Part shown: positions 1 through 64,000 of the stretch, in pieces
How the letters are laid out: each line of letters starts with the position of its first letter
Position numbering within the stretch: the stretch's first letter is position 1
From: a bacterium
Lineage (GTDB): Bacteria > Patescibacteriota > Minisyncoccia > Phycocordibacterales > Zambryskibacteraceae
Reading direction: 5' to 3'
NCBI GenBank assembly: GCA_030649135.1
Contig: JAUSGI010000005.1
Coordinates: forward strand, 1 to 64,000
Length of the DNA stretch: 64,000 nucleotides
Made by a program: the position numbers and the translations under genes
Notes under the pieces: model-generated
The model's database searches: none
Seen by the model: only the letters and a program-made list of their open reading frames with translations
What the model was told of the DNA's origin: nothing

Positions 1-1
1 A

Positions 2-104
2 CCGGCCGAATTGGAGAAGCTCGGCAAAAAGGCCCGAGAAAGCAACGCCGGCGAAGAAGAGAAGGAGATAGGAAAGATCCGCGAAGAATACAAAGTACAG
101 TAGT
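2..104 (+). CDS. 3' end of an upstream gene (partial; C-terminal fragment ...EEEKEIGKIREEYKVQ*)
   Basis: Open frame 2 runs from the window edge to a TAG at 102-104; charged, helical-looking tail. Too short to assign. Confidence 0.3.
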
Positions 105-223
105 TTCATAGACAAAACAAAAATCCATTTTATCTAGCCTCTCGGACCGCGTCGGCGGGAGAGAGCGAAATCTCAGCAGAGATTATCGCGAGGCTAAGGA
201 AAATGGATTTTTGTTTGCGAAAA

Positions 224-496
224 CTATTTAACCGCGTCCTTGAGGCCCTTGGCCGGGCGGAACTTCGGCACGCGCATCGATGGAACCGAGATGGAGGCGC
301 CGGTGCGAGGGTTTCTGGCCTGGCGGGCGGCGCGAACCTTGGTCGAGAAGATGCCGAGACCGGCAATCGAGACTTCGCCTCCTTTCTTCAACGTGGAGAC
401 GATGGAGTCGATGACAATGTCTACAACTTCTTCCGCCTGTACCTTGGTACCGCCAAGTTTGGCGTGCACTGCGTTTGCGATATCTACCTTATTCAT
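224..496 (-). CDS. hup: HU family DNA-binding protein
   Basis: 90 aa; MNKVDIANAV...GFGxF...RNPRTG motifs are characteristic of HU/IHF (bacterial histone-like) proteins. Confidence 0.9.
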   Translation of the reverse strand: MNKVDIANAVHAKLGGTKVQAEEVVDIVIDSIVSTLKKGGEVSIAGLGIFSTKVRAARQARNPRTGASISVPSMRVPKFRPAKGLKDAVK

Positions 497-541
497 TATC
501 TAGCTAATTTATTGATAATAGTCAATTATATACCCATTAAT

Positions 542-2071
542 TTACCTTGCAAACTCGATAGAACGAGCCTCCCTGATGACGTTGACCTTAATCTCGCCCG
601 GGTATCTAAGCTCGCTTTCAATGCGGAGGGCGATATCACGGGCCATTTTCTTGGCCTCAAGGTCAGAAACCTTCTCCGGAGTGACGAAAACCCTGATTTC
701 CCTGCCGGCGGCAAGCGCGTAAGCCTTGTCCACGCCTTCATAAGAAAGGGCGATGTCTTCAAGATCCTTTAGGCGCTTGAGATAATTCTCCAAATTATCC
801 CTGCGCGCCCCCGGCCGGCTGCCGGAGATGGCGTCAGCCGTCTGGACTATGACCGATTCGACGGTCTCATAAGGATATTCACCGTGATGCGCTTGCATCG
901 CCTTGATAATATCTTCGGAGACATTGAATTTCTGGAGAATCTTCCTGCCTATTTCCACGTGAGTGCCGGAAACCTCGTGGTCTAAAGCCTTGCCGATATC
1001 ATGGAGCAGCGCTCCGGCCCTGGCTACAGCCACGTTTGCCCCCAGCTCCTCCGCAATCATGCCGGACAAGTGACTCATTTCTACCGAATGCTCTAGAACG
1101 TTCTGGCTATAACTGGTACGGAAGTGGAGTCGTCCAAGAATGGAAAGGAGTTTCGGGTCGAGATTGTATATTTCGCACTCCATGGCCGCTTCTTCGCCTT
1201 TTTGCTTGATGAGGGAATTCACTTCCGATTCGGCCTTGGCCACGAACTCTTCGATTCTGGCCGGCTGGATGCGCCCATCGGAGATGAGATTGTCGAGCGA
1301 GAGCTTGGCTATGGCCCTACGCACCGGGTCAAAGGAGGAGAGAGTGATGGAGTTCGGAGTATCGTCGATGATAACCTCTACTCCGGTGGCCCGCTCGAAA
1401 GCTTTGATATTCCGGCCTTCCTTGCCGATTATCTTGCCCTTAATCTCATCGGACGGAAGGGCTACCGCGGTAGACATGATTTCGCCGGAGATTGAAGCGG
1501 CGAGCCTCTGGATGGCCGCGGAGATTATTTCTTTGGCACGCTCATCGAAACGCTCCTGCCCATGCGCCTCAAGTTTCTGCATGCGTATCAGGAAATCTTC
1601 TTCGAAATCCTTTTCAATAACTTTCAACAGCTCCTCCTTGGCCTCAAGAGGGGAGAGACCGGAGACCTTGGCCAATTCGCCTTGTCTTTTTTCCACCAGC
1701 TTTTCTATTTTCTCCTTGAGGGCCGTGGTTTCCTGCGCTCTTTCCTTTACATACTCGACTTCCTGGGATAAATCCGCCTGGCGCTTGTCCAAAAATTCTT
1801 CTTTTTTTATAAGACGGTCTTCAATATTTTTGAAACGGTTCTCCTTCTCCTTGAGTTCGGCTTGCGCTTTCTCTGCAAGCTCCTGCGCTTTCTCTTCGGC
1901 TTCCAAAATAATCCTTTGGGCCTCTTCTTTGGAATGGAGTTCAAGCTGCTTGATGTCGAGTTCCATGGACCCCTTTCTGCCCAAAGAAATCAGCAGGCGC
2001 AGTAAATAACCGAAGCCGATACCGGCTGATGCGGCAAGTAAAGCTAGAAGTAGCGCTAGTTTTAGAGACAT
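542..2071 (-). CDS. rny: ribonuclease Y
   Basis: 509 aa with an N-terminal TM helix and coiled coil, a KH domain (IIGKEGRNIKAFERATGVEVIIDD), and an HD domain (LLHDIGKA...HHGE). Confidence 0.9.
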   Translation of the reverse strand: MSLKLALLLALLAASAGIGFGYLLRLLISLGRKGSMELDIKQLELHSKEEAQRIILEAEEKAQELAEKAQAELKEKENRFKNIEDRLIKKEEFLDKRQADLSQEVEYVKERAQETTALKEKIEKLVEKRQGELAKVSGLSPLEAKEELLKVIEKDFEEDFLIRMQKLEAHGQERFDERAKEIISAAIQRLAASISGEIMSTAVALPSDEIKGKIIGKEGRNIKAFERATGVEVIIDDTPNSITLSSFDPVRRAIAKLSLDNLISDGRIQPARIEEFVAKAESEVNSLIKQKGEEAAMECEIYNLDPKLLSILGRLHFRTSYSQNVLEHSVEMSHLSGMIAEELGANVAVARAGALLHDIGKALDHEVSGTHVEIGRKILQKFNVSEDIIKAMQAHHGEYPYETVESVIVQTADAISGSRPGARRDNLENYLKRLKDLEDIALSYEGVDKAYALAAGREIRVFVTPEKVSDLEAKKMARDIALRIESELRYPGEIKVNVIREARSIEFAR

Positions 2072-2166
2072 TTGCGGAGGCTCAGTCAGTCGGAGCGGTC
2101 AGGCGGCGGGCACCAAGAAACGTTTCTGTTTATGTTTTAAGAGTGAACAACCGAAGTGTACTACTT

Positions 2167-2778
2167 CTATAGAATCTTGTCTATAATTCCGTATTTTTTG
2201 GCCTCCTCGGCAGTCATGAAGAAATCGCGGTCAATGTCCTTCTGAACTTGAGAGACGGATTGGCCGGTATTTTTAGCCATTATTTTTACCAGGTTTTCCC
2301 GCAGTTTTAAAATTTGCTTGGCCCTAATTTCGATATCGGTAGCCTGGCCCTGGGCACCGCCAAGCGGTTGATGAATCATGACCTCGGCATTCGGGAGCGC
2401 GAAACGCTTGCCCTTGGCACCGGCCGATAAGAGCCACGCGCCACCGCTGGCCGCCATGCCCACGCAGACGGTGGAAACATCCGGCTTAATGTGATTCATG
2501 GTATCAATCATGGCCAATGTCGCCGTAGCGGAACCGCCGGGAGAATTGATGTAAAGGGAAATATCTTTTTTCGGGTCCTCAAATTGGAGGAATAGGAGCT
2601 GGGCGATAACGATATTAGCCACGTCATCGTCAATCTCTCCGCCCAGAAAAATAATGCGCTCGCGGAGAAGGCGGGAGTAAATGTCGTAAGCTCGTTCGCC
2701 GAACTGGCTTTTCTCAATGACTGTTGGCACTAGATAACTCATGCGGCTTAGATTATCCCAAAGCCCGAGCGAAATCAA
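2167..2778 (-). CDS. clpP: ATP-dependent Clp protease proteolytic subunit
   Basis: 203 aa; the [11 protein letters not shown] region carries the catalytic Ser and MIHQPLGG the His-region typical of ClpP. The start may be the internal Met at [10 protein letters not shown] (approx 2739). Confidence 0.92.
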
Positions 2779-2831
2779 GTAAACAAAAACACGCCCTAGG
2801 GCGTGTTTTTGTTTCTCATTCTAACGAGAAA

Positions 2832-3089
2832 CTAGGATGCGTTAAGCTCGGCGTCGAGATTTTCTATTTCAGTGGAATTCAGATCAGCCTCTATGGCGGC
2901 TGCTGTGTCTGAATCGCTCTGAGAGTTGATGGCGTTGATTTCATCATTTATCGCCTGATTGTCTTCACGCTGGCCCATGAAGTAGAGGGCGCCGAAGACA
3001 ATGACCGCGAGAATGATGATGCCGCCGATTATCGGTCCGGCCGAACTGCCTCTCTCTTGAACCGCGCTAATGTTATTTGATTCATCCAT
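2832..3089 (-). CDS. hypothetical small membrane-anchored protein
   Basis: 85 aa with a single hydrophobic helix (GPIIGGIIILAVIVFGALYF) and an acidic tail; no recognisable family. Confidence 0.4.
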   Translation of the reverse strand: MDESNNISAVQERGSSAGPIIGGIIILAVIVFGALYFMGQREDNQAINDEINAINSQSDSDTAAAIEADLNSTEIENLDAELNAS

Positions 3090-3112
3090 GTTAGTTCCTA
3101 ATTAAGAATAAA

Positions 3113-3640
3113 TTAATCTTCCGGGGTTGAAGTCGCGCTTCTTTCTCCTCCGAGGGCTCGTATTGCCTTCGTGAGGCTCCTGTGAGCTTCGCGGATGTGG
3201 CCCTTGGCCTCGCTAGCGATATCGCGGACTCTTTCGAAGTTCTCTTTGGCTTTGTCTCCGGAAAGGTCCACGGAGGCGAAGAGGGCTATGCTTGCTTTGG
3301 TTAAGGAGAGGTGGTTTCTGGCCTCCACCACGTAAGCGGTAGAAGTGGCGGTAACGCCACCATCGGCCTTAACCTTCTCAATCCTGGATTCGAGGCGGAC
3401 AATTATCCTCTCGAGACGCTCAACTGTCGCCGTAAGTACTCTTGACGTATTGGCGGCCTTTCTCTTAGCCAGGCCTCTCTGCATTTCTGCGCGAGCGTCA
3501 GTGCTTGAGGCTTTTCTGGTCTGGGCTTCAACTTTACGAGTTTCAGTCTGGGTTCTAACATTGGGCTCTTTGGCCAGAGCGGGGGAAGCGAGCGAAACAA
3601 TGGAAAACATCAGTATCAGTGGAATGATTTTGCGATTCAT
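3113..3640 (-). CDS. hypothetical secreted coiled-coil protein
   Basis: 175 aa; N-terminal signal peptide (MNRKIIPLILMFSIVSLASPALA) followed by Ala/Arg/Glu-rich helical sequence. Confidence 0.5.
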   Translation of the reverse strand: MNRKIIPLILMFSIVSLASPALAKEPNVRTQTETRKVEAQTRKASSTDARAEMQRGLAKRKAANTSRVLTATVERLERIIVRLESRIEKVKADGGVTATSTAYVVEARNHLSLTKASIALFASVDLSGDKAKENFERVRDIASEAKGHIREAHRSLTKAIRALGGERSATSTPED

Positions 3641-3713
3641 TAGTGTTGGGTTAACTCTTAAACAGCCGTTACCGTAACCTCGGCATCAAGCCGAGAGGGT
3701 TAATTATAGCTAA

Positions 3714-4247
3714 TTAACCCTGCTTCTGCGAATACTCTTCGTTGTATAGTTTTAGCCCTTCTTCAAAGGCGTTTTCCGCCTCAATTCTACCCTTAAAACC
3801 CTTAACCTCGACGACTTTGTCCTGGAGCTTCTTGTAGGTGCTGTAGAAATGCTCGATTTCCTTGAGAGTGTGGGGGTTCACGTCATTTAAGTCTTTGAGG
3901 GTGGCGAAACGCGGATCATCGACTGGCACGGCGATAATCTTGTCGTCTCCCTCGCCGGAATCAATCATGTTCATGATAGCCACCGGCCGGACACGCACCA
4001 GAATGCCGGGCATTAAGGGGTAAGTAGTGAGAATAATCACATCCAAAGGGTCCTTGTCATGCCAGAGAGAGCGCGGCACGAAGCCGTAGTCGAAAGGAAA
4101 GTCCTGCGCGGTATGAGCCACCCGGTCCAGGGCGATGAGGCCGGTCTTCTTGTCTATCTCGTATTTATTTTTCGAACCCTTGTTGATTTCAACGATGACG
4201 TTGATGGATTCCTTGGAACCCGGTTCTATGTCGTGCCAGAGATTCAT
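3714..4247 (-). CDS. ppa: inorganic pyrophosphatase
   Basis: 177 aa; family I PPase signature (EINKGSKNKYEID...DPLDVIIL...DDKII). Confidence 0.9.
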   Translation of the reverse strand: MNLWHDIEPGSKESINVIVEINKGSKNKYEIDKKTGLIALDRVAHTAQDFPFDYGFVPRSLWHDKDPLDVIILTTYPLMPGILVRVRPVAIMNMIDSGEGDDKIIAVPVDDPRFATLKDLNDVNPHTLKEIEHFYSTYKKLQDKVVEVKGFKGRIEAENAFEEGLKLYNEEYSQKQG

Positions 4248-4268
4248 AAGTTTTTATTATACAGCAAA

Positions 4269-5408
<1,140 letters not shown>

Positions 5409-5482
5409 GATGTGAATTGTTACGAATTAAACCGTATTAACGAGAGAGGTTCGCCTCGCGGCGAACCTCTCCGAATAACCTA

Positions 5483-5511
5483 TTACTCTCCTAGTATAAC
5501 AAATCCCTAAA
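5483..5511 (-). promoter_or_regulatory. candidate sigma70-type promoter for nusA (TTGCAA, 17 nt spacer, TATACT), followed by a leader hairpin at 5442-5472
   Basis: Read on the minus strand: TTGCAAaaaatttagggatttgtTATACT. The 5' UTR contains a perfect 12-bp stem (GAGAGGTTCGCC gcga GGCGAACCTCTC) about 30 nt upstream of the nusA ATG. Confidence 0.5.
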
Positions 5512-5564
5512 TTTTTTGCAAGCCTTCCTGTCAGAAATCTCCGGTACTGAAGAACTCTGACAGG

Positions 5565-5589
5565 AAGCCGACGTTGCATCGGCTTTTTG
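5565..5589 (+). terminator. plus-strand intrinsic-terminator-like hairpin (AAGCCGA cgttgca TCGGCTT TTTTGA)
   Basis: 7-bp GC-containing stem followed by a T5 run on the plus strand; no plus-strand gene ends here (see findings). Confidence 0.35.
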
Positions 5590-5692
5590 AGGATGGTGAT
5601 TCTCGGGAGTTGGAAGGTCTCCCACCCCTTCTGTTGCCAGGCCGTCCTCACGGCCCCGGTGACCCACGTGATAATCAGCGTATTGCTGCCGG

Positions 5693-6013
5693 CTAGGATG
5701 CCAGCGCAATCTCACTAATCTCAAGCCCCAGAAGATCCGAGAGGTAGGTGTCAACCTCCTCCGGCATCCTCTCCGGCTTGACCACGAGGATCAGGCTGGG
5801 CACCATACCCCTTTCCGGGATAGGAGCCTGCGCCATCACCCACTCGACCTTGGAATCCGACATGCGGTTTTCCACCGCAGCCAGACGCCCAAAGCAAGTG
5901 GTGCAGGCGCACCCCAACCACATCACCTCGAACGCGACGAGATTGCTCTCGACGCGACCGAAGCGAGGGTTGGACCAGCCGTCCACCCGCAGGCGAACGG
6001 TTCGGTTGGCCAT
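5693..6013 (-). CDS. hypothetical small protein with WLGCACTTC (CxCxxC) motif
   Basis: 106 aa from the ATG preceded by GGAGGTGaaatc. GC-rich codon usage, distinct from flanking genes. Possibly a thioredoxin-like or Fe-S-like small protein; not assignable. Confidence 0.45.
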   Translation of the reverse strand: MANRTVRLRVDGWSNPRFGRVESNLVAFEVMWLGCACTTCFGRLAAVENRMSDSKVEWVMAQAPIPERGMVPSLILVVKPERMPEEVDTYLSDLLGLEISEIALAS

Positions 6014-6262
6014 GATTTCACCTCCTTTCATGGCGAGTTATTCACCCGGATACCAACTGATAGCGCCTTCTCGCTAATCAGTCAGAAATCCAAGGCTACA
6101 TTAACGGCTAGGTCGCCCCAATCTTAAAAGAACAGCTGTTTCGCCCTTTTGGGCACATCAGTCGGGATACGCATCCCGAGACAGCAGGGACTAGTTGATA
6201 GTCCCTATGGCGGTTTCATCCGCCCCTCCTTATCCCCAACCTCCCCTGTGCGGGTGAGGATG

Positions 6263-6574
6263 TTACGGGGTCGAATCACCTTTCCCGGCATACTTACTCC
6301 GGTACTCAGCGATGAGCGCGTCCGCCTCCTCAGTCGAGGAGACGACCTGCCGGAGGCTAACCCTCCGGTTGAGCGTGCCGAACCGGCACGCCACGCGCGG
6401 ATTGGCAGCTTCGCCAATCCGAAGGACGAGCAGGTACCCGTCCTTCGTCTTGCGCAAGGAATGAGACATCTCCTCGTCGCAAAACTGGCGCACGACTACG
6501 CCGTCCGCGCTGGGAGCGGAATTGCACCCAGCGAAGAGCACGACCAGACAAAGAACAGCGGCAAACTTGATCAT
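6263..6574 (-). CDS. hypothetical lipoprotein
   Basis: 103 aa; signal peptide with lipobox (VVLFAGC); AGGAGaataagac ATG start; GC-rich. Confidence 0.5.
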   Translation of the reverse strand: MIKFAAVLCLVVLFAGCNSAPSADGVVVRQFCDEEMSHSLRKTKDGYLLVLRIGEAANPRVACRFGTLNRRVSLRQVVSSTEEADALIAEYRSKYAGKGDSTP

Positions 6575-6610
6575 GTCTTATTCTCCTGCGGCCTCGCCGC
6601 TTTCGAACAT

Positions 6611-6660
6611 TAAAGAACTTGAGCGAACCATTTCGCTCTTCTGAAAATCCAATTCCATTA
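6611..6660 (-). promoter_or_regulatory. copy 1 of a duplicated ~50-nt hairpin element located immediately 5' of the lipoprotein gene
   Basis: AAAGAACTTGAGCGAAccATTTCGCTCTTCTGAAaa... shares about 85 percent identity with 6985-7040. Forms a GAGCGAA/TTCGCTC stem extended by AGAA/TTCT. Confidence 0.5.
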
Positions 6661-6676
6661 GATTTTCGGAACAGCG

Positions 6677-6706
6677 GGCGAAGCATTGCACTTCGCCGGG
6701 TTTTTT
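6677..6706 (+). terminator. plus-strand intrinsic-terminator-like hairpin (GGCGAAG cattgca CTTCGCC GGG TTTTTT)
   Basis: Stem-loop followed by T6 on the plus strand, inside the GC-rich block. Confidence 0.35.
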
Positions 6707-6792
6707 AACGTGGTTCACTCCACGGAGCTGTGGTCTCGCCTCGGGATTATGATTTGCCCGAGATCCCCACTCATGTTTGCTCAGGCACCTTC

Positions 6793-6960
6793 GACTTACT
6801 TTCCAAAGCGATACAGCAGCTTTAGGAAGTAAGGAAAGGCCGCGAAGGACTGCGCACCTTTGAAGGCGAGGTTGCATCGCTTGCATACCATCACAAGCTG
6901 CCCGTCATCCGGGTCCTCGACCCCCTCAAGGAGTTTGTCCTTACACTCCGGACAGTCCGT
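6793..6960 (-). CDS. hypothetical 55-aa zinc-ribbon protein (CPEC...CKRC)
   Basis: MTDCPECKDKLLEGVEDPDDGQLVMVCKRCNLAF...; two CxxC pairs; preceded by GGAGGTGGTAAGAG. Below the 60-aa ORF-track cutoff; translated manually. Confidence 0.4.
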
Positions 6961-6984
6961 CATCTCTTACCACCTCCTTCTTCC

Positions 6985-7040
6985 AAAGAACTTGAGCGAA
7001 TTATTTCGCTCTTCTGAAGAACCAAATTTCAATTTTTAGT
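6985..7040 (-). promoter_or_regulatory. copy 2 of the duplicated ~50-nt hairpin element located immediately 5' of the zinc-ribbon gene
   Basis: CAAAGAACTTGAGCGAAttATTTCGCTCTTCTGAAgaaccAAATTTCAATT; same architecture as 6611-6660. Confidence 0.5.
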
Positions 7041-7498
7041 TCCTCGGAAGAGGGGGCTAGAGAAGTTCTCTCGCCCCGGCGTAGTCTGGAGTCCCGGTTT
7101 CCCTATGCCGGGTTATCTCCAGTTAAGGACCCACGCAAGGTCCCGCGCCACAGTCGAGGCTTCCCTCGAACGTCTGTGACGACTCGCCGCAACAACCATT
7201 GCGGCAGCAGGGGCTGAGATCATCAGCCAACCGCCTGCACGGCCGGTGGACTCTGGCGCGTTTTGGGGTACGCACCGCTCCACCATGGGAAGAACAAAAC
7301 CCTGTTTCATCCTTTCGGAATCATCAGCCCGGATACACATCCGGATACAGGAACCAGGGTTTAGCATTCCTGGTAGCGGCTCTGCTTCCGCGCGGCTCAC
7401 CACTCTAAGTAGGTGACACTTCTCTGTTTGTTATCGCGGGACAGAGAGCCGCGTATGCATTTTCTGTTCCCAGGACTGCGATAACACCCCGGCTAACC

Positions 7499-7669
7499 CT
7501 AAGTTAGCAGTACCCGGAGGGAGAAGATTACTTCCTTCTCCTCCAACGATCGGTCCGTCCTCCAGAAGGGAAAGAAATCGCTCGAAGCGACTCCCTCCTC
7601 TCGGATTTCGGACGACCGTCGGGGCTGTAGCCAGCCCGGGCGAGAATCATAGTGGCTTGCACCACCAGA
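7499..7669 (-). CDS. possible small basic ORF (56 aa, GTG start after GGAGGTGagtgagt)
   Basis: VEKGKKNLVVQATMILARAGYSPDGRPKSERRESLRA...; first ORF downstream of the minus-strand promoter at 7733-7761; weak evidence. Confidence 0.2.
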   Translation of the reverse strand, partial: SGGASHYDSRPGWLQPRRSSEIREEGVASSDFFPFWRTDRSLEEKEVIFSLRVLLT

Positions 7670-7732
7670 TTCTTCTTACCTTTTTCCACTCACTCACCTC
7701 CTTTCAGGGAACCTTGTCAGCGTCCGATTACA

Positions 7733-7761
7733 ATCTTACTCCATGTGATATTTATTGTCAA
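7733..7761 (-). promoter_or_regulatory. candidate sigma70 promoter reading into the GC-rich block (TTGACA, 17 nt spacer, TAAGAT)
   Basis: Minus-strand read TTGACAataaatatcacatggagTAAGAT within the AT-rich 7700-7950 hub. Confidence 0.45.
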
Positions 7762-7906
7762 CTCATTTTGACACTTTACTACAACTGGTCGTAAAAATAT
7801 GGCTAAATAAGACCATAGTTTGAAATATGAGTTTAATTTGGTCTGACTAAACTAGTATTTAAAGGGTTGATATTTTTGACCAATAATGGTGTTTAGTCAT
7901 TTACGT

Positions 7907-7935
7907 TTGACAAATAAAATTAGGGGGTATATACT
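7907..7935 (+). promoter_or_regulatory. candidate sigma70 promoter (TTGACA, 17 nt spacer, TATACT) with no protein gene downstream
   Basis: TTGACAaataaaattagggggtaTATACT. The next ~220 nt has no ORF over 22 codons and ends in the strong hairpin at 8131-8155. Confidence 0.5.
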
Positions 7936-8130
7936 GGTGACAGAAACTCCTCGAAAGGAGAGTGCATGAACGACTAGGGGATGGGGAAGTCCGGGGCGTA
8001 GCGCCCCGGACATGACCCAGAAATGCGGTTAACAGAAAAGGAGATTGGGATGGCCGACTGATGTCGTACCTAGGGTAGCTTCAAAAACCAGGAGGGGGTT
8101 ATGCTGTTAGCAATGACCCCACCCACAAAT

Positions 8131-8167
8131 GCCGTGGCGGCTTCACCGCCACGGCATCTTCATTTAT
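8131..8167. terminator. GC hairpin (GCCGTGGCGG cttca CCGCCACGGC) followed by a T-rich tract; terminator for the TrmB-like gene and/or the plus-strand transcript
   Basis: 10-bp perfect stem; flanked by T-rich sequence on the plus strand and lying just 3' of the minus-strand gene ending at 8160. Confidence 0.5.
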
Positions 8168-8900
8168 GATCAAAGATGTATTTGATAAGGCTTTTAAGAG
8201 TTTCTGCAAACTCCTGACTTTTTACAGATATTCCTGAAAGTCTTTTCCCGAGTATGGCTATTTTCACACGATCGCCATAAATCGTTATGTCACTTGTAAT
8301 CGGATACTTTTCATGATCTATTTTAATTCTTTCTCCAGTGCTATCAGACGGTTTATCGATAATTTTCGAGGTGTAAATTGATTTCGACCTGATTCCTCTG
8401 GAAATCCTTTCCTCTCGCATATTCGTCGTTTCTTTTTCAGTAAATAGATCTTTTACTAAATCTAGTGGATATACCATATAGACTGGTTCGTCATCGAGTT
8501 TTTTTACAAAAGTATCATCGTTGGAACTCAAGACCCCTTCCTTACCATCGAAAAACTGGACTATAGGTTTTCCTACTCGCTCTCCTTGGAGACCTCTCAA
8601 TTGGGGGATGATGATATCTAAGCTTTTTTTGTTTTCCTCTAGAAGGTGAATTTGTCTCTCAACAAAGAAACCGAGTTTCTCCGGTGGTTCGGCTAGGTAA
8701 TAAGTCTTTTTACCTATATTGGTCTCACTTACAAGACCCTTTTTAGCCAAAGAGTCGAGAATGACATAAGTTGTTGGTCTTTTAACTTTCGCTTTTTGTG
8801 AGATCTCTGATATTTGAGCCTTGTCGAAAGAGAGGAGGGCGACATAGACTGCCGCTTCCTTATCGCTCAATCCTATATCCCTGAGATATTTCTCGAACAT
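8160..8900 (-). CDS. TrmB-family HTH transcriptional regulator
   Basis: 246 aa; the N-terminal wHTH (DKEAAVYVALLSFDKAQISEISQKAKVKRPTTYVILDSLAKKGLV) matches the TrmB sugar-regulator family layout. Confidence 0.75.
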   Translation of the reverse strand: MFEKYLRDIGLSDKEAAVYVALLSFDKAQISEISQKAKVKRPTTYVILDSLAKKGLVSETNIGKKTYYLAEPPEKLGFFVERQIHLLEENKKSLDIIIPQLRGLQGERVGKPIVQFFDGKEGVLSSNDDTFVKKLDDEPVYMVYPLDLVKDLFTEKETTNMREERISRGIRSKSIYTSKIIDKPSDSTGERIKIDHEKYPITSDITIYGDRVKIAILGKRLSGISVKSQEFAETLKSLIKYIFDHK

Positions 8901-8933
8901 ATATTAAATGATAGCATGACAGAAACTCTGCTG

Positions 8934-9872
8934 TTACTTCCTCCTTGAATGAAACCTTTTGTGGGTATCGCGAAGCGCCTTGTCGGTGACGTGGGTATAT
9001 ATTTGAGTTGTCGAAATATTGGCGTGGCCGAGAAGCATTTGGACGCTACGAAGGTCGGCGCCATTGCTTAAAAGATCAGTAGCAAAGCTGTGACGAATAA
9101 CGTGAGGTGTCACTTTTTTTGAAATGCCGGCTTTTATCGCATAATGCTTCACAATTCTTTCTATCGAGCGGCGAGTGAGAGGAAGGGAGTCTTTGGTTTT
9201 AGTGTTTTTCCCTACCTGAACAAAGAGGGCATCATTCATATCCTTGCGAGCTTTGAGATATTTGGATACGGCGTTTCTCGCTTCATCAGAAACAAAGACT
9301 ACCCGCACCTTACTGCCTTTACCCCTGATAGAAAACTCCCCGACAGAAAGATCAGTATCATTATTTAACGAGCAGAGTTCGGATACACGAAGCCCTGTGG
9401 AGAAAAGCATTTCAAGGATAGCTTTGTCGCGAAGTTCTTTAATTCCATCGCCTTTGGGCATCTCAAGTAGGCGAGTGAGTTCGGCAGGGGAGATGAGATC
9501 AAGAGAGCGTTCTCCAACTTTAGCCAGTTCAATGCGTTCTGCTGGCAGACTTGTAATTTCTTGCCGAGCCAGATACTTGAGAAAAGAGCGTAAGGCAATC
9601 AGATAATAATTCTGCGTCTTCTTCGACATGGTTTCACCGGTTTGTCGGTTATTGCCGGTCGACTGGCGGTTAAGCCACATCCTAAATTCTCTCACCACTT
9701 CGTCACTAATATCCTTCGGATTTTTTACTTCGGTATGCTTAAGAAAAACGGAAAGGTAGTGGTCATAGTTCTCAATAGTCTTGAGTGCCCGGCCCTTTTC
9801 GATCTCGGTATATTCCAGAAATCCTCTCTTTAATCGCTCTAGTTCACTAACATTCCCCATATTGTGCGACAT
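8934..9872 (-). CDS. xerD: tyrosine site-specific recombinase (XerC/XerD / phage-integrase family)
   Basis: 312 aa; C-terminal catalytic box HVIRHSFATDLLSNGADLRSVQMLLGHANISTTQIYTHV (R..HxxR..Y). Confidence 0.88.
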   Translation of the reverse strand: MSHNMGNVSELERLKRGFLEYTEIEKGRALKTIENYDHYLSVFLKHTEVKNPKDISDEVVREFRMWLNRQSTGNNRQTGETMSKKTQNYYLIALRSFLKYLARQEITSLPAERIELAKVGERSLDLISPAELTRLLEMPKGDGIKELRDKAILEMLFSTGLRVSELCSLNNDTDLSVGEFSIRGKGSKVRVVFVSDEARNAVSKYLKARKDMNDALFVQVGKNTKTKDSLPLTRRSIERIVKHYAIKAGISKKVTPHVIRHSFATDLLSNGADLRSVQMLLGHANISTTQIYTHVTDKALRDTHKRFHSRRK

Positions 9873-9951
9873 TATAACACGGACGCATTTGACTTGATTT
9901 TCTGTTCAAATAGTTATAGGTTTCTTAGCAGAATTGAGCACAGACAGGAGA

Positions 9952-10215
9952 ATGGCCATGCGATCAGTCACGATAACATTCACGGAAGAGCTCCAGGATG
10001 TCGAGAGCGGCGTGACTCCGGGTGGAGCGATCTTTCTCCACAGCATGATTATGGCGATTAACCGCTTCACGAATACGCTTGAGGTTACCGCACCGCATGA
10101 GATCAAGGTAACCGCCGAACTCATTGGGCTCAAATACGAGGACGGCGCAGACGAGGATGCATTCTCGGTCATTGTGCACAGATCCAAGGTCAGCAAGATG
10201 ACCATCGAGTTTTAG
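9952..10215 (+). CDS. hypothetical protein (GC-rich cassette gene)
   Basis: About 86 aa. AGGAG precedes ATGgccATG; the true start is 9952 or 9958. Followed by a strong terminator. Compositionally unlike its neighbours. Confidence 0.5.
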   Translation: MAMRSVTITFTEELQDVESGVTPGGAIFLHSMIMAINRFTNTLEVTAPHEIKVTAELIGLKYEDGADEDAFSVIVHRSKVSKMTIEF

Positions 10216-10244
10216 TAACTACCTTTCGAACAGTATCAGGGGTA

Positions 10245-10278
10245 GGGCCGCGACGTCGTCGCGGCCCTCTTTTCATTT
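10245..10278 (+). terminator. intrinsic terminator (GGGCCGCGACG tcg TCGCGGCCC + TCTTTTCATTT)
   Basis: 11-bp GC stem followed by a T-rich run. Confidence 0.7.
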
Positions 10279-10326
10279 ACCTTTTAGTGTGTTGCAAAAT
10301 ATGAGTGCATATGCTATACTTGGAAA

Positions 10327-10593
10327 GTGATTTCAAAGACCAGAAAACTTAAGCTCATCAAGGAAGTAGCCATCCACGAAAAGGATACGGGCTCTCCTGA
10401 AGTGCAAATTTCCATACTGACAAAGCGTATCGAGGATTTAGCCAAACATCTCAAAACGCATGCCAAGGACAATCACTCGCGTCGCGGGCTTCTCGCCATG
10501 GTGGCGGGGCGCCAGGCGCATATGAAATATTTGGAAAAGAAAAGTCCGAAACGCGCCAGAGCTTTAGAAAAGAAACTTGGTCTGAAGAAATAA
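10327..10593 (+). CDS. rpsO: 30S ribosomal protein S15
   Basis: 88 aa; HEKDTGSPEVQISILTKRIEDLAKHLKTHAKDNHSRRGLL is the S15 signature. Confidence 0.9.
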   Translation: MISKTRKLKLIKEVAIHEKDTGSPEVQISILTKRIEDLAKHLKTHAKDNHSRRGLLAMVAGRQAHMKYLEKKSPKRARALEKKLGLKK

Positions 10594-10617
10594 GTTTTAA
10601 TAGATTAGAAAAATTTA

Positions 10618-11160
10618 ATGACAGTAATAAAACATAAAGCCCAGCGGGTCGGCATTTTCATAGACACGCAAAACATTTATCACAGCGCCAAAAATATTCA
10701 CCACGCCAAAGCAAATTTTGGCGCGATAGTGAAGGACGTACTCGATGGACGGGTGCTCATCCGCGCTTTAGCCTACGTGGTCACTACCGAATCCGGCGAA
10801 GAAAACGCCTTCTTCGGCGCGCTAGAAAAAGCGGGTATCGAAATACGTTCGAAACCATTGCAAATATTTCTCGGTGGAGCCAAGAAAGCGGACTGGGATG
10901 TCGGATTGGCAATTGATGCCGTCACTATGGCACCCAAACTCGACAGCATCATCCTCTTGTCCGGCGATGGAGACTATGTGCCTTTGGTAGAATACATTCA
11001 AAACACCCATGGTTGCCAGGTAGAGGTAGTGGCCTTCGGCAAATCATCTTCGGCGCGTCTGATTGAAGCGGCCGATGACTTTATCGACCTCGACCAGAAT
11101 CCTAAAAAATATCTTCTCAACACCAACAACATAAAACTTCGTGAAGGAGGCGTCAGATAG
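10618..11160 (+). CDS. NYN-domain (LabA-like / DUF88) protein, putative RNase
   Basis: 180 aa; VGIFIDTQNIYH...ILLSGDGDYVPLVEY matches the PIN-like NYN fold. Confidence 0.75.
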   Translation: MTVIKHKAQRVGIFIDTQNIYHSAKNIHHAKANFGAIVKDVLDGRVLIRALAYVVTTESGEENAFFGALEKAGIEIRSKPLQIFLGGAKKADWDVGLAIDAVTMAPKLDSIILLSGDGDYVPLVEYIQNTHGCQVEVVAFGKSSSARLIEAADDFIDLDQNPKKYLLNTNNIKLREGGVR

Positions 11161-11194
11161 TTCGACCAACTCACTACAAGTGAGTTAGAATAGA

Positions 11195-12061
11195 GTGATG
11201 AATCCGGAAGAAACTCCTTTAAAACAAATTCGCACCTTTCAAGGAGATGTAGCGGAAGCACTCCAGAAACAGCAAGGCTCGCTCGTCTCGATTCAACAAG
11301 CGGAACATTTAAGAACAAGGAACCGTCTTTCGGCTACCGATACCGCCACAGAACAACCTAACAAAAGAAAGGAATTCGTCGTGCTCCTTTTAGGAAGCTT
11401 TGTTCTCCTCGCCCTAAGTGTGGGCGGGGGCTGGTATGCTTACAACGAATATGTGAGAAGGTCCGCCACTCCGATTACAACCGCACCGGCAAACAGATTT
11501 ATATCGGCCAATACCGAAGCCAATATAATGCTTGCGGCCACTTCACGCGATACTCTTTTTCAGACTCTTTCCGATGCCATCAAGGGCATGGCCTCCGGGG
11601 AACTTAGACATGTCGTCTTGCGAAAGGGTTTGACGAAAGAAACGGCTTATCTGTTTCCCACAAGCGAATTTTTGGTAGCACTCGAGAGCCGGGCTCCCGG
11701 CGGGCTGGTACGAGCTTTCGACCCGCTTTTCATGTTTGGAGCTTCCGGAAAAAGTGCCTTCTTAATAATTAAACTGGCCTCTTTTGAAAATGCCTTTGCG
11801 GGCATGCTCGCTTGGGAGAAAAATATGAGTCAAGATATCGGACCTCTATTTGCCACCGCCACGCTCTTGAAAGATATGCCGCCCGAAGCCGTCTTCACGG
11901 ACCTGATAGACAAAAACAAGGACGTTCGGGTCCTTGCGCTCGGCAAGGAGCCAGTTCTCCTTTACTCATTTGTCGACAACAATATGCTTATCATCACGGA
12001 TAATATCGAGACTTTAAGAACTCTCGTAGACCGCCTGACGCGAGAAAAACTTTCCCGTTAG
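11195..12061 (+). CDS. hypothetical membrane-anchored protein
   Basis: 288 aa; one TM helix (FVVLLLGSFVLLALSVGGGWYAY) followed by a presumably extracytoplasmic domain. Confidence 0.5.
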   Translation: MMNPEETPLKQIRTFQGDVAEALQKQQGSLVSIQQAEHLRTRNRLSATDTATEQPNKRKEFVVLLLGSFVLLALSVGGGWYAYNEYVRRSATPITTAPANRFISANTEANIMLAATSRDTLFQTLSDAIKGMASGELRHVVLRKGLTKETAYLFPTSEFLVALESRAPGGLVRAFDPLFMFGASGKSAFLIIKLASFENAFAGMLAWEKNMSQDIGPLFATATLLKDMPPEAVFTDLIDKNKDVRVLALGKEPVLLYSFVDNNMLIITDNIETLRTLVDRLTREKLSR

Positions 12062-12085
12062 CCCGTTTTCTGATAAGATAAGTGT

Positions 12086-12445
12086 ATGGCTATAGACTAC
12101 GAACACTTTAAAACAAAGCTAGAGGCGGAAAAAAAACTTTTAGAAGAAGAGTTGGAGAAAGTCGGCAGAAGAAACCCCGATAACCTTTCCGATTGGGAAG
12201 CCACCCCTGCTGACAAAGACACCTCCCAAGCGGACGAAAACACCGTCGCTGATGGCGTGGAAGACTATGAAGACAATGTGGCAATCGTTGACACTTTGGA
12301 AACTCGTTACCGAGACCTCAAAATCGCTTTGGATAAAATCAAGCAGGGCACCTACGGCATCTGCGAAACCGACAAAGAAGAAATAGACACGGAGCGGCTT
12401 GAAGCGAATCCATCAGCCCGCACTTGCCGCAAACATATGGAATGA
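12086..12445 (+). CDS. DksA/TraR-like C4 zinc-finger protein (degenerate)
   Basis: 119 aa; acidic coiled-coil N-terminus and C-terminal GICETDKEEIDTERLEANPSARTCRKH resembling the DksA/TraR finger. Confidence 0.55.
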   Translation: MAIDYEHFKTKLEAEKKLLEEELEKVGRRNPDNLSDWEATPADKDTSQADENTVADGVEDYEDNVAIVDTLETRYRDLKIALDKIKQGTYGICETDKEEIDTERLEANPSARTCRKHME

Positions 12446-13971
12446 GTTTCTCCAAGGTTTATAGTGCACAAACAAATCTTCTTTCTGTTATCCCTATTTC
12501 CGTCGAGACGGATATTTCTCGCGGTCTAAATGCTTTCGCAATAGTCGGCCTGCCGGACAAAGCCGTAGAAGAAGCGCGGGACCGTGTCTCAGCCGCTATC
12601 AAAAACTCTGGGTTTGATTCCCCGAAAGCTAAAAATCATAAAATAGTTATCTCACTTGCGCCTGCGGACCAGAAGAAAGAAGGCCCGTCCTACGATGTTG
12701 CCATCGCTCTGTCATACCTTACGGCCAATAAAGACATCGCCTTCGACCACGAGGGTAAATTATTTTTAGGGGAGCTATCGCTCGACGGAAAAGTGCGGGC
12801 GGTACACGGCATCCTGCCTATTGCCCAATTTGCCAAACAAAATGGTTTCAAAGAACTTTATGTACCCATGGAAAATGTTCGCGAAGCGGCTCTTATTGAC
12901 GGTGTAAGTATCTTTGGCATCTTGTCCCTTGCGGGGCTCATAGAACATCTTTCCGGTACTGCCAAAATTCCAAAAGCGATATTGACCGTAGTCGATAAAA
13001 GAAAATCGGTTTCGAATATAGACTTCTCCGACATCAGGGGTCAAGAAAGGGCCAAGCGTGGACTCTTGATTGCGGCGGCAGGCGGACATAATGCCGCCAT
13101 GTACGGACCGCCCGGTACCGGCAAAACCATGCTTGCTAAAGCTTTTGCCGGCATCTTGCCGGAACTCACTTTCGAAGAGGCACTCGAAGCGACCGGCATC
13201 CACTCCGTAGCAGGCACGCTCTCCGAAACTTTTATTGCTCACCCTCCTTTCCGAGCACCACACCATACCGCTTCGTACGTTTCATTAGTCGGTGGCGGAG
13301 CCACGCCTAGGCCGGGAGAAATCACTTTGGCTCACCGCGGAGTCCTTTTCATGGATGAATTCCCGGAGTTTGACAGGAGAGTGATAGAAAGTTTACGCCA
13401 ACCGCTTGAAGATAAAGTGATATCCGTTTCCCGCGCCAAAGGCACGGCGCACTTCCCGGCGAATGTGTTATTGATAGCCGCCATGAATCCATGCCCTTGC
13501 GGGAACTTCGGCTTCCGAGGCAAGCCCTGCATTTGCACACCTTCCACGCTTTCGAGGTATCGAAGGAAAATGTCGGGACCAATCATGGACCGCATAGACA
13601 TCTGGCTTGAAGTGGATAGAGTCCTGCCAAGCGAACTCTCCGGCGACTCGGAAGGGGAAGTAAGTGAGAGTCTTCGAAGTAAAGTGGAGAAGGCACGAGT
13701 AGCCCAGAAAGAACGTTTCAATAAAAAAGGCAAGAAAATATCGCGCAACTCGGAAATGAACGCCAGAGACATGGTGACACTTGTCACTCTCGATAAAGAA
13801 TCGCGCAGGACGCTTGACCTCGCCGCAGAGCGTTTAGGTTTTTCCCCACGCGTTTATCACCGAATGATAAAAGTGGCGCGCACCGTTGCCGACCTTGAGG
13901 GCAGCGAAGAAATTAACAACTCGCACATCCTAGAGGCAGTCGAATACCGCCCTAAAAAGTTTGATGTTTAG
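12424..13971 (+). CDS. comM: YifB/ComM family Mg-chelatase-like AAA+ ATPase
   Basis: 515 aa; N-terminal Lon-like/ChlI domain, Walker A (GPPGTGKTMLAKAF), Walker B (LFMDEFPEF). Confidence 0.9.
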   Translation: MPQTYGMSFSKVYSAQTNLLSVIPISVETDISRGLNAFAIVGLPDKAVEEARDRVSAAIKNSGFDSPKAKNHKIVISLAPADQKKEGPSYDVAIALSYLTANKDIAFDHEGKLFLGELSLDGKVRAVHGILPIAQFAKQNGFKELYVPMENVREAALIDGVSIFGILSLAGLIEHLSGTAKIPKAILTVVDKRKSVSNIDFSDIRGQERAKRGLLIAAAGGHNAAMYGPPGTGKTMLAKAFAGILPELTFEEALEATGIHSVAGTLSETFIAHPPFRAPHHTASYVSLVGGGATPRPGEITLAHRGVLFMDEFPEFDRRVIESLRQPLEDKVISVSRAKGTAHFPANVLLIAAMNPCPCGNFGFRGKPCICTPSTLSRYRRKMSGPIMDRIDIWLEVDRVLPSELSGDSEGEVSESLRSKVEKARVAQKERFNKKGKKISRNSEMNARDMVTLVTLDKESRRTLDLAAERLGFSPRVYHRMIKVARTVADLEGSEEINNSHILEAVEYRPKKFDV

Positions 13972-14915
13972 AACTGATTCTTGGCGCCGCGGATTTCGAA
14001 ATGGAGATGCGGACCCGTTGACTTGCCGGTACTGCCGACAGCTCCGATAACTTGACCCTGCGCCACATTCTGTCCGGACAAAACAATATTTTTACTCATG
14101 TGGGCATAAAGCGTCTGGGTACCATTCGTATGGCTAATTACTACATAAAGTCCGTAACCGCCATTGTATCCGCCGGCACGTGACACAATAACCTTACCGC
14201 CAGCCGAGGCGAGGATTGGGGTGCCCGTGGGGGCCGCCAAGTCGACACCATTGTTGCCGTGAAGGCCTTGACTCTTTCTGCCACCCACTATCGGGCGAAG
14301 ATAAAATCCTGCATAAGTAGGATAACCTTGAGAGGCCTGTGACCTGGAAGTTCGGGCTAGGGAAGTCTGGGAAACACTAATGACACCGTCAGGGATAATT
14401 ACAACATCGCCCGCTTTGAGCTTGGCACCACTTGGAAGGTCGTTATATGAAAGGATATCGCCGAGATCCGCTTTATATTTGGTGGCTATAGACTTGAGAG
14501 TATCGCCGCTTTTTACAGTGTGGCGCACCCCGGAGATGGGCAGGATGACAAGTTCTTGCCCTTCTTTTATCGAACCCCTCTTGATGTCGTTGGCCCAGAC
14601 AATAGTGTTGGTGGAAACGCCGAACATCTCGGCAATTTCACTTAGGGTATCGCCTCGGCGCACAACGTACACACTAATCTGACCGGTGCCGGACTTACCA
14701 AGGTCTACGAATACTTCACTATCTCCGCCGTTAGATTCCAGAGCGACACTATCCACGATGGCGACCCGCGCGCGCCCTGTGCCGGTAGGGTTAATATTTA
14801 AATATCCTTCCAAAAGATCCATGGTCTGGGAATTACCGGCATCCACCACTTCCGGCATACGCAAAACTTCCCCCGCCTGGCTACGCGCTAGGGCGAAGAT
14901 AGGGAAGGTGACCAA
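13968..14915 (-). CDS. LysM-domain M23 family metallopeptidase
   Basis: 315 aa; signal peptide, two LysM repeats (YVVRRGDTLSEIAEMFGVS; HTVKSGDTLKSIATKY), and M23 HxxxD...HLHFE motifs. Confidence 0.88.
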   Translation of the reverse strand: MVTFPIFALARSQAGEVLRMPEVVDAGNSQTMDLLEGYLNINPTGTGRARVAIVDSVALESNGGDSEVFVDLGKSGTGQISVYVVRRGDTLSEIAEMFGVSTNTIVWANDIKRGSIKEGQELVILPISGVRHTVKSGDTLKSIATKYKADLGDILSYNDLPSGAKLKAGDVVIIPDGVISVSQTSLARTSRSQASQGYPTYAGFYLRPIVGGRKSQGLHGNNGVDLAAPTGTPILASAGGKVIVSRAGGYNGGYGLYVVISHTNGTQTLYAHMSKNIVLSGQNVAQGQVIGAVGSTGKSTGPHLHFEIRGAKNQF

Positions 14916-15027
14916 TGCAAAAAGTATATATTTGGTCGTTATTTTACTAATAGAATATGGCTAAACTGCTATGTTTTGTACCAATCTTTCACTAACCATT
15001 ATAACCTCATATGATATAGTGTCCAGC

Positions 15028-16956
15028 ATGTCGAAACTCTCGGGAAATCTCAACTCTCGACAGCAAAAAGCGGTCGCCTCTATAGCGGGACCGGTCTTAA
15101 TCTTGGCGGGTGCCGGCGCCGGTAAAACCCGCACTATTGCTGAGAGAATCCGCCACCTTGTTCATGCTGGCGTGGCCCCTTCGGCCATCCTGGCCATTAC
15201 CTTTACCAACAAGGCGGCCAGGGAGATGCGCGAACGGATAGAGCGGGGATTGAGAGACAGCCCCGAACAACCTTTTGTCAGCACATTCCACTCTCTGGGG
15301 GTATATATCCTGCGAGAACAGTCGGCAAAAGTGGGCATCAAGAAACACTTCACTATTTTTGACCGAGACGATAGCAAAAAAGCGGTGAGAGAGGTACTGA
15401 TAACTCTCGGACTTGACCCGAAGACACATGACCCCGGCCGCATTATGAGCATCATTTCGAGAGAAAAGGGTAGGGGTATAGGTACGGAGGCTTATGGCGA
15501 CAACGAGACACGTGGCTATTTTCAAAACGTGATAGGGCAAGTCTGGCCGGCATACGAGAAACTGCTCGCAAGAGACAACGCGCTTGACTTCGATGACCTG
15601 CTTGTCAAAACCATGGGCCTCCTCCGCGACGACCGTGCGGTGCGCGAGCTTTACCAAAATATTTGGAAATATATCCATATAGACGAGTACCAGGACACCA
15701 ACCGAGTCCAATACGAGATTTCAAAAATGTTGGTGGGAGAAAATAAAAATATCTGCGTGGTAGGGGACATAGACCAGAACATTTATTCTTGGCGTGGCGC
15801 GGATATCAAAAATATTCTCGACTTCGAGAAAGATTACCCGAACGCGCAAGTAATTACACTAGAAGAAAATTATCGTTCCACCAAAACAATTCTCGAAGCA
15901 GCCAAAGTGGTGATAGAAAAAAATAAAATCAGGTTTAAAAAGAATCTTTTCACAGATAACCCCGCGGGCGAGAAAATTGGCTTGTTCGGAGGCTTCGATG
16001 AATCAAGTGAGGCGGAGTTTATCGCTAGCAGAGCCGAAGTGCTCATCAAACAAGGGGTGTCGCCGGGAGAAATTGCGGTACTTTTCCGAGCAAACTTCCA
16101 GTCGCGAGTACTCGAGGAAGCATTCATGAATCGCGGTATTCCTTACCAACTCCTCGGCACACGATTCTTCGAACGCAAGGAAATCAAGGACGTAATTTCA
16201 TATCTGCGTGCCGCCCTTAATCCGGAGAGTCTTTCGGACTTTAAGCGCATCATCAACGTGCCGGCGCGCGGTGTCGGCAAGACTACGGTGCTGAAAATAT
16301 TTGCGGGCAACGAGTCAACCCTGCCACAAACAATGAAAGTCAAACTGACAAGCTTCAGAAAACTGCTTAACGAAATCGCACAAGTTTCACAAACGAAGAA
16401 ACCGAGCGAGACTATATCTTTCATTATCAAAGTATCCGGACTGGAACAAGAGTGGAAAAATAGTGGAGATGAAGGCGTGGCCCGACTCGAGAATGTCTAC
16501 GAATTGGCAAACTTTGCTTCCCGATACGATAGCTTACCTCCGGAAGAGGGTATTTTGAACTTCCTCGCGGATGCGGCGCTTCAGAGCGACCAAGACGAAA
16601 TGAAGGACGGGGTACCTGCGGTACGTCTAATGACTGTGCACGCTTCCAAAGGTTTAGAGTTCGATATTGTTTTCGTCACCGGACTTGAAGATGGGCTCTT
16701 CCCACACCGGAAGGCAAATGAGGAAGCCATCGGTCAGGAAGAAAGAGAGGAGGAACGCAGGCTTTTTTATGTCGCGCTCACCCGTGCGCGCAAGAAAGTG
16801 TTTCTTTCGTATGCCGAGACACGCACCCTCTTTGGCAGAAGGCAAGTCAATATACCTTCTGAATTTATTTTTGATATTCCCGAAACGTTGGTTGAGGAAG
16901 AGTCTTTCGATGAGCATAGTCTACCCAGAAGGCCTCTCCTCCAAATCGATTTCTAG
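15028..16956 (+). CDS. pcrA: UvrD/PcrA-type ATP-dependent DNA helicase
   Basis: About 640 aa; Walker A AGAGKTRTI, helicase motifs (DEYQDTN, YRSTK, VTGLEDGLFPH). The ORF track starts at 14971, but MSKLSG at 15028 is the more plausible start. Confidence 0.9.
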   Translation: MSKLSGNLNSRQQKAVASIAGPVLILAGAGAGKTRTIAERIRHLVHAGVAPSAILAITFTNKAAREMRERIERGLRDSPEQPFVSTFHSLGVYILREQSAKVGIKKHFTIFDRDDSKKAVREVLITLGLDPKTHDPGRIMSIISREKGRGIGTEAYGDNETRGYFQNVIGQVWPAYEKLLARDNALDFDDLLVKTMGLLRDDRAVRELYQNIWKYIHIDEYQDTNRVQYEISKMLVGENKNICVVGDIDQNIYSWRGADIKNILDFEKDYPNAQVITLEENYRSTKTILEAAKVVIEKNKIRFKKNLFTDNPAGEKIGLFGGFDESSEAEFIASRAEVLIKQGVSPGEIAVLFRANFQSRVLEEAFMNRGIPYQLLGTRFFERKEIKDVISYLRAALNPESLSDFKRIINVPARGVGKTTVLKIFAGNESTLPQTMKVKLTSFRKLLNEIAQVSQTKKPSETISFIIKVSGLEQEWKNSGDEGVARLENVYELANFASRYDSLPPEEGILNFLADAALQSDQDEMKDGVPAVRLMTVHASKGLEFDIVFVTGLEDGLFPHRKANEEAIGQEEREEERRLFYVALTRARKKVFLSYAETRTLFGRRQVNIPSEFIFDIPETLVEEESFDEHSLPRRPLLQIDF

Positions 16957-16969
16957 TCTCTTACCACAT

Positions 16970-16988
16970 GTCGACTCCGGGAGTCGAC
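16970..16988. repeat. REP-like 19-bp perfect palindrome GTCGACTCCGGGAGTCGAC (copy 1, 32 bp upstream of the RAYT gene)
   Basis: One of three near-identical copies at 16970-16988, 17174-17192 and 17643-17661. Confidence 0.7.
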
Positions 16989-17173
16989 AGCAAGCTGATA
17001 AAAGGGCTATAATTCAATTATGAGAAACGTAAAACTAGTTGAAAACGAACTTTATCACGTGATGAACCGAGGTGTAGATAAAAGGTCAATCTTCCGGGAC
17101 AAAAACGACCTGGACAGATTTTTTGAGGGAATGCAGAAACTAAATGTGCTGACTCCAACTGGGCACTTAGCTC

Positions 17174-17192
17174 GTCGACTCCCGGAGTCGAC
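17174..17192. repeat. REP-like palindrome copy 2 (GTCGACTCCCGGAGTCGAC), in frame inside the RAYT ORF
   Basis: Encodes ...RRLPESTDKK... within the transposase. Confidence 0.65.
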
Positions 17193-17642
17193 AGACAAGA
17201 AGCTTGTTAAGTTCATAGCGTATGATTTGAACCCAAACCACTTTCATTTTATCTTGGAACAGGCTGCAGAAAGAGGCATAGAACGGCTAATGAATCGGCT
17301 CTGCATATCGCATTCAAAATATTTTAATCTTAAGTATCATAGGATGGGCACTTTATTCCAAGGTAGATTCAAAGCAATTCATGTTGATACGAACGAATAC
17401 CTGCTTCACTTAAGCGCTTATGTGAATCTAAACGATGTAGCACACACCCGCAACAGTAAACCGGGACTGTCTAAATCAAGTTGGGTAGAATATATTGGCG
17501 AGTCAAGAGAAGAATTTTGCGATAAGTCAATAATACTTGATCAATTTAAAAATGGAGGAGAATATAAGAGGTTCGCTGAAAGCACTTTGCGGGACATTAT
17601 TGATCGAAAGATTTTGCTAGCAGAACTAGAAGACGAATTGAT

Positions 17643-17661
17643 GTCGATTCCCGGAGTCGAC
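17643..17661. repeat. REP-like palindrome copy 3 (GTCGATTCCCGGAGTCGAC) at the 3' end of the RAYT ORF
   Basis: Lies 10 bp before the RAYT stop and the overlapping rsmA start. Confidence 0.65.
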
Positions 17662-17669
17662 AAGGCGAT

Positions 17670-18455
17670 ATGAAAGCAAAAAAGTCATTGGGGCAGCATT
17701 TTTTGAGAAGCGAGAAAGCCTTGCGCGCAATTGTCGAGACCGGAGACATTAACCATGGTGAAACAATCTTGGAAATAGGGCCTGGGCGGGGAGTTCTGAC
17801 AAAAAAACTCTTGGAGGCCGGCGCGAAAGTAATCGCAGTAGAAAAAGATGACGAACTCTACGAACTTTTGCGGCAAGTATACGAAAAAGAAATTGAAAAC
17901 GGGAAACTTGAATTAATTCATGGCGATATTATTGAATTTGATTTGTCTAAGCTAGCAGCTAAAACCTATAAGCTAGTGGCCAATATTCCATACAATATTA
18001 CAGGCGCTATTTTAAAAAAATTCCTTGAGACAAATTGTCAGCCGGAGAGAATAGTGCTTTTGGTACAGAAAGAAGTAGCCAAAAGAATCGTGGCTCAAGA
18101 CGGCAAAGAAAGCATTCTTTCTGTTTCAGTCAAAGTATATGGGGCACCAAGATATATAGAAACGGTAAAAGCAGGTTCATTTACTCCCATGCCCAAAGTA
18201 GATTCGGCTATTATTCTCATAGATAACATTTCCAAAAAATATTTTGCTCATTTTTCCGAAAAAGATTTTTTTACAACGGTTCGCACTGGATTCAAATCCA
18301 AACGCAAAAAACTTTCTTCCAATCTTTCGGCAATATTTGCTAAAGAAAAGGTCCTGGAAACATTTCGAAAACTGAATTTAGACGAGAATCTGCGAGCCGA
18401 GGACGTCGGGATTGAGACTTGGGGAAAACTTGTTACCCACCTGTGCTCTGATTAG
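17670..18455 (+). CDS. rsmA: 16S rRNA (adenine1518/1519-N6)-dimethyltransferase
   Basis: 261 aa; LGQHFL... and EIGPGRGVLT SAM-binding motif of KsgA/RsmA. Confidence 0.9.
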   Translation: MKAKKSLGQHFLRSEKALRAIVETGDINHGETILEIGPGRGVLTKKLLEAGAKVIAVEKDDELYELLRQVYEKEIENGKLELIHGDIIEFDLSKLAAKTYKLVANIPYNITGAILKKFLETNCQPERIVLLVQKEVAKRIVAQDGKESILSVSVKVYGAPRYIETVKAGSFTPMPKVDSAIILIDNISKKYFAHFSEKDFFTTVRTGFKSKRKKLSSNLSAIFAKEKVLETFRKLNLDENLRAEDVGIETWGKLVTHLCSD

Positions 18456-18825
18456 TACCAACTTTGCCCATGAGACCGAAGGACGGCCAGACTATGCATT
18501 CTTCTTCAAGAATCATCCAGCAAGCCTGAACCCCCGGGGTGTAATCCCCCAGATGCCAGGTACCAGAGACGCCGATCTCGTAATAACCATAGAGAATAGT
18601 GGAGTAAGGGGAATAGACCATGGGGCCGGTAATCACTACCGGCCCACCCAAGTAAAGCGGAGAAAACCATATCCACATAAAACCGACGGTACAGGTGCAC
18701 TCCATTTCGAAAGAAACGACGCCACCGAAAGGCAGTAACCCTTGAGCCTTAGCTGGCGAGGTTGGCAAAAACAACCCTACGAGAGTGAGAGAAATGACGA
18801 GTGTAATTAGTTGCTTCCTTTTCAT
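18433..18825 (-). CDS. hypothetical secreted protein
   Basis: 130 aa; signal peptide (LITLVISLTLVGLFLPTSPAKA); Cys/Trp/Tyr-rich. Confidence 0.45.
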   Translation of the reverse strand: MKRKQLITLVISLTLVGLFLPTSPAKAQGLLPFGGVVSFEMECTCTVGFMWIWFSPLYLGGPVVITGPMVYSPYSTILYGYYEIGVSGTWHLGDYTPGVQACWMILEEECIVWPSFGLMGKVGTNQSTGG

Positions 18826-19817
18826 ATTATTATTTCGAGCTTATACGGTTCCCTATTGATACCGTGTTCGTTCTTAACGTAAATCCAGAGCGGTGCTTGA
18901 TAACCGCCACGGGTAAACTGCTTGATTTTATCGTACATGGAAAGCTCTGTGATGCGGAAAGTTAGAGTAGCGCCATTGGAAGATACCGGACCGGATAAAT
19001 TACCGAGAGTGGTAATGATTTTGTTCGCGGCGGTAAAACCACTACCAACGAGAGTGACCGTCCCATCCATAGCAGAAGCACTTTCTATTGTTGGCCCCGG
19101 CTGGGGTTGACTTGTAACCTTGATGGCAATTTTAATCGCGGGGTTATCAGAAGAGCCTAATGTGTTGGACACAGAGAGTCTGTATTCGCCCTCGGAAAGA
19201 CCGGCGGGTACAAACATTTCGATATTAGTGCCATCCGTGGATACGGCGGTAGCGAGCTGGCTACCGTTAAAATAAATTTTATTGAGAGTTTTGCTGAAGC
19301 CGGAACCGTCAAGCACAAGGGTGTCGCCAGACCGCACCTCAAATGGCGAGGCGCGGAAAAGCATCACCTGGTCAACTCTCATACCGGGCGCGGCAAGAGT
19401 GTCGGCTTCAACGCTCGGCAAGAAACTGAACGAGGTGGGCACCACGGGCACGGGCGCTGGATTTACGGGAGTAGCGGCAACCGGCGCCGATGTGGTCAGC
19501 TTAGTATTAAAAGCTTGGCGCGAAATCGGACCGAAGTAACCAACTGCCGGAGCAATACCGTGAGCACTCTGCCATCCTGCTACCGCTCCTCTAGTCAAAT
19601 AACCGAAATAACCATAAGAGACGCCCGCCGGCATCTGTAGGTAACCTTTTACTACGAGAAACTGCTGGAGAAGAACGACATCAGCGCCCCTGCTTCCAAT
19701 GGTTAGGTTGGTAGTAAACGTCTCGGCATCTACTGGAGTCGCCAGAACGCCGAGAGCCAATATTATGGCAAGTAGAACCGAGGGAAAAAAGAATCGCATA
19801 TCCTCAATTATACACAA
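18822..19817 (-). CDS. secreted protein with peptidoglycan-binding-like domain
   Basis: 331 aa; signal peptide; GSRGADVVLLQQFLVVKGYL... resembles a PG_binding_1 domain; Ig-like C-terminal region. Confidence 0.55.
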   Translation of the reverse strand: MCIIEDMRFFFPSVLLAIILALGVLATPVDAETFTTNLTIGSRGADVVLLQQFLVVKGYLQMPAGVSYGYFGYLTRGAVAGWQSAHGIAPAVGYFGPISRQAFNTKLTTSAPVAATPVNPAPVPVVPTSFSFLPSVEADTLAAPGMRVDQVMLFRASPFEVRSGDTLVLDGSGFSKTLNKIYFNGSQLATAVSTDGTNIEMFVPAGLSEGEYRLSVSNTLGSSDNPAIKIAIKVTSQPQPGPTIESASAMDGTVTLVGSGFTAANKIITTLGNLSGPVSSNGATLTFRITELSMYDKIKQFTRGGYQAPLWIYVKNEHGINREPYKLEIII

Positions 19818-19850
19818 AAAGTTGCGGTATCTTCTGATATACTAAAAGCA

Positions 19851-20639
19851 ATGTCGCGAATCCCGTTTATCAGCGCGCTCTCCATTTCTGTCGCTCTTAT
19901 TGGTGGAGCGCTGTGGGTTAGATTCTTCCCGACCAACCTACCGCCCGCTCAAATAGCCTCCGTTCCGGCAAGCGGGCAACTTTCATCTGCAGATACTTTC
20001 GTGGAAGACTTTTATGATGCCGGGGCTTCTCTACCCAGGGCATCAACCAGTACACTATCCCAAGCAGACTTGCTTGGCCGGCGACTGTTTACAGATTTTA
20101 TGTCGCTTAAATCGCAAGGCCAGACCTCTTCAGACAATATTACCGCTTTAGCCGATAAATATGCGGAGAGTATCAAGAATACCGAAATATCGACACCTAA
20201 AGTAAACCTAAGCCAAATTGTCGTCATTCCTAATTCTGTGGAAAATCTGACCAGTTATGGCAACTCCATGATAAATATCCGTAATAGGTATAAAAACCTT
20301 GTAGCTGCCCAAGATAACGGTGGAAATATTGCGGACATTACCGGCCCAGCCTTCTCGACCTTTATGGGCTCGGTTGGAAAGTTATACCAAGCATCAGCCA
20401 ATGAGCTTCTGACCATCGAAGTACCCGAGTCACTTGTTTCAAACCACATGGCCATCATCAATAGCTATCTGGAAAGCGCTAAGGTCATGAAATTACTAAG
20501 CGACACCGCTAAAGACCCGTTGCAAGCATATGCGGCGCTAAACATTTATGCCCAGAACACCGGACAGGAATCCGAGTTTCTGCTGAACATTCAAAAAACC
20601 CTAATGGCCAATGGTATAATTTCTGGTAGCAGCATATGA
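19851..20639 (+). CDS. hypothetical secreted protein (first gene of the T4SS-like cluster)
   Basis: 262 aa; N-terminal signal/TM segment. Confidence 0.5.
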   Translation: MSRIPFISALSISVALIGGALWVRFFPTNLPPAQIASVPASGQLSSADTFVEDFYDAGASLPRASTSTLSQADLLGRRLFTDFMSLKSQGQTSSDNITALADKYAESIKNTEISTPKVNLSQIVVIPNSVENLTSYGNSMINIRNRYKNLVAAQDNGGNIADITGPAFSTFMGSVGKLYQASANELLTIEVPESLVSNHMAIINSYLESAKVMKLLSDTAKDPLQAYAALNIYAQNTGQESEFLLNIQKTLMANGIISGSSI

Positions 20640-22015
20640 ACTACCGCAATCATATCTTAGCTATTGGCTTCATTGTCCTTGCGCTCATCTCTGTCTTACC
20701 CAATAGAGTCATGGCGGTAGATTCTGTCTCCCCGATCCCGGTTGCAGATTCTATCGTGCGGGACAAAGAAGCGGGGTTAACTATTTTCGGCTATACCATC
20801 CCGGGTCTAACTTGGGATAGTATAGCCATAGCTCTAGCGAAAGTAGTATTGGAAAAAATATTCCAAGCTACCACAGATTGGGTTAAAAGCGGCTTTGAAG
20901 GCAATCCGGCTTATGCGACCGACCCGGCACAATTTTTCACCAATATTGCAGACGGTATTGCGGGAGACTTTATCGGGGGTTCGGATCTTGCGTTCTTATG
21001 TTCGCCGTTTCAGGTGAAAATCAGACTTGCTCTGCAGAGATACCATACTCAAAGGCGGCAATTCCAGTGTACTTTGACAGGCATAGTAAAGAATATGGAC
21101 GCTTTCTATAACGACTTCAGCCAAGGGGGGTGGAACGGATGGTTCTCTATGACTCAAAACGATAATAATAACCCTTATGGATCCTTTCTTAAGGCGCAAG
21201 TTGAACTCGACTATCGTATCGCAAAAGCCCTGAGTATTAAGGATAAACAACTTAGTTGGGATAGCGGGTTCTTAGGCTGGTCTGAATGTATCAGAAAAGA
21301 TGACGAAAATGGGGAATGTTATGAACGCGGACCAACAAAAACGCCAGGGAAAGTCATTGAGAGTCAGTTCAACGGTAACCTAGGAAGCGCAGTGAGACAA
21401 CTTGAGCTCGCAGACGAATTTGATGAATTGCTTACTGCTTTGGCCGCACAGCTCTTGAAACAGGCCGTAGATGCTGTATTTACTAAAAAAGGTCTCTTCA
21501 ATGAAGGAGGTGGTCCTCCTCCGGTTCCTGTAGCTTTAGGCATTTCTAAATTAGGTACCGGCGCAGGTACCGTGACCTCAAACCCTGGGGGGATAAACTG
21601 CGGCTCGGCATGCTTTGACACCTACAGACTCGGCGCATCAGTCACTCTTACAGCAATACCATCTGCTGGCTCAATCTTTAGTGGTTGGCCGGGAGCATGC
21701 TTCGGCCTAGGCACTTGTGAGGTAACCATGAATACAGATAGGGACATAACGGCCATGTTTGATTTGAGTATGGCCCTAAGTATTGTCAGATCCGGCACCG
21801 GTTCAGGCACGGTAACTTCAGTCCCCGCAGGTATTAATTGTGGCCTTGCCTGTCGAGCCATTTATCCAGCCGATTCATCAGTCATTATCACTGCCGCGCC
21901 AGCTTCCGGCTCGACCTTTGTCAACTGGTCTGGGGGAGGATGCCGCGACGTAGGGCGCACTTGTGTGGTGCGCATGAGCGTGGACAGAGATATAACGGCC
22001 GAATTCGCTAGATGA
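20636..22015 (+). CDS. secreted protein with two C-terminal InlB-B-repeat-like domains
   Basis: 459 aa; signal peptide; tandem about 75-aa repeats GTGAGTVTSNPGGINCGSAC...SGWPGAC..C.V.M..DRDITA.F. Confidence 0.55.
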   Translation: MNYRNHILAIGFIVLALISVLPNRVMAVDSVSPIPVADSIVRDKEAGLTIFGYTIPGLTWDSIAIALAKVVLEKIFQATTDWVKSGFEGNPAYATDPAQFFTNIADGIAGDFIGGSDLAFLCSPFQVKIRLALQRYHTQRRQFQCTLTGIVKNMDAFYNDFSQGGWNGWFSMTQNDNNNPYGSFLKAQVELDYRIAKALSIKDKQLSWDSGFLGWSECIRKDDENGECYERGPTKTPGKVIESQFNGNLGSAVRQLELADEFDELLTALAAQLLKQAVDAVFTKKGLFNEGGGPPPVPVALGISKLGTGAGTVTSNPGGINCGSACFDTYRLGASVTLTAIPSAGSIFSGWPGACFGLGTCEVTMNTDRDITAMFDLSMALSIVRSGTGSGTVTSVPAGINCGLACRAIYPADSSVIITAAPASGSTFVNWSGGGCRDVGRTCVVRMSVDRDITAEFAR

Positions 22016-24189
22016 AAAAATACTTTCCACATATTTCCGCTTTCATTCTCACCTTAGTACTTGTCTTCGCGATGAGTGGATTTCTTTTTCCTCAAATTGT
22101 GCACGCCGGCGTTTGGGATGTTTTGGAGTGTACAGTATCTCCTTTGGATTGTGCACTAAGAAATTTCGTTAGTTTTGTAGTGGGTATGATTTTAAAATTG
22201 GTTAGTTTGCTCACTGGTTTGGCTGGTATTATTTTGAACGGAGTTATCTTCTATACAGTTGTTGACGTATCTAACAACTATGCCAAGATTCCGGCCATTA
22301 GCAAAGCTTGGGAAGTCATTCGAGACGTTGCCAATATGGGTTTCATTTTTGTCTTGCTTTACGCGGCCATAAAAACAATATTGGGTATCGGTAGTGATGT
22401 CAAAAAACTTATCGTCAACATTATTGTGGTCGCAATCCTCATAAACTTCAGCCTCTTCTTCACCAAAATAGTCATAGATATATCCAACATTTTAGCTCTA
22501 TTCTTCTATGAGGCCATAGCACCGGGAGCCCTGGAGTCTACAAATATCTTAGAGCAGGCCGGCCTTTCAAATGCTTTTATGCAATACCTGAGTCTTCAGA
22601 GTCTTTACAAAGTTGCCGAGATTAAAGGCTTAATGCCTATAATCACTATAGGCATAATGGGCTCCATCATGCTTCTTATTGCCTCTTTCATCTTTTTCGC
22701 CGTAGCAATTATGTTTATCATCCGCTATGTCGTTCTGATTTTAGTGCTCATCCTCTCTCCCATAGCATTTATGTCATTTGTCCTGCCTGAACTCAAAAAA
22801 TATAGAGACCAGTGGTGGAATGCTCTGTCTGGTCAGGCATTCTTCGCACCCATATACTTCATGCTTACTTGGGTAACCCTTGTTGTATTGGGAGGTGTTA
22901 TAAAGGCAAGCTCGTTTGGCGAAGTGGATAAAACAACAGATGCCCTAGGTAATCTAGTCCTGACGGATAATGGGTTAACCTCCCTGTCGGGTGGAGCTTT
23001 CGCCATGTTCATAAACTTCGTCGTTATTATTGTCTTTCTCATTACTTCTCTCATCATCGCCAAAGAATGGTCCAATAAAGCCGGTCCGGGGGTATCGGGT
23101 CTCACCAAGTGGGCCATGGGCGCCGCCGGCGGGGCGACACTTGGTATGGCGGGTAGGTTTGGGAGGGGAACAATTGGTAGGGCGGGAAGTGCCTTGGGAG
23201 AGAGTGAGGAACTGAAGGCGCGGGCAGCACAGGGAGGTATGGGAGGCATGGCAGCTCGATTAGCTTTGGCAACTGGACGAAGAACTGGTAAAGCAAGTTT
23301 TGATGTACGAGGTACTCCTATCGGAGGACAATTAGACGCCGGCAAAGCTCAGAAAGGTGGATTTGCCCAAGTCCTGAAAGACAGAAATAAAAAAGAGAAA
23401 GAATTTGCGGATTCTCTTGGCCCGTCAGATGCACTCATTGCTGAGAAAGAAAGAGCGATGGAACGAATTGCTGCTACTGAAAGAGCGGCAGGAAGAAGAC
23501 CGGAAGGAAGTACTGAGTGGTTAGCGGCTCGTGGAGAGGTTGACAAAATGAAAGGTGTAGATGAAAAAGAGGCAATCAAAAGAATAAGAGACGAGGCAAG
23601 AAGAGTGGGAGAAGAAATGTCTGAAGAAGAAGCTAGGAGAGTAGTAAATGAAGATAGGGACAGATTTGTTATAAAATCTATAAAAGACGAGCGCAAAGAA
23701 GAACGCGTAGAAAGTTTGGAAAGAAGCCCAACTTATATGGCCGCAGAAACCCTTGAGGCGGGTGGCAGAAGGATTGCTGAAACAAGGCCCGCACAAGCCA
23801 TAACCAGAGCAGCGGGTAGAACAGCCCAACTGCTTACTGGAGCTGGGGAGAAGGCAAGTGGAGCAATCGCAAATGTTACCGATATGAGGGGCTTGAGAAC
23901 GGTGGGAAGATGGGCTGGTGGGGCGGTCAGAGGTGTAATCAACGCCCCGGCTGAAGCAACGCGTACGGCAGTAGGAGCTGTACGCGAAATTCCTAATATG
24001 ATTAAAGCCAAGAATCGTGCAGCTATTGCAGAAATCAGAAAAGGCAAAAAACCAGTCAAGGATCAACTACAGGAAATATTAGAAGCGGAAGGCGAACGCC
24101 CAACAGGCGGAGCAGGTGCAACGCCAACAGGAAATGTACCAACCGGAGATGCGACCGCAACACCCGGAGGAACACCTCCTACGGCATAA
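22012..24189 (+). CDS. VirB6/TrbL-like polytopic membrane protein with long charged C-terminal extension
   Basis: 725 aa; about 7 predicted TM helices in the first ~350 aa, then a Gly-rich and Arg/Glu-rich coiled-coil tail. This layout is typical of T4SS VirB6/TrbL proteins. Confidence 0.55.
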   Translation: MKKYFPHISAFILTLVLVFAMSGFLFPQIVHAGVWDVLECTVSPLDCALRNFVSFVVGMILKLVSLLTGLAGIILNGVIFYTVVDVSNNYAKIPAISKAWEVIRDVANMGFIFVLLYAAIKTILGIGSDVKKLIVNIIVVAILINFSLFFTKIVIDISNILALFFYEAIAPGALESTNILEQAGLSNAFMQYLSLQSLYKVAEIKGLMPIITIGIMGSIMLLIASFIFFAVAIMFIIRYVVLILVLILSPIAFMSFVLPELKKYRDQWWNALSGQAFFAPIYFMLTWVTLVVLGGVIKASSFGEVDKTTDALGNLVLTDNGLTSLSGGAFAMFINFVVIIVFLITSLIIAKEWSNKAGPGVSGLTKWAMGAAGGATLGMAGRFGRGTIGRAGSALGESEELKARAAQGGMGGMAARLALATGRRTGKASFDVRGTPIGGQLDAGKAQKGGFAQVLKDRNKKEKEFADSLGPSDALIAEKERAMERIAATERAAGRRPEGSTEWLAARGEVDKMKGVDEKEAIKRIRDEARRVGEEMSEEEARRVVNEDRDRFVIKSIKDERKEERVESLERSPTYMAAETLEAGGRRIAETRPAQAITRAAGRTAQLLTGAGEKASGAIANVTDMRGLRTVGRWAGGAVRGVINAPAEATRTAVGAVREIPNMIKAKNRAAIAEIRKGKKPVKDQLQEILEAEGERPTGGAGATPTGNVPTGDATATPGGTPPTA

Positions 24190-24202
24190 CAAATCAATTA
24201 TT

Positions 24203-25096
24203 ATGGAGGAAGATAAAATCTTACAGGAACAAATAAAAAATGCCCCGACGGAAATAAAAAACCTCCTGACAAAAGGGGACTGGTCTATTGTGGTTAGCCA
24301 GATATCCCGAAAGAATAATTTCTCTCATGAGCAGACAGTAGCCCTCGAAAATGAAGTGTTATTCGTGTTACTTAGCATGGAGCTCTCCAAAGATTTGGTG
24401 AGAAATATGCAGGATGTGTTAGAAGTTCAGGAGAGTGTCTCACAAGAAATCGCACGAGAGGTTAATGAAAAAATATTCAAGGAAGTAGAACCGTTTCTCC
24501 CGACATCGTCGGAAGATTCGAACTTAATCGAAAGTCTGCATGATGAAAATAGCGCGGAGAATATTCGTCAGATTTTGAAAGCCAATACCGGAGAAGACAG
24601 AGACAAACTGATAGCAAACCAACTCAAGAAACTGCCGGAAGCACTCCAGCAAGCTATTCGAGTGGTACCTTGGAAATCTGTGGTCAAGGAGATTGCCCTT
24701 CTCAATAAACTGGACCTCGCTCAAATTGTGGCAGTCGAGAGGGAAACTATGTTCGTCATTTACGGCTTTGAGGACGAGAAAAACTATCTCTCCAACGTCA
24801 TGAGAGAGGCGAAACTTGATGAAGCAATGGCCACCACCATCACTGCCGCCCTGAACGAAAGGGTATTTAAAGTCATAGTCAACAAAGTCAACGAATCTGG
24901 ACCCGCATCGCAAAATGCCGCCACCAACGTGCCGGAAATTCCTCCGGCTAACCTGCCCATGATTGAAAAGGGAGAAGTAGTGCATGATGCGGCGCCAACG
25001 GTCACGAAAGAGATAAAAATTGAAAAGTCGAAAGTCTCTTTGCCAGACTATCGTTATCCTAATGGTAAAGACCCATATCGCGAACCGTTGGTATAA
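24203..25096 (+). CDS. hypothetical protein (T4SS-like cluster)
   Basis: About 297 aa from MEEDKIL; the ORF-track start at 24116 overlaps the previous gene by 74 nt. No TM segment; helical. Confidence 0.45.
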   Translation: MEEDKILQEQIKNAPTEIKNLLTKGDWSIVVSQISRKNNFSHEQTVALENEVLFVLLSMELSKDLVRNMQDVLEVQESVSQEIAREVNEKIFKEVEPFLPTSSEDSNLIESLHDENSAENIRQILKANTGEDRDKLIANQLKKLPEALQQAIRVVPWKSVVKEIALLNKLDLAQIVAVERETMFVIYGFEDEKNYLSNVMREAKLDEAMATTITAALNERVFKVIVNKVNESGPASQNAATNVPEIPPANLPMIEKGEVVHDAAPTVTKEIKIEKSKVSLPDYRYPNGKDPYREPLV

Positions 25097-25108
25097 AATA
25101 AAAACACA

Positions 25109-25549
25109 ATGCGTTTCCAAGTTCCTCAATTCATAGAAATAGAAGACAAGATTTTCGGCCCTTTGACTTTCAAACAGTTCATTTACATTGCGGGTGGAGT
25201 GGGTGTTGCTGTCATGCTTTTTGTCTTCCTGCCGAAATTTTTGGCCGCTCTCGTTGCTCTGCCGGTGGTGCTCTTCGGCGCAGCATTGGCTTTTTACAGA
25301 CTCAACGGTAAACCCTTCGTGAACGTAGTCGAGGCTTTTGTGAAATACACCTTCACCAGCAAACTTTATATTTGGAAAAAGGAGGAAAAGCAAGTGATAA
25401 GCAATCAACCCCAAATGGACAGGAAACCGATTGAACAGGTGTATGTTCCAAAACTTTCCGGCTCAAAGCTGAAAGAACTTACTTGGAGCCTAGATATCAA
25501 AGAGGCTACCAATCCGGTAACCTCAAACGAGGACAAGTCTAGTGTATAA
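25109..25549 (+). CDS. small two-TM membrane protein (VirB3-like candidate)
   Basis: 146 aa; paired hydrophobic helices (FIYIAGGVGVAVMLFVFLP...LVALPVVLFGAALAFY). Confidence 0.4.
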   Translation: MRFQVPQFIEIEDKIFGPLTFKQFIYIAGGVGVAVMLFVFLPKFLAALVALPVVLFGAALAFYRLNGKPFVNVVEAFVKYTFTSKLYIWKKEEKQVISNQPQMDRKPIEQVYVPKLSGSKLKELTWSLDIKEATNPVTSNEDKSSV

Positions 25550-25556
25550 TTAGCAA

Positions 25557-26198
25557 ATGTCTCCGAGTACAAATGCTACTCAAGAATTTGTTCCCATCAA
25601 GGAAGTGCGCGACGGCGTCGTCCTACTGAAAGATGGCGGCATGCGTGCCATTCTCTTGTGTTCGTCTCTAAACTTCGCGCTTAAATCCGAGGATGAGAGG
25701 CAGGCTATTCTTCTGCAGTTCCAGGATTTTCTTAACTCCCTAGACTTCTCGATTGAGATAGTAGTGCAGTCGCGCAAACTCGATATCCGGCCATACATAG
25801 CGCTACTCGAAGGGCAAGAAAAAATACAAACCAACAGTCTGATGAAAATACAGGTTCGAGAGTATATTGAGTTTATCAAGAGTTTCACCGAAAACACGAA
25901 TATCATGACTAAAAACTTTTTCATTGTGGTGCCATACAGTCCGGCCATGTTGAATGCCCATAAATCAGGGGGTATCGTCTCGCGCCTTGGATTCGGTACC
26001 AAGAGAGAGCGCGCGGCCGCCACAGAAGCGGGATTTGACGAAAATCGTAGCCAACTGGAAGAGCGGCTATCGGTGGTTGAACAGGGACTTATCCGTACCG
26101 GTATCCGCGTGGTGCGCCTCGGCACGGAAGAAGTCATTGAACTTTTTTACAAGGCCTTTAATCCGGGGGAAACGGAAAAGCCACTAAAAGTGAGCTAG
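25557..26198 (+). CDS. hypothetical protein (T4SS-like cluster)
   Basis: 213 aa; no recognisable motif. Confidence 0.45.
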   Translation: MSPSTNATQEFVPIKEVRDGVVLLKDGGMRAILLCSSLNFALKSEDERQAILLQFQDFLNSLDFSIEIVVQSRKLDIRPYIALLEGQEKIQTNSLMKIQVREYIEFIKSFTENTNIMTKNFFIVVPYSPAMLNAHKSGGIVSRLGFGTKRERAAATEAGFDENRSQLEERLSVVEQGLIRTGIRVVRLGTEEVIELFYKAFNPGETEKPLKVS

Positions 26199-26245
26199 CT
26201 CACTTTTAGTGGCTTTATTCACAATAGATAATTAACAATTTACAA

Positions 26246-26605
26246 GTGAAACAATTCAATTTCTTGGATTGGCCGGTGTATAAAGATGCGCAAGAATTAG
26301 TCTCTTTTTCATTAGAAATAGTAAGGAAATTACCAAAAGAACACCGGTTTGAGTTAAGTTCACAATTGATTAGATCTAGTTCTTCAGTCGTTTTAAATAT
26401 AGCAGAGGGAAGCGGTAAGTCATCTAGGAGAGACTTTTCTCATTTTATTGATATAGCACTGGGTTCTCTCTATGAAACTGTTGCGAACATGGATATTCTA
26501 AAGACAAACCAGCTAATCAACAATACAGACTTTGAACTAGCCAAGGAAAAGGCTGCGAGTATCGCTAGACAACTAGGCGGCTTTAGGAAAAAGCTCAAAA
26601 CATGA
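26246..26605 (+). CDS. four-helix-bundle protein (23S rRNA intervening-sequence protein / Avd-like family)
   Basis: 119 aa; PKEHRFELSSQLIRSSSSVVLNIAEGSGKSSRRDFSHFIDIALGSLYET is the hallmark of the TIGR02436-type family. Confidence 0.8.
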   Translation: MKQFNFLDWPVYKDAQELVSFSLEIVRKLPKEHRFELSSQLIRSSSSVVLNIAEGSGKSSRRDFSHFIDIALGSLYETVANMDILKTNQLINNTDFELAKEKAASIARQLGGFRKKLKT

Positions 26606-26633
26606 CTCAAATTCACCTATTGTTTATTGTTCA

Positions 26634-28529
26634 TTGTTCATTGATAATTACTATATGAGTATTCTCGATAAATTATTTGGAAAGGGGGGAGCAAAAAAGC
26701 CGGATATTTCTTCTATCTTGCCTCAAGAAATTTTTGAAGCGGGGCTACTTGAACTCAAAGATATTATCGCGCCTTCCGCACTCAAGATTACCCCGAAAGA
26801 AATCAATCTGGGCGAGAAAATTTTACGAAGCTTCTTCGTAATTTCCTATCCGCGCTTTCTTTCTGAAGGATGGTTCTCGCCCATTATCAATATGGATAAG
26901 GTTTTCGATATTTCTATTTTTATTCACCCCATCGAAACTTCGAGGGTGTTACGCCAATTCCAAAGAAAGGTAGCCGAGGTTCAAAGCCAAATCCATAGCC
27001 GGGAAGAAAAGGGTTTGGTGCGTGACCCGATGCTTGACGTCGCTTACCAGGACCTTGAGAATTTGCGTGACCAACTCCAGCAAGCGCAAGAGAAACTCTT
27101 CGATGTCGGCCTCTATATAACCATCTATGGCGACAGCGACTCGGAACTTGATAAAGCGGAATCCGAAATCAAATCAATTCTTGAGGCCAAACTTATATAC
27201 GTCAAGCCCGCACTCTTTCAACAGGAACAGGGATATAAAAGCACTCTTCCTCTCGGCAACGACCTTCTGGAAGTGCACTCAAAATTGAATTCTTCTCCGC
27301 TCTCATCTCTCTTCCCATTTACTTCGTTTGACCTCACTTCCGACAAAGGCATTCTCTACGGCATCAATAGGCACAACTCGTCTCTGGTGCTTTTCGACCG
27401 CTTCTCGCTTGAAAATTATAATTCCATCATGTTCGCCAAATCCGGAGCCGGTAAATCTTATGCCACCAAACTCGAGATTTTGCGTACCCTGATGTTTGAT
27501 ACGGAGGTGATAGTGATAGACCCGGAGCGAGAGTACGAATATATGGCAGAAGCTACCGGAGGGAGATACTTCAAAATTTCTCTTAATTCCGAGCACCACA
27601 TTAACCCGTTTGATTTGCCCGTACCGGGGCCGGACGAAAGCGCCGCCAACGTGCTTCGCTCAAATATCATCAACTTAGTCGGCCTCTTTCGCCTGATGAT
27701 GGGCGGTCTCTCCGCGGAAGAGGATGCCATCATCGACCGAGCTATTACCGAAACTTATGCTCTAAAGGATATTACGGTGGAATCGGATTTTCGCACCATT
27801 GAGCCCCCACTCATGTCAGATTTTGAAATGGTACTCATCGGCATGGAAGGCGGCGAATCTCTAGCTCAACGTCTTTCCAAATATACCAAGGGCACTTGGT
27901 CAGGATTTATCAATAGACCTTCTAATGTCGATATCAACAGAAAATTCGTGGTCTTTTCACTGCGCGACATGGAAGATGAGCTTAAGCCCATCGCTATGTA
28001 CATTGTCACTCATTACATTTGGAATGCCATCCGCAAAGAACTAAAGAAGCGTCTACTTGTTATCGATGAGGCATGGTGGATGATGAAGTCGGAAGATACA
28101 GCTTCATTCCTCATGGGTCTGGTCAAGCGCGGCCGTAAATATTTCCTTGGAGTAGCCACCATTACCCAAGATGTCGGGGACTTCTTGAAAAGCCCCTACG
28201 GCTTGCCAATTATCACCAACTCCTCCATCCAGATTCTTTTGAAACAATCGCCGACAACTATAGGCGAACTCCAGAAAACTTTTAATCTTACAGATGAGGA
28301 GAAGTATCTCTTGCTCGAATCAGACAGGGGAGAGGGCATCTTCTTCGCCGGCCTCAAGCACGTGGCAATTAAAAATATTGCCTCATATACGGAAGACCAA
28401 ATTATCACTTCCGACCCATCTCAAGTTTTGGCCATCAAGAAAGCCAAACAAGACGCCATGGAAGATAAGGAGGTCGCCTTGAAAGCCGCGAGCGCTGAAT
28501 TGAAAGAAGCTGAAACAACAAACACATAA
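26634..28529 (+). CDS. VirB4/TrbE/TraC-like type IV secretion ATPase
   Basis: 631 aa; Walker A FAKSGAGKSYATK; Walker B/DEAW region (LLVIDEAWWMM) of VirB4-family ATPases. Confidence 0.8.
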   Translation: MFIDNYYMSILDKLFGKGGAKKPDISSILPQEIFEAGLLELKDIIAPSALKITPKEINLGEKILRSFFVISYPRFLSEGWFSPIINMDKVFDISIFIHPIETSRVLRQFQRKVAEVQSQIHSREEKGLVRDPMLDVAYQDLENLRDQLQQAQEKLFDVGLYITIYGDSDSELDKAESEIKSILEAKLIYVKPALFQQEQGYKSTLPLGNDLLEVHSKLNSSPLSSLFPFTSFDLTSDKGILYGINRHNSSLVLFDRFSLENYNSIMFAKSGAGKSYATKLEILRTLMFDTEVIVIDPEREYEYMAEATGGRYFKISLNSEHHINPFDLPVPGPDESAANVLRSNIINLVGLFRLMMGGLSAEEDAIIDRAITETYALKDITVESDFRTIEPPLMSDFEMVLIGMEGGESLAQRLSKYTKGTWSGFINRPSNVDINRKFVVFSLRDMEDELKPIAMYIVTHYIWNAIRKELKKRLLVIDEAWWMMKSEDTASFLMGLVKRGRKYFLGVATITQDVGDFLKSPYGLPIITNSSIQILLKQSPTTIGELQKTFNLTDEEKYLLLESDRGEGIFFAGLKHVAIKNIASYTEDQIITSDPSQVLAIKKAKQDAMEDKEVALKAASAELKEAETTNT

Positions 28530-29050
28530 TGCCAGAAGCAAATCAAATACTAGATTTCAATACTTTTCGACAAAGAAGACTGGCTAAAATCCAGAAAGAA
28601 ACTGCTGATATTACCCAAAAAATGGAGAAGAGAAATAGGGTTAAGACCTCAGATATCATTCTTATGGTGGGTACTGCTCTCTTTTTCGACAGTATTCAGG
28701 CTTTATTTCTCTTGATTCCATTTTTGGGATGGGCACTGTCTTCCTTAATCTCAATATATGCTTGGCTAACTTTTTACGTCTGGACGTCTGTTAAGGGATG
28801 GGGGGTAGTATCAGATACAGTCAAGAAAGCAATCGTCCCTAAAGGTAAAATCGTAAAATTTATTATTAAGTGGCTTACACCGTTAATAGAACTTATTCCG
28901 GTAGTAAACGTAATCCCAACTTGGACAGTTTCGATTATTCTGCAACTGTTACTTATTAAAGCCGAGGATGTCCTTTATAACACTACCGAAGGAAAGGTCG
29001 ACCTCGAAAAACTGGGAGAACTTTATAAACAATATAGAAAAGTTGCCTAG
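28529..29050 (+). CDS. hypothetical membrane protein (T4SS-like cluster)
   Basis: 173 aa with several hydrophobic helices. Confidence 0.45.
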   Translation: MPEANQILDFNTFRQRRLAKIQKETADITQKMEKRNRVKTSDIILMVGTALFFDSIQALFLLIPFLGWALSSLISIYAWLTFYVWTSVKGWGVVSDTVKKAIVPKGKIVKFIIKWLTPLIELIPVVNVIPTWTVSIILQLLLIKAEDVLYNTTEGKVDLEKLGELYKQYRKVA

Positions 29051-29067
29051 GGTATATAATAAGGAAA

Positions 29068-29765
29068 TGAAAAAGTACCACCTTCTCTTAGTTACTCTTG
29101 TACTCATCACGCCCGTTTTCTATTCACAGGCGCAAACGGTGGATATCCTCTGGCAGGGACAAACTTACACCTCGCCTTTCTACAAAGGTAAATCACTATG
29201 GTCTAGCCAGTCCAGAATTACCTTCTTGGCCATACCGCACGGTACCGGTACTGGTAACCCAGCAAGCCTTATCTATAAGTGGTCTAAGAATGGCACGGTG
29301 CTCGGTAATATCAATGGTGTGGGCAAAAACACCATGGTTTACACTGACTTAATCCTTTCCAAACCCCAAACTGTCAAGATAGACGTCCTCTCTCCTGACG
29401 AGGGCCTCCTGGCCAGTGCGTCAGTTGCTGTCACCCCGATATCTCCAATTCTCGCTATTTATGAAAACAACCCGCTGTATGGATTTATGTTCCACAAAGA
29501 AACCAGCGGGACACATGAACTTCAAAATAAGGAAGCTACTTTCACGGCATTTCCTCTTTTCTTCAGCGTTTCCAATCGTATGGATAGCGGCCTGAAATAT
29601 GAGTGGCGTACCAATGACGGGGGAGTAGAAACCAGTAACTCAGTGACATACCGAGTGCCGGATGATACCCCGGGCACATCCGCGGTCGCGGTGGAGGTCT
29701 CTAACATAAACAAGATTATGCAGAGCTCCAATAAGAGTTTCTTGATACAATTTGGAAAGCAATAA
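29068..29765 (+). CDS. hypothetical secreted protein
   Basis: About 232 aa from MKKYHLLLVTLVLITPVFYSQAQ (signal peptide); the ORF track begins earlier, at 28968. Confidence 0.5.
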
Positions 29766-29766
29766 G

Positions 29767-30183
29767 ATGAAGAGCTTTGCTACTTACTGTCTGATACTTG
29801 TCGCCCTTGTCTTGATTCCTGTTTCTGTTCCTGTGCTTACCAAAGCGGAAACCGAATACACGCTTCTTCAACCTCTCCCCCTTTACGGTCTGGATACAGT
29901 AGATCAGGAGAAAACGACCGCTGAACAATACATTGAAGGCATTGTTACCTTAACTATTGCCATAGCCGGGGGGCTTGCGGTGATTATGATTATTTACGGT
30001 GGCATCAAATATATGTCGAGTGATGCAATCGGAGGGAAAGGTGAGGCCAAGGATATTATCCAAAACGCCATATGGGGGCTCCTTCTAACCATCAGCGCAT
30101 GGCTCATTCTTTATACTATTAATCCAGATTTGATAGAATTTAATTTAGACCTCCCCACTCCGGATAAAATCAATAACCCTTAA
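29767..30183 (+). CDS. VirB2/TrbC-like pilin candidate
   Basis: About 138 aa; signal peptide followed by two hydrophobic helices separated by a short loop (TLTIAIAGGLAVIMIIYGGIKYM...IWGLLLTISAWLILY), as in T4SS pilins. Confidence 0.5.
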   Translation: MKSFATYCLILVALVLIPVSVPVLTKAETEYTLLQPLPLYGLDTVDQEKTTAEQYIEGIVTLTIAIAGGLAVIMIIYGGIKYMSSDAIGGKGEAKDIIQNAIWGLLLTISAWLILYTINPDLIEFNLDLPTPDKINNP

Positions 30184-31406
30184 TGAAAAAAATTTTAATC
30201 ATCTTAGTAGCAATTATCGCAATCACTCTAGCCGTTTTCTTTGGGTGGTATTTGTTCTTCCAAAATTCCGATATGCCCGTAGGAGAGGTGGTTAGAAATG
30301 TTTTGCCATTCGGTTCCGGTGGAGATACTTCCTTACCAGTGAACCTGCCGGGTGGAAACGAGCAATTGCCTAATGGACAACAACTGCCGGCAGACGAGTT
30401 TGCCAGACCAAATGCCAAACTCTTCCGCATTGCCGATACCCCCATAGCCGGTGCGGTAGTATTTAAAAGAGGAAACCAAACGGTCGTACGCTACGTTGAC
30501 CGCGCCACAGGACATATCTATGATGCCGATTTGGCAACGCTCGAGAAGGTAAAGGTGTCCAACAACACCCTGCCCAAAATTTACGAGGCCTATTTCAGAA
30601 CAGACGGCAACGCAGTACTTCTCCGGTCTCTCAAGGACAACTCCGATGTGGTAGAAAATTTATCTCTCACCCTTACTCCTCCCCAATCATCGAGCACCCT
30701 ATACGCCATCTCATCTACAGCCCTACGCGGTAACATTGGAGCTGTCGCTGTGGGTTCCGGCAACACCCTCGTATACACTCTGCGAGACACCGCTACCGTG
30801 GTTGCTTCGGCCTTCAATGGCACCGGGGCCAGAATCCTACTTACCTCACCCTTCACAGACTGGCGACTGGCATCGGCCGGAAACAGTTTAGTGCTATACA
30901 CGAAAGCAAGTGTTAATGCGCCAGGTTATGCCTACGCCCTAAACACGTCCGGCGGGGCATTAAAAAAAGTTATTGGACCGCTCAACGGATTGGTAGCTCT
31001 GCCCGATAGTTCCGGCAATCGAGTACTGTATTCATATGTCGAGAATAACAAGACAAAATTGGTGACTAAGAATCTTACCAATAATATCGTTTCCGAAATA
31101 TCCCCCGTCACATTGGCTGAAAAATGTCTTTGGAGTATAAGAAACGCAGGCATCCTTTTCTGTGCCGCGCCCACTGACAACTTGGGACCTGACGAACCTG
31201 ATAGTTGGTACAGGGGAGTAACGCACTTCTCCGACCGTATTTGGCTCTTTGACACCAAAAGCGGAGTGTCCCAAGTCTTGGTAGAACCAAAGCAGAGCCT
31301 CGATACGGAGCTTGACGCGGTAGACCTAAAACTTTCCCCCAGCGAAGACTATCTCGTTTTCACAAATAGAACCGACCTCTCACTTTGGGCACTTAGACTT
31401 GAGTAG
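30183..31406 (+). CDS. hypothetical membrane-anchored protein, beta-rich (last gene of the cluster)
   Basis: 407 aa; N-terminal TM helix; Ser/Thr/Gly-rich beta-propeller-like body. Confidence 0.5.
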   Translation: MKKILIILVAIIAITLAVFFGWYLFFQNSDMPVGEVVRNVLPFGSGGDTSLPVNLPGGNEQLPNGQQLPADEFARPNAKLFRIADTPIAGAVVFKRGNQTVVRYVDRATGHIYDADLATLEKVKVSNNTLPKIYEAYFRTDGNAVLLRSLKDNSDVVENLSLTLTPPQSSSTLYAISSTALRGNIGAVAVGSGNTLVYTLRDTATVVASAFNGTGARILLTSPFTDWRLASAGNSLVLYTKASVNAPGYAYALNTSGGALKKVIGPLNGLVALPDSSGNRVLYSYVENNKTKLVTKNLTNNIVSEISPVTLAEKCLWSIRNAGILFCAAPTDNLGPDEPDSWYRGVTHFSDRIWLFDTKSGVSQVLVEPKQSLDTELDAVDLKLSPSEDYLVFTNRTDLSLWALRLE

Positions 31407-32109
31407 CCCTGATGTTTTTCTTGATAAAAAGTTCCTGCCCAATACTGAACAGGTTGGTGGTAAGCCAGTAGAGAGCAATAACTCCGGAAATTTTGTAGGA
31501 AATAAAAAAAACTATCACCGGAAAGAAATATTTCATTTGAGTCTGCATGCTACGGGTAAGATTGTTGCCAAATGAATCTCCTTTTGGCTGAACCTGTCCC
31601 TGCATAGAAAGTTTGAACTGGAAAAAGGTAGAGACGGCGGCCAAAAAAGCGATCACGGCACTTTTGGCCGTGATGTCCAAAAAGCCAAGAAAGGTGGTGC
31701 TAATATGGCTCGGCTCGGTCACGAATGAATATAAAAGGGCGGAGTTAACTTCCGGAAAGTGCAGGAAAATTTGATACAAAGCGAAGATAACGGGAATTTG
31801 GATAATAATGACCAATATGCCCGAGAATGGGTTAACCCCTTTTTCTCTGTATAGAGCGAGGGTGAGTTTCGCTTGCTCCTCGGCCTTATCTTTATATTGC
31901 TCTTTAATCTTGGCTAAAGCGGGAGCTATTTCTGTCATCTTTGCTTGCGCAAGTACTGCCTTTCTGGAAAGAGGGAAGGTTGCCAAGCGAACTAGAATAG
32001 TGAGGATAATAACCATCACCCCGGCATCGGCCCAGGGCAACACCTTAAACAAAAACATTAAAATATTGTAGAGCGGGTCGAAAAAAAACGTGTGATAGAG
32101 AAAAGACAT
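31393..32109 (-). CDS. yidC: membrane protein insertase YidC (short form)
   Basis: 238 aa; conserved TM2 region (ILTILVRLATFPL) and C-terminal TMs of the YidC/Oxa1 family. Confidence 0.88.
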   Translation of the reverse strand: MSFLYHTFFFDPLYNILMFLFKVLPWADAGVMVIILTILVRLATFPLSRKAVLAQAKMTEIAPALAKIKEQYKDKAEEQAKLTLALYREKGVNPFSGILVIIIQIPVIFALYQIFLHFPEVNSALLYSFVTEPSHISTTFLGFLDITAKSAVIAFLAAVSTFFQFKLSMQGQVQPKGDSFGNNLTRSMQTQMKYFFPVIVFFISYKISGVIALYWLTTNLFSIGQELFIKKNIRATQV

Positions 32110-32118
32110 CGGTTAATT

Positions 32119-32364
32119 TTATCCTTTTTTAAAGAGCTCGGCTAGTTCAGCTTCAAGAGCACGGCCTTTTATTTTTTCAGCCCCAGGTTTGGCAACAATA
32201 AAATATGTAGCGGGTTTTAGATTAGAAATAAATGTGCGTGCAATCGGGCGGACGCGCCGGCGAATTCTATTTCTTATAACGGCCTTTTTGGAAACCTTTT
32301 TAGAAACAGAGATTACTACTTTCACCGCATGGAAAGATTTAATCATTAAATAAAAGTGGTTCAT
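32119..32364 (-). CDS. rnpA: ribonuclease P protein component
   Basis: 81 aa; basic RNR-type motif (VIRNRIRRRVR); translationally coupled (TAATG) to rpmH upstream. Confidence 0.75.
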   Translation of the reverse strand: MNHFYLMIKSFHAVKVVISVSKKVSKKAVIRNRIRRRVRPIARTFISNLKPATYFIVAKPGAEKIKGRALEAELAELFKKG

Positions 32365-32498
32365 TAGACGGCTAAACGCTTGCGACCCTTGCGGCGTCTA
32401 TTCCTGATAGTTCTCCTGCCGGTAGACGTTTTTTGCCTCGAGAGAAACCCGTGAGTTCTGGCTCGCTTGCGCCTTTTTGGTTTGTATGTTGTGGACAT
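32364..32498 (-). CDS. rpmH: 50S ribosomal protein L34
   Basis: Manually translated 44 aa: MSTTYKPKRRKRARTHGFLSRQKTSTGRRTIRNRRRKGRKRLAV. Not in the ORF track (under 60 aa). Confidence 0.85.
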   Translation of the reverse strand: MSTTYKPKRRKRARTHGFLSRQKTSTGRRTIRNRRRKGRKRLAV

Positions 32499-32513
32499 CT
32501 TTTTCTTAACAGG

Positions 32514-32533
32514 TTATAAACACATTATAAACA
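32514..32533 (+). promoter_or_regulatory. tandem DnaA-box-like 9-mers (TTATAAACA x2) in the rpmH/dnaA intergenic region
   Basis: Two direct copies of TTATAAACA (2 mismatches from TTATCCACA) between divergent rpmH and dnaA. Confidence 0.4.
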
Positions 32534-32601
32534 TTTTTCGAGTCTTTAACAAGTTTTTATCATACTCCAAAAAGATATACTATGTGAACCTTACAAACTC
32601 T

Positions 32602-33948
32602 ATGGACTATAAACAACTTTGGCAAAGCGTTTTGGTGGAAATCGAGTTAACTGTCTCCAGCGCCAACTTTGCCACTTGGTTTAAGGATACTCGTATTGTT
32701 AAAGAAGATAGCGGGGTAGTGGTGCTCTCCGTGCCAAACGCCTTTGTGAAAGAGTGGCTCCTGACCAAATACCACAGTACCATCCTTAGAAGTCTAAGGA
32801 ATCTTGAAACTTCTGTCCACGCTGTCGAGTATGTGGTAAACAAAGAGGAAACCCGCAAAAGAGAGGAGAGACCGAGCGAGGCAACTCTTTATACCAAAGA
32901 GCTTCCCCTACCGGAAACCCAGGTGAATAGGGACGACAACTTAAACCCGCGCTACACATTCGAGACCTTTGTCGTAGGCCCGTTCAACGAGCTGGCCCAC
33001 GCTGCCGCCCAGGCTGTTATAAAAAAGCCCGGCATTATGTATAACCCACTTTTCATACACGGGGCCACCGGCCACGGCAAAACCCACCTGATTCAAGCAA
33101 TCGGCAACCATATTAAAACAACCAGTCCGGGCAAGAAAGTTTATTACATGACTTCTGAGCAATTCGGACAAGACTGTATGAACGCTCTCCAACACCAAAA
33201 AATGACCATTTTTAAGGAAAAATACCGCAAATATGACGTCCTCATTGTTGACGATATTCAATTTTTCTCGGATAAACAGAAGTTTCAAGAAGAATTGTTC
33301 CATCTGTTTAACACTCTTTACGACAACAACAGACAAATCATCTTTTCTTCCGACAAACACCCCTATTTTATTACCGGACTGGAAGAGCGATTGAAGTCAC
33401 GGCTTTCTGCCGGTATGACCGTTGACATTCCGGCGCCCGATAAAGAATCGAGGATAGCTATTATCTCCGCCAAAGCACTCCAGCAGAACATCCCTCTGAC
33501 ACCGGAAATCATAGACTACCTCGCCCACACTATAAACGGCAATATCAGGGACCTAGAGGGGGCCGTTAATACTCTGCTATGCCATGCCCAACTCAAAAGT
33601 AGAGAAATATCAATGATTGACGTCAGAAATTACATCAAGAACAATGTTAAGCCCAAGAAAACCATCGCCGTCAAGGACGTGGTCAGGATTGTTTCCGACT
33701 TTTACAATATTAAAGAAGACAGTATTTACGAGAAAACCAGACATAAGGAGGTTATTAGGCCTCGGCAAATTGTTATGTATATCTTGCGTGAGGATTTCAA
33801 CATTTCTTATCCGTCAATAGGCCAAAAACTGGGAGGCAGGGACCACACCACGGTTATCTATTCATGTGAAAAAATAAAGACCGACATCAAAGTGGACCAA
33901 TCCTTACTGGAAGAGGTCGGCCAGATTAGAAATTTATTAACCGTGTAA
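32602..33948 (+). CDS. dnaA: chromosomal replication initiator protein DnaA
   Basis: 448 aa from MDYKQLWQSVL; AAA+ Walker A GATGHGKTHL; C-terminal DNA-binding domain. The ORF-track start at 32467 overlaps rpmH and is rejected. Confidence 0.93.
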   Translation: MDYKQLWQSVLVEIELTVSSANFATWFKDTRIVKEDSGVVVLSVPNAFVKEWLLTKYHSTILRSLRNLETSVHAVEYVVNKEETRKREERPSEATLYTKELPLPETQVNRDDNLNPRYTFETFVVGPFNELAHAAAQAVIKKPGIMYNPLFIHGATGHGKTHLIQAIGNHIKTTSPGKKVYYMTSEQFGQDCMNALQHQKMTIFKEKYRKYDVLIVDDIQFFSDKQKFQEELFHLFNTLYDNNRQIIFSSDKHPYFITGLEERLKSRLSAGMTVDIPAPDKESRIAIISAKALQQNIPLTPEIIDYLAHTINGNIRDLEGAVNTLLCHAQLKSREISMIDVRNYIKNNVKPKKTIAVKDVVRIVSDFYNIKEDSIYEKTRHKEVIRPRQIVMYILREDFNISYPSIGQKLGGRDHTTVIYSCEKIKTDIKVDQSLLEEVGQIRNLLTV

Positions 33949-34152
33949 TACTATGTGGAGAAAGAATGTAAATAATGTTAATAAGGTGTGGGGAGAAGAG
34001 CATCCGAAGACCACCACCACTCTTCTTTTCCAACATCTTAGAACTTATCCCCAAATCAATCGGATAATAAAAAACAAAATACAGCCCACCAACAGGCTAA
34101 AAAATATTATGCACATATTCACACCCCTAATAGTATTAATAAATTTTTATAT
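33949..34152 (+). promoter_or_regulatory. candidate oriC/DUE region between dnaA and dnaN
   Basis: TTATCCCCA (34045-34053, 1 mismatch from the DnaA box), TGTGGAGAA-like reverse box, then a long AT-rich tract (aataaaaaacaaaataca...aataaatttttatat). Confidence 0.45.
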
Positions 34153-35256
34153 ATGAAAATAGAATGTATTAAAGACCGACTGGAAGAAGTGTTGAGTAAG
34201 GCGGATAAGATAGCTGGTAAAAATATAACACTCCCTGTATTGGTGGGACTTTATTTGGATGCTCGCCAAAATTCATTGTCGGTAAAGGCTACTAATTTGG
34301 ATCTGGGTATTTCCGTCAGTTTGCCGGTCAAGGTGATTGAGCCTGGGATAGTGGTTATACCGGCACACGTTATTTCCTCTTTCGTCTCGTCATTATCTAA
34401 AGATAGGAATATTACCATCAGTACTAAAAATCAAGTGTTGGAGGTAAAAACCTCCGCCACTAAAACCAGTATCAATACCCTTCCTAGTGAGGATTTCCCG
34501 GTTATACCGGAGATAGATGAGGATAAGGCTTTCTCGATGCCCGCTAGAGATCTTATTTTTGGCATCAGGTCGGTTATTTACGCCGCGGCGGTGGGGAGCA
34601 TCAAACCGGAATTATCATCCATCTCCATAAAACACGAAGGTGAATTTCTGGTTTTTGCCGCTACAGATTCGTTTAGGCTGGCGGAGAAGAAAATAAGAAT
34701 AAAAAAGGCCCCTCACTTTAAACAAATCCTCGTTCCCCAAAAAAATGCTACGGAAATAATAAAGATTTTTGACCGAGGTGATGAGGAAATATCGATTTCC
34801 GTGGAGGAACACCAAATGGCTTTGCGCTCGCAGAATATTTATCTAACGTCACGCATTGTTGAAGGGAGCTTTCCGGACTACCGGCAGATCATTCCCAAAG
34901 AAACTACTTCCAAAGCGGTTTTACTCAAACAGGACCTAACTAACTCGCTCAAAACAAGCCTCATTTTTTCCGATGCCTTCAATCAGCTAACCCTGAAACT
35001 TTCTCCCAAAGCCAAAAGTTTTGAAATCGAGTCAAAAAACAGCACTGTGGGTGAGAACGTCTATACTGTGGAGTCTGTCTTGGAAGGAGACGATATTACC
35101 ATCAATGTGAATCATCGCTACTTCACGGACTGCTTCCAATCCATTACTACCGATAGCGTTTCTCTCAATTTCAGCGGTCAGGCCAAACCAATTATCATTC
35201 AAGGAGTGGGGGACACCAGTTTTCTCTACCTTGTGATGCCTATGAATCAATCTTGA
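34153..35256 (+). CDS. dnaN: DNA polymerase III beta sliding clamp
   Basis: 367 aa; three-domain clamp pattern; positioned immediately after dnaA. Confidence 0.9.
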   Translation: MKIECIKDRLEEVLSKADKIAGKNITLPVLVGLYLDARQNSLSVKATNLDLGISVSLPVKVIEPGIVVIPAHVISSFVSSLSKDRNITISTKNQVLEVKTSATKTSINTLPSEDFPVIPEIDEDKAFSMPARDLIFGIRSVIYAAAVGSIKPELSSISIKHEGEFLVFAATDSFRLAEKKIRIKKAPHFKQILVPQKNATEIIKIFDRGDEEISISVEEHQMALRSQNIYLTSRIVEGSFPDYRQIIPKETTSKAVLLKQDLTNSLKTSLIFSDAFNQLTLKLSPKAKSFEIESKNSTVGENVYTVESVLEGDDITINVNHRYFTDCFQSITTDSVSLNFSGQAKPIIIQGVGDTSFLYLVMPMNQS

Positions 35257-35276
35257 TCGACTCGAATACCAAAATT

Positions 35277-37340
35277 TTATTGAGAACTTGCCCACAATTC
35301 TACACCGTACTCCCAGTTTACAAACTGCGAATCGCCCGATGGGTTAATGGGTATAGGTCCGCGTGGGTTGTCCTTATCCACCCAATAAAGAATGGAGTGG
35401 ATGCCGCCGGTAAACGGGTCACCACGCAAGATAGGCTTCAAATCCATGGGGTTTTCCGGTTCCGGTGGTGTAAAAGTTTCAACTGGAAATTGAGGTAAGA
35501 TTTTTACCATATACTCATGCCAAAGAGGTGCGACCACCAGACCAGAAACCTTTTTTTCCATTGGTCTATTGTCGTTGTTACCCACCCACGCGCCCACGGT
35601 AAGGTTGGGGGTATAGCCGATAATCCAGGCGTCGCGGTAGTCGTTTGATGTACCCGTTTTGACCGCGACAGGACGAGTCGGTATATATAGAGCGGAGTTG
35701 GCGCCGAAGCCGGGTGTCCGTGCCGCGTTGTCGGAGAGAATGTCTGTGATAAGGCGTGAGGTTTTTTCCGACAGTACTCGGTGGGGAGATAAAGAATTTC
35801 TATCCACGATATTACCCTGGGCATCTTCCACCCGCAGTACGGCATTGTAAGGATTACGGATACCATCGTTGGCAAAGACGGAATAGGCCGAGGTCATATC
35901 CAAAAGAGAGACCTCTCCGCCTCCTAGCACGAGCGACAAGCCGTACCGGCTAAGGTCGTTGAGGGTTTCTATGCCCATACTCTTGGCGGTCGCCACAGCG
36001 TCTCTGACCCCGGCCAAATAGAGTCCTTGCACAGCCGGGATGTTTACTGACTGGGCGAGGGCATTTCTTACGGTTATGGGACCGCGGAATTGGCCGTCAT
36101 AGTTGGTCGGGGAATAACAGATGTCATCCGTAACAAAGTTGTCCGGCGCACAGCCGGCAGCGAATTGAATGGGGGTGTCATAGAGAATGGTCTCAGCGGT
36201 GTAGCCCTTGTTAAACATGGTAGCGTAACTAAATGGCTTGAAAGTGGAACCGGGCTGGCGGAATCCCATGGTCACGTTGAAGTTGCCGTCAATTTCTTTG
36301 TCAAAGTAGTCACGGGAACCCACCATCATCAAGATGTCACCGTTTTTTGGGTCGATGGCTACCATACCGTTATTTTCACCGTTGAAATTCTCTTTGTTTA
36401 TAGCGCCGTATTTTCTGGCTATCGCCTCGGCTTCCTGTTGTAGCGAGTAATCAAGCGTGGTAACTACTTTAAAGCCACTACTGGTCACGGTATCCTCGCC
36501 GTATTTTTTGGCTAAGTAGTCAATGACAAAAAAAACGAAGTGCGGCGCCTTAATGCCGCCGGTATTTTGTCTGGGTTTAAATTCCACTTTTTCCTTTACC
36601 GCGCTTTCGTATTCCTTTTCCGAGATAAAATTATTGGCAAGCATTTCGCGCAGGACCAAGTTTTTTCTGGCCTCCAGTTCGGGTCGATTGGGGCCGTAGG
36701 GAGAATAGTAAGTAGGAGCTTTGGGCATTGAAGCAAGATATGCCGACTCGGCTAAAGTGAGGTTGGAGGCGGGTTTGCCGAAGAAGTTTATTGCCGCTTC
36801 TCCTACGCCGTAAATAGTGCCTCCGTAAGGAATTTCGTTTAAGTATAGGGAAAGAATCTCGTCTTTGGTCAAAACTTTTTCAAGCTTGATTGCCAAAATT
36901 AACTCCTTCAACTTTCTGGTGGGAGTCTTGTCTTTGGTAAGAATGGAATTTTTTACCACTTGTTGGGTGATGGTGGAACCGCCCTGGCTGAAAGAGAGGG
37001 TGCTTAAGTTTACGAATACTGCCCTTAGAAAAGAAGTCCACTGGAATCCGTTGTGCGAATAAAAATTTTTGTCCTCTATGGCCAGAGTCGCATCTCTTAC
37101 ATAAGGAGCAATATCTTCGAAAGAGAGAAGCGCGCGCCGCGTGTCTTGGGACATGTCGTAAAGTAAGATTTCTCCGGTGCGGTCGTAAATCTTGGTGGAC
37201 TGGTCGATTCTTCGCTCAGCGATGTCTTCCAGGGCCGGAATACGAAGCGATGCCAACCACAAGATTAATACACCTAAGGTAAACAGCGTCACGGCTGTAA
37301 CAGCCAAAAAGTAATTGGAATGGCGGAGTTTCCTAGACAT
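35277..37340 (-). CDS. class A penicillin-binding protein (transglycosylase/transpeptidase, PBP1A family)
   Basis: 687 aa; N-terminal TM; GT51 motifs (EDKNFYSHNGF, GGSTITQQVVKN); transpeptidase STFKP and KTGT motifs. Confidence 0.9.
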   Translation of the reverse strand: MSRKLRHSNYFLAVTAVTLFTLGVLILWLASLRIPALEDIAERRIDQSTKIYDRTGEILLYDMSQDTRRALLSFEDIAPYVRDATLAIEDKNFYSHNGFQWTSFLRAVFVNLSTLSFSQGGSTITQQVVKNSILTKDKTPTRKLKELILAIKLEKVLTKDEILSLYLNEIPYGGTIYGVGEAAINFFGKPASNLTLAESAYLASMPKAPTYYSPYGPNRPELEARKNLVLREMLANNFISEKEYESAVKEKVEFKPRQNTGGIKAPHFVFFVIDYLAKKYGEDTVTSSGFKVVTTLDYSLQQEAEAIARKYGAINKENFNGENNGMVAIDPKNGDILMMVGSRDYFDKEIDGNFNVTMGFRQPGSTFKPFSYATMFNKGYTAETILYDTPIQFAAGCAPDNFVTDDICYSPTNYDGQFRGPITVRNALAQSVNIPAVQGLYLAGVRDAVATAKSMGIETLNDLSRYGLSLVLGGGEVSLLDMTSAYSVFANDGIRNPYNAVLRVEDAQGNIVDRNSLSPHRVLSEKTSRLITDILSDNAARTPGFGANSALYIPTRPVAVKTGTSNDYRDAWIIGYTPNLTVGAWVGNNDNRPMEKKVSGLVVAPLWHEYMVKILPQFPVETFTPPEPENPMDLKPILRGDPFTGGIHSILYWVDKDNPRGPIPINPSGDSQFVNWEYGVELWASSQ

Positions 37341-37384
37341 TTCTATTCAGAATAGCTTATTTTAACATATGTTAAGATACTTCC

Positions 37385-38509
37385 ATGGATAAAGAAATAG
37401 AAGAATTGCTTACTCGTGGGGTTGAGAAAGTTATACCTCGCGATCTGGCGGAGAAAAAACTTCTCTCGGGGGATAAATTGAGAATCTATTTCGGCGTTGA
37501 TCCTACTGGTGCCAAGTTGCATCTTGGTCACTCCGTGCCATTACGAAAGCTCAACGCTTTTGCAGATGCTGGGCACGGGATTATTTTTCTGGTCGGTAGC
37601 TTTACTGCCATGATAGGTGATCCTTCCGGTCGTGATGTAATGCGCATTCCGCTCAGTCGCCAAGAGGTAGAAAACAATTTTCGAACATACAAGGAGCAGG
37701 CGGGGAAAATACTCGACTTATCCAAAATAGAGGTACGGTACAACCACGAATGGTTGGATTCCCTTCAGTTTACTAAAGTGGTGGAATTGGCAAGTAATTT
37801 TACGGTACAGCAAATGCTTCAGCGTGATATGTTCGATAAGCGCATGAAAGAAGGCAATCCAATTTCGCTTCACGAGTTCCTGTACCCGCTCATGGTAGGA
37901 TACGATTCTGTTGTCCTGGATGTTGACTGCGAACTCGGAGGTTCCGATCAGGAATTTAATATGCTTGCAGGGCGTACCCTTCAGTCGGTGTACAAGAAGC
38001 GCGAAAAGTTCGTGCTCACCACTCGGCTTATAGAAGGCGCTGACGGCCGTAAAATGAGCAAAACTTATGATAACTGTATTTATCTTGAAGATTTGCCAAG
38101 TGATATGTATGGCAAGCTTATGTCGGTCAACGACAGTTTGGTTAAAAGCTATTTCGAGTGTTTAACCGACGTTTCTATGGGTGAAGTTGAATCAATCCTT
38201 TCCGGCCATCCCAAGGAAGCCAAAATGCGTCTAGCGTTTGAAATTACAAAAATCTATCACGGCGAAGCGGAAGCGAAAGATGCTCAAAAAAATTTCGAAC
38301 AAACTTTCTCGAAAGGTGGTGTGCCAAAAGATATTCCCTTAGCAAAAGTCAAAGCCGACACGCCTCTTGTCGAAACTTTTCTCGCGCATGGTATCGTGTC
38401 CTCTAAATCGGAATTCAGCAGATTGGAGAAAGCCGGAGCGATAGAGAAAATGGAAAACGGCGTTTACCGCATTGGCAAACACCGTTTTCTCCGTATCGAG
38501 TTTCTCTAA
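37385..38509 (+). CDS. tyrS: tyrosine--tRNA ligase
   Basis: 374 aa; HIGH-type LHLGH, KMSKT, and C-terminal S4-like domain. Confidence 0.9.
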   Translation: MDKEIEELLTRGVEKVIPRDLAEKKLLSGDKLRIYFGVDPTGAKLHLGHSVPLRKLNAFADAGHGIIFLVGSFTAMIGDPSGRDVMRIPLSRQEVENNFRTYKEQAGKILDLSKIEVRYNHEWLDSLQFTKVVELASNFTVQQMLQRDMFDKRMKEGNPISLHEFLYPLMVGYDSVVLDVDCELGGSDQEFNMLAGRTLQSVYKKREKFVLTTRLIEGADGRKMSKTYDNCIYLEDLPSDMYGKLMSVNDSLVKSYFECLTDVSMGEVESILSGHPKEAKMRLAFEITKIYHGEAEAKDAQKNFEQTFSKGGVPKDIPLAKVKADTPLVETFLAHGIVSSKSEFSRLEKAGAIEKMENGVYRIGKHRFLRIEFL

Positions 38510-38512
38510 AGC

Positions 38513-38680
38513 GGGTTAACGTCGTCGAAGGGTTCTTCTACATCCGGCTCCTCCTCTTCCACTAGGTCATCAATACTTTCCACGTCATCATCAAGCAAGC
38601 CTTTCTTTTTTGTATCCGCCTCTTCTTCAGCGGGTAAATCACCCTCCACAAGTTCGTCGTCTTTTAGCATGTCGTCCATG
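38513..38680 (-). CDS. possible highly acidic 55-aa ORF
   Basis: MDDMLKDDELVEGDLPAEEEADTKKKGLLDDDVESIDDLVEEEEPDVEEPFDDVNPL; manually translated; convergent with tyrS; weak. Confidence 0.2.
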
Positions 38681-38827
38681 GTTCGAATAATCTAATTATT
38701 TTTTAATAAAACGCCTTGATTGGAAACAGACGTTTTTGAATGCACTTATTTGTATCAGATACCCTTTTTTGTTGCAAGGTGAGTAATCCACTCATGACCC
38801 TTAGCGACATAATTAATAACTATTCCC

Positions 38828-47253: not shown

Positions 47254-49601
47254 AAAAAGAACAAAAACGCATTGTACTTTTTGATGCCCACGCCATTATT
47301 CATCGCGCTTATCATGCCTTGCCGGAGTTTGCGACATCAAAGGGTGAACCAACCGGCGCTCTCTACGGTCTCTCCGCAATGCTTTTAAAAATTATCGGCG
47401 AACTCAAACCAAACTTTTTAGTGGCGTGTTTCGATTTGCCTGGGCCCACTTACCGCCACGAGGCCTACGAAGCTTACAAATCCGGCCGCGCCAAGACAGA
47501 CGACAACTTGGTATTACAGCTTGAGCGCGCCAAAGATGTTTTTACCGCTTTCGGTATTCCCATTTATTCTCAGCCCGGTTTCGAGGCAGACGATATCATC
47601 GGCACCATTGTCGGCAGTTTAAAAAAAGATAAAAATATCGAAATCATCATTGCCACCGGTGATATGGATGCGCTTCAGCTCGTAGATGATAAAAAAGTTC
47701 AGGTATATACCCTTAAAAAGGGCATTAACGACACTATTTTATACGACGAGAAAAAAGTGATGGCACGCTTCGGTTTTCCACCGAAACTTCTGGTGGATTA
47801 CAAAGGTTTACGCGGAGACCCTTCGGATAATATCATCGGAGTCAAAGGTATTGGAGAAAAAACTGCGACCTCTCTCATCACCACATTTGGTACTGTAGAA
47901 GATATTTATAAAGTGCTCAAGCAGAAAGATGATACGTATAAAAAGGCCGGCATCAGCGAGCGCGTTAGAGATTTACTTCTTCTAAATGAGGAAGAAGCGC
48001 TCTTTTCAAAAACATTGGCGACTATCCGCACCGATGCGCCCATTCATTTTATTTTACCCCCGGAGTGGAGACAAAATCTGGAACTCGATAAATTACTCGA
48101 CCTCTTTGGCGTACTTGAATTCAGAACCATGGGGGAGAGGGCAAAAAAATTGGTGGGGGGAGCTTCCGTAACGGAGACTGGAGTTGCCCCCACTCTGTTT
48201 TCGCCCGAGACCAAAGAACTTTGTTTGGCGCTCTGGGTCATAGATTCCAATCTCGCCAATCCGACGCTCGAGGAAGTTTTCCGGTTCACTAAGACGGATA
48301 GCATTAAAGAAGCCAAAAAAGTGATCGAAGTCGAGCTCGATAAGCGAAAGGTTAGAAAGGTTTTTGAGGAGATTGAGAAACCCATCATGAGAGTGGTGGA
48401 AGAGATGAACGAGAGGGGCGTTAAGATTGATAAAAAAATTTTGAAAGACCTTTCCTCGAAATATCATCAAGAACTTTCGCGTCTCGAGAAAGTTATCTGG
48501 AAAGAAGCCGGAAAAGAATTTAATATCAACTCACCTAAAGTGCTCTCCGATATTCTTTTTAATAAACTTCAGTTGGCTGATAAGCGCCAGAAGAAGACCC
48601 CGACGGGAGCTCTTTCAACCAAGGAGTCAGAATTGGAAAAACTGCGAGACAAACATCCCATTATCGCTCTGATTCTGGAATACCGTGAACTTGCCAAACT
48701 GCTCTCGACTTACATCGACGCCATACCACCTCTTTTGGATAAAAACTCCCGTCTGCACTCCACTTTTCTCCAAGCCGGCACCACTACCGGTCGCATGGCA
48801 TCCAACAACCCCAATCTGCAAAATATTCCCAACAAAACTCTTCTGGGCCGAGCTATCCGCCACGCCTTCGTGGCGGAAGGTGGGTTCAAACTGGTCTCCC
48901 TCGACTATTCGCAAATCGAATTGCGCATCGCCGCCATTCTTTCGGGGGACAAGAAACTAATTGAGATATTTAAAAATGGAGAGGATGCGCATGCCGGCGT
49001 GGCGATGCGTGTGTTTAAAGTGCCGAAAGAGGCGGTGGACAAAAGCATGCGCACCAGAGCCAAGACCATTAACTTCGGCATCCTTTACGGCATGGGAGTC
49101 AATGCTCTTAAAGCCAACCTGGGTGTGGAACGTAAAGAGGCCGAAGAGTTTTACAATAAATATTTTGAAACATTTTCCGGACTCGCCGCGTATTTGGATA
49201 AAATAAAAGCCGAAGCCAAGCGGAAGGGATACACGGAAACTCTTTTTGGCAGAAGGCGATATTTCGCGGGGCTAAGTTCGCCCTTGCCCTATGTGCGGGC
49301 GGGAGCCGAAAGGATGGCCATCAATGCGCCCATCCAAGGCACCCAGGCGGACCTGATTAAAATTGCCATGAAAAGAATTGATGAACATATCCGGTCCGAG
49401 GAGCATGAGGATGATATACGCTTAATTCTCCAAGTACACGACGAATTGGTTTACGAGGTAAAAAGTTCTTTGGTCAACGAAGTTGTTAAACACTTTAAAC
49501 AACTAATGGAGACAGTTTTACCTAAAGAGAAAACTTCCGGCGTTCCCATTACTGTCGAAGCCGAGATGGGTGAGAATTGGGGGGAAATGCAACGGATATG
49601 A
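47250..49601 (+). CDS. polA: DNA polymerase I
   Basis: 783 aa; 5'-3' exonuclease domain, polymerase motifs A/B/C (DYSQIELR, RRxxKxxxFGxxYG, VHDE). Reduced 3'-5' exonuclease region given its length. Confidence 0.92.
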   Translation: MKKEQKRIVLFDAHAIIHRAYHALPEFATSKGEPTGALYGLSAMLLKIIGELKPNFLVACFDLPGPTYRHEAYEAYKSGRAKTDDNLVLQLERAKDVFTAFGIPIYSQPGFEADDIIGTIVGSLKKDKNIEIIIATGDMDALQLVDDKKVQVYTLKKGINDTILYDEKKVMARFGFPPKLLVDYKGLRGDPSDNIIGVKGIGEKTATSLITTFGTVEDIYKVLKQKDDTYKKAGISERVRDLLLLNEEEALFSKTLATIRTDAPIHFILPPEWRQNLELDKLLDLFGVLEFRTMGERAKKLVGGASVTETGVAPTLFSPETKELCLALWVIDSNLANPTLEEVFRFTKTDSIKEAKKVIEVELDKRKVRKVFEEIEKPIMRVVEEMNERGVKIDKKILKDLSSKYHQELSRLEKVIWKEAGKEFNINSPKVLSDILFNKLQLADKRQKKTPTGALSTKESELEKLRDKHPIIALILEYRELAKLLSTYIDAIPPLLDKNSRLHSTFLQAGTTTGRMASNNPNLQNIPNKTLLGRAIRHAFVAEGGFKLVSLDYSQIELRIAAILSGDKKLIEIFKNGEDAHAGVAMRVFKVPKEAVDKSMRTRAKTINFGILYGMGVNALKANLGVERKEAEEFYNKYFETFSGLAAYLDKIKAEAKRKGYTETLFGRRRYFAGLSSPLPYVRAGAERMAINAPIQGTQADLIKIAMKRIDEHIRSEEHEDDIRLILQVHDELVYEVKSSLVNEVVKHFKQLMETVLPKEKTSGVPITVEAEMGENWGEMQRI

Positions 49602-50047
49602 CAGACGAGTTTTACCATAAAGATATCTTTGGTGCGGTAGTAGACATTAATCTTGGTGCGGTCGAGGAAACGGGCGACAAACAGCTTTTCGACAAGAAGG
49701 GTCGGGAGTTCAATATTTTCGCTCTAACTGATGCTTTGGGCGCGAGAAATAAAAAAGATGCTTGGATTCTGTATCAAAAGGCGTTGTCAGCCGGTTTGTC
49801 GGCCGAGGAGGTTTTCTTCAAAATAGTCTGGCAAGTGAAATCCCTGCTCATCGCATCAAAGACAAAAAATGTCGGAGAAACAGACATGAAAGTGTTTCCA
49901 TATAATAAAGCCAAAAGTTTCCTCGAGAATTTTAAACCCGGCGAACTCGAAAAACTCTCTGAAGATTTGGTTATTGGCTATACGCTTTCTCGTCGGGGCG
50001 AGGGGGAAGTGGAAACACTGGTCGAAAAGATACTTCTGAAACTTTAA
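49598..50047 (+). CDS. hypothetical protein, possibly DNA Pol III delta-like C-terminal domain
   Basis: About 149 aa from MTDEFYHKD (ATGA overlap with the polA stop); helical; weak resemblance to the HolA C-terminus. Confidence 0.35.
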   Translation: MTDEFYHKDIFGAVVDINLGAVEETGDKQLFDKKGREFNIFALTDALGARNKKDAWILYQKALSAGLSAEEVFFKIVWQVKSLLIASKTKNVGETDMKVFPYNKAKSFLENFKPGELEKLSEDLVIGYTLSRRGEGEVETLVEKILLKL

Positions 50048-50129
50048 TTGCGTTGATACTGGACTGCATTAATTTTGTATGTAATATGGTACATGGAATT
50101 GTAGTCAACATCTTCCCAGGGGGTGTCTA

Positions 50130-50510
50130 GTGATTCGTGCGAAGAAGAAGTTTGTTGTCGGTGCAGGGGAGCTTGACCAGTATGGCCACCTCAACTGCGA
50201 GGCCTTGAAACGGGTATTGCGGCCATCTCAGGACGCGCTGCTTGCTTCTCGCGGCATGACATTTAGTGCCGCCTGTGGCCCCGGGAAGTTCATCAAGAGG
50301 CTCAGTATTATTTGGTTGGCCCAGCTCAAGAAAGGGGATAAGTGTCTTGTTGTGACTAGTCTCACGCTGGGCAAAACAGACATAGTGTTCGAACAGAGAC
50401 TCACCAGGAAAGGTAGTCTCGCCGTTTCCTACATCACGGTGTTGACCATGGTAGGGAATGGCAGAAAAGTTCCCATTCCCATGGAAGTCAAGAGGCGGTT
50501 ATCGACCTAG
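50130..50510 (+). CDS. hotdog-fold thioesterase-like protein
   Basis: 126 aa; the DQYGHLNCEAL pattern resembles 4HBT-type acyl-CoA thioesterases; moderately GC-rich; non-ATG start likely. Confidence 0.45.
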   Translation: MIRAKKKFVVGAGELDQYGHLNCEALKRVLRPSQDALLASRGMTFSAACGPGKFIKRLSIIWLAQLKKGDKCLVVTSLTLGKTDIVFEQRLTRKGSLAVSYITVLTMVGNGRKVPIPMEVKRRLST

Positions 50511-50534
50511 AGAAGTGCCACCTCTCGTGACGTC

Positions 50535-50570
50535 ACCGCCGCCCGCATGTTACCGGGCGGCGGCTTTAAT
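50535..50570. terminator. bidirectional terminator hairpin (GCCGCCCG catgtta CCGGGCGGC + TTTAATT) shared by the thioesterase gene and folD
   Basis: The stem overlaps the folD stop codon; a T-run follows on the plus strand. Confidence 0.5.
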
Positions 50571-51380
50571 TAGGTTTTGAAAAAGGGAGGCGACGGTCAT
50601 CGGGCCAACACCACCGGGTACCGGCGTAATGGCTTTCACTACCTTGCTGACTTTCTCATAATCCACGTCCCCCACAATTTTTTTGTTTTTTGTGATATTG
50701 ATACCGATATCAACCACAATCTGATTTCGGGAAACGTGTTTCGTTGTAATTAATTTGGGGTGACCGACGGCCGTTATCAAAATATCGGCACGCTTGGTTT
50801 CTTTTTCTAAGTTTCTCGTATTTTTATGGCACATGGTTACTGTAGCACCCTTATTCAGCAAGGCGAGCATGGCCGGCCTGCCAACCAAAGATGATTGTCC
50901 CACGATTACTATCCTCTTACCGGCCAGTTTGATTTTATATTCCTCGAGCAGGTCCACGATGCCTTTGGCTGTAGCGGGGATGAATGCCTCGTTATTATCA
51001 AACAAATGCTTAGTATTAACTGCCGTTAGCCCGTCCACATCCTTTTGCGGGTCTATAGACTCAAGCACTTTTTCAATGAGAAAATTTTTAGGCGCGGGTA
51101 ACTGTACCATGATGCCATGAACGGAAGAGTCCCGGTTACTTTTCAGAATATAAGAAATTATTTGTGACTCCTTGACGCTGTTCGGATACCTTTTGTGTAT
51201 AGTCTCTACGCCAATTCTCTCGGCAAAATTTTTTTTGTTTCTGATATAGGTATTCGACTCTTTCAAGTCGCCAATCTGAATAATTACCAGTTTTGGTTTG
51301 CGAGGCAACTTCTTGATTTTCTTTAGAAGTTTAAGGGCCAGTGACTGACTTAATTTCTTGCCGTCCAGGATTTTTGTCAT
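50550..51380 (-). CDS. folD: bifunctional methylenetetrahydrofolate dehydrogenase/cyclohydrolase
   Basis: 276 aa; GRSSLVGRP-like and PGGVGPMT motifs. Confidence 0.92.
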   Translation of the reverse strand: MTKILDGKKLSQSLALKLLKKIKKLPRKPKLVIIQIGDLKESNTYIRNKKNFAERIGVETIHKRYPNSVKESQIISYILKSNRDSSVHGIMVQLPAPKNFLIEKVLESIDPQKDVDGLTAVNTKHLFDNNEAFIPATAKGIVDLLEEYKIKLAGKRIVIVGQSSLVGRPAMLALLNKGATVTMCHKNTRNLEKETKRADILITAVGHPKLITTKHVSRNQIVVDIGINITKNKKIVGDVDYEKVSKVVKAITPVPGGVGPMTVASLFQNLIKAAAR

Positions 51381-51390
51381 GATAATACGG

Positions 51391-51463
51391 TGCGCCCAGC
51401 AGGGATCGAACCTGCGACCTTGTCCTTAAAAGGGACCTGCTCTACCAACTGAGCTATGGGCGC
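51391..51463 (-). tRNA. tRNA-Lys (anticodon TTT)
   Basis: Manual fold: acceptor GCGCCCA/TGGGCGC; D-arm GCTC-AGTTGGTA-GAGC; anticodon loop CTTTTAA; T-arm GCAGG-TTCGATC-CCTGC. CCA not fully encoded. Confidence 0.8.
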
Positions 51464-51508
51464 AATTTACCCCGCCATGGCGGGGCGTAGCCTAAAAACA
51501 TATAACAA

Positions 51509-51913
51509 TTAGAGGGGGATGTCTATTGCGTAAGCGCCGGCGCCGGTCAACAGTAACGACAGAGAGATGGCGAAAATGAGAATATAGAAAACCATGTCGC
51601 GTTTGAGGATTTCGCGCGCCTGCCATTCCACATAGAGCTCAATGCCGGAGAAAATCACAAAGGCTAGAGCCGCCACTTGCGTCCAAAGACCAGCCAAGAG
51701 CATCAACCCGCCGATAATCTGGAGCAGGGCGTAGAGAGGCACGAATAAGTCTGCCGGACGCAGACCGAGTGTTTCAAAGGAAGCAAGCCATCCCTCTTTT
51801 TCGCTTCGGAATTTTAAAAATCCAAGGTCGATAAAAATGAGAGCTAGGAGTATCCGCAAGATAAAAGGGCCGAGCATTGAGTACGCCAAGAGTTCGGGAA
51901 AAGGGTTAAGCAT
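51509..51913 (-). CDS. DoxX family membrane protein
   Basis: 134 aa; four hydrophobic helices with the DoxX-like pattern. Confidence 0.7.
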   Translation of the reverse strand: MLNPFPELLAYSMLGPFILRILLALIFIDLGFLKFRSEKEGWLASFETLGLRPADLFVPLYALLQIIGGLMLLAGLWTQVAALAFVIFSGIELYVEWQAREILKRDMVFYILIFAISLSLLLTGAGAYAIDIPL

Positions 51914-51939
51914 GACTTTATGATAGCATAACTAGAACT

Positions 51940-52407
51940 GTGAAAAAATGCGTACTTATTTTGGACAATATTCGTAGCGTGGCCAATGTGGGCTCCATTT
52001 TTCGCACTGCGGACTGTTTGGGTGTTGTCAAAATTATACTGGTAGGCACCACCCCCGCGCCAACCGACCGCTTTGGCCGTAAGAGGAAAGACTTTGCCAA
52101 GGTTTCTTTGGGGGCAGAAGATATTGTGAGATGGGAACATCAAAAAGAGATTGAACCGGTTCTCAGTAAACTACAAGAGCAAGGGTATGAGATTGTTGCT
52201 TTGGAACAAATAGTAAATGCAGAGAACATTATAAATTTCAAACCGAAAAACAAGTTCGCTCTTATTGTCGGCAACGAAGTCACCGGGGTTTCAAAAGGCG
52301 CACTCGACATGGCCGACCGAGTGGTGGAAATTCCCATGATAGGCACGAAAGAATCTTTAAATGTATCCGTCGCAACGGGTGTAGCGTTGTTTAAATTATT
52401 TAAATAA
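51940..52407 (+). CDS. SpoU/TrmH-family RNA 2'-O-methyltransferase (TrmL-like size)
   Basis: 155 aa; SPOUT motifs (NVGSIFRTADCLG; LIVGNEVTGVS; SLNVSVATGVAL). Confidence 0.8.
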   Translation: MKKCVLILDNIRSVANVGSIFRTADCLGVVKIILVGTTPAPTDRFGRKRKDFAKVSLGAEDIVRWEHQKEIEPVLSKLQEQGYEIVALEQIVNAENIINFKPKNKFALIVGNEVTGVSKGALDMADRVVEIPMIGTKESLNVSVATGVALFKLFK

Positions 52408-53253
52408 TTTTTGGTGAACGGGACAGAAATGCGCGCTGCGGGCGCCAACAATGATGCGCTTAATAACACCTCGGCAACCTCTTTTCCCACAGGATAGCCC
52501 TGTGCGCCGGTAAGCATGGTGATGGTTTTGGAAATGACCTTTCTCGCCCTTAATGTTTCGATAGTCGGACATAGAGTCTCCACCCAAATCAATGCCTTTT
52601 CTCAAAGTTTCTTTCGTTGCCCTAAACATGGCTCGAAGATTTTTCTCCGGAATCTGGTTTGGATGCGAGAGGGGATGAACTCCGGCGTGCCAGAGAATTT
52701 CATCGGAGTAAATATTGCCAATACCGGATATCAAACTTTGGTCCATTAAAACTTGCTTAATCCTGCCCTTTGGCCTTTTCTGTATTTGTAAATTGAAAAT
52801 TTTAAATTGAAAATTTTTATCAAGGGGTTCTGGTCCAAGATGTTCGAGATGTAGAGATTTCTCAAGTTCTGCCGTCCTCACCAGCGTTACTTTCGCAAAC
52901 TTGCGCATATCGGAAAGGACCAAATGTTTGCCGTTATCGAGTTTGAAATCAAGTCGGATAAAAGTAGTGGCAGGGCGGTCATAGACAAAATGTCCCGTCA
53001 TTTTCATATGGACAATGATAGTGTGTCCGCCGGATAGGTGAATAAGCACATTTTTTGCCCGTCTTTCTGCTCGTAGTATTTTCTTACCCCCGACCTTCTT
53101 TCTGAAAATTGCAAAAAACTTTGGATTCTTGATGTTATCTTTGCCTGCATGGTAGGAGCTGTTATAACTGGTTTCTACACCAATGATTTTCTTGTGTTTG
53201 ACGGTTCTATTCAAACCATTGACCGTAGTTTGGACTTCTGGCAGTTCAGGCAT
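52396..53253 (-). CDS. mutM: formamidopyrimidine-DNA glycosylase (Fpg/Nei family)
   Basis: 285 aa; N-terminal MPELPEV catalytic Pro; C-terminal zinc finger (CGKRGCRGVIKRIIVGARSAHFCPVHQ). Confidence 0.9.
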   Translation of the reverse strand: MPELPEVQTTVNGLNRTVKHKKIIGVETSYNSSYHAGKDNIKNPKFFAIFRKKVGGKKILRAERRAKNVLIHLSGGHTIIVHMKMTGHFVYDRPATTFIRLDFKLDNGKHLVLSDMRKFAKVTLVRTAELEKSLHLEHLGPEPLDKNFQFKIFNLQIQKRPKGRIKQVLMDQSLISGIGNIYSDEILWHAGVHPLSHPNQIPEKNLRAMFRATKETLRKGIDLGGDSMSDYRNIKGEKGHFQNHHHAYRRTGLSCGKRGCRGVIKRIIVGARSAHFCPVHQKLFK

Positions 53254-53261
53254 ACAAAATT

Positions 53262-54407
53262 TTAGCGCTCAGGTTGCTTAATAAGATTTTCTAAATTGTT
53301 AAACCAGAAATACAAGGAAATAAATGCCACAACCAAGAATGAGAGTTCAAACTTACCTATAGACAAAAGGAATAATGTGGTGGTAAAAACTATGACCCTT
53401 CCTAAAATGGTAGGAACTTCTCGTAGTACGAGGAATTGAGCATCGGCACTGCGGGCGCGATTTAGCATAATCGCACCGTATGCACTGGCGAAGATTCCTA
53501 GTGCAAATCCCCGAAGAATGGTCACCATATAGAGCAGAGCCGGTGTCGGTGAATAAATAGCAACCACATAAGAAAGAGTCCACGTGACTGTTGTTGCAAT
53601 TGCACCAAAGCGCACAATTGCTTTTTTATCCCATTTATCGATGAGCGTGCCGGTGATATGGGTTACGACAATTCCTACAAGTCCAGCAAGAACTCCTAGT
53701 GCCCCAATATCAAGCACCGTGAGTCCCGTTATGATTAAGAAAAGGACCCAGATGATTTGTGCATCCTGCCCAAGGTTATCTAGGATTTCTGGCAAAATGA
53801 AATGTTTGTTTTTGCGAGTAATTGCACTAATTTCTGATAGGTCAAATTTAAAACTCGTTTTCTCGTGTCTCATCGGTAGCACGGGAATAATAGAAATAAG
53901 AATAAATACTAATGCGGCTGCAAATAAAAGGTTGTACCCATAAAAAACAATTAATAGGGCGGCAATTCCTGGCACAATAAGCCCAACCGCAGACCCAACG
54001 TTAGACATAAAAGCAAGTGATGAGCCTATTGTGGAATCTTCGGTCTTACGAACAGTAAGGATGTTGTATGGAATCCAGAAAAATGCCGATTCCATTCCAC
54101 TTATAATAGCCAGAATAAATAAGATAGATGGGTGGCTTGGTAACAAAAATAACCCAGAGAAGAGAATTGTTACTAACACTATGCGTACATACCAACAACG
54201 CACAAGCCCGATGATGTTGGAAACATAAATTGCCAAAAAAGCACCCAAAAGAAGTGATAAATGGTGTGCCAGTAACCAAGTAATTACGATGGAAACAGAG
54301 TTTCCCAGCCCCAATAAATATATAGGAACAAATAATCCTACAAGGCCCGTACCAATACCAGCGATGGTATTCATGGCAACAATACGCTGAAAATCAGTTA
54401 AGCGCAT
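53262..54407 (-). CDS. MFS transporter
   Basis: 381 aa; about 11 to 12 hydrophobic helices. Confidence 0.7.
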   Translation of the reverse strand: MRLTDFQRIVAMNTIAGIGTGLVGLFVPIYLLGLGNSVSIVITWLLAHHLSLLLGAFLAIYVSNIIGLVRCWYVRIVLVTILFSGLFLLPSHPSILFILAIISGMESAFFWIPYNILTVRKTEDSTIGSSLAFMSNVGSAVGLIVPGIAALLIVFYGYNLLFAAALVFILISIIPVLPMRHEKTSFKFDLSEISAITRKNKHFILPEILDNLGQDAQIIWVLFLIITGLTVLDIGALGVLAGLVGIVVTHITGTLIDKWDKKAIVRFGAIATTVTWTLSYVVAIYSPTPALLYMVTILRGFALGIFASAYGAIMLNRARSADAQFLVLREVPTILGRVIVFTTTLFLLSIGKFELSFLVVAFISLYFWFNNLENLIKQPER

Positions 54408-54411
54408 ACGA

Positions 54412-54987
54412 CTAACTTCTAGTAGATAGTAATTTCAATGCGGCTTTGACACGCTCGCTTGCTCCCGCTGTCTCTTTGGGAACTTTTTTGAGGGCTTCGC
54501 GAGCGTCCCGTTCGCTATAGCCGAGAGAGACGAGGGCCTCCAGGGCGTCTCCTTCGGAGCGCATATCTGTGCCCCCGTCTTCTTTCGTAGTTTTGAGTTT
54601 GTCTTTAAGTTCCAGCACGATTTTTTCCGCCTTTTTCTTGCCGATACCGGATACTCGTGTCAGATAAGTTGTGTCTTCGCTTGCCACGGCTTGTCGAAGC
54701 ATTGCGGGACTCGCGACATTCAGAATACCCAAAGCACTTTTGGGGCCAATGCCGGAGATGGTGATGAGCAGTTCAAATATATCCAAAGTTCCTTTATCCA
54801 GGAAACCAAAAAGTTCCAAAGAAGTTTCTCTGACCGCCAAATGAGTCCAGAGGAAAATGGGGGAACTCGGAGTTATTTCTAGCGCTGTTTCGGTAGTGAC
54901 GAAAACTTTGTAGCCTACGCCGGAAACATCTACCACAAGAGCGTTTAGGTTTTTATGTCGGACCGTGCCGTTTAAAGTACCAATCAT
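54412..54987 (-). CDS. ruvA: Holliday junction DNA helicase RuvA
   Basis: About 191 aa from MIGTLNGTV; HhH motifs (GIGPKSAL; VSGIGKKKAEKI). The ORF track starts 6 codons earlier. Confidence 0.88.
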   Translation of the reverse strand: MIGTLNGTVRHKNLNALVVDVSGVGYKVFVTTETALEITPSSPIFLWTHLAVRETSLELFGFLDKGTLDIFELLITISGIGPKSALGILNVASPAMLRQAVASEDTTYLTRVSGIGKKKAEKIVLELKDKLKTTKEDGGTDMRSEGDALEALVSLGYSERDAREALKKVPKETAGASERVKAALKLLSTRS

Positions 54988-55024
54988 GTTGCCATTATAA
55001 TGCAAAGTCTGCTAAGATGCTCCC

Positions 55025-55288
55025 ATGCCGATTACCCGAGGAGCCAAAAAGTCACATAGGAGCTCGCTACGCAAGCGAGAGTTCAATTTGCGCCGCAAGG
55101 ACAAGGTTTCCCGGGCTATCAAATCTCTCAAGAAACTCGTTACTTCCGGCAAGAAAAAAGAAGCCGAGGCCATGATGCGCGAAGTCCAGAGCGCTCTCGA
55201 TAAAGCGGTCAAAGGTAAGACGCTTAAGAAAAATACTGCCAGCCGTAAGAAGTCTCGCCTTTCGAAGTTAATAAAGAAGTTATCGTAA
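55025..55288 (+). CDS. rpsT: 30S ribosomal protein S20
   Basis: 87 aa; basic, helical (SALDKAVKGKTLKKNTASRKKSRLSK), typical of S20. Confidence 0.85.
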   Translation: MPITRGAKKSHRSSLRKREFNLRRKDKVSRAIKSLKKLVTSGKKKEAEAMMREVQSALDKAVKGKTLKKNTASRKKSRLSKLIKKLS

Positions 55289-55306
55289 GTCGTTTTGTTT
55301 CCTACT

Positions 55307-55381
55307 GCTCCCATCGTTCAATGGATAGGACATAACTTTGCGGAAGTTAAAATGTAGGTTCGATTCCTACTGGGAGCACCA
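55307..55381 (+). tRNA. tRNA-Arg (anticodon read as GCG)
   Basis: Manual fold: acceptor GCTCCCA/TGGGAGC; D-arm GTTC-AATGGATA-GGAC; anticodon stem TAACT/AGTTA with loop TTGCGGA; T-arm GTAGG-TTCGATT-CCTAC; CCA encoded. Confidence 0.7.
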
Positions 55382-55409
55382 AAACTAAAAACAGGAAAAA
55401 AGAATCTCC

Positions 55410-56399
55410 ATGAAAAAAATTTTGATTGTTGCGATTATCCTTTTGACCGGATTAATATTGGTGTGGGTCACTCGTTCTCTGACTCCAAAAGAAAGTCATC
55501 AAATAACCGATTTTACCGTGGCTTGCCGTCCTACAACCGGAAAGATCGATCAGAAAGTTTTTGGAATTGGATCGGTCGGCGCCGACGTAGAAATATTTAA
55601 TATTGTTCAGGATTTGGGAGTTAAGTGGCTTCGTCTGGATATCCCTTGGACTGACATTGAACCGGCAGAAGGAACGTTCAAATGGGCGGGGGTCGATCTC
55701 GGTATGCGCGAATTGGAAAAGCGAAATATTGGACTTCTTGCAATCATTAACCATCCACCCGACTGGGTATGGGGACGTGATACGACACTTGCACAAAATG
55801 CCGCAAAAAGTTTTGGCAAAGCAATTGCCGCTCGCTATAAGGGAAGAATCAAATACTATGAAGCTTTCAACGAGCCCAATTTGCCGGGTTTCGGTTTTTT
55901 CCGCGAAGGGGAGAGGGTGAATGTAAAAACATATGTCGCATATTTATCAGGGCTCAATGCCGGTATTCGCGAAGCTGATCCCGCCGCGCTTATTGTGCTT
56001 GGTGGACTTTCTTCTGACGAGAACAACATTTCAAGAAAGCAATTCATTGCTGAATTAAGTCAAAATGGAGCTGGTGACTGTTTTGATATTTTTGCTTTCC
56101 ATCCCTACGGCTACGAAGATGGGTATTTAGACAGCCTTCATTCAGAGTTGAAAGAAACTATTAAGTCACTTGGCCTTGAGAAACCAATATGGTTTAACGA
56201 ATTGGGAACGAGTGACGATTCAAAAAGAGCAGAGATTTTAAAAGGTCTTTCAAATCAAATTTCTAACATCCCTGGGTTTTTTTGGTTCAGTGTTCGCGAT
56301 CTTTCTCCGCGTGAGCGCTATGGTCTCGTAACGCTCGATAATCAAAAAAAGGAGCCCGATTACTCCCTTTTTAAAGCAATCGTTCAGTTCGTCGATTAA
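55410..56399 (+). CDS. secreted glycoside hydrolase, clan GH-A TIM-barrel (GH5/GH39-like)
   Basis: 329 aa; N-terminal TM/signal; FNEPN catalytic acid/base motif. Confidence 0.65.
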   Translation: MKKILIVAIILLTGLILVWVTRSLTPKESHQITDFTVACRPTTGKIDQKVFGIGSVGADVEIFNIVQDLGVKWLRLDIPWTDIEPAEGTFKWAGVDLGMRELEKRNIGLLAIINHPPDWVWGRDTTLAQNAAKSFGKAIAARYKGRIKYYEAFNEPNLPGFGFFREGERVNVKTYVAYLSGLNAGIREADPAALIVLGGLSSDENNISRKQFIAELSQNGAGDCFDIFAFHPYGYEDGYLDSLHSELKETIKSLGLEKPIWFNELGTSDDSKRAEILKGLSNQISNIPGFFWFSVRDLSPRERYGLVTLDNQKKEPDYSLFKAIVQFVD

Positions 56400-56416
56400 T
56401 CTGCAACAATTTTTTA

Positions 56417-56887
56417 TTAAAATCCCAAGTATTCCAGAATTTTCTCGACAAAGGGAAGGCTGTGGAATTCTTCGGGCAGGAAGATAGAAAGATTTTCATG
56501 CAGTTGTTCCACGTCGGTCTCGTTGCCGAGCGGCACAATGACAAGAGGCATGAGCAGTTTTTCGGACCGCATAATAATTTTTTTGTGCGGATGTTCCGTG
56601 TCTATCCAGAATGACTGGAGAGTAGAAAAAGGATAACGAATTTTACCCCGGGTGACACCTTTCTCGTCCACAACTACGTGCAACATGCTTGGTGGACGAT
56701 TGATAAAGAGTGAGAGCGCGAAAGCACTGATGAGCACCAAGATACCAAAAATAATGTTGCCGAAGATGACAGAGGCAATAGCCACGGAGATCGAGATGAT
56801 ACCTACTGCCCAGAACCAGTCCGGGCTCCTTTGTTTGTGCTCATACTCATGTGCATCCCACTCTATTTTGAAGGATGGTCGTGGCAT
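56417..56887 (-). CDS. hypothetical membrane protein
   Basis: 156 aa; two adjacent TM helices followed by a PH-like soluble domain. Confidence 0.45.
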   Translation of the reverse strand: MPRPSFKIEWDAHEYEHKQRSPDWFWAVGIISISVAIASVIFGNIIFGILVLISAFALSLFINRPPSMLHVVVDEKGVTRGKIRYPFSTLQSFWIDTEHPHKKIIMRSEKLLMPLVIVPLGNETDVEQLHENLSIFLPEEFHSLPFVEKILEYLGF

Positions 56888-56930
56888 AGATGCAAAAATT
56901 ATATCATAATCTATATGTCACTATCCCCTA

Positions 56931-57686
56931 ATGACTGAATTGCTTTTATATTCGGCGCTTATCATGCTCGCCTCACTAGTTGGGGTCTTCTTTGTATGGC
57001 ATAGGGCAGGGCAAGTCATTGAGCGCCATTCGAGTCTCTTGGTCAGTTTTTCCGCGGGAGTGTTTATCGTTATTGCTTGCCAATTGGGTGTGGAGGCGCT
57101 AGAGCATTCGGACACTCTTGGCTCCGGGTTCGTCTGGATAATCATCGGCGCGCTCGCAGTCTGGCTTCTGTTTAAATTTCTACCATCATCGCACCATCAT
57201 CATGATGTGGCGCTCGAGACACACCCCCACTCGAGACTTGATGCTCGGCGGATTATGACGAGCGACGCTCTGCATAATGTGGGAGACGGTATTCTCTTGG
57301 CCGCATCCTTCGCGGTGAGCTCGTCGTTTGGGGCACTGACCGCTTTAAGTATTTTTATACATGAATTGGTGCAGGAGGTGTCGGAGTTTTTTGTTATGAG
57401 GCAAGCGGGTTATTCGACCAAGCAGACTCTCGCCTTAAACTTCGCGATTTCCGGCACAATTTTTCTGGGTGCGCTTGGGGGTTTCTTTCTCTTGGAAAGT
57501 TTTGAAGCGCTTGAAGTGCCTCTCCTCGGTCTCGCTGCAGGTGCCTTCTTGGTAGTCGTGGTGCATGACCTTATCCCGCATTCAGTCAGAGCTTCAAGAC
57601 ATGAAAATCTTTATTTTAGACACCTCTCATGGTTTTTCGCGGGAGCTATTCTAATGTTTGTCATAAATACATTCACCGCGCATTGA
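56931..57686 (+). CDS. zupT: ZIP-family divalent metal transporter
   Basis: 251 aa; His-rich loop (SSHHHHDVALETHPH); HNVGDG and HELVQE motifs. Confidence 0.85.
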   Translation: MTELLLYSALIMLASLVGVFFVWHRAGQVIERHSSLLVSFSAGVFIVIACQLGVEALEHSDTLGSGFVWIIIGALAVWLLFKFLPSSHHHHDVALETHPHSRLDARRIMTSDALHNVGDGILLAASFAVSSSFGALTALSIFIHELVQEVSEFFVMRQAGYSTKQTLALNFAISGTIFLGALGGFFLLESFEALEVPLLGLAAGAFLVVVVHDLIPHSVRASRHENLYFRHLSWFFAGAILMFVINTFTAH

Positions 57687-57825
57687 TTTTTCTTTCCAAA
57701 AATGTTTTAATCTTTTGATTATTGGAGGGGTGGCTGACCATCGCCTACGGCGAGGCCCCGCCTCACCGCATTATGCGGGATCCCGCCAATGGCGGTGAAG
57801 CGGCGGTGGGAGGTTTAAGGCATAT

Positions 57826-58071
57826 TTGTTTATGTTTGCAACCTACATTCTTAAAAGCAAAACCACCAACAGATATTACATTGGGTATACAAGTAACGTA
57901 GGAAAAAGAATCATTTATCACAATACCGGCAGGAATATTTCTACGAGAAGCGGTATACCTTGGAGCCTTGTGTATTCAGAATCATTTGAAACTCGAGCTG
58001 AAGCATGGAAAAGAGAACACCAGATAAAGTCATATAAAAGTGGAGAAGCTTTTAAAAAATTGATACAGTAA
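57826..58071 (+). CDS. GIY-YIG nuclease family small protein
   Basis: 81 aa; YILKSKTTNRYYIGYTSNVGKRIIYHN... carries the GIY-x10-YIG and R..H/N motifs. Confidence 0.75.
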   Translation: MFMFATYILKSKTTNRYYIGYTSNVGKRIIYHNTGRNISTRSGIPWSLVYSESFETRAEAWKREHQIKSYKSGEAFKKLIQ

Positions 58072-58078
58072 GGTATCT

Positions 58079-58167
58079 GGAGGGGTGGCAGAGAGGTCTA
58101 TCGCACCGCACTTGAAATGCGGCGTGGGGTAAATCCCACCGTGAGTTCGAATCTCACCCCCTCCGCC
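58079..58167 (+). tRNA. tRNA-Ser (anticodon TGA)
   Basis: Manual fold: acceptor GGAGGGG/CCCCTCC; anticodon stem CCGCA/TGCGG with loop CTTGAAA; long variable arm (CGTGGGGTAAATCCCACC); T-arm GTGAG-TTCGAAT-CTCAC. Confidence 0.8.
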
Positions 58168-58302
58168 TTCGCCTCGCCGAAGCCCGCAAGGGCGTAGGCG
58201 GGCTTCGCTCGGCTTCGGCGTGACAAAGTCCGCCAGGTTGCATCGGAGCGACCCGAGTGCCTTAACGTGTCCTTTGGTCGAATCTGATATACTTTTTTTA
58301 TT

Positions 58303-58854
58303 ATGAATATCAAATTAGGGACATTAGATTTCGCGATAGCAATGGAACGTCCAGAGTTACTTGCAAAAGCGGTGGTTGAGGTCCTTTCTGTCTTACCTAA
58401 TGCTGACAAAGTCGGGGTTGCCGAAATTGACCCTAATCTCTCCGACACAGCTGGTTTTTGTGAACACTATAAGGTTGGAATGAACCATGCAGCCAACTGC
58501 GTAGTATTAGAAGCGAAGCGGGCAGATAAAAGCTGGTTTGCCGCTTGTGTAATTTTTGGCAATACCAGAGCCGATGTAAATGGTCTGGTTCGGAGAACCT
58601 TGGATGCCCGCAAGGTGTCATTTGCGCCAATGGAGCAGGCGGTAACTCAGACCGGTATGGAATATGGAGCTATTACACCAGTTGGCTTGCCTAATGATTG
58701 GTCTATTTTGATTGATAAAGCGGTAGCTGATTCTGATTATGTAATTATTGGAAGTGGAATTAGAAAATCGAAACTCGCTGTTCCTGGAAGCTTTTTAGCA
58801 TCTCTGCCTAATGTCCAAGTTTTAGAAGGACTTGGCCAAATGAAAACAATATGA
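58303..58854 (+). CDS. YbaK/ProX-type aminoacyl-tRNA deacylase domain protein
   Basis: 183 aa; size and pattern (AANCVVLE...GAITPVGLP...IGSG) fit the YbaK/EbsC editing domain. Confidence 0.7.
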   Translation: MNIKLGTLDFAIAMERPELLAKAVVEVLSVLPNADKVGVAEIDPNLSDTAGFCEHYKVGMNHAANCVVLEAKRADKSWFAACVIFGNTRADVNGLVRRTLDARKVSFAPMEQAVTQTGMEYGAITPVGLPNDWSILIDKAVADSDYVIIGSGIRKSKLAVPGSFLASLPNVQVLEGLGQMKTI

Positions 58855-59195
58855 GCCAGATTACTTACGAAGAATTTGAAAAAGTGGATATTCGGGTTGG
58901 GAAAATTGTCGAAATTTCTGACTTTCCGGAAGCTCGGAAGCCTGCATACAAACTCAAGATTGATTTCGGCTCCGAGATCGGGATAAAGCAATCAAGTGTT
59001 CAAGCAGTAGGAGCTCATGCAAAAGAAGAGCTTCTCAACTCGCTTGTTTGCTGTGTGGTTAATTTTCCACCAAAGCAAGTGGGGCCATTTAAGTCGGAAG
59101 TCCTAACTCTTGGCTTTAAGAATAGTGCAGGTGACGGGTGGGTTCTTATTGAACCGAAGAGTGATCCGGTAACACTTGGAAGCAAACTAACTTAA
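58851..59195 (+). CDS. csaA: tRNA-binding protein CsaA (Trbp111/EMAP-type OB fold)
   Basis: 114 aa; FEKVDIRVGKIVEI...HPDADKLYV-like pattern. Confidence 0.8.
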   Translation: MSQITYEEFEKVDIRVGKIVEISDFPEARKPAYKLKIDFGSEIGIKQSSVQAVGAHAKEELLNSLVCCVVNFPPKQVGPFKSEVLTLGFKNSAGDGWVLIEPKSDPVTLGSKLT

Positions 59196-59255
59196 TCTTA
59201 TGGCAATCCAAATTACCTAAGCGTGCCCATGACCCCGCAAGGGAATTTGAACCAC

Positions 59256-59283
59256 TTGACATTGGATAGTTTATATGTATAAT
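59256..59283 (+). promoter_or_regulatory. near-consensus sigma70 promoter with extended -10 (TTGACA, 16 nt spacer, TGtATAAT)
   Basis: Followed by about 75 nt of UTR and an AAGGAG SD before the GC-rich gene at 59365. Confidence 0.55.
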
Positions 59284-59364
59284 GGTGCCCAGACGTTCGA
59301 TTGCAGTTAACCGATCTACAGGCGGGGTACGCAAAGTAAGCGTATTCTAGCCAAGGAGTTTGCC

Positions 59365-60045
59365 ATGAAGCTGAAGTTTCCCGACCTGACCAACGTGCTT
59401 GCGTGTGTGAACGGGAACTGCCCCGCCTCGAAGGAGGGTATCCTCCCAGAGGAAGCTCACGCTCGCCTCCGCCAGGACGGCGAGGATGTCGTGGCCGAGC
59501 CGATCTGCCTGGCCTGCGCCGGGGATGCGGCAAAGCGCGGTATCTCCGCGCCTCTCATCTCCTCGCTCATCAAGCGCGAGGAGGAGGCTCGGGCGATCAT
59601 CGTCGCCAACGCGAAGGAGGTCGAGAGCCACGATGCCCGGCAGAGGGAGCTCGATGCTCTCTTTGCCGGTGCCGTGTTCTTCTGCCGGGTTCCCGGCTGT
59701 TCGGCGGCTCCCGAGCCGGTGAACAAGATGTTTTCGGCGGTCTACATCGAGGGCGGGAAGGAGCAGGTCGTTCCGATCTGTCCGATCTGTGTCGATGGCG
59801 CCCACCAGACGGGCGTGAAGGTCACCGACCTTCACGCCACCATCGCGCGGCTCACGCGCGAGGGTAGGGAGCACCTGCTCTACGAGCAGGCGGAGAGAAA
59901 CAAGGTCCCGGCGAATAACTTTCTCGCCGCCTGCCAGAGGGGCGACGCCCGCAATCAGCGGGCGATGCCAGCCGTGGTCGCTCACCACGGCAATGGCAAC
60001 GGTAACGGCCTTGGCAATCGACCGAGGCTGGCGACCAACAGGTAG
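59365..60045 (+). CDS. hypothetical protein with duplicated Cys-ribbon module (very GC-rich)
   Basis: 226 aa; two similar units (CVNGNCPAS...PICLACAGDA and CRVPGCSAA...PICPICVDGA); (HGNG)n Gly/Asn C-terminal tail; about 65 percent GC against about 40 percent in its neighbours. Confidence 0.5.
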   Translation: MKLKFPDLTNVLACVNGNCPASKEGILPEEAHARLRQDGEDVVAEPICLACAGDAAKRGISAPLISSLIKREEEARAIIVANAKEVESHDARQRELDALFAGAVFFCRVPGCSAAPEPVNKMFSAVYIEGGKEQVVPICPICVDGAHQTGVKVTDLHATIARLTREGREHLLYEQAERNKVPANNFLAACQRGDARNQRAMPAVVAHHGNGNGNGLGNRPRLATNR

Positions 60046-60059
60046 TCCGAGCGCAGCAA

Positions 60060-60091
60060 GGCGTGGGGAGGAATCTCCCCACGCCTTTTAA
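60060..60091 (+). terminator. intrinsic terminator (GGCGTGGGGAG gaat CTCCCCACGCC + TTTTAA)
   Basis: 11-bp GC stem followed by a T-run. Confidence 0.7.
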
Positions 60092-60117
60092 CTTTTCTAA
60101 AATAAATTTCTGGGAAA

Positions 60118-60351
60118 TTATTCCTCCTCCACTATTTCCACCTTATACTTCTTGGCGACAAAGAATAGGTAAATTATTTCAAGAACACCGAGCGTATTTA
60201 TTAAGAGAATTACGATAAACCAGTACTTCTGTCTAAGTTCGGCTGATTTCCAAAGGGCGAACCCTTTCCATGTCAGCGTCCATATTATTGCGAGGGCGAT
60301 GAGGAGAGGGTTTGTCTCTACCCATCCAGCCAGTATATTTATTGATTCCAT
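60118..60351 (-). CDS. hypothetical small two-TM membrane protein
   Basis: 77 aa; two hydrophobic helices. Confidence 0.4.
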   Translation of the reverse strand: MESINILAGWVETNPLLIALAIIWTLTWKGFALWKSAELRQKYWFIVILLINTLGVLEIIYLFFVAKKYKVEIVEEE

Positions 60352-60380
60352 GACAGGCTAATTATACTATAATTCTTCCT

Positions 60381-60770
60381 ATGAGACTGATGGCTATCGA
60401 TTACGGAGAAAAGCGTGTGGGCATTGCTTCCACGGACGAGACCGGCGGTTTCGCTTTGCCGCGTGCCGTCTGGCCGAACGATAAGACTTTGTTGGACAAG
60501 ATTTTTAAACTCAAGGAAGATGAGGGGATAGAGAAAATTATTGTCGGTGAATCAAGAAACTTGGATGGTAGCGCCAATCCGATTCAGAAAGAGATAGAAA
60601 AATTTAAAAGCGAACTGGAAAAACGTGGCGCCGAAGTCGTTTCCCATCCGGAAGTGTTTACTACTGTCGAGGCCAGGCGGCTTCAGGGGCAAACGGAAAT
60701 GACCGACGCTTCCGCCGCCGCCCTAATTCTCAAGAGTTTTCTTGATACCGTGTATAATAAAGGCACATGA
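60381..60770 (+). CDS. ruvX: putative pre-16S rRNA nuclease / Holliday-junction resolvase-like YqgF (RuvX)
   Basis: 129 aa; MAIDYGEKRVGIA...IVGES motifs of the YqgF family. Confidence 0.85.
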   Translation: MRLMAIDYGEKRVGIASTDETGGFALPRAVWPNDKTLLDKIFKLKEDEGIEKIIVGESRNLDGSANPIQKEIEKFKSELEKRGAEVVSHPEVFTTVEARRLQGQTEMTDASAAALILKSFLDTVYNKGT

Positions 60771-62326
60771 CCGCGCTTCTAGGGCAAAAAACTTTTCTGG
60801 ACTTTTTCCCTGCACCCGAATTTCTCCTGCTCTCGACTGTCGGCATTGTCATTACCGATACCGACACGAGACTCGTACAGTTAAGGAGAGAAATTTTGGG
60901 AGACGGGTTCAAACTAGCCAATTCAAGCCAAGCGGCAAATCCTGCCGGTGCGGTTGAGGCAGGTCTAATCAATAATCCCGACGCGCTCGGCGCTGTTTTA
61001 AAGAAACTTGCTTTGCCCTACGGTATTCGTTATGCCCACGCCTCCTTGCCGGAAGAGAAGACATATCTCTTTACCACTCGCATTAACTGGGTACCTCCGG
61101 AAGGTCTAAAGGATGCGGTGGCATTCATTGTGGAAGAGAACGCGCCGGTGTCTCTGTCCGAATCGGTATTCAACTTTGAGATTATCAAAGAAGATGAGCA
61201 TGCGGACGAGATTAACCTGGCTGTTTCTGTGGTGCCTAAAAATGTCATCAATGCTTATGTAGAACTTTTTGAATCTGTCGGCATCACTCCGATTTCCTTC
61301 GACCTTGAGTCGCAAGCTATCGCGCGGGCAGTCATTCACCGCGGGGACAAACGTACGCAACTTATCGTCAATCTGTCTTTGCGTAAAACCGGTTTCTATA
61401 TAGTCGCGGACGAAGTGGTGCAGTTTAGCACTACGCCGGCTTATGGGATTGGTGAAGACGAATCTTATCCCAGTCTTAATGATTTAAAGGCGGAGATGCG
61501 CAAAGTGCTGGCTTTTTGGAATGCTCGTACTGATAAATCCGGTAAACCAGAAAAGAAAATTGAAAAGGTAATCCTAGTCGGACTCGGAGGCAGTAAGACG
61601 GAATTTGTTGAAAAATTGATGAGCGAAAGCGATATTCCATATGCGCCGGCGGATGTGGGGCTCAACATGTCTCCTTCGCGGAGCCATGTTTCGGGGATAC
61701 CTTTCGATGAATCTCTAAGTTACGCTTCCGCCATAGGCCTGGTTCTTCCCAGGGGCAGAAAAGACATGTTTAAACTACTGACAGAAGAAGGAGGTCATAA
61801 GGTGGCGCACAAATATGCTATGCATCGAGCTGTGGTCATGCTTTCTGCATTCATCTTCGTGCTTGTTGCGGGAATAATAGGACTCTTGCCGTCATACGTA
61901 CTCTCGAATGCCCGCCAGAACGAGGCGTTGGAGCGTACGAGAATCATGAATAGTGCCGGACAAATCGATAATGAGTCAGTTCTACAGGCATGGCTTAAAG
62001 AGATGAATCGCAAACTTCGGATACTTTCCCCCGCACTTGATATGGACCGGCCATCGGCTTTTATCGAGAGAGTTCTCGACCAGAAAGCTACCGGTGTGCG
62101 TGTTACCGGTTTTTCGTGGATAAGGGCGAAAGATAAGGTCACTCTCTCGGTCAATGGCATCACTTTAGATCGCCAGGCACTTATCACATTTGAAGACCGC
62201 ATTAACTCTTCGGGATATTTCTCTGAAGTTACTTTGCCAATATCCAACTTAGCCAAAGATAAAGACATTGATTTCCAAATTAAATTCTCGCCGGCTCTAC
62301 CTACGCCGTCCGCTCAAACGCCATGA
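60767..62326 (+). CDS. pilM: type IV pilus assembly PilM-PilN fusion protein
   Basis: 519 aa; N-terminal actin-like ATPase-fold region, then a TM helix (VMLSAFIFVLVAGIIGLLP) and a PilN-like periplasmic coiled-coil/beta region. Confidence 0.65.
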   Translation: MTALLGQKTFLDFFPAPEFLLLSTVGIVITDTDTRLVQLRREILGDGFKLANSSQAANPAGAVEAGLINNPDALGAVLKKLALPYGIRYAHASLPEEKTYLFTTRINWVPPEGLKDAVAFIVEENAPVSLSESVFNFEIIKEDEHADEINLAVSVVPKNVINAYVELFESVGITPISFDLESQAIARAVIHRGDKRTQLIVNLSLRKTGFYIVADEVVQFSTTPAYGIGEDESYPSLNDLKAEMRKVLAFWNARTDKSGKPEKKIEKVILVGLGGSKTEFVEKLMSESDIPYAPADVGLNMSPSRSHVSGIPFDESLSYASAIGLVLPRGRKDMFKLLTEEGGHKVAHKYAMHRAVVMLSAFIFVLVAGIIGLLPSYVLSNARQNEALERTRIMNSAGQIDNESVLQAWLKEMNRKLRILSPALDMDRPSAFIERVLDQKATGVRVTGFSWIRAKDKVTLSVNGITLDRQALITFEDRINSSGYFSEVTLPISNLAKDKDIDFQIKFSPALPTPSAQTP

Positions 62327-62841
62327 TTTTAAAAAACTCCAAGCCACTTCTTATCATACTTTCACTCATCTCTATTTCACTTCTTGCCGTGCTGGTATTG
62401 GGAGCATACAGAATACAACTCAAGAATAAGGAGGCTTCCGAACTTCTTAATTTGGCGGATCGCGCTGCCGAGGCAAGAACTTTGGCCCAGTCCATCCGCA
62501 CGGTACAAAGTAGTGCCGCCGAAGAATTGGCGGCTTTTGATAGTTTTACGCTTTCCGACAGTAAGCTTGTACCTCTCATTGAAAGTGTGGAGGGGGTTGG
62601 CAAGGCCCTTGGTCTTAATACCGATATCGTATCTGTGGGGAAAATAGAGGACAAAAAAGCTGTCGAGCCGGCCATGATTCGTATAGTGATGGAGACTCAA
62701 GGTTCATGGGCGCAAAACCTTTCCTTTCTGCGGGCTATCGAGAGTTTGCCTAACCGAGTGGTAATAGATGAGCTCGGTCTCTCGAAAGCGGAGGTCGGTT
62801 GGCGTTTAAGAATGGTCCTATCACTTTATTCATTTAACTAA
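62323..62841 (+). CDS. PilO-like pilus assembly protein
   Basis: 172 aa; N-terminal TM, coiled coil, then a ferredoxin-like domain; lies directly after pilM-pilN. Confidence 0.5.
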   Translation: MILKNSKPLLIILSLISISLLAVLVLGAYRIQLKNKEASELLNLADRAAEARTLAQSIRTVQSSAAEELAAFDSFTLSDSKLVPLIESVEGVGKALGLNTDIVSVGKIEDKKAVEPAMIRIVMETQGSWAQNLSFLRAIESLPNRVVIDELGLSKAEVGWRLRMVLSLYSFN

Positions 62842-62845
62842 TACT

Positions 62846-63172
62846 ATGGAGAACTCCCCAGCATCTCTAAAGAAGTCGAGTAGGAAGGCTAAAGGCGGCT
62901 TGTTTACTTTCGGTACCAGTCCGGAGGCCGATTGGAAGATTATTTTAATCTCGGCGATGATTCTTGCCGCCTCGGTTATCGCCCTTAGTGTTTTTATTTT
63001 TATAAAAGTTGGCAAGGGAGAAATCTTTGTGGCAGATATGCCTGAAGTGCAGAAAGAAAAAGCTCTAGATACCGCGCTTCTCAAAGAAACCGTTTTGTAT
63101 TATCAAAATAAGGCGCTCGAGCTTGAGAAAATTAAGAGCACGAGAATCCCAACTGCCGATCCTTCGTTATAG
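62846..63172 (+). CDS. hypothetical single-TM protein (pilus cluster)
   Basis: 108 aa; one TM helix (IILISAMILAASVIALSVFIFI). Confidence 0.35.
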   Translation: MENSPASLKKSSRKAKGGLFTFGTSPEADWKIILISAMILAASVIALSVFIFIKVGKGEIFVADMPEVQKEKALDTALLKETVLYYQNKALELEKIKSTRIPTADPSL

Positions 63173-63363
63173 GTGCGGTTTCAAGTTTTCTTCTCGACCT
63201 GAGTTTTATCGAAGGTTGGCGGCATTAAATCCAGGAATTCACGGAGTGAATATCTAAATAATACAAGATTATGACAAAAATTTCAATTTTAGAAAAAAGC
63301 AGAGCCCCAAGCAGAATTGAATTCCGCAAGGGGCTCGAGTACGAGCTGTTTTCGAAGAAGCCA

Positions 63364-63660
63364 TTACGACCTCTGCGAAGGCGCGACCTCTCTTCCACTG
63401 AACAGAATCACGACGCCGAGTACGAAACCGAAGTTGTACCAACCGCCGCTGTTATGAACCTCATAGAAGCCCACATTGTTCGAGAAGAGCGAGATGACCA
63501 AAGTGATCGGCGCGATCATCCCATGCCATAGACCGAGCCAGAAGCCAGCGAGGCTCCCGTCCGAGGCAACGATATGCGCGGCGGTGTTGGGACCGGCGGC
63601 ACAGCCCGTCAGGAACAGCGCGCTATAGAACAACATCCCGAGCAGGTGCGTTTTCTTCAT
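63364..63660 (-). CDS. hypothetical lipoprotein (GC-rich cassette gene)
   Basis: 98 aa; signal peptide with lipobox (LFLTGC); additional hydrophobic segments; GC-rich. Confidence 0.5.
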   Translation of the reverse strand: MKKTHLLGMLFYSALFLTGCAAGPNTAAHIVASDGSLAGFWLGLWHGMIAPITLVISLFSNNVGFYEVHNSGGWYNFGFVLGVVILFSGREVAPSQRS

Positions 63661-63735
63661 CGCCTTTTCCTCCTTAAGGTGCTATTCCGCGAAGCCCTCG
63701 CGGTGGGGATTTCGGATAACTCCGATTCTTAAACC

Positions 63736-63764
63736 AATATAGCATATATGGTCTTGGAAGTCAA
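63736..63764 (-). promoter_or_regulatory. near-consensus sigma70 promoter with extended -10 (TTGACT, 17 nt spacer, TGcTATATT) driving the GC-rich lipoprotein gene
   Basis: Minus-strand read cTTGACTtccaagaccatatatgcTATATT; UTR with an AAGGAGG SD. Confidence 0.55.
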
Positions 63765-63866
63765 GCCCAACAGAAAAAGCCTATATTTTAGGGCTTTTTC
63801 AAGGTTTCTGAATTATTTGATTTGGATTAAAAAATTTTCTTCCCCATTATAACCCGATTTCCTACA

Positions 63867-63941
63867 TGGTGCCCCCGGCAGGAATCGAACCTGCATCAAA
63901 GCCTTAGAAGAGCTCTACTTTATCCATTAAGCTACGGGGAC
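63867..63941 (-). tRNA. tRNA-Arg (anticodon TCT)
   Basis: Manual fold: acceptor GTCCCCG/CGGGGGC; D-arm GCTT-AATGGATA-AAGT; anticodon stem GAGCT/GGCTT with loop CTTCTAA; T-arm GCAGG-TTCGATT-CCTGC; CCA encoded. Confidence 0.75.
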
Positions 63942-64000
63942 AGGGGACAAGATACCATCTAAAATTATCAGTATGGGGGCTATCTAGCAAGTTTTTTGAC

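Follow-up and report, generated by a model that had tools for sequence, protein, structure and literature searches.

Very short open reading frames (ORFs) preceded by a strong Shine–Dalgarno (SD) sequence lead to the release of peptidyl-tRNA and to depletion of the tRNA for the last sense codon, and this effect depends on ORF length, the last codon, SD strength, and the stop codon (PMC8708949). The bar minigenes of phage lambda and other natural minigenes, such as mg2 in the axe-txe leader, combine a strong SD with an ORF of two to three codons, a defined last sense codon, and a stop (PMC8708949), and the effect of the bar-type minigenes comes from translation itself and not from a protein product. 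Leader-peptide attenuators such as trpL, hisL, mgtL, ermCL, and toiL (PMC12121999 for toiL) contain short SD-led ORFs that overlap helices and are followed by an intrinsic terminator, and codons for a specific amino acid are conserved in them. Dual-function or attenuator-derived sRNAs (SgrS/SgrT, RNAIII/hld, and rnTrpL/peTrpL; bioRxiv 10.1101/606483) are small, independent, structured transcripts that are also translated. The predicted RNA described here has two ORFs with the strong SD, the two to three sense codons, and the in-frame stop of the bar-type minigenes, and by analogy its effect may likewise come from the act of translation; it differs from them as a predicted dedicated RNA encoded on the chromosome, with conservation across a bacterial class, two minigenes in tandem, Asp fixed at codon 3, frames embedded in covarying helices, and no downstream cistron. 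With the attenuators it shares SD-led ORFs that overlap helices (7966–7977 and 8050–8061), a conserved amino-acid codon, and a terminator that follows; however, its ORFs have three codons instead of 8–30, with a single Asp codon in place of a run of regulatory codons, and in the window and in all relatives no co-directional gene that could be regulated follows the terminator, the next gene being a convergent one for a TrmB-like regulator. Compared with the dual-function sRNAs, which have conserved seeds and encode peptides of 14–43 aa, its predicted products are tripeptides with a free middle residue, and no conserved seed is seen.

Candidate-phyla-radiation (CPR) bacteria account for a large share of bacterial diversity, and to our knowledge almost nothing has been described about their regulatory RNAs; a search of the literature on sRNAs or hammerhead ribozymes in CPR, Parcubacteria, or Patescibacteria returned nothing relevant. 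Here, the window is the whole stretch of 64,000 nt that was analyzed, which belongs to a Patescibacteria genome of the Parcubacteria/Paceibacteria type, and the locus of interest was compared with those of 74 species-level relatives that have a TrmB homolog. In 42 of these 74, a convergent unit consisting of a near-consensus promoter, two SD-led mini-ORFs, and a terminator occupies the spacer that follows the TrmB-like gene. We give about an even chance to the reading that this unit specifies a minigene RNA that engages ribosomes, as opposed to a purely non-coding sRNA or the leader of a downstream gene; the output of this RNA would be the act of translation. The other 32 loci, mostly the most distant ones, have no mini-ORF match, which counts against this minigene reading. 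The promoter, the SD sites, the frames, the Asp codon, the stops, the helices, the terminator, and a strict linkage to TrmB are conserved; that the RNA is transcribed and the minigenes are translated, together with any downstream effect, is what we infer from comparative support, most of the sequences being metagenome-assembled.

The TrmB-like gene (8160–8900, minus strand) encodes a winged-helix regulator of 246 aa (Pfam TrmB, E value 1.7e-15) that has 306 homologs, all of them Patescibacteria-type, and the closest solved structure is TrmBL2 (E value 2e-4). A metagenome scan that was independent of TrmB gave 21 pattern matches; 16 of these were set aside as chance matches without promoter or hairpin, and all five genuine matches adjoin a TrmB homolog.

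Judged from sequence, the control region of this conserved locus of Parcubacteria (CPR) spans positions 7700–7940 and has divergent promoters. The first-pass annotation had described this region as an AT-rich divergent promoter hub with promoter pairs in both directions, and the description holds: GC content is 0.33 at 7700–7899 compared with 0.47 for the whole window, TTGACA-17-TATACT lies on the plus strand at 7907–7935 and TTGACA-17-TAAGAT on the minus strand at 7761–7733, and the hub is conserved block by block in an alignment (A2) of the window with 12 relatives (13 sequences and species in all). The predicted leftward promoter P_L (7733–7761, minus strand), which points toward an operon of small genes and hammerhead motifs, matches 10 of 12 positions in a promoter scan, with its −35 box at 7761–7756, a 17-nt spacer, and its −10 box at 7738–7733; at this position the relatives have TTGACA..GGTATATACT on the minus strand. 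Its −35 box is part of a pair of back-to-back −35 boxes that read as the palindrome TGTCAA-N6-TTGACA (7756–7773), for which the consensus in relatives is TTTGTCAAGnnGTTTTGACATTT, and A2 columns 78–96 are 70–100% conserved. A possible second rightward promoter, P_R1 (7768–7797, plus strand; TTGACA, 18 nt, TAAAAA), has a weak −10 box and an uncertain status; TTGACA and TAAAAAT are conserved in A2, and the scan tool missed this site because position 6 of the −10 box is not a T. The imperfect palindrome ATGGCTAAATAAGACCAT (7799–7816) is a candidate operator, and the TrmB-like protein encoded next to it may bind there; the corresponding sequence in relatives is AGCTATAAATATAGCCAT, and both half-sites differ among species with the symmetry retained. 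A further conserved block of the hub, CTGACTAAACTAG (7843–7855, plus strand), includes CTGACT, which is (nearly) invariant in 11 of the 13 A2 sequences.

The small-RNA promoter P_R2 (7907–7935, plus strand; TTGACA, 17 nt, TATACT, with GGG just before), which had been singled out earlier as the best plus-strand promoter, matches 11 of 12 positions, and about 50 relatives have a counterpart at a distance of 310–540 nt from the stop codon of TrmB. P_R2 is conserved and ranks among the strongest predicted promoters in the window. An explanation that would dispense with a separate RNA is that the TrmB-like gene simply has its 3′ UTR and terminator here, as the first-pass annotation had allowed, and that the promoter-like and ORF-like features are accidents of an AT-rich sequence. 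Promoter-like sites in 6500–9500 are, by raw count, no more numerous than chance predicts (6 vs. 3.3 ± 2.0 expected), and the minus strand (z = −4.9) folds nearly as well as the 229-nt plus strand (−96.7 kcal/mol, z = −5.2), so that folding energy alone is not informative about the strand. The stricter pattern TTGAC-N17-19-TATAMT occurs three times in 64 kb compared with 0.10 expected, and P_R2 is one of the three. Against an origin by chance, the two P_R2 hexamers are invariant across the 13 A2 species, the minigene motif described later is enriched about 740-fold at one place and on one strand, and the spacer is kept at 220–540 nt in dozens of otherwise compact genomes. The stretch is more than the 3′ UTR of the regulator: its promoter, its SD-start-stop frames, and its T-tract after the terminator hairpin all read on the plus strand, and we regard the explanation without an RNA as highly improbable.

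The predicted small RNA is about 225 nt long (7942–8167, plus strand), its start being placed from the −10 box and its end from the terminator, and a covariance model for which the relatives alone supplied the sequences matches 7952–8033 of the window on the plus strand (29.5 bits, E value 6e-4 in 879 kb). In the minimum-energy fold it has the 5′-proximal hairpin CUCCU-cgaa-AGGAG (7947–7960), which contains the first SD (AAGGAG, 7955–7960); in relatives, a 5′ hairpin lies just upstream of the SD instead. A third SD-like run (AGGAGG) and the hairpin GGGGGUUAUGCUGUUAGCAAUGACCCC (8090–8121) precede the terminator in the fold; this hairpin differs in relatives and is, for example, GGGUUGCG..CGCAACCC in L002 and L097. 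The GC hairpin with a U-tract that had been noted at 8131–8167 is present, and the terminator scan calls a longer structure at 8129–8167 with a 12-bp stem (8129–8140/8146–8157) that includes nine G-C pairs, a 5-nt loop, and the T-rich tail CTTCATTTAT (8158–8167). This tail overlaps the last codons and the stop (8160–8162) of the convergent TrmB-like gene; in close relatives the stem GCCGTGGCG/CGCCACGGC is kept and the loops vary, and the T-rich tail is found on the plus strand only.

Downstream of the predicted start, the plus strand has only tiny ORFs of 22 codons or less, as had been reported. The 22-codon ORF itself, MLLAMTPPTNAVAASPPRHLHL (MLLAMTPP..., 8101–8169), for which a conservation check had been suggested, has no counterpart in the closest relative, L082, and is replaced elsewhere by heterogeneous short ORFs; it is probably not a gene. 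The suggested Rfam scan likewise gave no match anywhere in the window, 7936–8167 included, at the gathering score of Rfam 15, the only matches that touch the RNA region in 4500–8400 at an E value of 10 or less being at chance level (mir-1908 on the terminator hairpin; BSnc120, 16 bits), and the homologous RNAs of 16 relatives had no Rfam matches. A tRNA/tmRNA scan found none near the locus, and a phage database contained nothing matching the small RNA, its sole match being a 45-nt hammerhead-like stretch. A T-box, considered in view of the GAC codon and a GGUGG in relatives, was dropped, as there is no Rfam T-box match and no downstream gene.

The most conserved content of the RNA, which the first-pass annotation had missed in calling it non-coding, is two three-codon ORFs of the form Met-X-Asp-stop. 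Mini-ORF 1 (ATG AAC GAC TAG, Met-Asn-Asp-stop; ATGAACGACTAG, 7966–7977, plus strand) is one of the two RTGNNCGACTRR matches in the window, and the second SD (AAGGAG, 8038–8043) leads mini-ORF 2 (ATG GCC GAC TGA, Met-Ala-Asp-stop; ATGGCCGACTGA, 8050–8061), with gaps between the SD, which is AAGGAG in both, and the ATG of 5 nt and 6 nt, respectively. The earlier proposal of a small regulatory RNA or leader-peptide transcript thus stands in part: the region has the anatomy of an independent plus-strand unit with a promoter, a CCGGGGCG hairpin, and a terminator that are conserved in many species, but it is not simply non-coding and, on the reading that we prefer, not the leader of a downstream gene. 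Homologous M-x-D-stop frames were found in 42 of the 74 relatives, most of which also have the second frame (TTG GCC GAC TAG at the same place in L085). An SD followed by (A/G)TG-NNN-GAY-(NNN)-stop occurs 65 times (1.46 per kb) in the 600 nt that follow TrmB, read on the opposite strand, in those 42 loci and only three times in all other sequence (0.002 per kb), which is the enrichment mentioned earlier, and in the 64-kb window it occurs at 7966 and 8050 only.

The frame length emerges without Asp being assumed: SD-led ORFs of up to nine codons show a peak at exactly three codons here (64 of 122) and a flat distribution elsewhere. Among these 64 three-codon ORFs, codon 3 reads GAC 43 times and GAT eight times, codon 2 is free, the start is ATG in 52 and GTG in 12, and the stop is TAG, TAA, or TGA in 33, 18, and 13, respectively. 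At 82 SD-start-NNN-GAY sites, where the SD-to-start spacing is 4–11 nt with a mode of 7, GAY is followed by an immediate stop in 54 and by TGG in none, and 16 of the other 28 have a stop one codon later. Consistently conserved positions in a MAFFT alignment of 22 module-1 sequences are limited to the invariant ATG and the G, A, and T of GAYT, its C/T position being nearly so. Distant relatives have a longer second ORF (MVDKQLD, MWDQKKEL, MGDAPVQP), and because Asp is conserved there at codon 3 and not as the last codon, a bar-type tRNA sink fits less well. We found no published description of such a tandem-minigene design, with three-codon frames at the feet of hairpins, and the literature on three-codon or tripeptide leaders gave nothing relevant.

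The frames are embedded in structure. When the window was part of the MAFFT alignment, RNAalifold recovered P3 only, and MAFFT misaligns the hairpins of distant sequences; therefore, the structural analysis relied on folds of individual sequences, on a structure set by hand for close relatives, and on a covariance model, and distant relatives that the narrow covariance model (R1) misses were found by pattern search instead. The fold of the window has the hairpin P2/P3 (7982–8019), in which UGGG/CCCA (7982–7985/8016–8019) surrounds the 10-bp stem GUCCGGGGCG-uag-CGCCCCGGAC (7989–8011). The CCGGGGCG-tag-CGCCCCGG hairpin reported by the first-pass annotation (7991–8009) is the core of this stem and corresponds to the conserved apical stem P3, in which five of nine pairs show compensatory changes among 10 sequences. 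In relatives, the Asp and stop codons of mini-ORF 1 pair as the 5′ strand with a segment 60–90 nt downstream; the resulting helix, P1, closes a long, stable hairpin and covaries (GACUAG/CUAGUC, GACUGA/UCAGUC, and GUGAUUAG/CUAAUCAC). In eight relatives, P1-P2-P3 is 85% paired with 15 double-change cells, a result matched by none of 500 shuffles, and slid controls are 28–60% paired; in 23 of 34 sequences, every base of the Asp codon pairs in the minimum-energy fold, compared with 25% in shuffles. In the window, the local 3′ strand of P1 (CUAGUC) is absent and the fold gives only a weak distal 5-bp closure, CUAGG/CCUAG. The Asp codon of mini-ORF 2 lies in the stem and its stop codon in the loop of the short hairpin CGAC-UGAU-GUCG (8055–8066). 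Part of the GAY conservation could reflect a constraint at the RNA level because GAY sits within a helix.

Such stable and covarying hairpins would also suit an ordinary trans-acting or protein-binding sRNA, in which the hairpins would be functional and the SD-minigenes would serve only as ribosome-binding 5′ stabilizers against decay, ribosome binding near the 5′ end being an established route of RNA stabilization. The 3′ half of the RNA in relatives contains a conserved pseudoknot-like element (GGUGG..GCGUCCGRCCACC..GGACGC) that could be the functional domain of such an sRNA. However, the RNA of the window has kept both minigenes and lacks this element, and a stabilizer would need an SD but neither a conserved Asp codon and in-frame stop nor two copies of them. 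Moreover, in the alignment of module-1 sequences the loops and stems vary freely, and therefore there is no conserved seed for base-pairing. We consider an ordinary sRNA unlikely.

We hold it to be equally unlikely that the RNA is a cis-acting, ribosome-dependent attenuator, in which translation of, or stalling on, the minigenes would remodel the RNA and decide between termination at the shared terminator and antisense read-through across the TrmB-like gene and would thereby tune the regulator. The layout of short ORFs, overlapping hairpins, and then a terminator resembles that of leader-peptide attenuators, the orientation of the RNA is convergent to TrmB in every case, with a terminator that overlaps the stop codon of that gene, and because both minigenes contain GAYUAR, either of them is in principle a possible partner for the 3′ strand of P1. 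On the other hand, no conserved anti-terminator pairing was seen when 13 full-length homologs with highly variable 3′ domains were inspected, the stretch from minigene 2 to the terminator ranges from about 60 to 200 nt with different content among relatives, and the terminator is strong and conserved everywhere with no sense gene downstream.

According to the minigene reading, which we prefer, P_R2 would give rise to a separate transcript of about 225 nt, with a terminator of its own that lies within the 3′ end of the TrmB-like gene. This RNA would be built for the engagement of ribosomes rather than for protein coding or base-pairing with targets, with two strong SD sites that would each present a three-codon minigene. 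In relatives, initiation and termination at minigene 1 would need the melting of P1, which would thereby limit ribosome access. The output would be a cycle in which ribosomes repeatedly load onto the fMet-X-Asp minigenes and are released, and by analogy with the lambda bar-type minigenes, ribosomes and peptidyl-tRNA(Asp) would be tied up, so that the RNA would sense or throttle translational capacity at a level set by the hub and the adjacent TrmB-like regulator. More doubtful, although somewhat less so than the attenuator and the ordinary sRNA, is the specific version in which fMet-X-Asp-tRNA(Asp) and occupied ribosomes would be the sole products of a dedicated chromosomal minigene RNA that would sense or deliberately throttle translation under control of the hub and the TrmB-like protein and in coordination with the divergent operon, which would be ribozyme-processed. 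Such an RNA might be used, for example, on entry into dormancy or under a shortage of Asp-tRNA or ribosomes, and would represent a new class of regulatory RNA with the translation of three codons as its effector. A minigene RNA would give the phage bar minigenes a natural counterpart on a chromosome, and an RNA with two three-codon frames as its conserved information would be unusual evidence for selection on the translation of a tripeptide frame.

The RNA also marks a conserved locus that comprises the regulator, the predicted minigene RNA, the two-way promoter, and the small-gene operon punctuated by hammerhead-type ribozyme motifs to which the leftward promoter leads. Clusters of hammerhead type III and twister ribozymes known from environmental sequences (RF00008, RF03160) resemble this operon, a likeness that applies to the neighboring transcript and not to the small RNA; we found no published report of a link between hammerheads and a TrmB-like gene in Patescibacteria. 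Pfam and NCBIfam gave no family above threshold for the small proteins of the island and two weak zinc-ribbon-type Pfam matches for a 55-aa ORF, and a homology search with the L019 homolog of the 53-aa gene of the window returned four unnamed matches. An integron-like cassette array was considered and rejected: the recombinase encoded at 8934–9872 matches XerD best (254 bits) and then XerC, and scores 128 bits with the integron-integrase model, for which the cut-off is 265. The Rfam model for hammerhead type III has a gathering score of 48.5 bits and a core of CUGAUGA...GAAA with three helices, and all hammerhead copies lie just under this cut-off. The two candidates in the window, both on the minus strand, are at 6133–6187 (42.7 bits; core CUGAUGU, with A9 changed to U) and 7299–7353 (30.7 bits; intact core, with a U-U pair at the base of stem II). 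Relatives have up to nine hammerheads, and one has a twister-P1-like match. The operon also carries a second, ultra-conserved pseudoknotted RNA motif (motif X; 7418–7516, minus strand) that is not listed in Rfam, and both this RNA and the small RNA are short enough for direct in vitro work.

The small RNA neighbors a gene on the minus strand at 8160–8900 that encodes a TrmB-family winged-helix regulator of 246 aa (Pfam E value 1.7e-15); the nearest solved structure to this regulator is TrmBL2, and its 306 homologs all belong to Patescibacteria (Zambryskibacteria, Minisyncoccia, Paceibacterota, and other Parcubacteria). The local gene order runs from nusA (4269–5408, minus strand) through a GC-richer stretch that contains just small minus-strand ORFs (5500–7700) and an AT-rich stretch (7700–7940) to the candidate RNA and then the TrmB-like gene, beyond which lie the gene for a XerD/XerC-type recombinase (8934–9872, minus strand) and rpsO. 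Each feature that the first-pass annotation listed here was found in the window. The GC content is 0.33 for 7700–7899 versus 0.47 for the whole window, the plus-strand promoter TTGACA-17-TATACT at 7907–7935 matches the consensus at 11 of 12 positions, a divergent TTGACA-17-TAAGAT lies at 7761–7733, and the terminator is a 12-bp hairpin (8129–8157) with a T-rich tail. The count of promoter-like sites in the region (six versus 3.3 expected by chance) is not by itself above chance; the strict pattern TTGAC-N17-19-TATAMT occurs three times in 64 kb versus 0.10 expected. The other two of these near-consensus promoters are at 46285–46314 and 59256–59283, both on the plus strand. Folding energy is low for both strands (z = -5.2 and -4.9) and is, therefore, uninformative on which strand matters. 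Neither the Rfam scan of the window, a check suggested in the annotation, nor a tRNA scan gave a match in the small RNA region.

For comparison, we drew on species-representative genomes for 80 loci that surround a TrmB homolog, together with a few exact-protein contigs, and later added 21 metagenome stretches; the evidence is wholly comparative, and the sequences come largely from metagenome-assembled genomes. In a BLAST search of window 5400–8170 against the relatives' loci, the promoter region and the terminator were matched and the body of the small RNA was not, because the RNA is, as direct reading of the spacers showed, conserved in design rather than in sequence. Most relatives have a TTGACA-N17-(gc)TATACT promoter 310–540 nt past the TrmB stop codon and pointing toward TrmB. 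Downstream of it come a 5' hairpin and a first Shine–Dalgarno (SD) sequence with ATG-NNN-GAY-stop, next a long hairpin, and then another SD with ATG/GTG-NNN-GAY-stop; a variable 3' domain leads to the terminator hairpin, and the final codons of TrmB encode the T-tract of this hairpin. The corresponding mini-ORFs of the window are mini-ORF 1, ATGAACGACTAG (7966–7977), and mini-ORF 2, ATGGCCGACTGA (8050–8061), both on the plus strand, and RTGNNCGACTRR matches only these two sites in 64 kb. At 237 nt the window's RNA is a short variant compared with 255–390 nt among relatives, and it is without the pseudoknot-like element (GGUGG..GCGUCCGRCCACC..GGACGC) that follows mini-ORF 2 in many homologs (L002, L003, L004, L010, L083, L088, and L097) and whose stem covaries (GGCGG/CCGCC in L004, GCGG/CCGC in L083). 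The 22-codon ORF noted in the first-pass annotation is not matched even in L082, the closest relative (TrmB 82% identical), which has MND-stop and MID-stop.

The minigene pattern, consisting of an SD, a start codon, NNN, GAY, an optional further codon, and a stop codon, was counted 65 times, in 42 of 74 loci, on the strand opposite TrmB within 600 nt beyond that gene; the rest of those loci, both strands included, contain it three times (1.46 versus 0.002 per kb). That there is no RNA here at all is, therefore, a reading to which we give very little credence, as it is contradicted by this conservation and its strand bias. When we surveyed SD-led ORFs of up to nine codons without presupposing Asp, their lengths in the region after TrmB peaked sharply at three codons (64 of 122 ORFs), whereas the length distribution outside the region is flat. 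Of these 64 ORFs, 43 have GAC and eight GAT as codon 3, codon 2 specifies nearly any amino acid, the start is ATG in 52 and GTG in 12, and the stop is TAG in 33, TAA in 18, and TGA in 13. A stop codon comes immediately after 54 of the 82 SD-start-NNN-GAY sites and one codon further on in 16 of the remaining 28, and TGG follows none; the spacing from SD to start is 4–11 nt with a mode of 7. The second ORF is sometimes longer in distant relatives but retains its M-x-D beginning. Because synonymous Asp codons and interchangeable start and stop codons occur in a frame that is kept, the pattern is, at the level of sequence comparison, a signature of selection on translation, which an RNA sequence motif would not give.

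Per-sequence folds, which as minimum-energy structures are predictions, place the Asp codon and usually also the stop codon of mini-ORF 1 on the 5' side of a helix that we call P1. The partner strand lies 60–90 nt downstream, and P1 encloses P2, a second helix, and P3, a long helix at the apex. P1 covaries (GACUAG/CUAGUC; GACUGA/UCAGUC in L007; GUGAUUAG/CUAAUCAC in L013), and in 23 of 34 sequences the whole Asp codon pairs with a distant partner, versus 25% when the downstream sequence is shuffled. In eight close relatives, P1-P2-P3 is 85% paired (slid controls 28–60%), with two-sided changes at nine pairs and in 15 cells, a count reached by none of 500 shuffles. A covariance model built from relatives only recovers window 7952–8033 on the plus strand (29.5 bits, with a rough E value of 6e-4 in 879 kb) as well as four further sequences outside the training set. 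The CCGGGGCG hairpin (7991–8009) noticed earlier corresponds to P3, a 10-bp stem at 7989–8011 with compensatory changes at five of nine pairs. The window lacks the local CUAGUC strand, so its P1 is closed distally in the fold, by a predicted CUAGG/CCUAG pairing. In an unbiased MAFFT alignment of 22 module-1 sequences, the six invariant columns are ATG and the G, A, and T of GAYT, the C/T position being nearly so, and there is no conserved single-stranded seed. It is improbable that the RNA is a cis attenuator controlling antisense read-through into the TrmB-like gene, as inspection of 13 full-length homologs showed no conserved anti-terminator.

Promoter and SD, both strong, are conserved, as are the start codon, the three-codon length with Asp at codon 3, the stop codon, the two tandem copies, and the helices overlapping the frames; the RNA's own terminator follows, and no gene lies downstream. 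Since these conserved features are exactly the determinants of ribosome engagement, we read the small RNA, with moderate confidence, as a putatively transcribed and translated RNA that engages ribosomes. Initiation or termination at mini-ORF 1 would need the ribosome to melt P1, which would limit ribosome access. Minigenes offer the closest precedent: when an ORF is very short and its SD strong, peptidyl-tRNA is released, the tRNA that reads the last sense codon is depleted, and ribosomes can re-initiate without leaving. How strong the effect is depends on the length and last codon of the ORF, the strength of the SD, and the stop codon (PMC8708949). By translating its own minigenes, the RNA may sense or throttle translational capacity, or Asp-tRNA, an effect that we propose with moderate confidence. 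An ordinary sRNA stabilized by bound ribosomes would leave the Asp codon and the stop codon unexplained, and we regard it as unlikely. Our literature search, whose coverage was incomplete so that an earlier description is possible, found nothing on sRNAs or hammerheads in these phyla or on conserved three-codon ORFs of this kind.

"Divergent promoter hub" proves a fair wording for the AT-rich region, given the conserved blocks in an alignment of 13 species (A2). These are the leftward -10 box, which on the minus strand reads TAAGAT in the window and GGTATATACT in relatives; a pair of -35 boxes placed back to back, TTGTCAAGnnGTTTTGACA; TAAAAAT and, after it, an imperfect palindrome whose window copy (7799–7816) is ATGGCTAAATAAGACCAT and whose counterpart in relatives is AGCTATAAATATAGCCAT; CTGACTAAACTA; an additional TTGACA; and the invariant TTGACAAATAAA..GGGTATATACT of the small RNA promoter. 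The palindrome is a plausible candidate operator, and we suggest that the adjacent TrmB-like protein may bind it. A metagenome scan with the small RNA pattern alone, ignoring TrmB, gave the 21 stretches; the full architecture (promoter, hairpin, and second minigene) is present in five, and a TrmB homolog adjoins in all five. The other 16 were rejected as chance matches of the bare pattern in unrelated organisms. Among the loci and metagenome stretches, no small RNA was found upstream of a co-directional gene.

The first gene after the leftward promoter (7528–7689, minus strand) has a strong SD and encodes a conserved 53-aa basic protein with the motif ..ILARAGYSxDGRPKSxRRESLRAISxPCGG.., which is also found in at least five relatives (L003, L006, L010, L019, and L026); it is mostly overlooked by gene callers and matched no Pfam or NCBIfam family. 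From this gene the predicted operon of the leftward promoter continues on the minus strand with an RNA element that we call motif X, a hammerhead type III-like motif (7299–7353; 30.7 bits), two small ORFs, a second such motif (6133–6187; 42.7 bits, with CUGAUGU for CUGAUGA, A9 to U), and a 112-aa ORF; both hammerhead scores are below the Rfam cut-off of 48.5. In relatives (L003–L063), a locus has one to nine hammerhead-like motifs, all of which share the strand used in the window and, except in L040 (upstream), lie downstream of TrmB; they score 32–48 bits, just below 48.5, with none at the gathering score, and L029 has a twister-P1-like match (54.8 bits). A 41-nt direct repeat (6612–6652 and 6985–7025, 90% identical) contains a hairpin, GAGCGAA-loop-TTCGCTC, with loops that differ between copies, and on the minus strand each copy directly precedes the SD of a small ORF, which encodes a 103-aa lipoprotein-like (6263–6574) or a 55-aa zinc-ribbon-like (6796–6963) product. 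Module order differs between window 5500–7700 and L097 5700–8440 (NusA 87% identical), and L097 has its XerD/XerC-type recombinase placed between nusA and the island rather than beyond TrmB. An integron-like cassette system was rejected, as the recombinase is not an integron integrase. A rimP-leader-like match in L039 (11341–11432; 37 bits, E value 0.02) comes immediately after the last hammerhead, which, with nusA adjoining the island in the window, suggests a ribozyme island in front of the rimP/nusA operon.

Motif X (7418–7516, minus strand, core 7449–7493; about 95 nt) lies just upstream of a hammerhead and is present in 15 copies in the window and 10 other loci (L002, two; L003; L005, three; L007; L034; L037; L038; L082; L085, two; L097), with 92–98% identity among genomes whose TrmB proteins are only 45–82% identical. 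It has 28 invariant positions and a covariation-supported nested structure with one pseudoknot (CGGGR with UCCUG) that is 85% paired, and double changes at 11 pairs were reached by none of 500 shuffles. A second loop-to-tail pairing of 4–7 bp differs in sequence from copy to copy. Motif X gave no Rfam match at E ≤ 10. It may represent a new class of ribozyme or of some other structured RNA. Within the neighboring hammerhead-like motif, 45 nt (7304–7348) are 91% identical to sequence that lacks annotation and lies close to the genome ends in 51 Pseudomonas phages, each about 45 kb long, a match that is likely caused by a shared hammerhead core.

Follow-up and report, generated by a model that had tools for sequence, protein, structure and literature searches.

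We found that the GC-rich single-gene units scattered over a 64,000-nt window (the whole stretch of DNA analyzed, taken from a Parcubacteria-like metagenome-assembled genome; GC content, 46.8%) are in our view probably four unrelated monocistronic accessory genes, one of them the target of a diversity-generating retroelement (DGR), and that the traits they share are those of stand-alone, well-expressed genes. The signals that they would have in common, and that any well-expressed stand-alone gene has, are a strong sigma-70 promoter, a Shine-Dalgarno sequence (SD), and an intrinsic terminator. What looked like an unknown "system" thus resolves into recognizable parts.

Gene composition

The true GC outliers are 41794-42441, 46353-46760, 59365-60045, and, on the minus strand, 63364-63660 (Table 1). 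Their GC content of 57 to 65% corresponds to z scores of 2.8 to 4.8 against a reference set of the 58 other window genes of at least 100 aa (mean, 45.9%; standard deviation [SD of the set], 4.0; maximum, 54.4%). Two further genes that had originally been named as isolated and GC rich, 9952-10215 and 50130-50510, are marginal because ordinary genes of the window reach such GC values too; nusA, for one, exceeds both at 54.4%. The promoter scan gave no near-consensus promoter for 9952-10215 and no strong one for 50130-50510, and the terminator proposed for the latter did not stand (the downstream hairpin has a z of only -1.3). The block 50130-51463 (50130-50510, folD, and tRNA-Lys) is absent from the relative L012.

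In the GC-rich genes, GC1 and GC2 are raised in addition to GC3, third-position A falls to 7%, and NNG codons are more frequent. Two-fold codons (AAG, GAG, CAG, ATC, TTC, and TAC) are shifted in the same direction as in nusA, ppa, clpP, and rny, but further. In the four-fold families, NCG and NGG codons are favored in the cassettes but not in the GC-richer housekeeping genes. Other accessory genes at comparable breakpoints are AT rich (37 to 43% GC), and accessory genes that lack a counterpart in L012 are AT rich equally often.

Table 1. Features of the window (GC z refers to the 58-gene reference set; z values under Details are those of the hairpins)
Feature	Position	Strand	GC (%)	GC3	GC z	Details
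Hypothetical gene	9952..10215	+	52.7		1.7	marginal; 87 aa; beside XerC/D-like integrase; terminator 10244-10268, -25.7 kcal/mol
Promoter of DGR target gene	41691..41719	+				TTGACA-N17-CATAAT, no TG
Predicted DGR variable-protein gene	41794..42441	+	59.1	0.73	3.3	215 aa; N-terminal three-helix part and putative C-type-lectin-like domain
Variable region (VR)	42323..42433	+				sole window match of TRs from six related DGRs
GC-rich inverted repeat 3' of VR, then T-run	42475..42516	+				-24 kcal/mol, z -4.8
Promoter of lipoprotein gene	46285..46314	+				TTGACT-N18-TGgTATAAT; same promoter at syntenic L012 gene
Lineage-specific lipoprotein gene	46353..46760	+	57.4	0.68	2.9	135 aa; between pilB-like T2SSE and tsaE
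Intrinsic terminator, lipoprotein gene	46768..46791	+				-22 kcal/mol, z -4.4; kept in L012
4HBT-type thioesterase-like gene	50130..50510	+	52.5		1.6	marginal; Pfam 4HBT_2, E 3e-5, borderline
Promoter of Cys-rich gene	59256..59283	+				TTGACA-N16-TATAAT, 12/12; TG abuts hexamer, hence not TGn
Rare Cys-rich protein gene	59365..60045	+	65.1	0.82	4.8	226 aa; two tandem modules
Intrinsic terminator, Cys-rich gene	60058..60087	+				13-bp perfect stem, -26.8 kcal/mol, z -6.1
Intrinsic terminator, small lipoprotein gene	63302..63336	-				-25 kcal/mol, z -5.8; kept in L014 and L047
Small membrane lipoprotein gene	63364..63660	-	57.2	0.76	2.8	98 aa; very large family, phage contigs included
Promoter of small lipoprotein gene	63736..63764	-				TTGACT-N17-TGcTATATT; -35/-10 align with L014 and L047 homologous units

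Transcription signals and placement

As had been proposed, each GC-rich gene forms a self-contained transcription unit, with a promoter, an SD (AGGAGG or AAGGAG is visible upstream), a single ORF, and a terminator. The promoter template survived in part: near-consensus sigma-70 promoters lie upstream of all four genes, but the TGn extended -10 element is found in only two of them. Hairpin terminators followed by a U-run were confirmed for five genes, at -22 to -27 kcal/mol (z, -4.4 to -6.1). Between 44 and 64 kb, the three GC-rich genes located there have precisely the top three promoter matches, and two of the three best terminators belong to GC-rich genes; promoter-like sites in this interval number 33, a modest excess over the 24.8 ± 5.9 seen in shuffles. 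Scanning all 64 kb against Rfam at E values up to 5 gave no match to an RNA family inside the cassettes.

The original prediction treated the cassettes as one family. Instead, an alignment of the four upstream modules has 174 columns, of which only 14 are invariant (mean identity, 55%), and the promoter/UTR modules are homologous within each gene's own family, unlike between families. The cassette proteins have no Pfam, NCBIfam, or PHROG family in common, and in these collections they gave no matches except PHROG 30702 (63364-63660) and a borderline 4HBT_2 (50130-50510). That the three best promoters and two of the three best terminators between 44 and 64 kb sit on GC-rich genes is nonetheless a real regularity, which "unrelated genes by coincidence" leaves without a cause.

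The suggested placement between conserved housekeeping genes was upheld, in that the GC-rich genes lie at synteny breakpoints. Their window neighbors are ruvABC, pilB, tsaE, polA, ruvX, and pilM, with no prophage setting. Genes that flank the insertions are adjacent in relatives (ruvB-yebC in L001 and ZIP-DUF5652 in L012), and the 41794, 59365, and 63364 genes are absent from the corresponding sites. For two genes (63364 and 41794), the complete promoter-UTR-ORF-terminator unit recurs at different sites in other genomes. A check for short direct repeats at the cassette flanks found none beyond an 11-nt chance-level match, and no integrase adjoins the cassettes.

The DGR target gene

Judged from its sequence, 41794-42441 is a DGR variable-protein gene, and the earlier remark that no described system was known to account for the units must be withdrawn for this gene, since DGRs are such a system. 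The VR makes up its last ~37 codons (~110 nt). Compared with the heterologous L001 TR, the window VR differs at 22 of 29 A positions (76%) versus 10 of 73 non-A positions (14%). Among 25 family members, the entropy of the VR columns climbs with the number of adenines at positions 1 and 2 of the TR codon, from 0.46 bits (none) through 1.45 (one) to 2.85 (two). The codons that are hypervariable across the family coincide with the TR codons AAC/AAG/GAC, and the constant VR end (GGTGTTCTC...) is common to TR and VR and is IMH-like. The inverted repeat at 42475-42516, which is kept in four homologues with two compensatory pairs and a conserved inner loop, is probably the DGR post-IMH repeat, putatively acting also as a terminator; this class of inverted-repeat element has been described (PMC5758913). 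A promoter is also visible upstream of the L001 family member, and a 5' UTR hairpin and SD are common to the window gene and L007.

The cassettes of relatives contain a target, a TR, an Avd, and an RT, and nearly all of their TR/VR mismatches are at TR adenines (13/13 in L001; 13/14 and 19/19 for the two targets of L020; and, as examples from metagenomic loci, 21/21, 16/16, 18/18, and 23/23). The L001 RT matches RVT_1 (E 1e-24), and its Avd matches Pfam bAvd (47.1 bits; cutoff, 40) and, below that model's own cutoff, NCBIfam DivGenRetAVD (E 1e-17). An RT is present in 19 of 43 metagenomic loci of the family, whose extent as found is ~25 clusters and 49 metagenomic loci; the loci behind the family statistics are partly nonindependent, some being the same genome from different samples. 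Family members elsewhere lie after secY, after RNase J, or between yebC and ruvC, and two viral contigs carry relatives.

Searches of the 64-kb window for an RT, Avd, or TR (blastn with the VR and nine heterologous TRs; tblastn with one Avd and five RTs from the family) gave nothing apart from the VR itself, and 41794-42441 is therefore a remote or orphan target. Targets not adjacent to the RT are documented (PMC5758913, PMC8144416), and within this family second targets lie ~6.7 kb from the RT in L077 and also in L078/L087 if the contig is circular. We infer that an RT/Avd/TR unit elsewhere in the genome produces adenine-mutagenized cDNA, which would replace the VR and so rerandomize about a dozen residues of a putatively lectin-like binding face; the alternative is that the window copy is an orphan. 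Neither Foldseek (run against the PDB) nor a PDB sequence profile confirmed the lectin fold, and the product matches no Pfam family, being neither FGE-sulfatase nor DUF1566.

High GC content is a property of the target family as a whole. In 14 complete cassettes, GC content is 57.9% for the target, 42.7% for the RT, and 45.0% for the flank, and the family lies ~13 GC points above its host and ~15 above its own RT. The target is GC rich in 31 of 33 genomic contexts, with a correlation to host GC of r = 0.38. We did not find this whole-gene excess stated in the two DGR surveys searched. Adenine depletion by the DGR was considered as a cause of whole-gene GC richness and rejected, since outside the VR the depletion of T is as strong as that of A.

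The other three genes

The gene at 46353-46760 evidently is a resident, fast-evolving lipoprotein gene kept next to the pilus ATPase gene. Its positional orthologues show 65% aa identity in L001 (GC content, 59.1%) and 31% in L012 (59.4%, within a 44.9% GC locus), versus ~84% for the adjoining ATPase, so much faster evolution than that of its neighbors. The orthologues are found in place, at 57 to 59% GC and with the same promoter and terminator, in three genomes of 45 to 47% GC, which contradicts a high-GC donor for this gene. The product has no Pfam, PHROG, or viral-contig relatives; gene 5693-6031 likewise has no relatives on viral contigs.

By all appearances, 59365-60045 is a rare Cys-rich accessory gene whose promoter and UTR move along with it. 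Each of its modules consists of a Cys-bearing beta-hairpin, a short helix, and a long helix. A word-indexed search returned only the protein itself, and 8 remote relatives were found among 1.84 billion representatives; a search for viral relatives gave none. Its promoter and 5' UTR share 78% identity with those of the L019 homologue, and L010, L012, and L013 lack the gene at the syntenic position. The AF2 model (pLDDT, 83) gave no informative fold match.

As for 63364-63660, its family comprises 2,085 homologues in several phyla, matches PHROG 30702 (E 2e-19), and occurs on 24 IMG/VR contigs. A Kaiserbacteria genome has the unit between dnaK and dnaJ, a 60% GC genome has it beside groEL, and it appears to move whole, promoter to terminator. 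GC content in this family tracks that of the host (r = 0.80), and a copy of 61% GC is present in a relative of 60% GC; the window copy therefore looks, from its composition, like a probable import from a relative of ~60% GC. The gene is absent at the L010 syntenic site, where its insertion borders are not definable because the adjoining tRNA-Arg gene is inverted.

Competing explanations

If the four genes are unrelated, their GC richness would have several causes, namely, recent import (63364-63660) and a gene-specific persistent bias (41794, 46353, and probably 59365). The original prediction favored a history in which moron-like expression cassettes were taken up time and again from a high-GC donor, which holds up for 63364-63660 only and which we consider improbable as a general account. 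The synteny breakpoints, the three genes missing at the relatives' sites, and the retention of each unit's own promoter and terminator at different sites fit such a history, as do the viral contigs, PHROG match, and 61% GC copy of the 63364 family, and the scarcity of third-position A together with more NNG codons resembles high-GC genomes. However, 46353 is in place and equally GC rich across three genomes, the DGR target is GC rich in nearly all contexts (with its weak correlation with the host and its 15-point lead over the coresident RT), and neither 46353 nor 59365 has viral relatives. Moreover, in the units read, only the ORFs are GC rich, with promoters, UTRs, and flanks that look AT rich or host-like; there are neither flanking direct repeats nor integrases beside the cassettes, and accessory genes missing from L012 are AT rich just as frequently. 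A trivial source of foreign composition, the joining of GC-rich fragments of another organism into the contig, has to be kept in mind with any metagenome-assembled genome but is scarcely credible here: the stretch 58731-60698, with both junctions of 59365-60045 inside it, is 100% identical in a separate Logan assembly, evidence against a chimera, and promoters and UTRs join the ORFs seamlessly, with the same arrangements in other samples.

Alternatively, as the original prediction allowed, the units might be very highly expressed (surface) genes of a class found throughout the genome, with a GC3 that reflects translational codon selection. Their strong promoters, SDs, and terminators suit this idea, as does the fact that two (three, if 6263-6574 is counted) encode lipoproteins; their two-fold codon shift parallels that of nusA, ppa, clpP, and rny but lies further along, and L20, L35, and IF3 of the relative L007 have a GC3 of 0.71 to 0.72. 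We doubt this reading strongly, given that GC3 is 0.53 for ribosomal protein S15 in the window and 0.50 to 0.67 for most L007 ribosomal protein genes versus 0.79 for the neighboring target gene, and given that GC1 and GC2 are elevated as well and that the NCG/NGG preference is missing from the GC-richer housekeeping genes. Unlikely, too, is a single lineage-specific process, such as GC-biased gene conversion via conserved flanks, that keeps recombining accessory or surface genes GC rich. Conserved flanking genes could act as homology arms, the excess persists in three families over diverged genomes, and the divergence of 46353 relative to its adjoining ATPase would be in keeping with this; yet other accessory genes at like breakpoints are AT rich, and the 63364 family has no intrinsic excess, its GC content tracking the host. 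The persistence of high GC content in three of the four families is a real pattern, and its cause is not accounted for by the reading that we prefer, that of four unrelated genes.

Comparison with known systems

Phage morons are promoter-gene-terminator units inserted between conserved genes. The window units resemble them in having their own promoter, one ORF, and their own terminator, in lying between conserved genes, and in their deviant composition, and the 63364 family is represented in PHROG and on viral contigs. Unlike morons, they sit in a cellular chromosome among housekeeping genes with no prophage, viral relatives are missing for two of the four families, and one is conserved in place. 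With ordinary strain-variable accessory genes, ORFans, and genomic islets of atypical composition they share a patchy distribution among relatives, a location at synteny breakpoints, and (59365 and 46353) small families with no assigned role. Atypical composition normally decays toward that of the host, whereas here it persists in diverged orthologues. A GC-rich ORF behind a host-like promoter need not be a recent import.

For 41794-42441, the likeness is to the DGRs of Bordetella phage BPP-1 (Mtd/bRT/Avd) and Treponema (TvpA): a VR at the 3' end of a small, putatively lectin-like protein, a GC-rich inverted repeat 3' of the VR, and relatives with a TR, Avd, group-II-like RT, and adenine-specific TR-to-VR differences, nonadjacent targets being known as well. 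It differs in that RT, Avd, and TR are missing from the window, making it remote or orphan, in that the protein has no Pfam match, and in the GC excess of the target over host and RT. Another close counterpart is the CPR-restricted DGR clade reported by Roux et al. in 2021 (PMC8144416). What is new here is an unannotated family of DGR variable proteins of ~215 aa, together with a case, in a candidate-phyla genome, of a target with no RT inside 64 kb; DGR surveys that demand RT-VR adjacency would miss such targets. If general, the target-RT gap of ~15 GC points needs explaining and could serve as a cue for orphan DGR targets.

One speculative possibility, to which we give only limited credence, is that, in this Parcubacteria lineage, a gene-specific force holds certain stand-alone genes (DGR target, pilus-adjacent lipoprotein, and Cys-rich) 10 to 20 GC points above the genome over the long term. 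If so, composition would be selected, or driven by biased conversion, in strongly expressed host-interaction genes, and DGR targets could travel as autonomous promoter-to-terminator cassettes apart from the RT. Under such a force, the GC excess would cover the whole ORF but neither the promoter/UTR nor the RT of the same cassette.

Discussion

Through analysis of gene composition, expression signals and related loci, we found that the four clearly GC-rich genes of the window are monocistronic accessory genes with no relation to one another, and do not form a new system. The observation in the original prediction was largely right and the regularity it described is real, but it did not recognize that one of the genes, 41794-42441, belongs to a well-known system, the diversity-generating retroelements (DGRs). 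With DUF5652, a PilM-PilN fusion, a type IV pilus ATPase, small housekeeping genes and scattered tRNAs, the window has the gene content usual for a candidate-phyla (Parcubacteria-like) genome, and the nearest genomes found are labeled Parcubacteria or Saccharibacteria MAGs. Against an overall GC content of 46.8%, and a mean of 45.9% (SD, 4.0; maximum, 54.4) for the 58 further genes that encode 100 aa or more, only four of the six genes originally named are clear outliers; the other two fall within the range of the GC-richer housekeeping genes, such as nusA. GC3 in the four is 0.68 to 0.82, versus a background mean of 0.51. An assembly chimera is unlikely, since a second, independent Logan assembly has identical sequence across the two borders of 59365-60045, the gene with the highest GC.

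Genes and small ORFs of the window discussed in the text (z, GC outlier score against the other window genes)
Coordinates	Strand	Product or description	GC (%)	z	Remark
6963-6796	-	Small ORF 1 of the 5409-8159 block; 55 aa, CxxC...CxxC			SD-preceded
6574-6263	-	Small ORF 2 of the 5409-8159 block; 103-aa lipoprotein	61		SD-preceded
6013-5693	-	Small ORF 3 of the 5409-8159 block; 106 aa	61		SD-preceded
9952-10215				1.7	Marginal
41794-42441		DGR variable protein	59.1	3.3
42527-43258	-	Nuclease/phosphatase family	37		Absent from L001
46353-46760		Lipoprotein	57.4	2.9
50130-50510				1.6	Marginal
53262-54407	-	Hypothetical protein	41		Absent from L012
55410-56399	+	Glycosyl hydrolase	43		Absent from L012
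59365-60045		Cys-rich protein	65.1	4.8
63364-63660	-	Lipoprotein with membrane segments, 98 aa	57.2	2.8

The predicted promoters were found in place, although the TGnTATAAT element is present in only two of the four. Within 44-64 kb, where the total of promoter-like sites is near the shuffle expectation, the top three sigma-70 matches are those of the three GC-rich genes of that interval (12/12, 11/12, and 10/12 plus TG), and the same genes own two of the three best terminators. The proposed hairpin terminators are strong (-22 to -27 kcal/mol; folding-energy z, -4.4 to -6.1), and U-runs follow them. The idea of a single family, however, did not survive alignment of the promoter-plus-UTR modules: only the hexamers and the SD are common to the four (14 of 174 columns invariant), a result that the original prediction had itself listed as a refutation. 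The proteins are likewise unrelated, no common Pfam, NCBIfam or PHROG family having been found among them. In different genomes, by contrast, members of one gene family do have homologous promoters, UTRs and terminators.

The gene at 41794-42441 is a DGR variable-protein gene. In the relative L001 (ca. 82% nucleotide identity), yebC directly follows ruvB, so that this gene and the AT-rich nuclease-family gene beside it are extra in the window. The L001 homologue (45% identical) sits one gene further on, beside a 110-nt repeat, an opposite-strand gene for the accessory variability determinant (Avd) and a 331-aa reverse transcriptase (RT); the repeat and the end of the target gene show 13 mismatches, each at an adenine of the repeat. 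This arrangement recurs on an IMG/VR contig (L020), there with two targets, whose mismatches fall on adenines in 13/14 and 19/19 cases. A family-profile scan of metagenomes returned 49 loci, 43 of which were analyzed; 19 of these carry an RT (57 to 77% identical to that of L001), mostly together with a template repeat (TR) whose mismatches are nearly all on adenines. Across 25 family members, conserved scaffold positions alternate with hypervariable ones over the last ca. 37 codons, and column entropy in this variable region (VR) is 0.46, 1.45 and 2.85 bits where the first two positions of the L001 TR codon hold zero, one and two adenines, respectively. Between the L001 TR and the VR of the window (42323-42433), mismatches affect 22 of the 29 adenine positions but only 10 of the 73 others.

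The hairpin originally taken for a terminator (42475-42516) is conserved: four homologues retain it, showing compensatory changes and an inner loop that is likewise kept. Its position matches that of the GC-rich inverted repeat described downstream of the IMH in DGRs (PMC5758913), and it may well also terminate transcription. No RT, Avd or TR was found within the 64-kb window, so 41794-42441 is either an orphan or the distant target of an element located in another part of the genome. DGR targets not adjacent to the RT are documented in general (PMC5758913, PMC8144416). Within this family, one adjacent target can be combined with a second ca. 6.7 kb from the RT; this spacing is seen directly in L077, and for L078 and L087, which are the two ends of one 699,981-bp contig (Ga0155180_11), it holds if the contig is circular. 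This contig may be a candidate-phyla genome that is both circular and complete. A hairpin starting CUGAUG... and followed by GACAGCUAGAGAAAGGAC is common to the 5′ UTRs of the DGR targets in the window (41720-41793) and in the related locus L007 (9940-10000), and is kept between these genomes at 63% protein identity.

The other three genes have different histories. The lipoprotein gene 46353-46760 is flanked by the pilus ATPase gene and tsaE, a location also occupied by a lipoprotein gene in L001 (65% aa identity; 59.1% GC) and in L012 (31% aa identity; 59.4% GC in a 44.9% GC locus), the latter with a TTGACT...TGGTATAAT promoter, SD and terminator as in the window. This gene is thus conserved in place, fast evolving and persistently GC-rich, the opposite of what recent import would leave. 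The Cys-rich gene 59365-60045 lacks close relatives. Among 5.8 billion clusters it matched nothing but itself, eight remote relatives were found among 1.84 billion representatives, and it is missing from the equivalent site in L010, L012 and L013. The homologue in L019, the only one for which DNA was available, is GC-rich as well, with 62% GC and a GC3 of 0.81 between flanks of 41 to 46% GC, and its promoter and UTR are 78% identical to those of the window. In the structure model, a Cys-bearing hairpin and helices make up each of two tandem modules; fold comparison gave no informative match. The 63364-63660 family, by contrast, comprises >2000 clusters in several phyla, matches PHROG 30702 and occurs on 24 IMG/VR contigs. 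The whole unit, with the -35 hexamer and the terminator included, can be aligned with two copies in other settings, one flanked by dnaK and dnaJ (in a Kaiserbacteria genome) and the other next to groEL (in a genome of 60% GC); L010 lacks the gene at the syntenic site. In L046, a 60% GC relative, a 45 to 50% GC block with a large serine recombinase (114-5090) abuts the 63364 homologue, and the neighboring contig, L047, has only the groEL side in common with L046.

Why these genes should be GC-rich is less easily explained. The proposed high-GC donor fits 63364-63660 and no other case: GC in this family follows that of the host (r = 0.80; 25 loci), with 49% in the Kaiserbacteria locus (48 to 49% GC) and 61% in the 60% GC genome, while the window copy (57% GC; GC3, 0.76) is anomalous for a 47% GC host and slightly nearer in sequence to the high-GC copy (78% versus 75% nucleotide identity). 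A single donor for all of the genes is excluded by the DGR target family, in which the excess is systematic (58.2 ± 4.3% versus 45.3 ± 5.5% in the flanks of 38 loci; more than 5 points above the flank in 31 of the 33 metagenomic loci whose flank measures 1.5 kb or more) and tracks host GC only weakly (r = 0.38). Within 14 complete DGR cassettes, mean GC is 57.9% for the target, 55.8% for the TR, 42.7% for the RT and 45.0% for the flank, so that target and RT of one cassette differ by 15 points. Adenine mutagenesis accounts for the VR only; the last sixth of the target has 70% GC and 11% A, but the rest of the gene still has 56 to 60% GC.

Codon usage is ambiguous on the cause. A3 is 7% in the GC-rich cassette genes versus 24% in ordinary genes, and the shift in their two-fold codons parallels that seen in nusA, ppa, clpP and rny, but their four-fold families, unlike those of the latter genes, move towards NNG. 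Given this, and given that ribosomal genes are not comparably GC3-rich, translational selection alone is unconvincing. Nor is accessory status sufficient, as L012 also lacks accessory genes that are AT-rich (37 to 43% GC); the AT-rich genes 42527-43258, 53262-54407 and 55410-56399, each absent from a relative, indicate that the flexible genome is compositionally heterogeneous in both directions. What is left is a residual oddity, namely, a long-lived, ORF-limited GC excess in three families, coupled to the strongest expression signals.

Several further features were observed along the window. The 38.8-43.3 kb interval is a hotspot of gene turnover; an IS1595-family transposase gene (39745-40614, minus strand) adjoins ruvC, where L001 has a Bro-N domain gene. 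The block 50130-51463 (a thioesterase-like gene, folD and tRNA-Lys) is absent from L012, in which holA is followed directly by a homologue of 51509-51913. Between nusA and a TrmB-like regulator, a 2.3-kb GC-rich block on the minus strand (5409-8159), missed originally, looks like a further example of the GC-rich class; its proteins are singletons with no family match. It has a promoter-like site near 7760-7732, a ca. 700-nt ORF-poor leader (7730-7040; 57% GC) and three small ORFs. Between the second and third of these lies a type III hammerhead ribozyme-like motif (6133-6187, minus strand), a full-length match scoring 42.7 bits against a gathering score of 48.5 (E = 6e-6 for the whole window); its core reads CUGAUGU rather than CUGAUGA (A9 to U), which makes ribozyme activity uncertain. 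A ca. 35-nt repeat with the hairpin cagaagagcgaaatNNttcgctcaagttcttt is present in the 5′ UTR of both the first and the second small ORF (about 6985-7010 and 6610-6640, respectively; minus strand).

Follow-up and report, generated by a model that had tools for sequence, protein, structure and literature searches.

What role RAYT/TnpAREP enzymes play in the cell, and how they remain matched to their palindromes, are open questions (PMC8266576, PMC6006769). The window, i.e. the whole 64-kb stretch of DNA analysed here, from a bacterium with a tiny genome, poses them in miniature: it holds a RAYT-like Y1/HUH gene between uvrD/pcrA and rsmA, with three palindromes in or beside it. Are these palindromes the partners of the enzyme, and what keeps the two together? 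The gene (17020..17673, + strand) encodes a 217-aa protein whose HUH motif lies at aa 74-76 and whose catalytic-type Tyr is residue 134; a helical tail domain at its C terminus bears an SKSSW motif. Its ORF reads through the last palindrome to an ATGA (17670..17673, + strand) in which its TGA stop codon overlaps the ATG of rsmA, an overlap already described in an earlier, sequence-only reading of this DNA; as judged from the sequence, it suggests translational coupling of the two genes. The window contains no second copy or paralogue of the Y1 gene, and a phage search returned no match to it.

The assignment of the protein to the HUH and Tyr enzymes, proposed earlier, was borne out. The Pfam profile Y1_Tnp (PF01797) was matched at E 6.4e-8 with 33.2 bits, passing the cut-off of 23, and both motifs were found: N73-H74-F75-H76 (HUH), and Y134 within YVNLND, with H74, H76 and Y134 invariant among 28 homologues. 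The Tyr motif reads Y134-V-N-L-N138-D; its Y and N are invariant, while the position held by proline in the class 2 TnpAY1 motif, Y-x3-N-P (PMC6006769), is occupied by D, N, H, E, K or Y. A PDB sequence-profile search with the protein gave no match at E up to 1. For the AF2 model (pLDDT 84), the best Foldseek match was E. coli TnpAREP in complex with a REP hairpin (4ER8; E 1e-6, target-normalised TM-score 0.63), followed by IS608 and ISDra2 TnpA structures (2VJV, 2A6M, 2XM3) at E about 1e-4. The claimed kinship to RAYTs with cognate palindromes agrees with this, TnpAREP being the nearest solved structure and the gene being flanked by palindromes.

The 19-nt palindrome, which can be written as GTCGAYTCC-S-GGAGTCGAC, starts at 16970, 17174 and 17643. 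Searching the window with GTCGACTCCNGGAGTCGAC returned only 16970-16988, 17174-17192 and 17643-17661, even with 3 mismatches allowed; shuffles gave a mean of 0.02 matches, and 0/100 shuffles reached three. The three occurrences at the gene reported before are thus secure, and the conserved extension described with them, (A)TGTCGA...TCGACA(R), holds over 22 nt. All three copies had been called perfect, which is true of copies 1 and 2 (9+1+9); copy 3 has one T-for-C change, producing a G.T pair on the + strand. Two spacings need correcting, the gap from copy 1 to the ATG being 31 nt rather than 32, and that from copy 3 to the stop codon 9 nt rather than 10. The sequence-only reading had also allowed that the palindrome might be a motif common throughout the genome; the opposite was found, the palindrome being confined to the gene, with 0 copies in the remaining 63 kb of the window. 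Copies 1 and 2 are reverse complements of each other, the centre base being G in copy 1 and C in copies 2 and 3. Folded as single-stranded DNA, each copy is predicted to form a 9-bp stem closed by a 3-nt loop, at -8.9, -7.8 and -5.5 kcal/mol for copies 1 to 3.

We name the copies by position. Copy 1, U, is (A)TGTCGACTCC-G-GGAGTCGACA(G) at 16968..16990, lying 12 nt 3' of the uvrD/pcrA stop codon and 30 nt 5' of the ATG; its predicted hairpin has a z of -4.5. Copy 2, I1, is GTCGACTCC-C-GGAGTCGAC(A) at 17172..17194, read in frame as R-R-L-P-E-S-T (aa 52-58) in a loop ahead of the HUH-bearing beta-strand. Copy 3, T, is (A)TGTCGATTCC-C-GGAGTCGACA(A) at 17641..17663, including the G.T pair, and codes for M-S-I-P-G-V-D in a disordered C-terminal tail. 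I1 and T are translated in different frames in the window clade. In the protein model, pLDDT falls below 50 at aa 54-57 (the I1 peptide) and aa 207-217 (the T-coded tail), i.e. the palindrome-coded peptides are placed by the model in low-confidence loops and the tail.

The right end of U, TCGACA, is a -35-like hexamer, and with an 18-nt spacer and TATAAT it makes up a promoter-like site (16984..17013, + strand; 11/12 matches). The -10 box ends 6 nt 5' of the ATG and no Shine-Dalgarno motif precedes the ATG in the window, so the mRNA is probably leaderless. The same arrangement is seen across the family: TANNNT ends 4-12 nt before the start in 56/63 genes (random 11%), an SD-like motif was found in 0/63, and U lies between -35 and -10 in most members, filling that region of a putative leaderless promoter.

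Homologues of the gene are plentiful (563 confirmed stretches in species-level genomes; ~2,000 close homologues; 3,342 clusters at 50% identity, E <= 1e-10), and a sample of 84 from Patescibacteria was compared, with sites defined by position. Gene-specific palindromes recur at four conserved positions: U in the promoter, I1 near aa 60, I2 near aa 155 and T at the stop codon. Of these the window gene carries U, I1 and T. Perfect stems of at least 7 bp are present at U in 66/84 genes, at I1 in 54/84, at I2 in 43/84 and at T in 62/84, against 8.9% of control windows, and the site centres are tightly placed (-31, +190, +469, and +14 after the stop). The copies inside the coding sequence had been suggested to be REPs absorbed by the gene or a REPIN inserted in frame. 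As a one-off event this is not supported, because the internal site is conserved in position throughout the family, I1 recurs even in paralogues of only 31-42% identity, and its sequence shifts together with the flanking copies.

The foot of the palindrome reads TGTCGA in the window clade, and most relatives have (C)ACTTGG there; in the ACTTGG lineages, I1 and I2 are both translated as QLG-xxx-SK(L). Stems are 8-17 bp long, with pairing kept up to a 1-5 nt centre though the sequence varies freely, and whole elements span 19-37 bp. Sites without a palindrome have an unchanged length and look decayed, not excised; foot-to-foot junctions, i.e. empty sites that would prove excision, were not seen among the homologue sites, and orthologues without the T palindrome end at ...ELE(D/E)xx. 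The palindromes are dispensable, since 15/84 genes have one perfect site or none. At the window position homologous to I2 (17453..17470) there is a weak 5-bp inverted repeat, ACAGT-AAACCGGG-ACTGT, sharing CCGGGA with the palindrome centre; it may be a decayed I2 remnant, but taken alone it lacks significance and was set aside as a site.

Whichever two sites are compared, same and inverted loop orientations occur at about 1:1. Family-wide, GT/TG pairs number 11 and AC/CA pairs 13, which gives no sign of an RNA or single-strand-specific hairpin, although the count is noisy in that some mismatches fall in chance stem extensions. The balanced orientations, the lack of a G.T excess over A.C, and the position of U upstream of the likely transcription start together argue for an element acting as DNA, not as RNA. 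Hairpins acting in the mRNA, through stability, RNase III processing, attenuation or coupling to rsmA, would accord with the transcription of I1 and T, with the pairing of copy 3, which is kept via G.U on the sense strand only (-5.5 vs -4.4 kcal/mol), and with the action of REPs as RNA elements in other bacteria (PMC3733652). Set against the three observations above, and the lack of T-runs after T, this explanation is most improbable.

Does the gene itself move? The order uvrD-Y1-rsmA is kept in relatives at 61-68% Y1 protein identity and 58-71% UvrD identity, and in nine further genomes, 12 further gene lineages in all (loci L081-L088 plus nine genome loci). Some relatives have several Y1 paralogues per genome, with distinct palindrome types within one genome; paralogues are about 50% identical or less, and no near-identical Y1 copies were seen in relatives. 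The Y1 gene behaves as a resident, 'domesticated' gene at a stable locus, and on this point the sequence-only reading is supported. The alternative is an active IS200/IS605-type insertion sequence, a ~700-bp element between uvrD and rsmA with U and T as its left-end and right-end subterminal hairpins. The hairpins do lie just inside both ends of a unit that fits exactly from the uvrD stop to the rsmA start, the fold resembles IS608 and ISDra2 TnpA, several paralogues can share a genome, and at locus L029 a full copy of the Y1 gene has a truncated one directly beside it. Such an element is nonetheless very unlikely given a locus still occupied at the above identities, the lack of near-identical copies, an ORF apparently coupled to rsmA, and the absence of a phage match; moreover, the protein has Y-x3-N, not the Y-x3-Q of IS200, and 217 aa with a tail domain (PMC6006769, Table 1).

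The palindromes, by comparison, change. Inner 6-mers are identical in 70% of within-gene site pairs versus 2% of between-gene pairs (position-defined test). Syntenic orthologues have palindromes of their own at the same sites: TGTCGA-CTCC in the window, TGTCGA-AACC in L081, GTCG-TCTCC in L085, TGTCGA-CAC in L088, and GTGGACAC, GTGGAAGC, ACTTGGAAG or CCCAGGAGCT in others, always at those sites. Thus, with differing palindromes at the same sites of uvrD-Y1-rsmA orthologues, this is a resident gene whose palindromes undergo concerted turnover. Genes that are 77% identical differ in palindrome only by the inner 11-13 nt; one gene (L024) has an identical imperfect sequence at U and T, and another (L045) is a site-by-site mosaic of two palindrome types. 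Close orthologues can differ in inner-stem type though their proteins have changed little, and such switches are fitted as well by passive copying between nearby sites as by enzyme specificity.

Rare copies also occur away from the gene in relatives, whose flanks (924 kb) contain 21 solo cognate copies, about half of them in frame inside other genes. A 2787-aa surface-protein ORF at L038 and its homologue at L064 each carry their own genome's palindrome variant at the same site, one copy lies inside rsmA at L001, an array of palindromes of three types adjoins a truncated Y1 gene at L032, and the truncated gene at L029 ends at a U palindrome. In the window the copy number is tiny, with three copies and none in the other 63 kb, and 'mobilisation' of the palindrome is therefore weakly supported for the source genome.

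The traces of copying bear on a passive explanation, in which the palindromes are not Y1 substrates but self-perpetuating quasi-palindromes, kept perfect, and copied between nearby sites, by replication template switching or short-tract gene conversion and tolerated in loops, their association with the gene being historical. The type switches between close orthologues, the L045 mosaic, the shared imperfection in L024, the many decayed sites, the genes with one perfect site or none, and the random loop orientation all favour it. We consider it unlikely: paralogues use the same four sites even where identity drops to 31-42%, the palindromes associate specifically with an enzyme family in which the solved relatives bind exactly such hairpins, distant solo copies match the type of the local gene, and paralogues of one genome have distinct types.

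A second way of removing the chemistry from the system is to make the palindromes operator sites only, i.e. sites bound in double-stranded form by a dimeric regulator, which might be the Y1 protein's own helical C-terminal domain, with U as the operator, the intragenic copies as auxiliary operators for looping, and no single-strand reaction. The position of U between -35 and -10 in most family members fits well, as do perfectly symmetric palindromes whose orientation is irrelevant, and HTH-like C-terminal domains have been reported for subclass 2.1 proteins (PMC6006769). Complementarity that continues up to a 1-5 nt centre, with free sequence and 8-17 bp stems, is however typical of hairpins rather than of half-site operators; the catalytic HUH and Tyr are invariant; and operators are hard to reconcile with solo copies inside unrelated genes or with arrays mixing palindrome types. 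This explanation is quite unlikely.

We favour, as probable, a 'REPtron' adapted to a gene-dense genome: a domesticated, resident TnpAREP-type (RAYT) Y1/HUH nuclease whose few cognate hairpin palindromes lie mainly in its own gene. Rather than being scattered between genes, the palindromes of this patescibacterial family lie mainly at U in the promoter, at I1 and I2 in surface loops or linkers, and at T at or across the stop codon. By analogy with 4ER8, the enzyme would bind them as single-stranded hairpins, and, judging solely by the position of U, binding there may autoregulate transcription. Copying between sites would keep the copies alike and now and then seed new ones; it could be catalysed by Y1, which would cleave and transfer strands at the conserved foot, or could come from template switching of replication at the hairpins.

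More tentatively, and with rather more doubt than belief, we suggest a self-homogenising 'hairpin cassette' system, in which fixed docking sites are marked by the foot (ACTTGG...CCAAGT; in the window clade, TGTCGA...TCGACA) in the gene's own promoter, two protein loops, the stop codon and a few other genes (the giant surface protein, rsmA), and the Y1 nuclease swaps the inner 11-13-nt hairpin among these sites. If so, the gene would combine three roles, as enzyme, as main reservoir of the enzyme's substrate and, via U, as regulator of itself, and the REP-RAYT partnership would be housed almost wholly inside coding DNA, with short peptide segments rewritten as a by-product.

How does a REPtron of this form compare with known systems? 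With REPtrons of E. coli (4ER8), S. maltophilia and Marinomonas (PMC3479197, PMC8266576) it shares the Y1/HUH fold, 4ER8 being the best structural match, a resident gene with cognate palindromes on both sides in either orientation, and short, perfect palindromes whose loops are 3 nt long, like those of REPSm; in Marinomonas, REPs are likewise concentrated near the gene. It differs in having few copies instead of tens to hundreds, in the fixed positions of copies inside coding sequence, and in the possibility of several paralogues per genome, each with its own palindrome. The GTAG guide tetranucleotide is also missing (no GTAG/CGTC occurs at the hairpin foot in the window), the Tyr motif lacks proline, and the NCBIfam equivalog REP_Tyr_transpos (NF047646) scored 21.9 bits, under its cut-off of 80. 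Given the missing tetranucleotide, the score under the cut-off, and no copy beyond the gene in 63 kb, the term REP used in the sequence-only reading is not supported in its usual sense.

In-frame cognate palindromes within the enzyme's own gene are known from TnpAY1 subclass 2.4 (RAYT group 4; Quentin et al. 2018, PMC6006769), which also resembles our family in its 'double-foot', fully symmetric palindromes and in insertions at peripheral regions of the protein. There the insertions fall between HuH and Y, with variable length and position (PMC6006769); here they are fixed and lie before HUH (I1, aa 52-58, is ahead of aa 74-76) and after Y134 (I2, and also T at the stop codon), with a further site at the promoter, and the phylum differs, being Patescibacteria. 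The protein motifs (NHFH, FQ, YVNLN, SS tail) instead resemble those of subclass 2.1, reported to be without REPs (PMC6006769). With IS200/IS605 elements (IS608, ISDra2) the family has in common subterminal hairpins at both ends of the transposase gene and, presumably by analogy, Y1/HUH chemistry on hairpins; the subclass 1.1 transposase is about 150 aa with Y-x3-Q (PMC6006769). Unlike those elements, it showed neither gene mobility nor identical copies; it also differs in its Tyr motif, carries an additional tail domain, and has symmetric ends where theirs are asymmetric. The Rickettsia palindromic elements (RPEs), at about 100-150 bp, are longer than the elements described here, which are tied to a Y1 gene; RPEs have no known associated enzyme. 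What RPEs and intragenic REPs (cited in PMC3733652) share with this family is that palindromic repeats are tolerated in frame in functional genes of a reduced, gene-dense genome, and that REP termini can supply stop codons, like the TAA-CTTGG at site T in relatives.

The family offers a compact natural experiment, with 3-5 palindromes per gene at fixed positions in many independent lineages, in which an orthologous Y1 gene stays at a fixed locus, yet has had its palindromes rewritten on many occasions. Co-evolution, specificity (which would involve 2-3 variable stem bp) and the mechanism of copying are therefore directly testable, and the gene with its palindromes may serve as a natural model for co-evolution of an enzyme and its DNA partner, one in which patescibacterial relatives repeat the layout with palindromes of their own. 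The favoured reading would extend REPtron-like systems to Patescibacteria, where we found no earlier report of them, and to subclass 2.1-like proteins described as lacking REPs. The family also shows that, where genomes are gene-dense, elements of this type can reside in frame within genes as well as within a promoter.

Some minor observations follow. The exact window palindrome gave 36 single matches in metagenomes, in unrelated and mostly high-GC contigs with no Y1 homologue near; we discounted these as chance matches, uninformative on copy number in the source organism. Two functions considered for the T palindrome were rejected: as a promoter for the downstream gene, for which TANNNT follows T at 0.22 versus 0.19 at random, and as an intrinsic terminator, for which terminator-like sites are lacking, as are the T-runs. 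An antisense -10 box is found beside T at a frequency of 0.55, and is probably a by-product of the TAA stop-codon context.

The window gene for the Y1/HUH (RAYT-like) enzyme (17020..17673, + strand, 217 aa) follows a UvrD/PcrA-type helicase gene (14971..16956, +) and runs into rsmA (17670..18455, +) through an ATGA overlap; no Y1 paralogue occurs within the 64-kb window. The palindrome GTCGACTCCNGGAGTCGAC matches the window at 16970, 17174 and 17643 (≤3 mismatches allowed), with no fourth match across the 64 kb even at 3 mismatches, where 0.02 matches are expected by chance from shuffled sequence. The repeat reaches 22 nt once the extension (A)TGTCGA...TCGACA is included. Copy 1 (centre G) is the reverse complement of copy 2 (centre C), both being perfect palindromes of the form 9+1+9, and copy 3 carries a single T-for-C change; folded as single-stranded DNA, the three form 9-bp stems closed by 3-nt loops, with energies of -8.9, -7.8 and -5.5 kcal/mol. 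The matches, overlap and shuffles bear out, small details aside, how the sequence-only reading described the gene and its three palindromes.

The window protein exceeds the Pfam Y1_Tnp cut-off (33.2 vs 23 bits) and falls below that of the NCBIfam REP-associated tyrosine transposase equivalog (21.9 vs 80 bits). Aligning 28 homologues shows no variation at H74 and H76 of the HUH motif or at Y134. A PDB sequence-profile search with the protein gave no match; the best structural match of its AlphaFold2 model (pLDDT 84, pTM 0.82) is E. coli TnpAREP with its REP hairpin (4ER8; E 1e-6, TM-score 0.63 normalised to the target), followed by the IS608 and ISDra2 transposases. The motifs NHFH, LFQG, YVNLND and the SKSSW tail are most like those of TnpAY1 subclass 2.1 (PMC6006769, Table 1), which Quentin et al. 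(2018) described as without REPs (PMC6006769).

Close homologues number about 2,000, nearly all from Patescibacteria and from metagenome-assembled genomes throughout; species-level genomes gave 563 confirmed homologous stretches, and a library of 50%-identity representatives gave 12,413, 3,342 and 108 clusters at E ≤1e-3, 1e-10 and 1e-30. In the protein alignment, short lineage-specific peptides (RNPVS, GHRVS, GSPAS, LPES and others) occupy the same three places and back-translate to palindromes, as confirmed in the DNA of 80 genome loci. Nearly every gene among these has its own palindrome, in up to four places; stems span 8-17 bp and loops 1-5 nt. The sites are U in the promoter (centred 31 nt before the ATG, interquartile range -40 to -26), I1 near aa 60 (+190; 187-196), I2 near aa 155 (+469; 460-487) and T at the stop codon (14 nt past it; 10-21). 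The window gene fills U, I1 and T, and its I2 position holds only a weak 5-bp repeat. In a position-defined test, in which similarity was not selected for, perfect stems of ≥7 bp were found in the site windows of 66/84 genes for U, 54/84 for I1, 43/84 for I2 and 62/84 for T, against 8.9% of control windows. The 80 loci and the 84-gene test show a family-wide architecture rather than an accident. Two sites of one gene share the same 6-nt inner stem in 70% of pairs, sites of different genes in 2%. Divergent paralogues (27-42% identity) have the flanking copies alone, or these plus I1. HMMER alignments of distant members often split in two around aa 57-62, where I1 lies, which is consistent with longer insertions there.

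The closest relatives of the window protein, P0007 (68% identity), P0006 (66%) and P0010 (61%), are encoded at the same locus, where a LysM-M23 peptidase gene in opposite orientation is followed by uvrD, Y1 and rsmA. The order uvrD-Y1-rsmA is kept in nine more genomes, with UvrD identities of 58-71%. The Y1 gene is thus resident here, and its stable position, with no identical copies seen, makes an active IS200-type insertion sequence very unlikely. As a separate observation, adjacency to rsmA takes two arrangements, uvrD-Y1-rsmA in 9/80 genome loci (also in the window and L081-L088) and rsmA-Y1 in 4/80; it was recorded for L018, L036, L045, L051 and the window locus, and may reflect functional coupling, a favoured region for insertion or synteny within lineages.

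Orthologues each have a different palindrome at the same sites. The window's TGTCGA-CTCC-S-GGAG-TCGACA (U, I1, T) is replaced by TGTCGA-AACC-C-GGTT-TCGACA in L081 (U, I1, T), GTCG-TCTCC-C-GGAGA-CGAC in L085 (U, I1, T) and TGTCGA-CAC-GGA/TCC-GTG-TCGACA in L088 (U, T). Other loci have the GTGGACAC type (L001, perfect at I1 and I2, with one mismatch at U), the GTGGAAGC type (L006 at U and I1, L013 at I1 and I2), the ACTTGGAAG type (L011; U, T) or the CCCAGGAGCT type (L020; U, I1, T). In L024, U and T share one imperfect sequence, ACTTGGAGGTTGAGCTTCCAAGT; thus copies derive from one another rather than being separately selected for pairing. Four genes of about 77% nucleotide identity keep the foot (the outer part of the palindrome, TGTCGA in the window clade and ACTTGG in most relatives) and the flanks, differing only in the inner 11-13 nt, and L045 is a mosaic, with one type at U and I2 and another at I1 and T, so replacement acts site by site. 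Many sites have decayed to imperfect repeats of unchanged length; no foot-to-foot 'empty' sites were seen among those compared in relatives. In L020 (10001-10930), the Y1 ORF runs past the T palindrome into the rsmA frame as a 930-nt ORF, and rsmA matches fall in two frames: either a palindrome-caused fusion or frameshift, or an assembly error.

Model pLDDT is below 50 at aa 54-57 and 207-217, and averages 66 over aa 141-150. The palindromes behave as a symmetric DNA element, and the protein segments that they encode are probably dispensable. The reading frame differs between I1 (RLPEST) and T (SIPGVD) in the window clade. Where an orthologue lacks T, its protein stops at ...ELE(D/E)xx; the last ~10 residues of the window protein are therefore palindrome readthrough to the rsmA start. 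In the ACTTGG lineages, I1 and I2 both translate as QLG-xxx-SK(L), and KLV (AAG TTG GTG, after I1) is in DNA the reverse complement of VHQL (GTT CAC CAA CTT, before I2); the corresponding positions in the window protein are aa 60-63 and 141-143. Since KLV and VHQL are conserved and mutually reverse-complementary, the foot is partly conserved coding sequence at I1 and I2.

In the window promoter (promoter calls are consensus matches), U contributes TCGACA by its right end, and 18 nt separate this from a TATAAT (-10 box region, 17008-17019) that ends 6 nt before the ATG; 11/12 consensus positions match. TANNNT ends 4-12 nt (mode 6) before the start in 56/63 family genes vs 11% of random positions, and 0/63 have an SD-like motif; this points to leaderless mRNAs. 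The U palindrome usually ends -2 to +10 nt from the -10 box; in the commonest layout its left foot places TTGG ~17 nt upstream of that box and its right foot (...AAGTG) a TG immediately ahead of the box. In position U thus resembles an operator, and it is partly the promoter itself; we infer that Y1 may autoregulate through it. Hairpins acting in RNA are argued against by U lying upstream of the likely transcription start, by random loop orientation (asymmetric loops are about equally often same and inverted for every site pair) and by the absence of G.U bias, there being no G.T excess among non-Watson-Crick pairs in family palindromes.

Family genes and their immediate vicinity account for 240 cognate palindromes, vs 21 solo copies in 924 kb of flanks, about half of them in frame within other ORFs; the 64-kb window has no such copy away from its Y1 gene. 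A 2787-aa surface-protein ORF (L038) and its L064 homologue (509 aa inside the locus) have palindromes at the same site, each its own genome's variant: GGAGGC-TTC-GCCTCC at 7659-7677 (peptide NLEASPPS) and GGAGGTT-C-AACCTCC at 668-684 (NLEVQPPS). The rsmA orthologue next to Y1 in L001 (3687-4304) bears in frame, at 4114-4132 (GHRVST), the palindrome GTGGACAC-CGA-GTGTCCAC, cognate to the L001 Y1 gene; its RsmA reads ...ERICGHRVSTGGK... vs ...KRIVAQDGK... in the window. In L032 (472-700) four palindromes, representing three types, stand between a truncated Y1 N-terminus and a full Y1 gene downstream. In L029 (1208-1400) an older Y1 gene, truncated and more divergent, has a TATAAT box of its own and stops exactly at the full gene's U; both loci suggest insertion or recombination at palindromes. 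Solo copies and these two loci thus indicate that palindromes spread by copying to new positions, and that they mark points of recombination or insertion. Passive, self-perpetuating palindromes and purely double-stranded operator sites are possible but less likely readings: both fit less well with the invariant catalytic residues, the complementarity kept despite sequence change and the solo copies in unrelated genes. Best supported is a REPtron-like unit, a domesticated Y1 nuclease whose small set of cognate hairpins resides mainly in its own gene; copying between sites would keep the hairpins alike, and U would offer the protein a means of acting on its promoter.

Several elements are on record: in-frame REPs inside tnpAREP genes and symmetric 'double-foot' REPs in subclass 2.4 (RAYT group 4; PMC6006769), and REPs inside genes, REPs overlapping RAYT gene ends, stop codons supplied by REP termini, REPtrons in species without REP families and in-frame Rickettsia palindromic elements (PMC3733652). 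In Marinomonas, REPs cluster near the gene (PMC8266576). The in-gene REPs of subclass 2.4 lie between HuH and Y at variable positions (PMC6006769), whereas the strict four-site layout, promoter included, is new. Also new are the phylum and protein subgroup; full-text searches yielded no paper describing RAYT or TnpAREP genes from Parcubacteria or the Candidate Phyla Radiation (few co-occurrences, incidental). Likewise new are a copy number that is very low, the enzyme's own gene containing most copies, and the clarity with which concerted, compensatory turnover can be traced at an orthologous locus that stays fixed.

Unrelated to the Y1 gene, the window also contains a perfect loopless 40-nt palindrome at 26177-26216 (aaagccactaaaagtgagct|agctcacttttagtggcttt) and a perfect 34-nt one at 2781-2814 (aaacaaaaacacgccct|agggcgtgtttttgttt), which may be bidirectional terminators.

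Follow-up and report, generated by a model that had tools for sequence, protein, structure and literature searches.

A chromosomal type IV secretion-like gene cluster with a pilin gene beside the replication origin of a Zambryskibacteria-like bacterium

Gene content and chromosomal setting

The window analyzed here is a 64,000-nt (64-kb) stretch of DNA from a Zambryskibacteria-like member of the Paceibacteria. Between positions 19851 and 31406, the ORF list contains 12 tightly packed, co-directional ORFs on the plus strand, with junctions of −14 to +49 nt and the largest gaps on either side of an inserted gene (26246 to 26605). An earlier note had described this layout of short or overlapping junctions correctly and had taken all 12 genes for a secretion set; one of them, the gene at 26246 to 26605, belongs to an inserted PF05635 cassette and is no secretion component. 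The cluster was confirmed as a chromosomal type IV secretion system (T4SS)-like machine with a pilus, without DNA-transfer genes nearby and adjoining the replication origin, a well-conserved locus of the ultra-small Patescibacteria.

17670 to 18455, plus: ksgA, upstream context (Pfam)
18433 to 18825, minus: 130-aa ORF, upstream context
18822 to 19817, minus: secreted PG_binding_1 and IPT/TIG protein, upstream context (Pfam)
19851 to 20639, plus: g1, first cluster gene, 262 aa, hydrophobic anchor at the N terminus followed by a helical body (ORF)
20636 to 22015, plus: g2, secreted modular surface protein (PF18998)
22012 to 24189, plus: g3, putative VirB6/TrbL-like polytopic membrane protein (fold support)
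24203 to 25096, plus: g4, acidic protein lacking a signal peptide (ORF)
25109 to 25549, plus: g5, PrgI/VirB3-like two-TM protein, predicted VirB4 membrane anchor (PF12666)
25557 to 26198, plus: g6, TrsD-like, VirB4 N-terminal domain as its own gene (NF045975, NF045971, NF041427)
26177 to 26216, no strand: perfect 40-nt palindrome centered on the g6 stop codon (20 + 20 nt, 100% complementary)
26201 to 26652, plus: inserted cassette of ~450 nt (alignment with insert-free relatives)
26246 to 26605, plus: four-helix-bundle gene in the cassette (PF05635, "23S rRNA intervening sequence protein," 96.7 bits)
26655 to 28529, plus: g8, VirB4 ATPase, central and C-terminal P-loop domains, predicted motor of the system (NF045971, TIGR00929, PF19044)
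28529 to 29050, plus: g9, 173-aa small membrane protein, translationally coupled to virB4 (ORF)
29067 to 29765, plus: g10, all-β surface component of 232 aa, N-terminally anchored or secreted, with Ig/PKD-like domains
29767 to 30183, plus: g11, VirB2/TrbC-like pilin (PF18895)
30183 to 31406, plus: g12, predicted membrane-anchored extracytoplasmic β-propeller (AF2 model, Foldseek)
31393 to 32109, minus: yidC, downstream context (Pfam)
32119 to 32364, minus: rnpA, downstream context (RnpA taken from an identical Logan contig)
32467 to 33948, plus: dnaA, downstream context (Pfam)
34153 to 35256, plus: dnaN, downstream context (Pfam)

The yidC-rnpA-dnaA-dnaN stretch (31393 to 35256) is the neighborhood of the chromosomal replication origin. 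For comparison, 84 loci, 80 from different GTDB species, were fetched by VirB4 similarity. The order KsgA-[cluster]-YidC-RnpA-DnaA-DnaN recurred in most of them, with KsgA upstream of the cluster in 54, which places this gene order far beyond chance. The closest homologues were in Zambryskibacteria/Parcubacteria MAGs, all Patescibacteria, in agreement with the earlier attribution to episymbiotic members of that phylum. Within the same 84 loci, median identity was 82% for VirB4, 60% for DnaA, 54% for PBP1, and 47% for DnaN, a contrast between VirB4 and DnaA that may be slightly inflated by the choice of loci by VirB4 similarity. The G+C content of the cluster equals that of its flanks. Judged by these comparisons, the cluster appears to be a vertically inherited core apparatus and no conjugative element. 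The dnaA-side synteny in most of the 80 species, the host-like G+C content, and the conservation of VirB4 above DnaA strengthen the proposal, made in the earlier note, of a host- or cell-contact apparatus.

Pfam scans of the window ORFs found no relaxase and no VirD4/TcpA-type ATPase, as the note had claimed; the scans covered nearly all nonoverlapping ORFs of at least 200 aa and several shorter ones, the remainder being short. Both absences apply to the 64-kb window only, and either protein may be encoded outside it. Most Patescibacteria genomes carry VirD4 homologues elsewhere, whereas a survey of 3,035 genomes of the phylum counted just 109 relaxases (PMC12102498). Since neither protein accompanies the cluster, it is probably no DNA-export (conjugation) machine. 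Neither a VirB8-like nor a VirB1-like component turned up among the cluster products. Because g1, g4, g9, g10, and g12 have no T4SS family assignment, they are counted as members by conserved position only.

Motor, membrane components, pilin, and secreted proteins

Family matches confirmed the g8 product as a VirB4 of the monoderm CD1110/MPF-FATA type, with 380 bits to NF045971 (conju_CD1110; cut-off, 325), 137 bits to TIGR00929, and 90 bits to PF19044. Its translation shows a Walker A motif (GAGKS) and a Walker B motif (VIDEAW) and is 100% identical to a 624-aa NCBI MAG protein (P0002). Start candidates lie at 26634 and 26655, and the GATAAT that forms the 3′ end of the inserted cassette lies 7 nt upstream of the virB4 ATG. 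The upstream g6 product (213 aa) matched NF045975 (VirB4_plasma) at positions 101 to 233 (E = 1e-11), NF045971 at positions 2 to 118, and NF041427 (TrsD), and a fused homologue of 846 aa (P0001) spans g6 and g8 end to end. In relatives, 2 to 20 nt separate the g6 stop from the virB4 start. These alignments indicate a VirB4 split over two genes, the TrsD-like g6 and g8, which is the usual arrangement in this phylum. The note had the family of the ATPase at 26634 to 28529 right but placed the whole of VirB4 in one gene, when its N-terminal part is g6. The VirB3-sized two-TM protein that it listed, g5, proved to be PrgI/VirB3 (PF12666, 50.2 bits; cut-off, 27; Pfam scan) and was found in 80/84 loci with a median identity of 54%.

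The 725-aa g3 product consists of a helical membrane domain (residues 1 to 410) followed by a charged, low-complexity cytoplasmic tail of ~300 aa. There was no direct Pfam match for this protein, and identity with TrwI was 11 to 14%. Foldseek E values of 3e-3 to 5e-2 give indirect support to the VirB6/TrbL-like assignment proposed earlier. The pilin candidate in the note, g11, was borne out by a match to PF18895 (T4SS_pilin) of 32.8 bits (cut-off, 26.6), along with a weak match to PF04956 (TrbC). Its architecture is a signal peptide and then two hydrophobic helices with a charged loop between them; g11 was found in 73/84 loci and was called on the identical Logan contig as a 138-aa gene carrying PF18895.

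Directly upstream of g3, g2 combines a conserved Cys-containing N-terminal domain of ~290 aa with a C-terminal pair of InlB B-repeat domains (PF18998, 61 bits over two stretches), as expected from the repeats noticed earlier. The N-domain family numbers 4570 cluster representatives at an E value of ≤1e-3, always N-terminal, in proteins of 183 to 1170 aa. Sporadic DUF4141 matches (E = 6e-5 and 1e-4) were also seen. The C termini of g2 orthologues swap among Ig-like, F5/8 type C (discoidin), InlB-B, TIG, PKD, β-helix, GH5, and SdrD-B modules. We regard g2 as a candidate adhesin for binding the host that may also occupy the VirB5 position as a partner of VirB6.

Among the remaining members, g1 had no Pfam or NCBIfam match and nothing significant in a PDB profile search, with positional orthologues in 23 to 29 of the 84 loci at ~28% identity. 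For g4, whose start is uncertain (GTG at 24116 opens the ORF, and its first ATG comes at 24203), Pfam and NCBIfam scans gave no family match. Its helical domain of ~100 aa, which this genome carries in duplicate, is followed by a variable linker and the extreme C-terminal motif DPYREP; across 27 aligned positional orthologues, D291, Y293, R294, and E295 of this motif never vary and P292 hardly does. A docking or adaptor role is proposed for g4. Only subthreshold Pfam and NCBIfam matches were obtained for g9, present in 30/84 loci at ~31% identity and called as a 173-aa gene on the identical Logan contig. For g10 (79/84 loci), the PDB entries that the orthologue profile matched, all weakly, were Hoc, PKD, and an antigen receptor of the Ig type, and family members gave weak BiPBP_C, Ig_3, and PKD_3 matches. 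In g12 (67/84 loci), one N-terminal TM helix and a disordered linker of ~45 residues precede the propeller, modeled with a pLDDT of 83.5 and a pTM of 0.78; Foldseek returned TolB, WD40, and further propellers (E ~1e-9), and one homologue matched PF00930 (DPPIV_N).

Known systems and possible functions

This system, with its genes, its lack of a relaxase, and its location near dnaA, was described for Patescibacteria/Paceibacteria in 2025 (Quinonero-Coronel et al.; PMC12102498), and functional data for the Patescibacteria clade come from "Ca. Southlakia epibionticum" ML1 (Wang et al. 2023, via PMC12857230). Shared with that clade are the split VirB4 (TrsD homologue plus VirB4), PrgI/VirB3, VirB6, a VirB2-like pilin near virB4, and the absence of a relaxase and of any nearby T4CP. 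Adjacency to dnaA, dnaN, ksgA, and rnpA is as in Paceibacteria, where the T4SS neighborhood is dnaA/ksgA/rnpA/rpmH (PMC12102498). The cluster has one pilin gene, in contrast to the arrays of 2 to 11 that are common in Saccharimonadia and Microgenomatia. Its conserved accessory genes are unnamed in PMC12102498, namely, g1, the family of the g2 N-domain, g4 (DPYREP at the C terminus), the Ig-like g10, and the β-propeller g12.

Against the MPF-FATA systems of monoderms (CTn2 CD1110 type, pCF10 Prg/Pcf, and pGO1/pIP501 with TrsD and TrsE), the cluster shares a VirB4 above the NCBIfam CD1110 cut-off, a PrgI-type VirB3, the absence of outer-membrane core components, and, with pGO1, a separate TrsD-like N-terminal VirB4 fragment. 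Unlike them, it has no detected relaxase, T4CP, VirB1-like hydrolase, or VirB8-like protein (PrgL/TcpC), carries the VirB2-like pilin that monoderm conjugation systems lack, and is chromosomal and syntenic across species rather than a mobile element. Further comparators were the Legionella Dot/Icm DotA and MPF-T VirB/Trw (Agrobacterium tumefaciens VirB and R388 Trw). The latter share the VirB2/TrbC pilin architecture and a secreted protein directly 5′ of VirB6, where a VirB5-like partner is expected and g2 is the candidate by position, whereas VirB7, VirB9, VirB10, and VirB11 are absent here and similarity to TrwI is low. Like Helicobacter pylori ComB and archaeal Ced, the cluster has a VirB4-family ATPase without a relaxase or coupling protein in an organism needing to acquire nucleic acid. 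However, it scored 37 bits with the CedB model (cut-off, 700), has no ComB8, ComB9, or ComB10 homologues, and uptake by Patescibacteria T4SSs is only a proposal.

With a probability of about 0.85, we read the cluster as a chromosomal Patescibacteria T4SS from monoderm MPF-FATA machinery, vertically inherited and nonconjugative, that acts as a host-contact conduit, which we take to be essential to the epibiotic life style. In its evolution, monoderm conjugation machinery would have gained a VirB2-like pilin. By homology, VirB4, made as two polypeptides (g6 and g8), would be a membrane-associated ATPase held at the membrane by g5, and the fold of g3 suggests a membrane platform or channel. On this platform, g11 pulled from the membrane would be polymerized into a pilus. 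Domains and gene positions suggest that g2, g10, and g12 form and adorn the portion outside the cell and touch the host cell, g2 through a conserved N-domain with swappable adhesin or glycan-binding modules, g10 as an Ig-like protein, and g12 as an anchored β-propeller.

As to direction and substrate, we tentatively infer uptake of macromolecules, above all nucleic acids, from the host without a T4CP as the likeliest single possibility, at somewhat less than even odds. In Saccharimonadia, a class differing from that of the source organism, S. epibionticum reportedly cannot do without its homologous T4SS and pilin array, whereas comEC is dispensable (PMC12857230, PMC11665869) and its T4CP gene is nonessential (PMC12102498); epibiotic growth of a Saccharibacterium is reported to require homologous genes (Wang 2023, via PMC12102498 and PMC12857230). 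Tubular structures at the parasite-host interface, possibly T4SS pili, have been reported together with host-RNA acquisition (bioRxiv 10.64898/2026.06.21.733656).

Export of toxins or other proteins into the bacterial host to make it give up nutrients, in the manner of pathogen T4SSs, has been speculated upon (cited in PMC11665869), T4CP-less exporters are known (Bordetella Ptl and Brucella VirB; PMC12102498), and the cluster encodes several secreted proteins. We consider such effector delivery rather unlikely: these proteins carry Sec-type signals or anchors and seem structural or adhesive, family scans found no effector with a recognizable toxin or enzyme domain in or beside the cluster, and no T4CP is present for recruiting cytoplasmic substrates. 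It is still less probable that the VirB4/VirB6/VirB3 core translocates nothing and only assembles a pilus of the VirB2 type, tipped with a modular adhesin. The pilin and variable adhesin-like modules do evolve fastest, and VirB4 is established as a driver of pilus biogenesis (PMC12102498), but type IV pili for attachment are also encoded (PilB, 44561 to 46243; PilM/N, 60767 to 62326), and the very high conservation of VirB4, like the essentiality of homologues, suggests a role beyond adhesion.

An integrated conjugative element or remnant that still moves DNA with a relaxase and coupling protein encoded elsewhere is largely refuted: the best VirB4 match is to the conjugative-transposon family CD1110, and the window contains a tyrosine recombinase (8934 to 9872), an IS200-like gene (17020 to 17673), and an IS1595 transposase (39745 to 40614), but NYN, ComM, M23 peptidase, UvrD, and KsgA housekeeping genes lie between recombinase and cluster, the chromosomal position is kept across most of the 80 species-level relatives, G+C content and VirB4 conservation are as given above, and relaxases are few in the phylum.

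The PF05635 cassette

The cassette gene (26246 to 26605) is no T4SS component. Cassette boundaries were set by alignment with three insert-free relatives (L005, L006, and L007), and the insert is bracketed by imperfect inverted repeats (arms at 26217 to 26245 and 26620 to 26648). Its RNA fold (z = −4.2) has a long-range stem around the ORF and a 5′ hairpin formed by the 40-nt palindrome, in which the 3′ end of g6 serves as the left arm and the first 15 to 20 nt of the insert as the right arm. Such a cassette occupies this junction in 6 of the 84 loci, and most relatives are without one; in relatives, analogous hairpins lie over, or just past, the end of the upstream gene in 11 of 22 cassettes. 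The main text of PMC12102498 and two of its supplementary files make no mention of PF05635 cassettes in the operon. As observations, these IVS-like cassettes, which colonize the operon, seem newer than the already described T4SS, as does a hammerhead-flanked, highly structured noncoding region at ~5300 to 7700 of the window.

Core components of the type IV secretion cluster

The cluster consisted of twelve co-directional, tightly packed genes on the forward strand (window 19851 to 31406), with overlapping or very short junctions throughout the ORF map, as an earlier note had described. It was bounded upstream by a divergent gene and downstream by a convergent one.

Genes of the cluster and its immediate neighbors (window coordinates, strand, product)
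18822-19817, -, secreted PG-binding/TIG protein, divergent, upstream of the cluster
19851-20639, +, g1
20636-22015, +, g2, secreted protein with InlB B-repeats
22012-24189, +, g3, VirB6-like
24203-25096, +, g4, protein ending in DPYREP
25109-25549, +, g5, PrgI/VirB3
25557-26198, +, g6, TrsD-like
26246-26605, +, g7, PF05635 protein
26655-28529, +, g8, VirB4
28529-29050, +, g9
29067-29765, +, g10, weak Ig/PKD signals
29767-30183, +, g11, pilin
30183-31406, +, g12, beta-propeller
31393-32109, -, yidC, convergent, downstream of the cluster

The motor proved to be encoded in two parts. The g8 product matched the VirB4 family NF045971 (conju_CD1110) at 380 bits, against a cut-off of 325, with further VirB4 matches to TIGR00929 (137 bits) and PF19044 (90 bits) in Pfam and NCBIfam scans, and intact Walker A (GAGKS) and Walker B (VIDEAW) motifs were readable in its translation. 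The VirB4 call in the earlier note therefore held for g8; what it had overlooked was g6, a 213-aa VirB4 N-terminal/TrsD fragment that matched VirB4 models in their N-terminal parts only (NF045975 positions 101 to 233 and NF045971 positions 2 to 118) and also matched the TrsD family NF041427. A TrsD homologue adjoined virB4 in 81 of 84 related loci. When g6 and g8 were concatenated as a single query, one fused homologue of 846 aa (P0001) spanned both end to end, and the other top matches, about 120 and the best of 8,000 scored, were 620 to 630 aa long. Wherever a source was named among the best 120 of 8,000 VirB4 hits and the 80 best genome hits, it was Patescibacteria or an unclassified MAG.

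The fused TrsD-VirB4 gene lay at 2060 to 4600 of locus L001 (ENA ERZ1758444 contig NODE_230). Its 846-aa product was 85% identical to the window's pair, its operon carried no PF05635 genes, and its translation in the locus did not exactly equal the database protein. In contrast to this fusion, TrsD and VirB4 were split in the approximately 120 other close homologues listed.

The remaining core components were recognized near virB4 by profile or by fold. The protein that the earlier note had described as VirB3-sized (g5) matched PrgI/VirB3 (PF12666, 50.2 bits), and its pilin candidate (g11) matched T4SS_pilin (PF18895, 32.8 bits; cut-off 26.6) and had the VirB2/TrbC architecture of a signal peptide followed by two helices. 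The 725-aa g3 product, with a C-terminal 300 residues forming a charged, low-complexity tail, had no direct Pfam match. Its membrane domain had 262 homologues, one of which (P0194, 48% identical to g3 at full coverage) passed the TrbL/VirB6 profile PF04610 (27.3 bits versus 25.9) and another of which (P0127) scored 19.3 bits. An AF2 model of g3 residues 1 to 413 (pLDDT 73) was searched against the PDB with Foldseek, and the six best matches were all TrwI/VirB6 chains of the R388 T4SS (probability 0.97 to 1.00, E values of 3e-3 to 5e-2). Because the homologue profile scores and the TrwI fold matches agree, the VirB6/TrbL-like assignment of g3, for which structure prediction had been proposed, is supported indirectly. 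Homology or fold thus shows that the cluster encodes a VirB4 motor in two parts together with a VirB3 anchor, a VirB6 platform, and a pilin of VirB2 type.

These components agree point by point with the T4SS described from a survey of 3,035 Patescibacteria genomes, including Zambryskibacteria (PMC12102498, Microbial Genomics 2025). In that study, Patescibacteria VirB4 formed a monophyletic clade nested in MPF-FATA, TrsD homologues were the commonest VirB4 partners, PrgI/VirB3, VirB6, and VirB2-like pilins (PF18895) were encoded near virB4, relaxases were almost absent, T4CPs (coupling proteins) were mostly encoded far from virB4, and the virB4 neighborhood in Paceibacteria contained dnaA, dnaN, ksgA, rnpA, and rpmH. 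The present cluster shares the MPF-FATA VirB4, TrsD, PrgI/VirB3, VirB6, and VirB2-like pilin, the lack of a nearby relaxase or T4CP among the window ORFs scanned, and also the Paceibacteria-type position near dnaA, dnaN, ksgA, and rnpA. Such a system, with this composition and at this location, had therefore been described before. What the window contributes is a clean and complete example from Paceibacteria, sited at the replication origin, rather than a new type of system. Patescibacteria make up a large share of bacterial diversity, and few machines besides the T4SS have been shown to be indispensable to their host-dependent lifestyle. The parts worth further work are the conserved accessory proteins, the PF05635 cassettes, and a structured region at about 5300 to 7700.

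Chromosomal setting and inheritance

The window is housekeeping chromosome. RNase Y, ClpP, NusA, ComM, an M23/LysM peptidase, UvrD, and KsgA were encoded upstream of the cluster, and YidC, RnpA, DnaA, DnaN, PBP1, a class I W/Y-type aminoacyl-tRNA synthetase, RuvABC, PilB, and PolA were encoded downstream. The G+C content of the cluster (0.42 to 0.49) was the same as that of its flanks, and scanning the cluster for promoter and terminator consensus sequences gave no excess over shuffle expectation. Type IV pilus genes were also found in the window, encoding a PilB-like T2SSE ATPase (44561 to 46243, reverse strand) and a PilM/PilN fusion (60767 to 62326, forward strand); the organism therefore has a pilus system separate from the T4SS pilin.

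To place the cluster among relatives, as the earlier note had proposed, 84 related loci obtained by exact-protein look-ups and from 80 GTDB species representatives were compared by tblastn. The cluster occupied the same chromosomal position in most of the 80 species-level relatives, and the order UvrD-KsgA-[g1..g12]-YidC-DnaA-DnaN-PBP1 was found wherever the contig was long enough (DnaA downstream in 60 of 84 loci, KsgA upstream in 54 of 84).

Median identity of proteins in related loci to the window proteins (loci picked by VirB4 similarity)
VirB4, 82%
TrsD, 63%
DnaA, 60%
UvrD, 55%
PrgI, 54%
PBP1, 54%
KsgA, 51%
DnaN, 47%
YidC, 46%
Pilin (g11), 41%
g2, 36%
g10, 33%
g3, g9, and g12, 31%
g1, 28%

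Judged by these medians, in loci that were themselves selected by VirB4, the motor (82%) is more constrained than the replication initiator (60%). The exposed parts of the cluster evolve fast and modularly. Taken together, synteny and the pattern of conservation fit a core apparatus of long standing that is inherited vertically, and do not fit an integrative conjugative element (ICE).

The earlier note had seen no relaxase or VirD4 in the window and had favored a cell-contact apparatus over a conjugative element, an interpretation borne out overall. Nearly all non-overlapping window ORFs of at least 200 aa, and several shorter ones, were scanned with Pfam, and neither a relaxase nor a VirD4/TcpA-type ATPase was found among them; the sole P-loop NTPases were VirB4, DnaA, ComM, UvrD, RuvB, and PilB. 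On the evidence of the scanned ORFs, the cluster is therefore not a conjugation machine, and residual conjugation is very improbable. Comparison across the 80 species-level relatives revealed neither ICE-like variable presence nor att-site insertion with an adjoining integrase, and the recombinase nearest to the cluster was 10 kb away, with housekeeping genes between. An ICE reading built on that tyrosine recombinase together with the IS200-like and IS1595 genes was ruled out by synteny.

Those two transposase genes were the recognizable ones; apart from them, the window is of housekeeping character. The IS200-like gene, for a Y1 transposase (17020 to 17673, forward strand), lay between uvrD and ksgA, with similar sequences in 5 of 84 relatives, in one of these at a different place in the locus. 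The IS1595-family gene, for an ISXO2-like transposase (39745 to 40614, reverse strand), lay between ruvC and the gene for the class I W/Y-type tRNA synthetase.

Accessory proteins and inserted cassettes

Direct Pfam and NCBIfam scans gave no significant family for g1, g3, g4, g9, g10, or g12, and orthologue-alignment profiles of g1 and g3 searched against PDB sequences returned nothing usable. Neither a VirB8-like domain (PrgL/TcpC, NTF2-like) nor a VirB1-like domain (lytic transglycosylase/CHAP) was recognized in the cluster by Pfam and NCBIfam scans, with g1, g4, and g9 examined by profile only. The M23/LysM peptidase was encoded 5 kb upstream (13968 to 14915).

The secreted protein g2 carried two InlB B-repeats (61 bits), in line with the earlier note. 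Its N-terminal 290 aa (window 20636 to 21535) formed a secreted, unannotated domain with conserved cysteines, which had at least 4,570 representatives or sequence clusters at E ≤ 1e-3 and was always N-terminal, in proteins of 183 to 1,170 aa. C termini in this family interchange among Ig-like, F5/8 type C, InlB-B, TIG, PKD, beta-helix, GH5, and SdrD-B modules, a highly variable set of adhesin, glycan-binding, or glycosidase types. A constant N-domain combined with module swapping is the pattern that would be expected of a host-recognition protein. PDB profile searches with g2 and the wider family gave nothing usable. DUF4141 was weakly matched by 1 of 30 and 1 of 50 g2-family members (E values of 1e-4 and 6e-5). 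We take the DUF4141 protein to be TraI and traJ to encode the VirB6 homologue. DUF4141 occurs in a conjugative-transposon protein of Bacteroidetes that is listed beside traJ (PMC10434189), and the matches offer a lead that g2 could be the VirB5-position partner of VirB6.

The AF2 model of g12 (pLDDT 83.5), whose structure prediction had also been proposed, contained an N-terminal transmembrane helix followed, after a disordered linker, by a beta-propeller, making it a membrane-anchored propeller with generic TolB/WD40-type Foldseek matches. Orthologues of g10 gave weak Ig/PKD signals, both as a profile against PDB sequences and in domain matches of individual members. Orthologues of g4, encoded between the VirB6 and PrgI genes, shared a helical domain that is duplicated in this genome, followed by a hypervariable linker and, at the extreme C terminus of 27 of 27 aligned orthologues, the motif DPYREP (P292 nearly invariant). 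Several conserved accessory proteins are thus without family assignment, namely the N-domain of g2, the Ig-like and DPYREP proteins, and the beta-propeller; structure and interaction studies aimed at them could show how the host is recognized and what is transported.

One gene in the operon is unrelated to secretion. The g7 product belongs to PF05635, the "23S rRNA intervening sequence" four-helix-bundle family (96.7 bits). In insert-free relatives the trsD/virB4 junction reads "...GTGAGC TAG CT ATG AGT ATT...", and the window carries an insert of about 450 nt (26201 to 26652) at exactly this junction. PF05635 genes were present within the operon in 17 of 84 loci, one to three in each, and without exception they were oriented with the operon and located at a gene junction (g4/prgI, prgI/trsD, or trsD/virB4).

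Examples of PF05635 cassettes in relatives (locus coordinates, operon orientation)
L002: 7635-8000, 8488-8847, and 9577-9936
L009: 4423-4782
L059: 9619-9990

Identity of the PF05635 proteins between sites was only 31 to 62%, which suggests repeated independent insertions. Most cassettes were bracketed by reiterated CA-rich/GT-rich inverted arms (duplex −25 to −46 kcal/mol, z of −3 to −6). In the window, RNA folding joined the arms in a long-range stem around the ORF (z of −4.2), which is the architecture of rRNA intervening sequences (IVS). In 11 of 22 cassettes a hairpin covered the upstream gene's 3' end or lay just past it; the window example is a perfect 40-nt palindrome (26177 to 26216), and the L059 counterpart is 48 nt. 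The subfamily closest to the window cassette had the 3' end (G)GTTATAAT, GATAAT in the window, 7 to 8 nt before the next start codon. One subfamily of cassettes terminates in TATAAT, 7 to 8 nt ahead of the next start. Such an ending points to an outward promoter that would give the downstream gene a leaderless message, and the cassettes look like IVS-like selfish elements with their own terminator hairpin and outward promoter. PF05635 genes were not mentioned in the main text of PMC12102498 or in two of its supplementary files.

Two other explanations of the insert were rejected. Splitting of an intact virB4 by the PF05635 gene was ruled out because trsD and virB4 are already separate in insert-free relatives, 2 to 20 nt apart and in different frames; TrsD as the commonest VirB4 partner (PMC12102498) also speaks against it, the fused P0001 in L001 being the exception. 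An intron or intein was dismissed on the lack of an Rfam intron match, the presence of only about 90 nt of non-coding sequence, and a differing frame with stops.

Possible functions, and a separate structured region

Transposon sequencing by Wang et al. (2023) found the T4SS and its pilin array essential in "Ca. S. epibionticum" and comEC dispensable, as summarized in PMC12857230 and PMC11665869; a T4SS requirement for epibiotic growth is known only for S. epibionticum ML1 (PMC12857230). According to PMC12102498, the T4CP gene of "Ca. S. epibionticum" was not found essential. Effector delivery and nucleic-acid acquisition are the proposed functions (PMC12857230, PMC11665869), and a 2026 preprint (10.64898/2026.06.21.733656) describes tubular structures, possibly T4SS pili, at the parasite-host interface together with host-RNA acquisition. 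For the present cluster we judge T4CP-independent uptake of host macromolecules to have a probability of about 0.4. Effector export, the other proposed function, is possible but rather unlikely, and a role in adhesion only is improbable.

Domains and gene position would place modular g2 on the pilus as decoration or tip, Ig-like g10 and propeller g12 as further extracellular parts, and g4 as a cytoplasmic adaptor. A wider proposal, doubtful as a whole, is that, in the Paceibacteria version of the system, g2, g10, and g12 with g4 form an undescribed conserved extracellular module, in an operon that also houses PF05635 cassettes. The g2 family would occupy the VirB5 position, its constant N-domain docked on VirB6 and its interchangeable domains recognizing the host, and would act with the Ig-like protein, the anchored beta-propeller, and the adaptor ending in DPYREP. 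Such a module would determine the range of hosts and, in a T4SS that lacks a T4CP, would convert the apparatus into a pilus that takes up host nucleic acids. The operon would have been colonized repeatedly by IVS-like PF05635 cassettes, each apparently equipped with a hairpin upstream and an outward-facing −10 box that would keep operon expression intact.

Apart from the cluster, a region of about 2.4 kb (approximately 5300 to 7700) between nusA and a TrmB-like gene had raised G+C (0.52 to 0.64), and no long ORF in it was credible, whichever stop codon was reassigned. It contained two matches to the type III hammerhead, both below threshold.

Hammerhead matches (window coordinates, strand)
6133-6187, -, hammerhead 1, 42.7 bits, core with U at position 9
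7299-7353, -, hammerhead 2, 30.7 bits, intact CUGAUGA...GAAAC core

The predicted cleavage sites were 1,166 nt apart, and the unit between them folded at −544 kcal/mol versus −439.5 ± 10 for dinucleotide shuffles (z of −10.4). Sliding 300-nt windows across the region gave z of −2.5 to −10.7 versus −0.1 to −1.8 for four coding controls. By blastn, only 45 nt of hammerhead core matched phages and nothing matched plasmids; an exact-pattern scan of metagenome contigs found no match, and exact-protein look-ups of the flanking genes returned a single short contig, which came from the same sample. A Logan contig from that sample ended within the region, at about 7464. The region may correspond to a large structured RNA that is processed by ribozymes and is possibly circular. 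Alternatively, it may be part of a small integrated element beside a tyrosine recombinase gene (8934 to 9872). Genes for the TrmB-like regulator and this recombinase (Phage_integrase with a SAM-like N-domain) adjoin the region at 8160 to 9872 on the reverse strand.
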